DNA from: Candidatus Bathyarchaeia archaeon
Lineage (GTDB): Archaea > Thermoproteota > Bathyarchaeia > Bathyarchaeales > Bathycorpusculaceae
Length of the DNA: 32,812 nucleotides
Direction of reading: 5' to 3'
NCBI GenBank assembly: GCA_049969855.1
Contig: JBMFOB010000014.1
Coordinates: 1-32,812 of the forward strand
Position numbers and translations under genes: made by a program. Position 1 is the stretch's first letter. Every line of letters starts with the position of its first letter. Shown here one piece after another: positions 1-32,812 of the stretch. The notes beneath the pieces were generated by a model, which ran no database searches, was not told where the DNA came from, and saw nothing but the letters and a program-made list of their open reading frames with translations.

Positions 1-936
1 TTTTGAAAACTTCAGACACCCCAGCAGCCTTAATAACATTCCTCAACAAAAAAGCACCATAAACCGCAAATGTAACTCCATAAATCCCCCTATTCTTCAA
101 AGGCTTAACAAGAACCCCCACATTCGCCCTCGAAACCAAAATCAAAACCAAAATCCCAACAACCGTCGCAAAAAGAACATCAAAACCCTGCTGAGACAAA
201 TTAAACCCCACCAAACCCAAAAAAACAACCACAACAATCGTCGACAAAATCGGAGAAAAAGAAACAAAGAAACTCCACAAGTTTGAACCCAACCCATCCC
301 CATCAGGGTTTTCTCCACCCTTCACATTTGAAACTCCCCAAAAAGCCACAAGATACCCAACAACCGCCATAACAACAACAACCGGAACCTGACGCAGAAT
401 TATCAAAAACATAGGCACATTAGTAAGCGCCGCAGTCGCTATCAACACCTGACTAATAGGATAAACTGGAAAAATAGTATGCCTAAACCACAAATTCACA
501 TAAGTTTTCTTTTCCCGCGTCAACCCAACTTTTCCGTTTCAACATCCACTATAGGCGCAGACATCAACGCTCCACCAGCAACAGGCAAAAAACCAATCAC
601 AGCCGGAAGCACACTCGAAATCACTTTTGAATTCTTAACAATTCTGCCCAAACTCTCACTTAAACGCTTAATCACCCCCGTTTCACTGTAAAGCTGACTC
701 AAAAAAGTAATTCCAAAAGTTGCAAACACAACCAAAACCGCCTGCACACCCTCAACCGTTGAAAAATCAGTAGTGTCAAAAACCACCTTAGGAATACTTT
801 GCCAATCAACCGTAAGCAAAGCCAAAAGCAAAGCCGTCCCATTCAACGTTACCGCAAGATTCACACGCCTATACAACAACACCCCAAGAAAACAGAAAGC
901 AAGAATAACCGCCACTAAAGGATCTACAAACCCCAT
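1..936 (-). pseudogene. DUF401-family multi-pass membrane protein, broken by a 1-nt frameshift near 520 and running off the left edge
   Basis: ORF 520..936 carries LPAVIGFLPVAGGALMSAP and stops at GGT TGA. Adding one base restores ..EKLGLTREKKTYVNLWFRHTIFPVYP.., and that frame is open and hydrophobic down to base 2. Could be a real pseudogene or a sequencing error. Confidence 0.75.
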
Positions 937-1048
937 CTGTTAACTCTCACTTTCACCAAACGTTTAGAAAAAGCAAAATATCCACCCTCCTCTTAATTTT
1001 TTCCATCTAAAACAGACAAAATGCTCCCTGATCAAAAGATGATTAAAC

Positions 1049-1447
1049 ATGAAAAAGAAAATCTTCATTTCAGGCCCCATCCAATGCATGGAAAAAAAAC
1101 CAATCTTACAGGCAAGTCATCCGTGAAATCTGCGCTCGCCACGGTTACGAAACCATAGACCCATGGGAACGAGAAAAAACCATTTACAGAGAAACCGAAC
1201 ACAACTGGTGGAATAATGTTCCAGCAGCCGACTTCATAAAAAGAGACTTAGAAGACATGAAAAAAGCGATATTCTAATCGCCTATCTTCCAAAACTTTCA
1301 GCCGGAACATGCATGGAACTCTTCTACGCCAAACTCAAAAACAAACAAACCATCTGCATATGCCAAATCAAAACCCCAAGCCCATGGATAATCGCTCATT
1401 CAGACATAACCCTAAAAAAAATTAAAGACCTCGAAAAAGTGCTATAA
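1049..1447 (+). pseudogene. Nucleoside 2-deoxyribosyltransferase-like (NDT/Rcl fold) protein with two A-run frameshifts
   Basis: Not in the ORF track. Removing one A at 1092-1099 and adding one base at 1260-1265 gives MKKKIFISGPIQ..IDPWE..DFIKRDLEDMKKxDILIAYLPKLSAGTCMELFYAK..SPWI..KVL*. The FISGP / RD / SxGTxME pattern is typical of the family. Confidence 0.7.
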
Positions 1448-1556
1448 AAAACAAACCTTCACATAGAAAATTCTCATTTAAAATTTAGCTCCACAATCCA
1501 TTTATCAGAAAAGAAAATAAGAACCTTAACAGAATCTCTTCTAACCAGCCCCATAA

Positions 1557-1634
1557 GCGGTCGTAGTCTAGCCTGGTCTAGGACATCAGCCTGCCACGCT
1601 GACGACCCGGGTTCAAATCCCGGCGACCGCACCA
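1557..1634 (+). tRNA. tRNA-Gly (anticodon GCC), intronless, CCA encoded
   Basis: Acceptor stem GCGGTCG/CGACCGC followed by A-CCA; anticodon arm TCAGC-CT GCC AC-GCTGA; T-arm CCGGG-TTCAAAT-CCCGG (archaeal type). Confidence 0.97.
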
Positions 1635-1715
1635 ACAACCCATATTTTACACTAAAATGGATGCGATTTGTTTATGTTTAACCATCATGTTAGTATTCAG
1701 AGTTAAAAAGCGAGA

Positions 1716-2792
1716 GTGATATTGATGGAAACCAATAAGGGCTATATTACCATGTTGCATGGCGCCGGCGGAACCGTCATGCACGAGCTTGTTAGAAATT
1801 ACATAGTTAAATATTTTGGCGGTTCCGGTGATGCTGAGGTTCCACTGGAAGCCTTGGACGATGCTGCAGTTGTAGGTGATGTTGTTTTAAAAAGCGATTC
1901 CCATGCTGTTAAACCCATATTCTTCTCAGGCGGAGATATTGGACGCTTGGCAGTTTCCGGCACCGTTAACGACATTGCAGTTATGGGCGCTGAACCTTAT
2001 GCGCTAACTTGCGGCTTTGTTTTGGAAGAAGGCTTAGCCTTGGCTGATTTTGAAAGAATTTTGGCTAGCATGCAAAAAACATGCCAAGAAGCGGGCGTAA
2101 GCATTGTAACTGGCGATACTAAAGTTGTTGAGAAGGGAAGCTTAGGCGGCTGCATAATAAATACTTCTGGAATTGGCAGAAGAACCCAAGCCCTAAACAA
2201 AAATTTGAGGATTGTTAAACAGTTTAGAAAGAATTTTAATGCTCGGTGGATTTTAGACTCAAACTTGAAGGAAGGCGACAAAATAATATTGTCTGGAACC
2301 ATTGGCGACCATGGCTTAGCCGTATTATCTGCCCAAGAAGGACTAAGCTTTGGAAGCAGCATAAAATCTGATGTCAAACCCTTAAACCGCTTAATTCAGC
2401 GTTTATTAGGCGAAGTTGGCGGCATAACTGCAATGAAAGACCCAACAAGAGGCGGCTTAGCCGACGCGCTAAACGAGTTCAGCGAAAAATCAAACATTGG
2501 CATACTAATCCACGAAGAAAAAATTCCCGTAAGAGAAAATGTGCGAGCCGCATGCGAAATGTTGGGCTTAGACCCGCTTGAAGTTGGAAACGAAGGCAAA
2601 GTGATCATTGGAGTTGTGAAAGAAAAAGCCGAAGAAATTCTGGAACTTTTAAGGACAACCGAAGAAGGGAAAGAGGCGGAAATCATAGGCGAAGCCACAA
2701 AGGATTTTAAAGGCGTGGCTATGCAAACCGTTGTGGGCGGAAAAAGAATAATAGCCAGACCCGTAGGAGACCCAGTCCCAAGAATATGCTAA
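1716..2792 (+). CDS. hypE: Hydrogenase maturation carbamoyl dehydratase HypE (start may be ATG 1725)
   Basis: HGAGG, DDAAV, GGDIGRLAVSGTVND, GDTKVVE, MKDPTRGG, NEG and the terminal PRIC motif. Confidence 0.96.
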   Translation: MILMETNKGYITMLHGAGGTVMHELVRNYIVKYFGGSGDAEVPLEALDDAAVVGDVVLKSDSHAVKPIFFSGGDIGRLAVSGTVNDIAVMGAEPYALTCGFVLEEGLALADFERILASMQKTCQEAGVSIVTGDTKVVEKGSLGGCIINTSGIGRRTQALNKNLRIVKQFRKNFNARWILDSNLKEGDKIILSGTIGDHGLAVLSAQEGLSFGSSIKSDVKPLNRLIQRLLGEVGGITAMKDPTRGGLADALNEFSEKSNIGILIHEEKIPVRENVRAACEMLGLDPLEVGNEGKVIIGVVKEKAEEILELLRTTEEGKEAEIIGEATKDFKGVAMQTVVGGKRIIARPVGDPVPRIC

Positions 2793-2982
2793 CAAGCACA
2801 TGCATAAAATAGGTTTTAATGTCGCACGCTTAATGTACCATGCGTTCTTCTTTCGTGTTTAAACACGCTTATTACATCAAAGTAAGACGGTATCCAAATA
2901 AGAAACATCTGCAATCGTGCAATCATATTCGCACATTGTCAAATGATTTTAACCGAAAAGTGTTAAAAATAAGGATGGTGGT

Positions 2983-3522
2983 TTATGGTGGGGGCGGCGG
3001 AGGTTGTGGTGTGGTTGGTTGGGTGGCAGATGTCTTTATTGAGAAGAACGCAACAGCAACAAGTATCCAAGCTATAAGCATTAATATTACGCCGATAATT
3101 ATTATGGTTAAAATGGCACCTATGAGTAGCAGCAATCCAGCAGTATCAAACATTTTCTCTCCGGACTTCATGGAAAGAATGTTAAAAGACTTCTTAAAGA
3201 AAATGGCACCAAGTAAATAGAAAATGAACATGACGACCACAGCGATAATCACGCCTCCAATAAATGCGAGAGGATTTGCAAACATACCGCCGAAGAAAGC
3301 GCCAACTAAAACAAAAGCAGCAGCTACAACCGCTATTATGTAAAAGATTATCCCATAAAGTGCATTTTGAAATATAGCGTTTTCATTATAGTATTCAGTT
3401 AGGCCCTTGAGGGCTATCATCACCAATATTATTCCGACAATGCCTATTATTGGAACTATAGCTCCTATTGCAACTAGAAGTGCGCCTATGCCGCCTAATG
3501 TTTTGTTTGATTCTAAACTCAT
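2983..3522 (-). CDS. DUF996-like membrane protein with a Pro-rich C-terminus
   Basis: Several hydrophobic helices; KTLGGIGALL start, ALKGLTEYYNENAIF and SGEKMFDTAG patterns resemble archaeal DUF996 proteins. Confidence 0.75.
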   Translation of the reverse strand: MSLESNKTLGGIGALLVAIGAIVPIIGIVGIILVMIALKGLTEYYNENAIFQNALYGIIFYIIAVVAAAFVLVGAFFGGMFANPLAFIGGVIIAVVVMFIFYLLGAIFFKKSFNILSMKSGEKMFDTAGLLLLIGAILTIIIIGVILMLIAWILVAVAFFSIKTSATQPTTPQPPPPPP

Positions 3523-3601
3523 TTGTATAAAACCTCGCTGAGTGGTTTGTGTCTTCCAAATAAAAGCTTTTCTATGAATTCAAGGTCACGGCGATTTTTG
3601 C

Positions 3602-3748
3602 TCATCTTCTCTGGAGATAATTGTAGAGTTCTTTTGCATAGTTTACAAGGCTTTCAACACGTTTGCTTAACTCTTCAACTCTTACTTCAAGCTTAACAAT
3701 TCTTTCTCGCAACTCTGTAATCTCCTTCTTTAATTCTTCTTCAGACAT
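3602..3748 (-). CDS. 48-aa leucine-zipper/coiled-coil microprotein (not in ORF track)
   Basis: MSEEELKKEITELRERIVKLEVRVEELSKRVESLVNYAKELYNYLQRR*, with a GGTG RBS-like motif before the ATG, 25 nt downstream of the hypD stop. Confidence 0.8.
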   Translation of the reverse strand: MSEEELKKEITELRERIVKLEVRVEELSKRVESLVNYAKELYNYLQRR

Positions 3749-3773
3749 AAACACCAACCCAATTCTTTTTATC

Positions 3774-4862
3774 CTATCTTGTTATATTTATCGCCTTTGC
3801 CCATATTCTGCATGTTCCTTCTATGCTGACCATGCAGGCGCCTATTGGCTTTTGGGGCGTGCACGCCTTCATAAATAATGGGCATTCTGTTGGTTTTATT
3901 TTTCCTATTATGACGAGGTGGCATTTGCAGCCGTGTTGTATGTCGACGCCGCTTTCAACTTTCACATTATGCTTTAAGTTGGCATCGTAGGCTGCGTATT
4001 CCTCATCAAGAAGGAGTTTGGATTGCGTGATTGTTCCTATTCCACGCCAGTTGCCATCTGTAACGCTGAAAACTTTCTGCATGATTTTTTGTGCTTTAGT
4101 GTTGCCTTCCCAATGCACAGCCCGTGTATACTCGTTTTCTAGGCGTGGTTTGCCTTCGCTTAACTGTTTCAGAATCATGTAAACGCCAAATAAAACGTCT
4201 ATCGGTTCGAAACCAGTCACAACCGTTGGCATGCCATAATTTTTTGGAAAAACTTCGTAAGGCTTAAGCCCAATAATCGTGCTGACATGCCCAGGCGCTA
4301 TGAAACCGTTTAGGCTTAGATCCTTCATTTCAACAAGCATTTTCATGGCTGGAGGAATCAAACGATGCGAAACCAAGAAGCTAAGGTTTTCAGGAGGCTT
4401 TTTCAGAATTTCCACAGCTGTGGATGGTGCTGTTGTTTCAAAGCCAATGGCGAAAAAGGCAAACTCTTTACTCGGTTCTTTCTCAGCCATTTCGACAGCA
4501 TCACTAACGCTGTAAACAATTCGCACATCGGCGCCTTCAGCCTTAGCGTCTAAAAGCGACATTTTCGAGCCTGGAACCCGAAGAACATCACCAAAGCATG
4601 TTACGACAACGCCTTTTTTGGCTAGTTGTATGGCTTCGTCAACTTCTGATGCTGGTGTTACGCAGACTGGACAGCCTGGTCCAGCGATAACTTCAACATT
4701 TTTTGGCAGGAGGCTGCGGATGCCATAATGCATAATCGTCCATTCATGTGTGCCGCAGACGTGACAAATCTTGACTGTGGCTTTTTTTGGTGCCGTTTCG
4801 TGGATTTTTTCTGCTATGCGTTTTGCCAATTTTGGGTCTCTAAACCTTAACTTTTCAGCCAT
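3774..4862 (-). CDS. hypD: Hydrogenase maturation protein HypD
   Basis: CGTH, GPGCPVC, GFETT, PGHVS and the C-terminal PIGACMVSIEGTC motifs. Confidence 0.97.
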   Translation of the reverse strand: MAEKLRFRDPKLAKRIAEKIHETAPKKATVKICHVCGTHEWTIMHYGIRSLLPKNVEVIAGPGCPVCVTPASEVDEAIQLAKKGVVVTCFGDVLRVPGSKMSLLDAKAEGADVRIVYSVSDAVEMAEKEPSKEFAFFAIGFETTAPSTAVEILKKPPENLSFLVSHRLIPPAMKMLVEMKDLSLNGFIAPGHVSTIIGLKPYEVFPKNYGMPTVVTGFEPIDVLFGVYMILKQLSEGKPRLENEYTRAVHWEGNTKAQKIMQKVFSVTDGNWRGIGTITQSKLLLDEEYAAYDANLKHNVKVESGVDIQHGCKCHLVIIGKIKPTECPLFMKACTPQKPIGACMVSIEGTCRIWAKAINITR

Positions 4863-4873
4863 TTCCCTTTCAA

Positions 4874-5107
4874 CTACTGTTTAGTTTCGGTTTCTGCTTG
4901 GAGGATTTCATTCCATAAACTAATGGTTTCTAAAGCTTCTTTTTCACTTAAAACTTCAATTGCGTAGCCAGCATGAACCAGAACATAATCGCCAACCTTA
5001 GCGTTCACAAGCGTCACATTAACCTCTCTTAAAACGCCCTCTCCGAAATCCACTTGAGCTTTGTCTTCTTTGACGCTTATGACTTTCGCTGGAATAGCCA
5101 AACACAT
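4874..5107 (-). CDS. hypC: Hydrogenase chaperone HypC (77 aa; true start is ATG 5107, not 5317)
   Basis: MCLAIPAK N-terminus (Cys2) and GDYVLVHAGYAI; GGTGA RBS upstream. Confidence 0.96.
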   Translation of the reverse strand: MCLAIPAKVISVKEDKAQVDFGEGVLREVNVTLVNAKVGDYVLVHAGYAIEVLSEKEALETISLWNEILQAETETKQ

Positions 5108-5156
5108 CTTTATCACCATACTCGAAAAGCGTAACAAAAATAAATTGGTTATGGTT

Positions 5157-7433
5157 CTAAAGGAAGAATCCGCCCACGACAGTTTGACCAAAAGATAAGC
5201 CTCCATCACCAGGCGGAACAGCCTCATGAACCACAAATCGTAAACCTGCTTTTTCCACAATTTTCCGCATAGCCAAAGATAAAATTTGATTGCATGCAAC
5301 TCCACCGGAAAAACCAATGGTTTTGACGCCGTTTTCCACAGCTTTTTCTATTGCTAATGTTGCTAAGCCTTTAGCTAAGTAGGCATGGGCAGAATAGGCT
5401 AAATCTGCTTTGGATAGCTTTTCTTTGTTTGCGAATATTTCGTATAACATTTCCGTGGTATCTACCGCATCATTTTTTATTATTGGTTTTAGTTTCAGCA
5501 CTTCCCTGCCTTTTATGGCGGCTGATTCAAGTTTCATGGATGGTTCGCCCTCATAAGTGCGTTCATAACATATCCCCAAAACCGCCGCCACAGCATCCAA
5601 AACTCTTCCACAACTTGTTGTTTCAATTATGTTACTGCCTTTTTCAAGCTGTTGGAGGATTAATTGAATTTCGCTTTCGCCATGTGGAAAGTGCTGCTTG
5701 TTTTGTAAAAGCCAATCTTCAACATCCACTTTATTGTAAAGCATCCCAGATGCCATTCTAAGCGGATAACGAGTTGCCAAATCTCCGCCTATGAGCGGCT
5801 GTTTTTGAAGGTGCGCCACTCTTTTAAAATCTGAGTTTTCTCTTGTGGCGATTATGATTTCGCCTCCCCATGCTCCGCCGTCAACGCCATATCCGTATCC
5901 GTCACAGCATATGCCAACAATCTCGCTTAGGTTGTGTTCAGCCATTAATGCTGCGACATGCGCATAGTGATGTTGAACTTGAATTAGTTGCCAACCGTTC
6001 TCTTTTGCCAATTCTTGGGCTAGTTTTGTTGTTGTAAATTTCGGATGCAGATCGCATGCTACTGCTTCCACTTTGCTGTTTGTCAGCCGAATTAAGTGCT
6101 TTGTTGCGTTTTCCAAAAAATCTCTTGTTTCAATGTTTTCTACATCGCCTATATGTTGAGAAATGAAGGCTTTGTTTCCAAGCAAAACGCATGCGGTATT
6201 ATTCAGTTCTCCGCCTAAACCTACAACACACCGTTTAGCCTTTTCCTTAAGCATTATTGGAGCTGGAGCATAACCCCTTGAGCGTCTTATAAAAACTAAT
6301 TCCTTACCATGCATGCGCACAACAGAATCATCACATCTGTGGGCTATTCTGCGGTTGTGGAAAAGAAAATAGTCAACAGTTTCGCCCAGCCTTTGCAAAG
6401 CTTCATCATTATCCTTTATTATCGGCTGGTTTGGTGGATTTGCGCTTGTCATGACAAAAGCTGGTTCATCCACCCTGTCGAAAAGCATGTAGTGCAATCC
6501 CGTGTATGGCAACATAACGCCAACATTATGCAAGCCGGGAGCAATCAAATCTGAAAGATAATATTTCTCATTCTTGTTCAGCAGAACAATTGGACGAGTA
6601 TAAGAAGTTAGAAGCCTTTCTTCATTTTCGCTAACTTCCGCAAAGGTTTTGGCAGTTTCCAAACTTCTAGCCATTATGGCAAAAGGCTTCTGGCTTCTAT
6701 GCTTAACCCTTCTAAGCCTAACCAAAGGCTCATCCTTAAGGGTGGATGTTGCAACATGAAAACCCCCATAACCTTTTATGGCAACTATAAAACCTTCTGA
6801 AAGAAGTTTACCCGCATCCCTTATTGGATCCTTACACTCCATCAGTTGACCATTGTTATTTGTTAGATACGCTTTTGGTCCACACTTTGGACACGCCACT
6901 GTTTGAGCGTGAAAACGCCTATTCAACGGATCCACATATTCTCCATAGCAGAAGGGGCACATGGCGAAATCTCGCATAGTCGTGTTTTCACGGTCATAGG
7001 GCAAATCTTCAATTATCGTGTATCTTGGACCACAATCAGTGCAAGTTATAAAAAAATAATCGTGCCGTGGGTCTCTGGGGTTTCTAAGCTCTTTTAGGCA
7101 ATTGTCGCATATGGCTACGTCGGGCGGAATAACCGAACCTGAAAGCTCCGCCTCTTCAGAACTTTTGTAAATTTTGAACGTATCAAAGGATTCTTTTCCT
7201 TCTAACTTTTTTACTAAAATTTCGTGAATTTGCGCTAGAGGAGGCTTATTTTCTTTTAAATCCTTCAAGAATTGTTTTATTTGCCTCTCTTCTCCTTCCA
7301 GTAGGATTTCTACGCCAGCATCGCCGCGGTTTCTAACGTAACCCTTTAAACCATTTTTTACGGCAGTGCGATAAATGAATGGGCGAAAGCCTACGCCTTG
7401 AACTATGCCAGTAACATTAACTTTGACTCGCAC
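5157..7433 (-). CDS. hypF: Carbamoyltransferase HypF
   Basis: Acylphosphatase domain GIVQGVGFRPF, zinc-finger CxxC pairs, KGYGGFH, HHYAH, DGYGYG and PPGDGG. Confidence 0.97.
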   Translation of the reverse strand: MRVKVNVTGIVQGVGFRPFIYRTAVKNGLKGYVRNRGDAGVEILLEGEERQIKQFLKDLKENKPPLAQIHEILVKKLEGKESFDTFKIYKSSEEAELSGSVIPPDVAICDNCLKELRNPRDPRHDYFFITCTDCGPRYTIIEDLPYDRENTTMRDFAMCPFCYGEYVDPLNRRFHAQTVACPKCGPKAYLTNNNGQLMECKDPIRDAGKLLSEGFIVAIKGYGGFHVATSTLKDEPLVRLRRVKHRSQKPFAIMARSLETAKTFAEVSENEERLLTSYTRPIVLLNKNEKYYLSDLIAPGLHNVGVMLPYTGLHYMLFDRVDEPAFVMTSANPPNQPIIKDNDEALQRLGETVDYFLFHNRRIAHRCDDSVVRMHGKELVFIRRSRGYAPAPIMLKEKAKRCVVGLGGELNNTACVLLGNKAFISQHIGDVENIETRDFLENATKHLIRLTNSKVEAVACDLHPKFTTTKLAQELAKENGWQLIQVQHHYAHVAALMAEHNLSEIVGICCDGYGYGVDGGAWGGEIIIATRENSDFKRVAHLQKQPLIGGDLATRYPLRMASGMLYNKVDVEDWLLQNKQHFPHGESEIQLILQQLEKGSNIIETTSCGRVLDAVAAVLGICYERTYEGEPSMKLESAAIKGREVLKLKPIIKNDAVDTTEMLYEIFANKEKLSKADLAYSAHAYLAKGLATLAIEKAVENGVKTIGFSGGVACNQILSLAMRKIVEKAGLRFVVHEAVPPGDGGLSFGQTVVGGFFL

Positions 7434-7510
7434 TTTAAATCAGTTCTTCATTAAAGGAAAACACTACTCAATATATATTTTGATACTGCGGAAAGAAAAG
7501 GGTAATAATT

Positions 7511-7906
7511 TTATCCCTTTATATATGCTCCACAGTGTGGGCATCTCTGCTCGGTTATTTTGACTAAAGTTCCGCAATAAGGACAAGGAATTACTACAAC
7601 TTCTCTTTCTTTTATAATGACTTCCTTCTCTTCTTTTCTCTCTTTCTGAGGAAGAGACTGTAGATATTGCGTTAGTTGATTACATATATCTGTTGGGCTC
7701 TGACATTTTACTATGCAGTATTCTGGGTAATCTTCCAAAAAGATGGTTACATTTTCTGCTGTAAAAAAACCAGTTTTCTTGGTGCCATCGATTCGATTGG
7801 CTAAGACCGAGACGATAAAATCGTGTCCTTCAAGCCATGTTTTTATGAGTGGAACCAAGTCATACATTGTGTAATTTCTCAAAAGTGATGAAGACAACGA
7901 AATCAC
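7511..7906 (-). CDS. Hypothetical protein with a C-terminal zinc ribbon
   Basis: CPYCG-x9-CPHCG at the C-terminus; GTG start overlaps the upstream TGA stop (GTGA), suggesting translational coupling. Confidence 0.75.
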   Translation of the reverse strand: MISLSSSLLRNYTMYDLVPLIKTWLEGHDFIVSVLANRIDGTKKTGFFTAENVTIFLEDYPEYCIVKCQSPTDICNQLTQYLQSLPQKERKEEKEVIIKEREVVVIPCPYCGTLVKITEQRCPHCGAYIKG

Positions 7907-8331
7907 TGTTGTTTATTTTCTTGTTTCGCATACTTTAATTTAAAAGTACTAACTATTGGTTTTAAGCAAGCTCTTACCCAAGCTTTCATGTGTTCGCTGC
8001 AAGAAATAATATTTGCTATAGGTGGACTTAACGTATAATACAGTCTAACTAATTGTTTTCCAAGAATGTTGGGCTCCAATTCTTTATCTCTAAATTCTCT
8101 TAACAAGTTAATTTCTGAAGCCATTGGTGTTCCATAAGCAGCTGTGGCTATAAAACAAGCCCCTGCACACTTGGGACAATAAACTTTATCGCCTTTAAGT
8201 TTGGCACATTCGCTGCAAACATATTTTCCGCATTTAACACATTTACCCGCCATCTGACTGACCGGTTTCTTTTTGCCGCAAACATCACAAATATACTGGG
8301 GTTCGCTAACTATTGGTCCTTCTCTCGTCAT
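7903..8331 (-). CDS. B-box-like Cys8 zinc finger fused to a CFI-box-CTERM-like domain
   Basis: CDVC, CVKC, CSEC and CPKC, followed by CFIATAAYG..EINLLREFRD..GKQLVRLYY..SPPIA. Confidence 0.8.
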   Translation of the reverse strand: MTREGPIVSEPQYICDVCGKKKPVSQMAGKCVKCGKYVCSECAKLKGDKVYCPKCAGACFIATAAYGTPMASEINLLREFRDKELEPNILGKQLVRLYYTLSPPIANIISCSEHMKAWVRACLKPIVSTFKLKYAKQENKQQ

Positions 8332-8444
8332 ACTCGTACACTCTCTATAGAATTGGACTTATATGTTTAGGTATAACTTATAATTTTTTTGGAAAAATAT
8401 TTTTAATTCAAAAGCCATAATAAGAATCCAAAGTCGGGTTTAAG

Positions 8445-8648
8445 ATGGTTGAAGAAAAGAAACATGTTGGCAAATGCTTCGATTGTGGTGGGCCAACAGA
8501 ACTCGTTGAGCTAGATGTTAACAAGGGAACTAAGATTATGCGGTGTCAAGTCTGTGGGTTATTCCATTTTTATAAAAAAGATTTATTGGGTAGATGGAAA
8601 CTTCTCAAAGTTTCCAAGGTAGGTAGCGTTGAAGGCACTAATCTTTAG
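8445..8648 (+). CDS. Small zinc-ribbon protein
   Basis: CFDCGG ... CQVCG in a 67-aa basic protein, divergent from the preceding gene. Confidence 0.7.
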   Translation: MVEEKKHVGKCFDCGGPTELVELDVNKGTKIMRCQVCGLFHFYKKDLLGRWKLLKVSKVGSVEGTNL

Positions 8649-8667
8649 GGCAACAAAATACACTGGT

Positions 8668-10422
8668 TCATTGTGTAATTTTTGTCTCTGCTTTTTTGCG
8701 TTCTTCTTCTTGAAGAACCCTTCTTAAGACTTTGCCAACCATTGTCATGGGCAATTCTTTGCGGAACTCCACTTCCCTTATTGCCTTGTAAGGCGCCACC
8801 TTCTCATTCACGAAATCCATTATTTCCTTCTCCGTCGCCGTCATCCCTTCCTTCAAAACAACAAAAGCCTTTGGAATCTCACCCGCAACAGGGTCTGGTT
8901 TGCCTATAACTCCGCAAAGTTTCACGGCTGGATGCTCATATAGAACATCTTCCAATTCTCTTGGGTAAACGCTGTAGCCCTTATATTTTATTAGGTCTTT
9001 TTTGCGGTCTGTAATGTAAAAGTAGCCGTCCTCATCCATTTTTCCAATGTCACCAGTGTAAAGCCAACCACCCCTCAAAACTTGAGCTGTTTCTTCAAGC
9101 ATTTTCCAATAACCTTTCATGACTTGTGGTCCTTTTACAACAAGTTCGCCTGTTTCGCCTGGCGCAAGTTCCTTTTCGCCTGTTTCAGCATCCATTATTT
9201 TTGCGTCTGTGTCAGGCCAAGGTATGCCTATTGAGCCAACTTTAACGGTTTTCATTGACTTGTCCAGTGGGTTGCAGTGGGTTACAGGTGAGGATTCTGT
9301 TAAGCCATAACCTTCCACAAGGACGCCGCCGATCACTTCCATGAACTTTTTCTGAATTTCCGGCGGAAGTGGCGCAGAACCAGATATGCAGAAACGCACT
9401 GATGTGCAGTCGTATTTGCCAAGGTCTGGATGGGCTAAAAGCATTGCGTACATTGTTGGTGCTCCACAGAAAACTGTAACCTTATACTTTTGTATGGCTT
9501 GGAAGGTGCTTACGGCGTCAAAGCGTGGAAGTAAAACAATTCTCCCACCTATGTATATGGGGGCGTTCATGCCTGTTGTCATGCCGTAAATGTGAAAGAG
9601 CGGCAACACTGCCAAAAAGGTTTCTTCACCTTCCATCACATCCTTAAGCCAAGCCTTGCACATTATGGCATTTGAAACCAAATTCATATGCGTTAACATA
9701 GCGCCCTTCGATGTTCCAGTGGTTCCACCAGTGTACTGCAGCGCCACCAAATCCTCTCGGGGGTTTATCTCCACCTTCGGCGGGTTTGGAGGATACTTAT
9801 CCACAAGTTCTTTAAAGAAGTAAACGTTAGGTTTGCGTTCAACTTTTTGGGATGGAATCTTTTTCAACAAAGAACCTAAGAAAGCTGTGGCCCCGGGCAT
9901 GTAATCTTTCAAGCTTGCCACAATCACTCTTTGTAGTTTTGTTTTCTGCCAAACTTTCTCCACTATGGGATAGAGCAAGTCTAAAACAACTATAGTTTCG
10001 GCTTCAGAATCGTTAAGTTGATGTTCCACTTCCCGCTCTTTATATAGCGGACTTATGGCTGTTACAATGGCTCCTGTTTTTGTAGCGCCATAATATGCCA
10101 TTATGAATTGAGGAATGTTAGGCAAGAAAATGGCAACTTTATCGCCCTTTTTCACGCCGAAATCTGTGAGGGCTGCTGCGAACTTGTCTGTAAGTGTGTC
10201 CAGTTCCTTATAGGTGATTTTTCTATCAAAATAGATTATTGCTGTTTTGTCGGGATATTTTCCCGCGGTGTCTTTCAGAAATTGGAAGAGTGGAGTTTCG
10301 GGATAATCTATGTGTTTAGGAACGCCTTCAGGCCAAAACTTGTACCATGGTTTTTCGAGCGCTTCCTCCTTCTTTTCAATTTTTTCTTCCTTTAATTTTT
10401 TCTTTCTAGGACACATTACCAA
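8668..10422 (-). CDS. fadD: AMP-forming long-chain acyl-CoA ligase (FadD-like)
   Basis: YTGGTTGTSKG P-loop, LPLFHIYG, EGYGLTE, TGDIG, DRKKD, and the A10 motif LPMTMVGKVLRR. Exact start uncertain. Confidence 0.93.
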   Translation of the reverse strand: MVMCPRKKKLKEEKIEKKEEALEKPWYKFWPEGVPKHIDYPETPLFQFLKDTAGKYPDKTAIIYFDRKITYKELDTLTDKFAAALTDFGVKKGDKVAIFLPNIPQFIMAYYGATKTGAIVTAISPLYKEREVEHQLNDSEAETIVVLDLLYPIVEKVWQKTKLQRVIVASLKDYMPGATAFLGSLLKKIPSQKVERKPNVYFFKELVDKYPPNPPKVEINPREDLVALQYTGGTTGTSKGAMLTHMNLVSNAIMCKAWLKDVMEGEETFLAVLPLFHIYGMTTGMNAPIYIGGRIVLLPRFDAVSTFQAIQKYKVTVFCGAPTMYAMLLAHPDLGKYDCTSVRFCISGSAPLPPEIQKKFMEVIGGVLVEGYGLTESSPVTHCNPLDKSMKTVKVGSIGIPWPDTDAKIMDAETGEKELAPGETGELVVKGPQVMKGYWKMLEETAQVLRGGWLYTGDIGKMDEDGYFYITDRKKDLIKYKGYSVYPRELEDVLYEHPAVKLCGVIGKPDPVAGEIPKAFVVLKEGMTATEKEIMDFVNEKVAPYKAIREVEFRKELPMTMVGKVLRRVLQEEERKKAETKITQ

Positions 10423-10482
10423 CCCTAATCTTAAATATTAGAGATGATGGGGTAATAATACTTTCTACAATGGGGTCAACCT

Positions 10483-11352
10483 TTGAAGACAGAAATGGTT
10501 TGGATTAACTGTGAAAACTTGCGACTTTATGGCGAACTGCACATTCCAGACCATGTTCCAGCACCAGCCTTACTCATCTGCCACGGCATGAACGCCCACG
10601 GCTTTCACACCATCAAAATTTATCAAAAATTAGCAAAAAAGGCATGCGAAAACGGTTTTGTCACGTTGCTCTTCGACTTTAGAGGAGTTGGAAAAAGCCT
10701 TGGAAATTTTGACTATGGCTTTGGCGAACAAAAAGACGTCAAATGTGCCATCAACTATTTAGCCTCAAGGACGGAGGTTATTTCTGACAAGATTTTTGTT
10801 TTAGGTCACAGTTTAGGCGGAGCAGTTTCGCTTTATTCTGTCCAAAATGATAATCGCATTAAAGGGCTTATTTTGTGGTCAACGCCAAACAACCATGATT
10901 ACAATGTTAAAAAATTCATTACCCGCACAAGGGGAAAAAGCGGCTTATATTGGTTCCTGCTTTTCTCTTGGATTGATAAGCTCTTTGACACTTCAAAATT
11001 GTTTAAACTGGAAGTTTTTGGAATAAAGTTACGCCCAAAAAATGTTAGAGAGAAACTCATGAAGCTCAATGAATGTGAGGCTGTAACAAAACTAGGCGCT
11101 ATTCCACTGTTGGTTGTGATAGGTGATGCTGACGTTCTTGTGGGCGTTGAAGAAGCCCGCCAAGTTTTCGAGTTGGCAAAAGAGCCAAAAACTTTCTTGA
11201 TAATTGATGGCGGTGACCACATTTATGGTGGAAAAGAAGAGACGGTTATAACTGAAACTTTGAATTGGATAAAAAGTGGAAATAAAATTGCTATGGCGGA
11301 ACAAACTCGTATGTGGCGTAGCCTTCAGGTGAAATCTTTGCCACAAGCTTAA
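10483..11352 (+). CDS. Alpha/beta-fold serine hydrolase (esterase/lipase-like); the natural end is probably near 11285
   Basis: CHG oxyanion motif, FDFRGVGKS, nucleophile GHSLG, Asp in GDADVLV and His in GGDH. Confidence 0.88.
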   Translation: MKTEMVWINCENLRLYGELHIPDHVPAPALLICHGMNAHGFHTIKIYQKLAKKACENGFVTLLFDFRGVGKSLGNFDYGFGEQKDVKCAINYLASRTEVISDKIFVLGHSLGGAVSLYSVQNDNRIKGLILWSTPNNHDYNVKKFITRTRGKSGLYWFLLFSWIDKLFDTSKLFKLEVFGIKLRPKNVREKLMKLNECEAVTKLGAIPLLVVIGDADVLVGVEEARQVFELAKEPKTFLIIDGGDHIYGGKEETVITETLNWIKSGNKIAMAEQTRMWRSLQVKSLPQA

Positions 11353-11728
11353 CTTTCATTCCAACGCTAATTTGTGACAATTTAAAGCCTGTCAGCCACG
11401 CTAGAACTCGCACGCCTTCTTTAAGTTTGCCAATTGCCACAGTGTAAGGCTTATATTGCTGAAACGTTGTGGGTCTGACAACAACATGCGTGAAAGTTTC
11501 AATTTCTGCTTCGCTGCTTAGTTCAATCCAATCCATTTCCGAAGATAAACATTCTGGGCAGTCAGCCGATGGTGGAAAGTACACTTTTCCACATTTTTTG
11601 CATTTTGTTGCGTAAACTTTCCCTTCTTTCAAGCCTTCCCAAAACTTTAACGTCTTGCTTATTGGTATTTCCTGAACGATTTTTATTTCTCTGGATTTTA
11701 TTGTTGGCATACTTGACATATCCATCAT
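11291..11728 (-). CDS. DUF35 zinc-ribbon/OB-fold acyl-CoA-binding protein (thiolase partner)
   Basis: FWEGLKEGK..CKKCGKVYFPP..CPEC followed by an OB fold; start overlaps the thiolase stop. Confidence 0.92.
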   Translation of the reverse strand: MMDMSSMPTIKSREIKIVQEIPISKTLKFWEGLKEGKVYATKCKKCGKVYFPPSADCPECLSSEMDWIELSSEAEIETFTHVVVRPTTFQQYKPYTVAIGKLKEGVRVLAWLTGFKLSQISVGMKVKLVAKISPEGYATYEFVPP

Positions 11729-12897
11729 CTCCTCAATATGGTAACATAACAGTAATGCCCAGTTCCGCCCACGTTATGAGCTAAGCCTATGTAATTTTTC
11801 AGCGGAACTTGCCTTCCTCTTTCCACAGCTTCTTCACGAAGTTGTTTTGTAACTTCGTAAATCATGGAGCAACCAGTCGTGCCAATGGGATGCCCCTTAG
11901 CTTTTAAGCCGCCATCAATGTTCACTGGAATTTTTCCGCCAATTTCCGTCTGTCCCTCACGGATGAGTTTTGCGCCTTCACCTTTGCTGCAAAATCCCAA
12001 ATCCTCGTAAGCCATTATCTCTGCTATTGTAAAACAGTCGTGAACATCTGCGAAGTCAACTTGCTCTGGAGTGATTCCAGCCATTTTATATGCCATTTTG
12101 GCTGCGTGCACGCTGGCTTCTAAACCCACATAATCCAATCTTTTGCTCAGATTTGCCGTTCCAGAGGAATAGCCGATTCCCGCAACCCAAACTGGAGTGT
12201 CTATGCCTAACTCTTTGACTTTTTCTTCTGAAGCCAAAATTACAGCTGCGGAACCATCTGTCATTGGGCAACAGTCAAAAAGTTTCAATGGTGAGGCTAT
12301 AACCATTGAAGATAAAACATCGTCAACTGTTATTCTGTTCTGAAGGTGCGCTAAGGGATTCATGGAGCCATACTTATGATTTTTCACAGCCACCAAAGCC
12401 AAATCTTCCTCAGTAGTTCCAAACTTTGCCATATGAGCAGTGGCATGCAAAGCATAATAGGCTGGAAAAGTTGGTCCGAAATTGTGAAATTCCCATAGGT
12501 AATATCCTGCTCTCCCAATCCATTCCATAGCAGTTGGAGTGTCAATTTCCCTCATTTTCTCAACGCCTAAAGCCATGGCAATTTCTGCTTGCCCACTTGC
12601 AATTGTGGAGTAAGCTGCTTGAAAGGCTGCGCTACTGCTTGCACATGCTGCCTCACATCGAACCAAACCCGCCTTTGTGAGACCGCAATATTCAGCCGCT
12701 ACAACCGCTGGAAGCAGCTCTTCATACCAAGCTCCAGCCCCTGTGGTTCCTACAGCCACGAATTCCACATCTTTTGCGGTTATTCCAGCATCCTCCAGCG
12801 AAGGCTTCACAGCCTCAAAAGCTAATTCTGACACGTTCACGTCGCTTCTGTTTCCGAATTTAGAGTTGCCAACTCCTATTACAGCTACTTTTCTCAT
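11725..12897 (-). CDS. Archaeal/SCP2-type acyl-CoA thiolase (start ATG 12897)
   Basis: EAACASS (catalytic Cys), GVEKM, HDCF, GHPIGTTG and HNVGG. Confidence 0.93.
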   Translation of the reverse strand: MRKVAVIGVGNSKFGNRSDVNVSELAFEAVKPSLEDAGITAKDVEFVAVGTTGAGAWYEELLPAVVAAEYCGLTKAGLVRCEAACASSSAAFQAAYSTIASGQAEIAMALGVEKMREIDTPTAMEWIGRAGYYLWEFHNFGPTFPAYYALHATAHMAKFGTTEEDLALVAVKNHKYGSMNPLAHLQNRITVDDVLSSMVIASPLKLFDCCPMTDGSAAVILASEEKVKELGIDTPVWVAGIGYSSGTANLSKRLDYVGLEASVHAAKMAYKMAGITPEQVDFADVHDCFTIAEIMAYEDLGFCSKGEGAKLIREGQTEIGGKIPVNIDGGLKAKGHPIGTTGCSMIYEVTKQLREEAVERGRQVPLKNYIGLAHNVGGTGHYCYVTILRR

Positions 12898-12962
12898 TTC
12901 AATCCCTTTCTTAGTGTGTTTAAACATAGAAAAGAGGGTTGTGTTTAGAAAAGACGGTAGGG

Positions 12963-13751
12963 TTACTTGCCTTTAAACTCGGCTTTTCTACGGGACATGA
13001 AGGCTTCTACGCCCTCTTTCAAGTCTTCTGTGGAGAATGCTAGTCCCATCAGCCCAGACTCAAGTCTTAATCCGACTTCTAATGGCACTTGTGTTCCAAA
13101 GTTTAGGGCATGCTTTGCATATTTCATGGCTATCGGCGGACCTTCAGCAAGCTTGGTTGCCAGTGTTCGCGCTTCTTCTCTGAGCTTTTCGTAGTGCACA
13201 ACTTTATGGACAAGCCCTATCCTTAAGGCTTCTTCAGCTTTCACTCTGCCTCCAAGCATAACCATCTCCTTCGCCCTTGCCAAACCTACAATGCGCACAA
13301 GCCTTTGAGTTCCGCCCCATCCGGGAATCAAACCTAAGCCTATCTCTGGGCTTCCAAGCTCTGCATGTTCAGCTGCTATCCTAAAGTCGCATGCTAGGGC
13401 TAGCTCTAAGCCGCCTCCGAGGGCGAATCCGTTTATTGCAGCTATGACTGGTTTGGACATTTCTTCTATTTTGCCGAAAACTTTCTGTCCAGACCTTGAG
13501 AATTCCTCAGCCTTTGTTGGTGTAGCCTTTGGAAACATTGTCACGTCTGCGCCGGCGCTGAAGGCTCTGTCGCCTTCACCAGTTATTATTAAACATCTTA
13601 TTGATGGGTCTTTTTCAGCCATGTCTAAGGCGTCTGCAAGTTCTTCCATTAGAACATCGTTAAAGGCGTTTAATCTATGGGCTCTGTTTAGTATTATCCA
13701 CAATAGACTTTGTTCTCTTTCAATTTTTATTGTTTCATACGCTTTACTCAA
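12963..13751 (-). CDS. Enoyl-CoA hydratase (crotonase)
   Basis: AFSAGADV, GGGLELALACD and PEIGLGLIPGWGG, with both catalytic Glu present. Confidence 0.94.
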   Translation of the reverse strand: MSKAYETIKIEREQSLLWIILNRAHRLNAFNDVLMEELADALDMAEKDPSIRCLIITGEGDRAFSAGADVTMFPKATPTKAEEFSRSGQKVFGKIEEMSKPVIAAINGFALGGGLELALACDFRIAAEHAELGSPEIGLGLIPGWGGTQRLVRIVGLARAKEMVMLGGRVKAEEALRIGLVHKVVHYEKLREEARTLATKLAEGPPIAMKYAKHALNFGTQVPLEVGLRLESGLMGLAFSTEDLKEGVEAFMSRRKAEFKGK

Positions 13752-13783
13752 AGTTTTTCACCACACCATCCTTTGCAACTGCA

Positions 13784-13796
13784 CATATAATATTTT
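13784..13796 (-). promoter_or_regulatory. Putative BRE/TATA of an internal promoter for crotonase-thiolase-DUF35
   Basis: Minus-strand AAAATATTATATG about 35 nt upstream of the TTG start; GGTG RBS-like motif also present. Confidence 0.45.
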
Positions 13797-13807
13797 AGTT
13801 CACTTCC

Positions 13808-14962
13808 TTAATACTTTCTCAACAAATACTTTAGAACTGTCAGCTTCTGGATTTCGCTTGTTCCCTCGTAAATTTCAGTTATCTTTGCATCCCTATGATA
13901 CCTTTCAACCCGGTAATCGCCTAAATAACCATATCCACCAAGCGTTTGAATTGCAAAGTCCGTAACTTCCATGGCTACGCGACCAGCATAGTGTTTTGCC
14001 ATGGCTGTTGCCATTGGGTCTAATTTTCCAACATCCGCAAGCCAAGCTGCTCTGTAAGTGAGCCATCTCGCAGCCTCAATTTTTGTCATGGCTTCAGCTA
14101 ATCCGCAGCCTATTAGTTCGTGTTGGAGTATGGGCTGTCCGAAGGCTTCCCTTTGTTTGGAGTATTTGAAGGCTATTTCCCATGCTCCTTGTGCCATGCC
14201 AACTGCTTGGGCTGCCACACCCACGCGGGTTTTGTCGAAGAACTCCATGGAGCTGTAGAAGCCTCTGTTTAGTTCGCCGACAATGTTCCAGTCTGTCACT
14301 TTGACATTGTTGAAAACGACTTCTCCTGTTACTGAACATCTTATTCCCATTTTGTTATGAAGTTTTGTTGTTTCAAGTCCAGGCGTGCCTTTTTCTACAA
14401 CAAAGAGGGTTTCGCCTCTGTAGGTTGGTCTAACTTTCGTGTCTGTCTGCGTTAGAACAACTATGAAGTCGGCGAGAGTGGCGTTTGTTATGAAGGTTTT
14501 TGTGCCATTTATCCACCACTCGTTTCCATATTTTGTGGCCGTCGTCTCCATACGTGTTATGTCGCTTCCGCTAACGTTTGGCTCAGTAAAAGCTGCGGCT
14601 GACATTGTTTCACCTTTGCATATGGATGGAAGATACTTTTCCTTCTGCTCTTTTGACCCATAAGCCAAGAGAAGTTCGCTTCCAAAGTTTCCGCTGGAAA
14701 CAGCAACGCCAAGCGAAGAATCAGCCCTACACATTTCTTCAATAACCAAGCATGTCTCCAGCAAACCGCATCCTTGTCCGCCGTACTCCTGTGGGAAAAA
14801 CATGCTTGTGAAACCAAGCTTTGCAGCTTTCCTATAAAGCTCCAGTGGAAACTCCTCTTTCTTATCCAGTTCCAAGGCAAGTTCTGGCTTAAACTCTTTA
14901 TCGCAGAACTCTTTGACGGCGTTTTTTATTGCCAACTGCTCTTCTGTCAACTCAAACTTCAT
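13808..14962 (-). CDS. Acyl-CoA dehydrogenase, paralog 2 (start ATG 14962)
   Basis: FTEPNVSGSD, NGTKTFITN, GGYGY and IYEGTSEIQK (catalytic Glu). The ATG overlaps the upstream TGA (TGATG). Confidence 0.95.
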   Translation of the reverse strand: MKFELTEEQLAIKNAVKEFCDKEFKPELALELDKKEEFPLELYRKAAKLGFTSMFFPQEYGGQGCGLLETCLVIEEMCRADSSLGVAVSSGNFGSELLLAYGSKEQKEKYLPSICKGETMSAAAFTEPNVSGSDITRMETTATKYGNEWWINGTKTFITNATLADFIVVLTQTDTKVRPTYRGETLFVVEKGTPGLETTKLHNKMGIRCSVTGEVVFNNVKVTDWNIVGELNRGFYSSMEFFDKTRVGVAAQAVGMAQGAWEIAFKYSKQREAFGQPILQHELIGCGLAEAMTKIEAARWLTYRAAWLADVGKLDPMATAMAKHYAGRVAMEVTDFAIQTLGGYGYLGDYRVERYHRDAKITEIYEGTSEIQKLTVLKYLLRKY

Positions 14963-16149
14963 CAGTAGAACCCCCTTCCAGCTTTTTTGCCAGTCCACCC
15001 TTTGCTGACGTATTCTTCCAAAAGGGGACATGGCTTATAAAGTTCCATATTATATTTTGCGTACAATTCCTTAAGCCTATTAAGCACAGTGTCCAAGCCA
15101 GTTCTGTCCGCATACTCGCAAGGTCCAGAAGGCCAATAGGTTCCCAACTTCATTCCAGTGTCAATGTCTGCCGGATTTGCAGCATCATCATGGATAAGCC
15201 AAGCTGCTTCATTAATAGCTACAGCCCATGACCTTTCAACGTCATATTCCTCAAGCAAGTTAAACGGTATCCTTGGTCTTCCCTTAGTCCAATCATAGAA
15301 GCCTACGCCTGTTTTTTGTCCAAGTTTGCCTCCTTTCACTAAGGGTTCTATCACTTCTGCGCAGGGTTTCATTCTTTCTCCATAAGCCTCATACAAGATT
15401 TTGCCAACTTCGTAAGCTATGTCTAAGCCGACGAAATCTGCCAGTTCAAACCAGCCCATTGGAAAGCCGCCGCTGTATTTTACGGATGCGTCTATTCCCT
15501 CTTTTGTGGTTTCTCCTCTGTGGTAAGCCCAGAAAGCCTCGTTGAAAACTGCTCCCAATATTCTGTTCACTATAAAGCCCCTTACGTCTTTTCGCACTAC
15601 TATTGGCGTTTTTCCAAGTTTTTTGGCAAGCTCCGCAAGCATGTTTATGGTTTCTTGGCTTGTGCTTTCGCCTTTTATAACTTCAACCAAAGCCATCAGC
15701 TGGGGTGGGTTGAAGAAGTGCATTCCAGCCACTTTGTCTGGGCGTTTTGTTGCTTTTCCCATTTCTGTTATGCTTAATGTTGAAGTGTTTGATGCAAATA
15801 TGGCATGAGAAGGAGCCAACTGGTCGAGGGTGGCGAAAACCTTCTTTTTTATTTCAATGCTTTCCAAAACTGCTTCTATTGCTAGGTCTATGTCTTTTGC
15901 TGCTTGCTCATAACTTGTTGTCGTAGTTATCCGCGCTAAAGTGGCTGCCGCATCCTCCGCCCTTATTCGCTTCTTCTCCACAAATTTGTCGAGGCTCCAT
16001 TTAATTTTCTCCTTCCCCTTTTGAAGTAGTTCGTCGCTTATGTCCACCATTGCAACTTCATAGCCAGCCATTGCCAAAAGTTGAGCTATTCCATGACCCA
16101 TTGCTCCAGAACCTATAACTGCCGCTTTTTTCAAATTTCCAATTGCCAC
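14962..16149 (-). CDS. 3-hydroxyacyl-CoA dehydrogenase with a duplicated C-terminal domain
   Basis: GSGAMGHG NAD-binding motif, ASNTS, GMHFFNP, GFIVNRI, and two C-terminal repeats ending GQKTGVGFY and GKKAGRGFY. Confidence 0.95.
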   Translation of the reverse strand: MAIGNLKKAAVIGSGAMGHGIAQLLAMAGYEVAMVDISDELLQKGKEKIKWSLDKFVEKKRIRAEDAAATLARITTTTSYEQAAKDIDLAIEAVLESIEIKKKVFATLDQLAPSHAIFASNTSTLSITEMGKATKRPDKVAGMHFFNPPQLMALVEVIKGESTSQETINMLAELAKKLGKTPIVVRKDVRGFIVNRILGAVFNEAFWAYHRGETTKEGIDASVKYSGGFPMGWFELADFVGLDIAYEVGKILYEAYGERMKPCAEVIEPLVKGGKLGQKTGVGFYDWTKGRPRIPFNLLEEYDVERSWAVAINEAAWLIHDDAANPADIDTGMKLGTYWPSGPCEYADRTGLDTVLNRLKELYAKYNMELYKPCPLLEEYVSKGWTGKKAGRGFY

Positions 16150-16191
16150 AATTTTTCCTCCTTTTAATGCATAATGTTGAATGTTGGCAAA

Positions 16192-16236
16192 GGTAATAAA
16201 ATTTTTGAGGGAACTAAAGCCAATATTCCCTTAAAA
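16192..16236 (-). promoter_or_regulatory. Putative TATA/BRE with an adjacent inverted repeat upstream of the 3-hydroxyacyl-CoA dehydrogenase gene
   Basis: Minus-strand AAAAATTTTATTA; inverted repeat TTTTGAGGGAA-N12-TTCCCTTAAAA (10 of 11 paired); GGAGG RBS before the GTG. Confidence 0.5.
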
Positions 16237-16273
16237 TTATCTGATTTCGGAAAAAATAGAAAAAAGAAGAATA

Positions 16274-17428
16274 TTATGCTTGTTTTTGCAAGAAATTAAT
16301 TATTGTTAATTTCTGAATTTCACTTGTTCCTTCGTAGATTTCCGTGATTTTCGCACAGCGATGGAACCGTTCCACATGATAGTCTGCTAAATAGCCATAT
16401 CCTCCAAATATTTGAATGGCATCGTCCGTAACTTCCATGGCTACACGGCTAGCGTAAGCTTTCGCCATAGAAGTCGCCATTGCGTTTGGCTTCTCTTTGT
16501 CGTATAACCATGCTGCCTTATACGTCATTAAGCGGGCTGATTCTATTTTCATGGCCATTTCAGCAAGTTTGAAGGATACTCCTTGAAAGTTTATTATTGG
16601 TTGTCCAAACTGTTTGCGAGTTTTAGCATAGTTTAAGGCTTTTTCGAAGGCACCTTGAGCCATACCTACCGCTTGGGCTGCAACAGTTATGCGGGTTCCG
16701 TCAAAAAGTTCCAGTGTATAATAGAAGCCCTTGTTTAACTCGCCAACCAAGTTTGTTTCAGGCACTTTCAAATCGCTTAGGGAAAGCGAACCTGTCACGC
16801 AAGGTTTTATGCCCATCTTTCCATGAAGTTTTGTGGCTTCTAAACCCGGCATGCCCTTTTCGGCTAAGAATAAGCTTTGTCCGCGATGAGATGGTGTTGC
16901 GTTTGGGTCTGTTTGGCATAATATTATGAAAGTGTCTGCTATCGGAGCGTTTGTAATGAATTCTTTAGCGCCGTTGATAACCCATTCGTTTTCCTTTTTA
17001 ACGGCTGTTGTATCCATTCGTGTTATGTCGCTTCCATGCTCTGGCTCTGTGAAAGCGGCAGCGGCAATTTTCTCACCTTTCGCAAGAGGCGGAATATACT
17101 TTTCTTTTTGCTCTTCACTTCCATGCCTAAGAAGCACATCTGGCACCATTAGGTTTCCAAGCGATATAGCCACTCCTAAACCTGGGTCAACCCGGCACAT
17201 TTCTTCAACAGCTATGCAGTCTTCTAGGACGCCGTAGCCTTGTCCACCATATTCGGTTGGTATTCTCATGCTTGTAAATCCAAGTTGGGCTGCCTTTTTG
17301 TAAAGAGCCATCGGAAAATCTTCTTTTTGGTCGTATTCTAGGGCGAGTTCTGGCGTGAACTCTTTTTCGCAGAATTCGCGTACAGCACGCTTTATTTCTT
17401 GTTGCTCTTCATTCAGTTTAAACTCCAT
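16274..17428 (-). CDS. Acyl-CoA dehydrogenase, paralog 1
   Basis: FTEPEHGSD, NGAKEFITN, RKQFG, GGYGY and IYEGTSEIQK. Confidence 0.95.
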   Translation of the reverse strand: MEFKLNEEQQEIKRAVREFCEKEFTPELALEYDQKEDFPMALYKKAAQLGFTSMRIPTEYGGQGYGVLEDCIAVEEMCRVDPGLGVAISLGNLMVPDVLLRHGSEEQKEKYIPPLAKGEKIAAAAFTEPEHGSDITRMDTTAVKKENEWVINGAKEFITNAPIADTFIILCQTDPNATPSHRGQSLFLAEKGMPGLEATKLHGKMGIKPCVTGSLSLSDLKVPETNLVGELNKGFYYTLELFDGTRITVAAQAVGMAQGAFEKALNYAKTRKQFGQPIINFQGVSFKLAEMAMKIESARLMTYKAAWLYDKEKPNAMATSMAKAYASRVAMEVTDDAIQIFGGYGYLADYHVERFHRCAKITEIYEGTSEIQKLTIINFLQKQA

Positions 17429-17457
17429 TTTCGGTTTTCCCCTTTAAGGTTTAGAGT

Positions 17458-18447
17458 TTAGGCTTTCTGTCCCTTCATTTCATAAATCTTGTTTTTCAGA
17501 GACGGCACAATTTTGAACAAATCTTCAACAACACCGTAGTCTGCAAAGCTGAATATTGGAGCGTTGGGGTCCTTGTTTATGGCTATTACTAGGTCAGAGT
17601 TTTTCATTCCCAAGACATGTTGGAAGGCGCCACTTATTCCAACAGCAATGTAAAGTTTAGGTTTGACGGTTTTTCCTGAACTCCCAACTTGGCGGTCGCT
17701 GGGAAGCCAGCCCTTATCCACTATTGGGCGTGAACAGGCTAAAACTGCACCAATTGTTTTGGCAAAATCCTCTACGAGGGGTATGTTGCTTTGGTCTTTT
17801 ATTCCGCGTCCTATTCCAACAAGTTTTTCTGCTGCTGTTATGTCCACTCCGCCAGGAGGCGGCAAAATGTATTGGATGAAACGTTTGGTGGTTACCTCTT
17901 CTGCAAGAGGTGATGGTTTTTCTATTATTTCCCCATTTATTGGCGTTGCGGGTTTCTGTGCTGCAAAAGCTGCTTGCCGAACTGTTACCATGTAACTTTC
18001 TGCTTTGCGCATTGTCGCCTTAACGTTCACTTTCCCACCATACATTTGCCTAGTAACAGTTAATGTGTCACCTTCCCATGCGAGGTCTATACAATCAGTT
18101 GCAAGCGGCAAATTCAAGGCTGCGGCAAGTCTTGGAGCCAATTCTATGCCATAAGACGTGTGACCAATCAATGTTAAGGTTGGCTTGTATTCTTTTATGA
18201 GGCTTGTTAGCGCTTTTTGATAAGCGTCAGAATTGAAGTTTTCAAGTTTTGCATCTTCCACCACCAAAACTTTTCTGGCATACTCTGACAGCGCTTTTGC
18301 TTTTTCTTTAACTTCCTTGCCAAGGATTACAGCAGTCAATCCCATGTTTGCTTTTTCAGCGGTTTCTTTGGCTTTCGTCAACATCTCATAAGTTATATCG
18401 CGAATTTGTCCTTGCCTATGCTCTGCTAAAACAAAAATTTCCGTCAT
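17458..18447 (-). CDS. etfA: Electron transfer flavoprotein alpha subunit
   Basis: GIGRG, ACSRPIVD, QVGSSGKTVKPKLYIAVGISGAFQH and AINKDPNAPIF. Confidence 0.96.
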   Translation of the reverse strand: MTEIFVLAEHRQGQIRDITYEMLTKAKETAEKANMGLTAVILGKEVKEKAKALSEYARKVLVVEDAKLENFNSDAYQKALTSLIKEYKPTLTLIGHTSYGIELAPRLAAALNLPLATDCIDLAWEGDTLTVTRQMYGGKVNVKATMRKAESYMVTVRQAAFAAQKPATPINGEIIEKPSPLAEEVTTKRFIQYILPPPGGVDITAAEKLVGIGRGIKDQSNIPLVEDFAKTIGAVLACSRPIVDKGWLPSDRQVGSSGKTVKPKLYIAVGISGAFQHVLGMKNSDLVIAINKDPNAPIFSFADYGVVEDLFKIVPSLKNKIYEMKGQKA

Positions 18448-19236
18448 TTATATCAGCCCCCTTGCTTTTAGGATTTCAGCAATTTTTGCGGCAACCTCAT
18501 CTGGAGTTCCTTTGAGAAATTCTGCCTGTTTTTCGGCTGGCGGCACATAAAGCTTCTCTATTCTAAGCCAAGAACCAGCCTCGCCCACGTCTGTTTCAGA
18601 CAAGCCAGTGTCCGTTAACGTCATCACTTTTATTTCTTTTTGCATAGCCTTTCGAATGCCCATTATTGAAACATAGCGTGGCTCGTTAATGCCCGTTTGA
18701 ACCGAAATCAGCGCTGGCAACTTTATTTCAAGCTGCTCCTCTAATCCGCCTTCCAATTCACGGTTAACTTTTGCTGCTCCAGTTTCCAACTCGATTTTTT
18801 TAGCCATCGTTGTGTGGGGAATTCCAAGCATCTCAGCCAGTATTGGACCTACCATGGCATAGCCGTCGTCGCCAGCCTGCATTCCCGTCAAAATCAAGTC
18901 ATAATGAAGGTTCTTGATGACGCTGTGTAAAATTTTTGCCGTGGCATAAGCGTCTGAACCAGCAAATTTTGGGTCTGTTAAGCGTATGGCTTTGTCTGCT
19001 CCGCGGGCTAAACACTTTCGCAGTGTGCTGTCTGAATCTTCAGCGCCTATGGTTATGGCTGTAACTGTTCCGCCAAACTTCTCTTTAATGCGCACAGCCT
19101 CTTCCAAAGCGTAATCGTCCCACTCGTTAATGTCAAAGACCAAACCAGCCTTTTCTATGCCTTTGCCGCTGGCATCAATTTTTAGTTCCGCCTCTGCCGT
19201 TTCCGGAACATGTTTAACACAAACAACAATATCCAA
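18448..19236 (-). CDS. etfB: Electron transfer flavoprotein beta subunit
   Basis: VCVKHVPE, INEWDDYALEEA, RELEGG and INEPRY. Confidence 0.96.
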   Translation of the reverse strand: MDIVVCVKHVPETAEAELKIDASGKGIEKAGLVFDINEWDDYALEEAVRIKEKFGGTVTAITIGAEDSDSTLRKCLARGADKAIRLTDPKFAGSDAYATAKILHSVIKNLHYDLILTGMQAGDDGYAMVGPILAEMLGIPHTTMAKKIELETGAAKVNRELEGGLEEQLEIKLPALISVQTGINEPRYVSIMGIRKAMQKEIKVMTLTDTGLSETDVGEAGSWLRIEKLYVPPAEKQAEFLKGTPDEVAAKIAEILKARGLI

Positions 19237-19283
19237 TTCGCTTTACTCTCCATTAGACTTGAGTTTTGATTACACTCGCATTT

Positions 19284-19305
19284 CATATAATTTTTGCTTG
19301 CAAAA
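19284..19305 (-). promoter_or_regulatory. Putative TATA/BRE of the etfB-etfA-acyl-CoA dehydrogenase operon, with an overlapping palindrome
   Basis: Minus-strand AAAAATTATATG about 50 nt upstream of the TTG; palindrome TTTTGC-TT-GCAAAA at 19292-19305. Confidence 0.45.
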
Positions 19306-19348
19306 CACCTTTCCTGATCATTCAAATAGCCATAAAAACCTTGATAGC

Positions 19349-19372
19349 AAAAAACTAGAGGGGGGAGGGTGC
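19349..19372 (-). terminator. Putative pyrimidine-rich/oligo-T terminator after nfnB/sudA
   Basis: Minus strand has a C-rich tract followed by TTTTTT immediately after the stop codon. Confidence 0.35.
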
Positions 19373-19379
19373 TATTGGT

Positions 19380-21610
<2,231 letters not shown>

Positions 21611-21618
<8 letters not shown>

Positions 21619-22840
21619 TTTCTTTTGCCTCCGCAGTTTCAATTTTTAACGGTGGCATAGCGGCTATCTTTTTGAAAAATTCTTCAAATTTCTGGTTAAA
21701 TTCTCCAACGCATCTGGGTGAAACCGTGAAAAGTTCAAATCGCTCAAGCAATCCACTCTTTTTTAGGAAGTTTTTAAGCACATCCATATTTCTTTCGGCG
21801 GTTTCCCTTCCCTCTTGAAGCTTACAGTCTTCCGCAGAACAAACAACAGCCATAACCCCATCAAAGCCGCTGTGTAGGGCTTCAACGACGTGAACTGGGT
21901 CAAGAGCCTTAAAGCATGGAATTTCCATGACTACAGCCTTCTTCTTAAAAAGTAGGCATTCTGGGTCGTCTAAACAGGAAAATTCTGACCATTGACAGCA
22001 GAAGACAAGTATTGATGAAAAGCTGGCTTCGGTTTTCATTTTTCTTGCAGCTTCTCCATAAAGCCTTACTAATTTGCTAATGTTTTCAAATTCGAAACCT
22101 TTAACTTGAATTGCCAAATGCGGACAAACAAGTGCACATGCTCCACAACCCATGCACGCTTCCTGAACTATTCGCGGAGTCGCAAATTCTTCGGCTTCTA
22201 TTGCGCCGTAGGGGCAGATGAAAACGCATTTGTCGCAGCCAACACATTTTTCCGTGTCATAAACAGCCTTATGCGAATACTTAATAACTTTCAAAGCTTC
22301 TTTGCTGAAGCCTAACTGCTCCAGAACAGCCTTTCCAAGCATAAGCCTTCGCGTGTTAATTTTTGTTCCCCTTTTGAAGCGGCAAAACTCGTCTTCACAT
22401 TGGATGGAAACAATGTTTTTTATGCCAGAATTTAACGCCTTAAAAATGAATTCCGTTGGCACTCTTCCAGAACAAGGTATGCGCAATGGAATGTAATTTT
22501 TCATGTTTAAACCTTGACTTTCCAGAATATCTTCAATCTCACATGTGGCTGGAGAGTTTCCTCTGCACATGAGAACAAGTGTATCGCTTTTTTCTTTTTC
22601 TCGCATACAATTAACATAGTTTAGCAAGCTTTCATAATCGTAATAGACTATTTCTATTGCCAACGACGGACATGCGCTGTAACATATTCCGCAAACTTGG
22701 CATTTTTGAAGGTCTATTTCCACTTTTCCAGTTTCAGAGTCCCGTTTTATAGCTTCATAAGGGCATAGGGAATGGCATATTGAACATCTGCTACAATAAT
22801 CTTGGTTAATAGTTATTGCAGCGGCGCATGGTTCACTCAT
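21611..22840 (-). CDS. Tandem (2x[4Fe-4S] ferredoxin + MvhD-like [2Fe-2S]) x2 protein
   Basis: Four CxxCxxCxxxCP motifs in two pairs. Each pair is followed by an MvhD-like domain (LMC..IPCSGRV..QCEDEFC; FCCQW..IPC..GFDGV..CSAEDC). Confidence 0.85.
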
Positions 22841-22948
22841 CTGAATCTCTCCAAAGCTCTTTTCAGTTAACGGTTTTGCTTCAAATTTGCGTTAAGCTAG
22901 AATTCATGAAAGGGGTGTTCCAGAAATATAATGATTTTGGAATAATGC

Positions 22949-23884
22949 TTACGGTTTATAATAGTAAGGTCTTCGAATGTAGCCATAAGCCTCTAAAGAA
23001 GCGGTTATGCCTTGTCCCACAGCAGTTCCAACCTGCTTAACGGGATGGTTTGTGACATCGCCAGCAGCGTAAACCCCAGGAATGTTTGTTCTTTGGCGAA
23101 TGTCAACCAAAATGTAACCTTCATTGTCAACGGCAACGCCAGCCTCTTTTGCTAGTTGACTGTTTGGGTCTTCTCCAACCTGAACAAAAACGCCGTCAAC
23201 CGGCAACTCCTTAGTTTCCTTGGTCTTATTATTAAAAAGTATAACCTTGTTAACCAGCCTTTCGCCTTTAATCTCGTTGATTTCAGTGTTCCACAAAATT
23301 TCAATGTTATCCTTAGCTTTCAGTGCCTTTACAAGCGTCTCCTCTGCCCTAAATTCTTCTCTGCGATGGGCAATTTTAACTTGGGAGGCTATGTCTGCCA
23401 AGTATAAAGCTGTTATGACAGCCGAGTTTCCGCCACCGAGAACAAGCACATTTTTCCCCTTAAACAATGGTCCGTCACAAATGCCGCAGTAACTAACGCC
23501 TCTACCGCGAAATTCCTTTTCTCCTGGAACGCCGATTTCACGGTAATGCGAACCAGGAGCGATTATAACAGTTTTTGTTTCATATGTGGTTTTGTTTGTT
23601 TTTATGATTTTTTTGTCACCCTTAAGGTTCATTTCGAGAACTTTTTCGAATTCATGGATTGTGGCGCCGGCTTTTCTGCAGTGAGCAACCATTTTTTGGG
23701 CTAGTTCCATTCCGTTTGTGCTTTGAAAACCTGGGTAGTTCTCGATTAAGGGAGCATCGGCCATTGTTCCTCCAGCCAATTTCTCATCCAAAACAAGTGT
23801 TTTCAGTCCACTTCTTGCGCCATAAATTCCAGCGGCTAAGCCTGCAGCGCCTCCGCCGATGATTACGAGGTCCCAACTTTCCAT
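22949..23884 (-). CDS. trxB: NADPH-dependent thioredoxin-disulfide reductase
   Basis: GGGAAG, ENYPG, GVSYCGICDG, GGGNSA, HRR and GVYAAGDV; likely start ATG 23884. Confidence 0.94.
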   Translation of the reverse strand: MESWDLVIIGGGAAGLAAGIYGARSGLKTLVLDEKLAGGTMADAPLIENYPGFQSTNGMELAQKMVAHCRKAGATIHEFEKVLEMNLKGDKKIIKTNKTTYETKTVIIAPGSHYREIGVPGEKEFRGRGVSYCGICDGPLFKGKNVLVLGGGNSAVITALYLADIASQVKIAHRREEFRAEETLVKALKAKDNIEILWNTEINEIKGERLVNKVILFNNKTKETKELPVDGVFVQVGEDPNSQLAKEAGVAVDNEGYILVDIRQRTNIPGVYAAGDVTNHPVKQVGTAVGQGITASLEAYGYIRRPYYYKP

Positions 23885-23935
23885 GTCAAGCAACCTTTAA
23901 ACAAATAGTTTGAAATGTGTTTAAATGGATTATGC

Positions 23936-24079
23936 CTAATAATCCTCGTCTTCGTAATCCAAGTCTGCGATTTCTATTTCATAACATTCTTGGCATAGTC
24001 CATCAAAGGTTTCATATTCTTCTTTTGTGATTTTTCTGCCGCACCTTATGCACTCGTAAACTTCCTTTTTCTCATTCAT
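23936..24079 (-). CDS. 47-aa acidic Cys4 metal-binding microprotein, paralog B (not in ORF track)
   Basis: MNEKKEVYECIRCGRKITKEEYETFDGLCQECYEIEIADLDYEDEDY*; the ATG lies 1 nt after the stop of paralog A. Confidence 0.85.
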   Translation of the reverse strand: MNEKKEVYECIRCGRKITKEEYETFDGLCQECYEIEIADLDYEDEDY

Positions 24080-24080
24080 G

Positions 24081-24245
24081 TTACATGAAGTCTCCGAACA
24101 TCATTAGCGATTCTTCAGTCATCTGGTCATCCCAGCATTCCCAGCACATTCCATCATAGGCTTCATATTCTTCTCGGCTAATCTCTCGACCGCAAACTGA
24201 GCAGTAATATTTTTCTTCAGTTTCCTCTTTTTTCTGTTTTTTCAA
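24081..24245 (-). CDS. 54-aa acidic Cys4 metal-binding microprotein, paralog A (TTG start; not in ORF track)
   Basis: MKKQKKEETEEKYYCSVCGREISREEYEAYDGMCWECWDDQMTEESLMMFGDFM*; GGCGGT RBS-like motif upstream. Confidence 0.82.
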   Translation of the reverse strand: MKKQKKEETEEKYYCSVCGREISREEYEAYDGMCWECWDDQMTEESLMMFGDFM

Positions 24246-24299
24246 GTAAAACCGCCACTATTATTTACATGAGCGATGATAGCCTAAAAACGTTGTGAA

Positions 24300-25421
24300 T
24301 TAGAGAGCAAGAGCTAATAACTCTGCTATGTCCATCACTTGGATTTTTCCTTCATTTCCAGTAGTTTTCACAGCGTCCTCAAGTGTTAAGAGACAGAAGG
24401 GGCAAGCTACAGCCAATATTTCGGCGCCAGCAGCAACAGCATCTTTAACGCGGGTTTCTGCTAAGCGTGGTCCTGGAATGTCAACCCACATTCTTCCGCC
24501 GCCGCCTTCGCAGCATAGGCTTCTTGCTCTTGAGCGGTCGAATTCCAGCAGTGTTACGCCTGGTATGCTTTCAATGACTTTTCTGGGTTCTTCGTAGATG
24601 TTGTTTTGTTTTCCAAGGAAGCATGGGTCGTGATAGATAACTTTCTTTTTCAATTCTTTTGAGAAGGTTAATTTTTTGTCGTCAATTAGTTTTGCAAGCA
24701 GTTGCGAGTGATGTTGAACTTCGAAACTGTTTTGGTTGTATCGGTTTTTGAAGGCGTGAAAACCATGCGGACAATTTGTCACTGTCTGTTTTATGTTGTA
24801 TTTGTTGAAGATTTTCATGTTCTCCTCAACCAGAAATTCGAATAAACCCTTTTCGCCCATGCCATAAACTTCGCTTCCACAGCAGTTTTCCTCATCGCCT
24901 AAAATGCCAAAATTTAAACCCGCCTTCTGGAAACACATGACAATGCTTTTGGCTACATTTTGAACCCTTGGGTCGTAGGCTGAAGTGCAACCCACATAGT
25001 ACAAGATTTCTGCGCCTTGAGAAACATGCTTGACGTTTAAGCCTTGAGCCCATTCAGAACGTTTGCTGCGGATTCTAGCCCATGGATTTCCATTTTTGAA
25101 TATGCTTTCAAGAGCGTCACGAATTGTTGGTGCAATTTGCCCTTCTTCAACCGCCATGCTTCGAATATCAATTAAAAATTCGTAGGGGTTAAGGTCTTTT
25201 GGGCATCTGACACCGCAGGTGGAGCATGTTGTGCAACTCCACAACTCATTCTGCGGATGTATCGTCAACTTGCCCAAGGCGGAGACTTCTCGCATGTATC
25301 TCCTAATGTTCAGGTTAGCCTTTCTTGAAACTGGGCAAGAGCCAGTGCACATTCCACATTGAATACATTCGAGAAGCTTATGTTTTTGGATGAGTTCTTG
25401 AACGTTCATTTTATACATCAC
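24300..25421 (-). CDS. Soluble HdrD/FadF-like Fe-S oxidoreductase (2x[4Fe-4S] plus two CCG domains)
   Basis: CIQCGMCTGSCP, CTTCSTCGVRCP, GNPW, YVGC, NCCGS, HDPCFLG, CCEGGGGRMW and ACPFC; no transmembrane segment. Confidence 0.88.
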   Translation of the reverse strand: MMYKMNVQELIQKHKLLECIQCGMCTGSCPVSRKANLNIRRYMREVSALGKLTIHPQNELWSCTTCSTCGVRCPKDLNPYEFLIDIRSMAVEEGQIAPTIRDALESIFKNGNPWARIRSKRSEWAQGLNVKHVSQGAEILYYVGCTSAYDPRVQNVAKSIVMCFQKAGLNFGILGDEENCCGSEVYGMGEKGLFEFLVEENMKIFNKYNIKQTVTNCPHGFHAFKNRYNQNSFEVQHHSQLLAKLIDDKKLTFSKELKKKVIYHDPCFLGKQNNIYEEPRKVIESIPGVTLLEFDRSRARSLCCEGGGGRMWVDIPGPRLAETRVKDAVAAGAEILAVACPFCLLTLEDAVKTTGNEGKIQVMDIAELLALAL

Positions 25422-25509
25422 TTTTTGTTGCCTTTAAGGGTAAGATTTTTAATAAGTGTTTTCCCTTCTATGAAACCAAACGCATAATGAAAACTGGAGA
25501 TTAACGCCA

Positions 25510-27879
25510 ATGGAGAAGAAAATGCCGAAAATTGGAATCTTTGTTTGTGAATGCGGCGGAAACATAGGCGATGTGGTAGACGTTAAAGCCGTTGTTGAGG
25601 CAGTTAAAAACTGGGAAGGCGTAGTCACAGCAAAATACCACAGATATTTATGCAGCAAACCAGCCCAAGAAATGATACTTGAAGCCATAAAAAAAGAAAA
25701 ACTTGACAGAGTAGTTGTTGCAAGCTGCACCCCAAGAATGCACCTGACAACTTTTCAGAACGTTCTCGAAAGGGCTGGCTTAAACCCATACATGCTGGAG
25801 TTTGTAAACATAAGAGAGCAAGATTCTTGGGTTCATGGAACCCATGGATTATCCCCAGAAGCCACAAAGAAGGCTATAAGCCTAATAAGAGGCGGATACG
25901 AGCGAAGTTTAGAGCTTGAACCCCTACAGCCTATAAGCGAAAAAGGTTCAAGAGAAATTCTCATAATAGGCGGAGGAATAGCAGGTATAACTGCAGCTCT
26001 TGAGCTTGGCTATTTAGGCTTTAAGGTTCACTTAGTGGAGAGAAAACCAAGCATAGGCGGCAACATGGCAAAGTTAACAAAAGTTTTCCCAACATTGGAC
26101 TGCGCCCAATGCATACTCACACCAAGAATGGCTGAGGTTGGAAGAAACCCAAACGTGAACTTGCTGACCTATGCGGAAGTGCAAGAGGTTAGCGGAAGAC
26201 CTGGCAATTATGCAGTTAAGGTTTTCATGAAGCCCCGCGGCGTGGATGTCGAAAAGTGCAGAAGTTGTGGTGTATGCGCAAAAGTTTGTCCTGTATCAGT
26301 TCCAGACGAATTTAATGAGGGTTTATCACAACGGAAAGCGGCTTACATAGAGTTTCCGCAAGCTGTCCCATCCGCTTACGCCATAGACTTTAAAGCATGC
26401 ACCAAATGCCGAAAATGCGAGCAACTTTGCCCAGCTAAAGCCATAAACATAGACGACCCAGGAAAAACTGTTGAGTTAAATGTTGGAGCAATAATTTTGG
26501 CTACAGGCTACGAACTTTATGATGCACATAAATTGGAAATTTATGGTTATGGCAACTATAAAGATGTTATAACAATGATGGATTTGGAAAGGCTCACTTC
26601 TGCCACTGGACCAACCGGCGGCTTCGTTAAGCGTGCCGACGGAAGTGATGTGCGTAAAATGGCGATTGTTCTATGTGCCGGTTCGAGGGATAAAAATTAC
26701 GTTCCCTATTGCAGTCGCATATGCTGCATGTACTCGCTGAAGCAAGCCTTTGTGCTTAAAAAAATGTTAGGCATAGACGTCACAATCTATTACATTGACA
26801 TAAGGGCTACGGGAAAGGGCTACGAAGACTTGTATTGGCGTGATCAGGAGGCAGGCGTCGTTTTTGTAAAGGGGAAAGTTGCTGAAATTTACAAGAACAA
26901 CGATAATGGCAAGCTTGTTGTTTTGGCTGAAGACACACTGACTGGTGAGATGCGTGAAGACGAATATGACATGGTCGCCTTAGCCACGCCCATGGTTTCA
27001 CCAGAAGGGTTAAAAGGGTTGGCTGATAAGCTGAAGGTTCCATTAGGCGAAGATGGCTTTGTCACAGAGAAGCATCCGAAACTTGACCCAGTGGATACGC
27101 TTGTTACTGGGATTTTTGCTGGAGGCTGCGCTCTAAGCCCCAAAGACGTGCGAGACACGGTTTCTGACAGTTTAGGAGCAGCTGCTAAAGCATCATTATT
27201 CCTTAAAAGCGATTACATCACCACAAGTCCAGAGAAAGCCTTTGTGATTGCTGATTTATGCAATGGCTGCAACGCGTGTGTGCCTATTTGTCCAGTGAAC
27301 GCCATAAGCATGCAAGAAAATAAAGCCAAAATCGACCCATTTCAATGCATTGGTTGCGGCGCGTGCATTCCAGTTTGTCCGCAGGAAGCTATTGATTTTA
27401 AGAATTCAACGAATAGGCAGATTATTGCTGAATTGCGGGGTGTTTTGGCTGATAAAGCGGCTGACGAAGTTAGGGTTGTAGCCTTTGTTGATAAAAATGT
27501 GGGTTATACTGGCATGGACTTTCTAGGGCTTGATCGTGCAGTTTATCCGGAAAACGTTAGAATTGTGGCTGTTCCTTCAACCGCCATTTTGGGCTTGAGG
27601 CATCTGCTAACCGCTTTTGCCTTTGGCGCCGACGGAGTTCTAGTAATTGAAGGAAGCGAAGAAATCGATGAAAAATTCACAAAGAAAAGAATAATTGACA
27701 TGACAAGAGAATTAGCCAAATACGGCGTTGAAAACATGCGAGTACGTTACAGTTACGTGCCCTTACCAGTTTACAAGAAAGCCGCTGAACTCTTCAACAT
27801 GTTCACGGACAGAATCAAAAAGTTTGGTCCTTTAGCAGAAGAAAAACGCAAAGCGATAAAACAGCAATTGAAAATATGA
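25510..27879 (+). CDS. hdrA: Heterodisulfide reductase subunit A (HdrA) fused to a degenerate MvhD-like domain
   Basis: CECGGNI, SCTPR, GGGIAG, KVFPTLDCAQCI, inserted ferredoxin, CAGSRD..YCSRICCMYSLK, C-terminal ferredoxin, then YPENVRIV..GADGV..FGPL. Confidence 0.93.
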   Translation: MEKKMPKIGIFVCECGGNIGDVVDVKAVVEAVKNWEGVVTAKYHRYLCSKPAQEMILEAIKKEKLDRVVVASCTPRMHLTTFQNVLERAGLNPYMLEFVNIREQDSWVHGTHGLSPEATKKAISLIRGGYERSLELEPLQPISEKGSREILIIGGGIAGITAALELGYLGFKVHLVERKPSIGGNMAKLTKVFPTLDCAQCILTPRMAEVGRNPNVNLLTYAEVQEVSGRPGNYAVKVFMKPRGVDVEKCRSCGVCAKVCPVSVPDEFNEGLSQRKAAYIEFPQAVPSAYAIDFKACTKCRKCEQLCPAKAINIDDPGKTVELNVGAIILATGYELYDAHKLEIYGYGNYKDVITMMDLERLTSATGPTGGFVKRADGSDVRKMAIVLCAGSRDKNYVPYCSRICCMYSLKQAFVLKKMLGIDVTIYYIDIRATGKGYEDLYWRDQEAGVVFVKGKVAEIYKNNDNGKLVVLAEDTLTGEMREDEYDMVALATPMVSPEGLKGLADKLKVPLGEDGFVTEKHPKLDPVDTLVTGIFAGGCALSPKDVRDTVSDSLGAAAKASLFLKSDYITTSPEKAFVIADLCNGCNACVPICPVNAISMQENKAKIDPFQCIGCGACIPVCPQEAIDFKNSTNRQIIAELRGVLADKAADEVRVVAFVDKNVGYTGMDFLGLDRAVYPENVRIVAVPSTAILGLRHLLTAFAFGADGVLVIEGSEEIDEKFTKKRIIDMTRELAKYGVENMRVRYSYVPLPVYKKAAELFNMFTDRIKKFGPLAEEKRKAIKQQLKI

Positions 27880-28022
27880 AGTTTCCCGCAAGGCGGATGA
27901 TTCTTAATGGCTCAGGAATACGAGAAGTGCAAATTTGGAAAATGGGCATGTTAAAATTGTAGTTTCAAGTCGCAAAGTTTAATTTTCGTATCTAAAGCAA
28001 TACTCACAAGAGGGCTATCATA

Positions 28023-30827
28023 ATGGTTACATTGTATCTTGACAAAATTTTTAATCCAAAAAGCATTGCGATAATAGGCGCAAGCGATGAGGAAGGAAGC
28101 GTAGGCTATGCTTTAATGAAAAATTTTATCGATTTAGGTTTTGATGGGAAAGTTTATCCCGTTAACATTCACAAAACTGAAATTTTAGGTTTAAAAGCTT
28201 ACCAGTCCGTGGAACAAATTCCTGAACCCGTAGACCTTGCAGTTATCGCAACTCCAGCCAAAACTGTTCCGGACATTGTCGAGCAGTGCGGAAAAGCTGG
28301 AATAAAAGGTTTAATCATAATCAGCGCAGGCTTCAAGGAGGTAGGTGCAGAAGGCAAAGCCTTAGAGGATAAAATTCTTGAAATAAAAAACAAGTATGGT
28401 TTACGCATTATTGGACCCAACTGTTTAGGCATAATCCGCCCAAGCGTAAAGCTGAATGCCACATTCATTAACAAAACACCAAAATCAGGCAACATAGCGT
28501 TCATCAGCCAATCTGGAGCTTTAGGTTCGGCAATATTGGATTGGGCTATTCACGAAAACATTGGCTTCAGCAACTTCGTATCCGTGGGTTCAATGTTGGA
28601 TGTGGATTTTGGCGATTTAATAGACTATTTTGGCACTGATCCAAAAACGAGAAGCATTCTAATGTATATAGAAGGATTGACAGACGCAAGAAAATTCATG
28701 TCGGCTGCCCGCCACTTCGCAAGAACAAAACCAGTAATCGTAGTTAAGGCAGGCAAATACACTGAAAGCGCGAAAGCTGCAGCCAGCCACACTGGTTCCC
28801 TTACAGGTGAAGACGTAATTTATGATGCAGCCTTTAAACGTGCAGGAATCGTTCGCGTCGAAGAAATCTCTGACCTGTTCAACTGCGCCGAAGTTTTGGG
28901 AATGCAACCATTGCCAAAAGGTCCAAACCTTGTAATAATAACGAATGCGGGCGGACCTGGAGTTATGGCTACAGATGCCCTAATAGCCAGAGGCGGAAAA
29001 CTGGCAAAACTTAGCCCAAAAACAATGGAGTACCTCAACAGCATCTTGCCTCACTATTGGAGTAGAGGAAACCCCGTTGACATTTTGGGAGATGCCAAAG
29101 CTGACCGTTATAAGGCGGTTTTGGAAGCATGCCTTAATGATGAAAATGTGGACGGCGTCTTAATCATTTACACTGCCCAAGCTGTGGCGGAACCAGTTGA
29201 AATTGCAAAAAGCATAGTTGAAGTATGCAAGAACAGGGGTTATCAAAGCAAAACAATTCTAACCTCTTTTATGGGCACTGGGGCAGTGGAAGAGGCAAAC
29301 AGAATCTTTAACCAGAACAGCATTCCCACATATTCCACTCCAGAGCAAGCAGTTAAAACATATCTTTACATGTACCAATACAAGCGCAACCTTGAACTGC
29401 TTTATGAAACGCCTGAAGAATTGCCAGTTGATGCTGCTCCGCCAAAACGTCCCATAATGGTGATAATGAGAAATGCTGCAATGGAAAATCGTGAACTTTT
29501 AAATGAAGCAGAAGCCAAAAAATTACTTGAATATTATAACTTTCCAGTTGTAAAAACTGCAGTGGCTAAAACACCAGACGAAGCCGCAACCATAGCAATG
29601 CAAATAGGCTATCCAGTGGTTCTCAAGATTTTATCCCCCCAAATAGTTCACAAGACTGAAGCAGGCGGCGTAATTCTTGACATAAACTCTGAGGCTGAGC
29701 TTAGAAAGGCTTTTGAATGCATTATTGAAAGAGCGAAAAAGTATAACCCCAACGCTGAAATTTTAGGCGTCACAGTTCAGCCAATGGTAAAGAAGCGTGG
29801 ATATGAAATAATAATTGGTGCAAAAACAGACCCGCTCTTCGGTCCAGTAATCCTATTCGGAATGGGCGGCATAGGCGTAGAACTCTTCAAAGACTTTTCC
29901 ATAGGGCTTCCGCCGTTAAACCAGACTTTAGTTAGAAGGCTTATGGAAGAAACCAAGGTTTACCAACTTTTGAAGGGCTACAGAAATGTGCCTCCAGCTA
30001 ACCTAAAACTCCTTGAAGAGTTGATAGTTCGATTCTCCCAGCTCCTCATAGACTTCCCACAACTCAAAGAGGTTGACATCAATCCACTGCTCATAGACGA
30101 AAATGACGCAGCAATAATCGACGCTAGAATAGTTATTGATAGAGAGAAAATATTCCAGAAACTTGAGCCTCACCAACATCTAGTAATAAGTCCATATCCT
30201 AAGAAATATGAAACTCTGTGGAAAATGCGGGACGGTCGCACAGTTCTGCTTAGACCAATAAAACCTGAAGACGAACCTTTGTGGCTGGAAATGTTCAAGA
30301 ATTTCTCTGAGGAATCAATACGCTTTAGGTTCTTCCAAATAATCAAAGATACACCCCACGAAGTGCGCGTGAGATACTGCAATATTGATTATGATAGGGA
30401 AATAGCCATAGTTGCGGAACTAACCGAAAATGAACAGAGAAAAATACTCGGCGTTGTCAGAGTAAGCTTAGAACCAGACAGAAAAAGCGGCGAAATAGCC
30501 TTCATAGTTGCTGATCCATGGCAAGGCTTAGGCTTAGGCACAAAAATGGTGGATTATACAATTGAAATCTGCAAAGAAATGGGAGTTGAAACCATTTACG
30601 GCATAATGCTTCCGGACAATCATAGGGCGATAAACCTTACAAGGAAAATGGGATTTACGCTAAAATATATGGAGGATGGCACAGTTAAGGGAATTCTCAA
30701 CCTAAAAGAAGAGGAATCACCAACTCAATGTCAAAAAACGGAAAAGCTTCAAGAAGAAACGCAAAATTTGGCAACGCTTCCTGAACAAAAAGGACAGAGA
30801 GAAGAAGCTGAGGCTGTTAGCGGTTGA
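28023..30827 (+). CDS. ADP-forming acyl-CoA synthetase (alpha+beta) fused to a C-terminal GNAT domain (Pat/PatZ-type architecture)
   Basis: IIGAS, GPNCLG, SQSGA, ASHTGS (phospho-His), TNAGGPG, ATP-grasp HKTEAGGV and DINP, GNAT RFRFF..IDYDRE..WQGLGLG. Confidence 0.92.
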   Translation: MVTLYLDKIFNPKSIAIIGASDEEGSVGYALMKNFIDLGFDGKVYPVNIHKTEILGLKAYQSVEQIPEPVDLAVIATPAKTVPDIVEQCGKAGIKGLIIISAGFKEVGAEGKALEDKILEIKNKYGLRIIGPNCLGIIRPSVKLNATFINKTPKSGNIAFISQSGALGSAILDWAIHENIGFSNFVSVGSMLDVDFGDLIDYFGTDPKTRSILMYIEGLTDARKFMSAARHFARTKPVIVVKAGKYTESAKAAASHTGSLTGEDVIYDAAFKRAGIVRVEEISDLFNCAEVLGMQPLPKGPNLVIITNAGGPGVMATDALIARGGKLAKLSPKTMEYLNSILPHYWSRGNPVDILGDAKADRYKAVLEACLNDENVDGVLIIYTAQAVAEPVEIAKSIVEVCKNRGYQSKTILTSFMGTGAVEEANRIFNQNSIPTYSTPEQAVKTYLYMYQYKRNLELLYETPEELPVDAAPPKRPIMVIMRNAAMENRELLNEAEAKKLLEYYNFPVVKTAVAKTPDEAATIAMQIGYPVVLKILSPQIVHKTEAGGVILDINSEAELRKAFECIIERAKKYNPNAEILGVTVQPMVKKRGYEIIIGAKTDPLFGPVILFGMGGIGVELFKDFSIGLPPLNQTLVRRLMEETKVYQLLKGYRNVPPANLKLLEELIVRFSQLLIDFPQLKEVDINPLLIDENDAAIIDARIVIDREKIFQKLEPHQHLVISPYPKKYETLWKMRDGRTVLLRPIKPEDEPLWLEMFKNFSEESIRFRFFQIIKDTPHEVRVRYCNIDYDREIAIVAELTENEQRKILGVVRVSLEPDRKSGEIAFIVADPWQGLGLGTKMVDYTIEICKEMGVETIYGIMLPDNHRAINLTRKMGFTLKYMEDGTVKGILNLKEEESPTQCQKTEKLQEETQNLATLPEQKGQREEAEAVSG

Positions 30828-30945
30828 GCTTATACGTTAAACTTGATTTAAAAATTTTCATAGTTTTTTCTCTATTTACTAACGGCTAAATTTAAATTAT
30901 AGAAATACGATATCAATTTTCCATTCAAAATAAGTTGGTGCGGAG

Positions 30946-31884
30946 ATGGAGAAGCTAAAATTTGCCTTTTATTGGGCTGCAAGTTGTGGCGGCTGTGAAA
31001 TAGCTGTTTTAGATATAAATGAGAAAATCCTTGACGTGGTAGCAAAAGCAGACATTGTCTTCTGGCCTGTTGCCATGGACATCAAATACAAAGATGTCGA
31101 AAACATGCCAGACAAAAGCATAGACGTATGCTTCTTTAATGGCGCAATAAGAACTGAGGAAAACGAAGAAATGGCTAAACTTTTAAGGCGTAAATCAAAA
31201 GTTCTTGTGGCTTTCGGTTCATGCGCATGCGACGGATGCGTTATAGGACTTGGAAACCTATGGAATAAGCGAAAAATCTTTGAAAGGGCATACTTTGAGA
31301 CGCCTTCAACAAAAAACCCGCAGTTGGTCACTCCTCAAACCCGCCTGAAAGTCAAGGAAGGCGAACTTGAACTCCCAGATTTTTACGACACTGTCAAAAC
31401 TTTAGCTCAAACTGTTAATGTTGACTATTTCATTTCAGGTTGTCCACCACCAGTTCCAAGAATAATAGAAGCCTTAGAAGCCATAGTGAACGGAAAATTA
31501 CCTTCGAAAGGCTCAAGTTTCTTGTTGAATAAATCTGTATGCGACGAATGCCCAAGAGAGAAAAAAGACAGAAAAATCACACAAATAAAAAGAATATACG
31601 AAATAAATGACGATTTCAAAACATGCTTTCTAGACCAAGGCGTAATATGCATGGGACCAGCCACTCGAGGCGGATGTGGTGCACAGTGCCTAAAGGCAAA
31701 TGTGCCATGCACAGGATGCGGCGGACCAACGCCAAGAGTGACAGACCAAGGCGCAGCAATGGTAAGCGCCTTCGCGTCAATAGCCGCAGACCCTAAAGTC
31801 ATCGAGCAAATCGTTGACCCGGTTGGAACTTTCTACAAGTATTCTTTGGCTAATTCTATTTTGCGGAGGAAAGTGATAGAATGA
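30946..31884 (+). CDS. mvhG: Group 3c-type [NiFe] hydrogenase small subunit
   Basis: WAASCGGC, FGSCA, GCPP, CDECPR and CFLDQGVICMGPATRGGCGAQC..PCTGC. Confidence 0.88.
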   Translation: MEKLKFAFYWAASCGGCEIAVLDINEKILDVVAKADIVFWPVAMDIKYKDVENMPDKSIDVCFFNGAIRTEENEEMAKLLRRKSKVLVAFGSCACDGCVIGLGNLWNKRKIFERAYFETPSTKNPQLVTPQTRLKVKEGELELPDFYDTVKTLAQTVNVDYFISGCPPPVPRIIEALEAIVNGKLPSKGSSFLLNKSVCDECPREKKDRKITQIKRIYEINDDFKTCFLDQGVICMGPATRGGCGAQCLKANVPCTGCGGPTPRVTDQGAAMVSAFASIAADPKVIEQIVDPVGTFYKYSLANSILRRKVIE

Positions 31885-32812
31885 AGGAAATAGTCATAAA
31901 CCCAATTACAAGGCTTGAGGGACACGGAAAAATAACAATATTCCTGAATGACGCTGGAAACGTGGAAGAAGCCTATTTCCAAGTTCCAGAATTAAGAGGC
32001 TTCGAGAGATTCTGCGAAGGAAGAAGGGCTGAAGACCTACCAATAATAACAACAAGAATATGCGGCGTTTGCCCAGTTGCACACCACATGGCAGGCGCAA
32101 AAGCTTTAGATGCAGCATTCAATGTTGAGCCAACAGAAACAGCCAAAAAACTCCGCGAGCTCATGTATTGCGGCTACTTCATTTACGACCACACATTGCA
32201 CTTTTACTATTTGGGCGGACCAGACTTCGTCGTAGGACCAAACGCGCCGCCAGAAAAGCGAAACGTTTTAGGCGTCATAGAAAAAGCTGGACTTGAAATT
32301 GGTAAGGAAGTCATAAAGCACAGGGCTTACGGGCAAAAGATAACAGAGATTCTGGGCGGGAAGGCAACACATCCAGTTAGCGCTTGCATACCCGGAGGCG
32401 TTTCAAAGCCACTCTCTGAAGAGGAGCGGCGAGAAATTGAAAATATGGTGAGAAGCTGCCTTGAATTCGCAAAATTCAGCCTAAAACTCTTCGACGACAT
32501 AGTGCTGAAAAACACGGACTATGTGAATCTGATAAAAAGCGAAGCCTACACGTTGCAAACCTATTACATGGGCTTGGTTGACAAAAACAACCATGTAAAC
32601 TTCTACGACGGCGATGTGCGTGTTGTTGACCCCTATGGGAAAGAATTTGTGAAGTTCAAACCGAAAGAATACCTCGATGTGATTGAAGAGCATGTGGAAC
32701 CATGGACATACGTGAAACTGCCATACTTAAAGAAAATTGGATGGAAAGGCTTGGTTGGCGGACCGCAAAGCGGGCTTTACCGCGTTGGACCGCTTGGAAG
32801 ACTTAACGCTGC
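31881..32812 (+). CDS. mvhA: Group 3c-type [NiFe] hydrogenase large subunit, truncated at the window end (not in ORF track)
   Basis: ATGA overlap with mvhG; MKEIVINPITRLEGHGKI..RGFERFCEGR..TRICGVCPVAHH (L1 motif)..HFYYLGGPDF; the frame reads through to GPLGRLNA at the edge. Confidence 0.92.
   Translation, partial: MKEIVINPITRLEGHGKITIFLNDAGNVEEAYFQVPELRGFERFCEGRRAEDLPIITTRICGVCPVAHHMAGAKALDAAFNVEPTETAKKLRELMYCGYFIYDHTLHFYYLGGPDFVVGPNAPPEKRNVLGVIEKAGLEIGKEVIKHRAYGQKITEILGGKATHPVSACIPGGVSKPLSEEERREIENMVRSCLEFAKFSLKLFDDIVLKNTDYVNLIKSEAYTLQTYYMGLVDKNNHVNFYDGDVRVVDPYGKEFVKFKPKEYLDVIEEHVEPWTYVKLPYLKKIGWKGLVGGPQSGLYRVGPLGRLNA

Follow-up and report, generated by a model that had tools for sequence, protein, structure and literature searches.

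Gene content of the region

The question raised by this locus is how the beta-oxidation, ETF, HdrA, Nfn and hydrogenase genes that it brings together might exchange electrons. The window, the whole stretch of 32,812 nucleotides analyzed here, is the entire contig C14 of a metagenome assembly from an uncultured hot-spring Bathyarchaeia archaeon, and its 3' end falls inside mvhA. The preliminary description had proposed an all-soluble system without HdrBC, in which MvhAG docks on the HdrA of the window and ETF electrons, delivered by a CCG protein, are confurcated with reduced ferredoxin to H2, or H2 drives the reduction of enoyl-CoA and ferredoxin. When the genes at 8668-32812 were identified with Pfam and NCBIfam profiles, all of those that it listed were indeed present, and its statement that the window encodes no membrane redox protein agreed with a hydropathy scan of these positions, which gave no convincing membrane protein. 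Fifteen co-directional genes run on the minus strand from the CCG gene to the DUF35 gene, and hdrA, the ADP-forming acyl-CoA synthetase gene, mvhG and mvhA are co-directional on the plus strand, and no gap in either group exceeds 143 nt. The synthetase (934 aa) carries its GNAT domain at the C-terminus and retains the histidine of the SHTGS motif. These and the hyp genes include:

1716-2792, plus strand: hypE (Pfam)
3774-4862, minus strand: hypD (Pfam)
4874-5317, minus strand: hypC (Pfam)
5157-7433, minus strand: hypF (Pfam)
10483-11352, plus strand: alpha/beta hydrolase (Pfam), its 3' end convergently overlapping the DUF35 gene
28023-30827, plus strand: ADP-forming acyl-CoA synthetase (alpha and beta) with a fused GNAT acetyltransferase domain

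A DUF996 membrane protein is encoded amid the hyp genes (1716-7433; Pfam).

A soluble CCG protein paired with HdrA

We then considered the divergently encoded CCG protein and HdrA:

24300-25421, minus strand: soluble EMO/EtfD/BamD-like CCG protein, 373 aa
25422-25509: divergent intergenic region between the CCG gene and hdrA, about 90 bp, conserved in length
25510-27879, plus strand: HdrA fused to an MvhD-like domain (Pfam, NCBIfam)

The CCG protein contains two cubane [4Fe-4S] motifs and two CCG (non-cubane cluster) domains, and neither a membrane domain nor any membrane helix was predicted in its 373 residues. Its best solved match was EtfD of M. smegmatis (9OJN, E = 1.3e-56), versus 7e-18 for solved HdrC and 3e-7 for HdrB; no BamD chain occurred among its PDB matches, and the likeness to BamD is by description of the latter. 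EMO-length proteins predominate among its best 150 representatives at 50% identity, 101 of which are of the EMO/EtfD type, 600-800 aa long and with an N-terminal extension for which a median of four membrane helices is predicted; another 28 are soluble and 340-440 aa long.

In a survey of the window protein and 50 of its 72 distinct orthologues, the first CCG motif read C145...C180-C181...C217-P-H219-[Gly 46, Ala 4, Ser 1] in 51/51 sequences, lacking one Cys and always bearing the His, and the second motif was complete in all 51. The counterpart of this His is His583 in EtfD (PMC13083937), H534-G535 occupies the same position in S. aciditrophicus EMO (10.64898/2026.08.18.745454), which thus has the C-P-H-G signature of the window protein, and in BamD one ligand is a His and the distal cluster is degenerate (10.64898/2026.04.10.717634). 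These reports present EMO and EtfD as ETF:(methyl)menaquinone oxidoreductases (10.64898/2026.08.18.745454; PMC13083937), and the His-bearing site of EMO, EtfD and BamD as a non-catalytic one that accepts or donates ETF electrons (PMC13083937; 10.64898/2026.08.18.745454; 10.64898/2026.04.10.717634). The genome's own HdrB, on contig C4, has C-N-R-C without the His, and the HdrB encoded downstream of a second HdrA (HdrA') in relatives has two full motifs. Since a His-bearing motif with four Cys is also found in TfrB/SdhB-fused homologues, including one of this genome (S-P-H-C), the His marks a type of electron-transfer domain and by itself not ETF specificity. The 9OJN match, the ligand pattern and the hydropathy scan bear out the earlier assignment as a membrane-less FadF/HdrD: the CCG protein is a membrane-less homologue of EtfD/EMO (FadF-type).

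HdrA is full-length, with the N-terminal cluster, the FAD/TrxR core and both the inserted and the C-terminal ferredoxin domains, and an alignment with solved HdrA spans its residues 5-650 in full (E = 1e-190 to 6e-174). Its MvhD-like C-terminal tail has zero cysteines, with none at the positions used by solved MvhD chains; among the 50 of 69 orthologues looked at, the tail has none in 47 and one in 3. The genes for HdrA and the CCG protein diverge from one another in 74 of 80 relatives, or 74/74 of those with enough flank (the other six offer only 291-822 bp of upstream sequence), and the spacer measures 86-127 bp in 72/74, counts that are not independent since the sampled relatives are Bathyarchaeia only.

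Conserved neighbours of the pair

Downstream of the CCG gene lie the following genes:

19380-20807, minus strand: NfnB (TIGR01316, 650 bits; cut-off 472)
20779-21642, minus strand: NfnA (NF004862, 388 bits; cut-off 220)
21611-22840, minus strand: (2x[4Fe-4S] ferredoxin + MvhD)x2 protein, 409 aa
22949-23893, minus strand: NADPH-type thioredoxin reductase, TrxR (TIGR01292, 360 bits; cut-off 343)
23936-24245, minus strand: pair of paralogous 4-Cys mini-ORFs, 47 and 54 aa long, with the pattern CxxC...CxxC, situated between trxR and the CCG gene

The (Fd-MvhD)x2 protein retains the cysteines in both of its MvhD domains, and its reading frame overlaps that of nfnA by 32 nt, as nfnA also overlaps nfnB. 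The NfnAB pair is the genome's only canonical Nfn and a self-sufficient transhydrogenase, so its place in the operon may reflect co-regulation only. TrxR has the CGIC redox pair and the HRRxxxR motif. Where 6.5 kb or more of downstream sequence was available (55 loci), trxR comes after the CCG gene in 46, TrxR and NfnAB are both present in 44, and the order CCG-trxR-(Fd-MvhD)2-nfnAB is kept in 39; the 4-Cys mini-ORFs were detected downstream of the CCG gene in 30/79 relatives. Of the 41 full loci, with at least 9 kb on either side of the CCG gene, 33 have Nfn within reach, 23 have Etf within 10 kb and 14 have Mvh within 10 kb of the HdrA/CCG pair. The etfBA genes directly follow hdrA in 27 loci, with gaps down to 20 bp, and follow nfnB in 3, including the lineage of the window; at least two etfBA pairs are encoded elsewhere in 5/5 genomes without a nearby ETF. 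The linkage of these genes is far above chance, and the synteny comparison that the preliminary description had suggested as a check gave a strict CCG/HdrA pairing (74/74) and recurrent linkage to canonical ETF and beta-oxidation genes.

The role that textbooks give to CCG domains is HdrB/HdrD chemistry, and TrxR and the two mini-proteins in the CCG operon could point to thiol chemistry. As an alternative, HdrA and the CCG protein might reduce the disulfide of some thiol carrier as a soluble enzyme of the HdrA-HdrD type, possibly together with TrxR and the mini-proteins, and would then exchange no electrons with the products of the neighbouring ETF and beta-oxidation genes. The frequent trxR, the mini-ORFs beside it and the 18/41 loci without ETF within 10 kb fit this explanation; however, we consider it unlikely, since the CCG family always has the substrate-site-blocking His of EMO, EtfD and BamD, its first motif is one Cys short, unlike both canonical HdrBs of these genomes, the protein is far closer to EtfD than to HdrB or HdrC, and the recurrent hdrA-etfBA-ACAD order favours a functional link.

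Beta-oxidation genes and the type of ETF

The remaining minus-strand genes encode beta-oxidation enzymes and ETF:

8668-10422, minus strand: AMP-forming (long-chain type) acyl-CoA ligase (Pfam; NCBIfam PRK06187, 481.6 bits; cut-off 476)
11291-11728, minus strand: DUF35/ChsH2-type zinc-ribbon/OB protein (Pfam)
11725-12927, minus strand: thiolase (Pfam; NCBIfam PRK12578, 605 bits, above cut-off)
12963-13751, minus strand: short-chain-type enoyl-CoA hydratase, crotonase (Pfam, NCBIfam)
13808-15031, minus strand: acyl-CoA dehydrogenase 1, ACAD1, Bcd/AcrC-like (Pfam, NCBIfam)
14962-16149, minus strand: 3-hydroxyacyl(butyryl)-CoA dehydrogenase (Pfam, NCBIfam)
16274-17428, minus strand: acyl-CoA dehydrogenase 2, 62% identical to ACAD1
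17458-18447, minus strand: EtfA (Pfam)
18448-19236, minus strand: EtfB (Pfam)

Both ACADs scored best against the NCBIfam model of a Bcd-like acryloyl-CoA reductase, and the hydratase and the dehydrogenase against crotonase/Hbd models. The best solved match of the ETF was the canonical M. methylotrophus ETF, and EtfB has Asp where bifurcating ETFs carry an invariant Gly (30/31 sequences), which is diagnostic for them (PMC12630350), although its N-terminus, VKHVPETAE, is similar to theirs. By this one diagnostic residue and the ranking of matches, EtfAB is probably a canonical AMP-type ETF.

The Bcd-, crotonase- and Hbd-like scores and the EtfB N-terminus would also suit a simpler arrangement, in which ACAD-EtfAB itself bifurcates in the manner of Bcd/EtfAB, NfnAB is a housekeeping transhydrogenase and Mvh-Hdr the usual hydrogenase, with the NAD(P)H and ferredoxin pools as the sole contact between the modules and co-regulation as the reason for the island. 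Every module is indeed known to function alone. We nevertheless regard this arrangement as rather improbable, because of the Asp of EtfB and the match to a canonical ETF, and because it leaves no role for the strictly conserved HdrA/EMO-like pair or for the (Fd-MvhD)x2 gene that overlaps nfnA.

The hydrogenase genes at the contig end

The plus strand ends with two hydrogenase genes:

30946-31884, plus strand: MvhG (Pfam, NCBIfam)
31881-32812, plus strand: MvhA, first 310 codons, cut by the contig end

Neither hdrB nor hdrC occurs in the window, as the preliminary description had stated. In relatives, however, MvhGA lies directly upstream of HdrA' in 56/59 loci, HdrC and HdrB lie directly downstream of HdrA' in 72/73, and the nearest relative (93% nucleotide identity) has the same mvhG-mvhA-hdrA'-hdrC-hdrB order; a close relative also has five CCG proteins, versus three in this assembly. 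The mvhGA of the window thus appears, by comparison with these loci, to be the head of a canonical mvhGA-hdrA'-hdrC-hdrB operon severed by the contig end, and the missing hdrBC an artefact of the contig end and assembly gap.

The docking of MvhAG on the window HdrA would be in keeping with the closely spaced plus-strand genes, the adjacent hyp genes, the Mvh genes within 10 kb in 14 of the 41 full loci, in three different arrangements, and the (Fd-MvhD)x2 protein, which could in principle link MvhG and HdrA. We find it improbable nonetheless, since in relatives mvhGA heads an operon with its own HdrA', whose MvhD domain retains the cysteines that the tail of the window HdrA lacks. For the same reason H2 probably enters through the canonical complex, and NAD(P)H is a likelier mid-potential partner of the window HdrA than H2. 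The ETF-linked, membrane-less CCG/HdrA core of the earlier interpretation is retained, whereas its no-HdrBC premise and its H2 leg are weakened.

Proposed electron flow

Finally, searches of the 93%-complete genome found no ETF-QO/FixX, NarI-type cytochrome b, Rnf, MqnA or MenD, and thus neither a membrane ETF oxidoreductase nor a menaquinone pathway. A further canonical hdrA-hdrC-hdrB is present on contig C4, adjoining an ACAD and etfBA. McrA was not found in the genome.

From the gene content, homologies, ligand patterns and synteny, we infer complex formation, partners and reaction as follows. HdrA and the CCG protein would constitute a membrane-free flavin-based bifurcating/confurcating enzyme, which probably splits electrons between ETF and ferredoxin. 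The high-potential arm would lead from HdrA through the CCG protein and the canonical ETF to the acyl-CoA/enoyl-CoA couple via the two Bcd-like ACADs, and the low-potential arm to ferredoxin through the inserted ferredoxin domain of HdrA. The mid-potential partner would most likely be NAD(P)H, by way of NfnAB and the (Fd-MvhD)x2 protein. The net reaction would be Bcd-EtfAB-like and reversible, 2 NAD(P)H + Fd(ox) + enoyl-CoA <-> 2 NAD(P)+ + Fd(red) + acyl-CoA, and the caution of the preliminary description that its direction cannot be read from sequence stands. MvhGA would belong to a second system, the canonical mvhG-mvhA-hdrA'(::mvhD)-hdrC-hdrB operon, with its other genes past the end of the contig, joined to the first system only by shared ferredoxin and co-location.

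In the class II benzoyl-CoA reductase of Geobacter metallireducens, as shown by cryo-ET and an assay in a 2026 preprint, HdrA-like BamE passes the high-potential electron through soluble BamD to ETF (10.64898/2026.04.10.717634). The system proposed here resembles this BamDEF-ETF branch in an HdrA-type bifurcating flavoprotein, a soluble HdrD-like protein with four clusters, two of them cubane and two non-cubane, in which a His serves as ligand and the distal cluster is degenerate, a canonical ETF, and an MvhD-like adaptor between HdrA and a second module that uses NAD(P)H and ferredoxin. Unlike Bam, the window has no tungsten BamBC output, and free ferredoxin is presumably the low-potential acceptor. 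NfnAB with the double Fd-MvhD protein would serve as input instead of BamGHI/BamF, and HdrA is a single unit rather than a fused dimer. The host is also archaeal and without quinones, as judged from the menaquinone search, and its ETF therefore has no EMO as onward acceptor. The CCG protein shares the homologous cluster domains of EMO/EtfD but not their five-helix heme-b membrane domain, and is paired with HdrA, not with a quinone pool.

The window HdrA resembles that of methanogen MvhAGD-HdrABC (PDB 5ODC and related) over its aligned length, and the relatives' mvhGA-hdrA'-hdrC-hdrB is of the same canonical kind, with MvhD fused to HdrA'; the window HdrA differs in its partner, a fused, His-capped HdrCB-like protein, and in its tail without cluster ligands, and the genome differs from those of methanogens in the lack of a detected McrA. 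Clostridial Bcd-EtfAB (PDB 5OL2, 4KPU) is similar in the proposed net reaction and in the gene context of thiolase, Hbd, crotonase, Bcd-like ACAD and EtfBA. Bifurcation would, however, take place at the FAD of HdrA and not at a second FAD in EtfB, which here is without the invariant Gly. In FlxABCD-HdrABC of Desulfovibrio, an MvhD-like protein connects HdrA with a module that oxidises NAD(P)H, as proposed here, but that system has canonical HdrBC and an unknown disulfide and is not known to include ETF or Nfn.

Taken together, the explanation that we favour, with somewhat better than even confidence, is that the region may represent one arm of a larger Bathyarchaeial redox island with two different Hdr systems, an ETF-linked HdrA/CCG pair that would bifurcate electrons and a separate Mvh-Hdr complex.

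Gene content of the window

We annotated the window, which is all of contig C14 of the metagenome-derived Bathyarchaeia assembly G000 (1.28 Mb, 49 contigs, 93% complete, 3.8% contaminated), with Pfam and NCBIfam models. As a result, every gene named in the preliminary description was recovered, and a hydropathy scan of 8668-32812 gave zero credible membrane proteins, in agreement with its statement that the window encodes no membrane redox protein. Fifteen co-directional genes, separated by gaps of at most 143 nt, run on the minus strand from 25421 down to 11291.

Features of the window
Upstream part of the window: hypE, hypD, hypC and hypF (Pfam)
7511-8331, minus strand: genes for a zinc-ribbon protein and a prokaryotic RING-finger protein, between hypF and the acyl-CoA ligase gene
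25421 down to 11291, minus strand, the 15 genes in this order:
CCG protein (24300-25421, 373 aa)
two 4-Cys mini-ORFs (23936-24245)
TrxR
(Fd-MvhD)x2
NfnA
NfnB
EtfB
EtfA
ACAD2 (acyl-CoA dehydrogenase)
3-hydroxyacyl-CoA dehydrogenase
ACAD1 (acyl-CoA dehydrogenase)
enoyl-CoA hydratase
thiolase
DUF35 protein
Beyond the DUF35 gene: alpha/beta hydrolase, then AMP-forming acyl-CoA ligase
25510-27879, plus strand: HdrA
28023-30827, plus strand: 934-aa ADP-forming acyl-CoA synthetase fused to GNAT (ACD-GNAT)
Plus strand, following: MvhG, then the first 310 codons of MvhA, cut by the contig end

NfnAB, which is defined by a GltD-like NfnB with two [4Fe-4S] clusters and FAD and by an FNR-like NfnA with a [2Fe-2S] cluster, was identified with scores of 650.5 bits for NfnB (TIGR01316, cut-off 471.75) and 388.5 bits for NfnA (NF004862, cut-off 220). 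The (Fd-MvhD)x2 gene is a member of the same operon as the CCG gene, and its reading frame overlaps nfnA. The paralogous mini-ORFs between the CCG gene and trxR (47 and 54 aa) are rubredoxin- or zinc-ribbon-like, with a CxxC...CxxC pattern and acidic tails; counterparts were found in 30 of 79 relatives. ACD-GNAT contains both the alpha and beta parts and retains the SHTGS histidine; its architecture is that of the bacterial Pat protein acetyltransferases. It accompanies mvhGA in relatives, and a 58% identical paralogue lies beside another AMP-ligase gene on contig C10 of the same assembly (4010-6655).

We also surveyed sequencing runs for the stretch. In run X1, the best DNA match, one contig joins position 17108 (in ACAD2) to 22584 (in the Fd-MvhD gene) with 27 other letters between, which may reflect a co-occurring strain with a different gene order or a chimeric contig. 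Together, runs X1, X19, X20 and X21 covered all 30 bins, mostly by contigs of relatives at 85-95% likeness. Runs X20 and X21 are labelled metatranscriptomic and flagged 'probably DNA', with contigs reaching 80-86 kb, and were thus rejected as evidence for transcription. A search of RNA datasets for 17400-27300 of the window listed none.

The CCG protein is a soluble relative of EMO and EtfD

The CCG protein combines Pfam Fer4_8/Fer4_17 with two CCG domains, the two-cubane and two-CCG architecture of the Syntrophus aciditrophicus ETF:(methyl)menaquinone oxidoreductase EMO (10.64898/2026.08.18.745454) and of Mycobacterium smegmatis EtfD (PDB 9OJN; PMC13083937). Among solved structures it is closest to EtfD 9OJN (E = 1.3e-56), followed by HdrC (7e-18) and HdrB (3e-7). 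We then searched 1.84 billion 50%-identity representatives and obtained 1,756 matches at E <= 1e-30. Of the best 150, 101 belong to the EMO/EtfD type, being 600-800 aa long and predicted to have, as a median, four helices in an N-terminal extension; a further 28 are soluble and 340-440 aa in length, and the SdhB/TfrB fusions number 16, at 470-560 aa. Since the 373-aa protein is nearest to EtfD and has no credible hydrophobic helix, and since its homologues fall into these size and helix classes, its earlier designation as a membrane-less FadF/HdrD is correct.

Alignment of the window protein with 50 of its 72 distinct orthologues (n = 51) revealed all eight cubane cysteines and the complete second CCG motif in 51/51 sequences. 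The first motif reads C145...C180-C181...C217-P-H219-X, where His219 is found in all 51 sequences and position 220 is Gly in 46 (including the window, C217-P-H219-G220), Ala in 4 and Ser in 1. The motif thus holds four cysteines and a histidine and falls short of a canonical HdrB/HdrD, in which CX(n)CCX(n)CXXC occurs twice in full (10 Cys) and the site is open, without a His cap. Canonical HdrB proteins with two full motifs are encoded on contig C4 of the assembly (reading C-N-R-C) and behind HdrA', a further HdrA found downstream of mvhA in relatives (CTGC and CPFC). The arrangement in the CCG protein is that of EMO and EtfD, a His cap together with a replaced distal cysteine. H534 of EMO takes up the CoM site at the proximal cluster, and at the distal one G535 stands in for the cysteine of HdrB (10.64898/2026.08.18.745454), His583 of EtfD caps the cluster as EMO H534 does (PMC13083937), and BamD has one cluster with five Cys and one His and a degenerate distal cluster (10.64898/2026.04.10.717634). 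The His-capped site of each of these three proteins is closed and non-catalytic, and it exchanges electrons with ETF. The TfrB/SdhB-fused homologues, which read S-P-H-C, share the 'x-P-H-x' signature; it marks domains of an electron-transfer type and is no proof of ETF specificity.

HdrA is paired with the CCG gene and has lost the MvhD cysteines

We fetched 80 related loci with the CCG protein as a query; all belong to Bathyarchaeia assembled from hot-spring and sediment samples, and their CCG proteins are 79-96% identical to that of the window. In 74 of these loci HdrA is encoded divergently from the CCG gene, and the remaining six have just 291-822 bp of upstream sequence, so that at the gene level the pairing holds in 74/74 informative loci, with a spacer of 86-127 bp in 72 of them. 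HdrA has the full domain set, consisting of the N-terminal 4-Cys cluster, the FAD/TrxR core with its cluster, and the inserted and C-terminal 2x[4Fe-4S] ferredoxin domains, with a complete set of cluster cysteines (NF040770, 847 bits, residues 7-776). Its alignment with solved HdrA subunits of bifurcating enzymes spans residues 5-650 end to end (E = 1e-190 to 8e-168).

The C-terminal 150 aa of HdrA (27427-27876 of the window) form an MvhD-like domain with no cysteine, and alignment with solved MvhD chains shows a substitution at every Cys position. Among the 50 orthologues examined out of 69, the tail contains no Cys in 47 and one in 3. The domain therefore lacks the cysteine ligands that define MvhD and cannot hold a [2Fe-2S] cluster; it resembles the structural remnant of a former adaptor domain. 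HdrA' and the C23-type HdrA retain the MvhD cysteines (5 and 6, respectively).

TrxR is found in 46 of the 55 loci that extend at least 6.5 kb beyond the CCG gene on its downstream side, (Fd-MvhD)x2 in 40, NfnA in 45, NfnB in 44 and all four in 39. The preliminary description had proposed that the whole set be compared for synteny across relatives; where at least 9 kb is available on both sides (41 loci), Nfn occurs in 33, EtfBA in 23 and Mvh in 14, and 3 loci have none of them. EtfBA lies directly behind hdrA in 27 loci, where the gap can be as small as 20 bp; in the lineage of the window (3 loci) it follows nfnB. The same neighbours thus occur in two different arrangements, which argues for selection on linkage. 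In the genomes without a nearby ETF, 5/5 have at least two etfBA pairs elsewhere, three of the five within about 20-45 kb.

ETF and its candidate partners

EtfB is most similar to the canonical ETF of M. methylotrophus (2.5e-57), compared with 1e-41 to 7e-40 for bifurcating ETFs. We assigned the ETF class by a single-residue criterion: in bifurcating ETFs the small residue Gly123 (A. fermentans numbering) is invariant and leaves room for a second FAD in EtfB (PMC12630350). Asp124 of the window EtfB aligns with Gly123, and 30 of 31 sequences have Asp here, the remaining one having Gly; the EtfB paralogue on contig C4 has Ser. The window ETF is therefore probably canonical, and would need an external redox partner.

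A genome-wide check for a membrane ETF oxidoreductase and a quinone pathway, as the preliminary description had suggested, found none of the known ETF partners in the 93%-complete assembly, with zero matches for PF02665 (NarI/HdrE-type cytochrome b), Rnf, MqnA and MenD. McrA and CdhC likewise gave zero matches in this assembly. An ETF-QO/FixX candidate on contig C31, a single PF05187 match at the cut-off, was rejected, being an ordinary 2x[4Fe-4S] ferredoxin whose gene is flanked by those for SOD and ribonucleotide reductase. The sole membrane redox complex found is one group-4 [NiFe]-hydrogenase or complex-I-like module on contig C23 (254-17693), with NuoJ/I/H and a fused NuoCD-like [NiFe] large subunit; the same contig (locus L089) further encodes a ferredoxin-GltD-like protein, a third HdrA::MvhD (40% identical) and another 2-oxoacid:ferredoxin oxidoreductase. 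The predicted complex of the CCG protein with EtfA and EtfB gave a median score of 0.53, compared with 0.48 for a control in which EtfA was replaced, and so speaks neither for binding nor against it.

A further, independent joining of Hdr with ACAD and ETF is found on contig C4 (34750-47000; locus L007, 6751-18846), where hdrA (660 aa, without MvhD)-hdrC-hdrB-ACAD is convergent with etfBA, and is followed by a DAO-type flavoprotein/oxidoreductase, 2-oxoacid:ferredoxin oxidoreductase alpha/beta/gamma and a PLP enzyme. This locus looks like an amino-acid branch with canonical HdrBC.

The hydrogenase appears to have its own HdrA'CB partner

In a 95%-related locus (L010), mvhA (487 aa) overlaps the start of HdrA', which is about 39% identical to any HdrA of the G000 assembly. 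With HdrA' as a query, we retrieved 80 further Bathyarchaeia loci, in which MvhG-MvhA lies directly upstream of HdrA' in 56 of the 59 with enough flank, and HdrC and HdrB directly downstream in 72/73. A group 3c Mvh with HdrABC is thus present in relatives, including the nearest one (G001, 93% nucleotide identity up to the end of C14), and is hidden in the window by the contig end.

Gene order on one contig of the nearest relative G001
TfrA, TfrB, AOR
Opposite strand: HycI, MvhA2, MvhG2, HdrB2, HdrC2, HdrA2
Continuing: GltD-like gene, another HdrA, HdrB', HdrC', HdrA', MvhA, MvhG, ACD-GNAT, HdrA, CCG gene

This order, together with five CCG proteins in G001 against three in the G000 assembly, indicates that contigs C22 and C14 are neighbours across an unassembled gap at the paralogous mvh genes, which share 79% amino-acid identity and at both of which the G000 assembly breaks. 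Hence the lack of hdrB/hdrC in the window, on which the preliminary description had built, is a contig-end artefact. Its proposal that MvhAG feeds the window HdrA fares no better, since the gene order and the retained cysteines of HdrA' give the hydrogenase a canonical partner of its own, and the window HdrA, with its cysteine-free tail, is unable to receive electrons through that tail. A route from beta-oxidation to H2 without HdrBC is therefore not what the evidence favours.

The Hdr-rich island of G001 holds at least 4 HdrA paralogues within 40 kb. It includes, as does C22 (12407-20743, L008), a TfrA/SdhA, a 521-aa TfrB-like CCG protein, an AOR-family gene and an Fe-S gene (G001 contig C4 50000-89000, L173 and L174), convergent with hycI-mvhA2-mvhG2 and in G001 about 15 kb from the window's mvhA. 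We dropped a class II benzoyl-CoA reductase as the identity of the island; the AOR-family and Fe-S genes lie beside TfrAB-like genes on C22, outside the window. In G001 (contig C4 81074-82242, L174), 263 nt separate the aligned 310-codon part of mvhA from hdrA', compared with about 550 nt in 56 other loci, so that this mvhA may be shortened or mis-assembled.

Proposed mechanism and comparison with known systems

We infer that HdrA and the CCG protein form a complex that has ETF as its partner and NAD(P)H as its input. Since the redox-active MvhD domains available to the window HdrA are those of (Fd-MvhD)x2, electrons would pass along a chain NfnAB - (Fd-MvhD)x2 - HdrA - CCG protein - ETF - ACAD, with ferredoxin as the low-potential partner through the inserted ferredoxin domain of HdrA. 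The midpoint potentials are about -320 mV for NAD(P)H, about -450 to -500 mV for ferredoxin and about 0 mV for ETF or enoyl-CoA. Reasoning from these values, NAD(P)H could reduce ferredoxin provided that the second electron is passed to ETF or enoyl-CoA; in the reverse direction, co-oxidation of reduced ferredoxin would drive the oxidation of acyl-CoA.

Both directions fit the gene content. The top-scoring models of the ACADs, hydratase and dehydrogenase (Bcd/AcrC, crotonase and Hbd) and the presence of the ATP-yielding ACD fit a reductive pathway of the butyrate type, with ferredoxin going to the membrane hydrogenase. The AMP-forming ligase and the hydrolase fit catabolism.

Of the systems known, the BamDEF-ETF branch of class II benzoyl-CoA reductase and the membrane-bound EMO/EtfD come nearest. 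The former runs BamGHI - BamF - BamE - BamD - ETF, with two coupled bifurcation modules, and the proposed chain would parallel it (10.64898/2026.04.10.717634). BamD is a soluble HdrCB-fusion that binds its HdrA-like partner; the CCG protein, paired with HdrA at the gene level, is a candidate for a subunit of this type. EMO and EtfD differ in their five-helix N-terminal heme-b membrane domain, which reduces (methyl)menaquinone and is missing from the CCG protein, and canonical HdrB differs in its cluster motifs. Full-text literature searches of main texts, with passages of PMC9723716, PMC7382037, PMC3949148 and 10.1101/763623, returned no account from Bathyarchaeia or any other archaea of a module that combines HdrA, a soluble EMO and ETF.

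A more far-reaching idea, which we consider rather unlikely, is that the NfnAB and HdrA bifurcation modules are hard-wired through the double Fd-MvhD adaptor and the membrane-less EMO into one soluble machine, running the acyl-CoA/enoyl-CoA couple against ferredoxin in quinone-free archaea, while the adjacent Mvh-HdrA'CB supplies or removes H2, possibly via HdrA/HdrA' heterodimers. Such heterodimers would resemble BamE, which is a fused double HdrA (10.64898/2026.04.10.717634).

Implications for Bathyarchaeia

The HdrBC set lost at an assembly break between paralogous mvh genes calls for caution when a gene seems to be missing at the end of a contig. In sediments and hot springs, Bathyarchaeia rank with the most abundant archaea; they possess several Hdr paralogues and are not known to make methane. 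If the HdrA/EMO-like/ETF enzyme proves true, it would give Hdr a concrete substrate, ETF, and hence acyl-CoA chemistry, and would be a second natural case of the HdrA-to-ETF wiring recently found in class II benzoyl-CoA reductase. The enzyme would also be a quinone-free alternative to the reverse redox loop with membrane EMO by which syntrophs accomplish the most difficult step in oxidizing fatty acids. The hard-wired machine, if true, would represent one of two things: a fermentation of the butyrate type that generates ferredoxin with no bifurcating ETF, or a solution, independent of the membrane, to the problem of syntrophic acyl-CoA oxidation. H2 supply or removal by Mvh-HdrA'CB would then restore the earlier proposed link to H2 in a different form.
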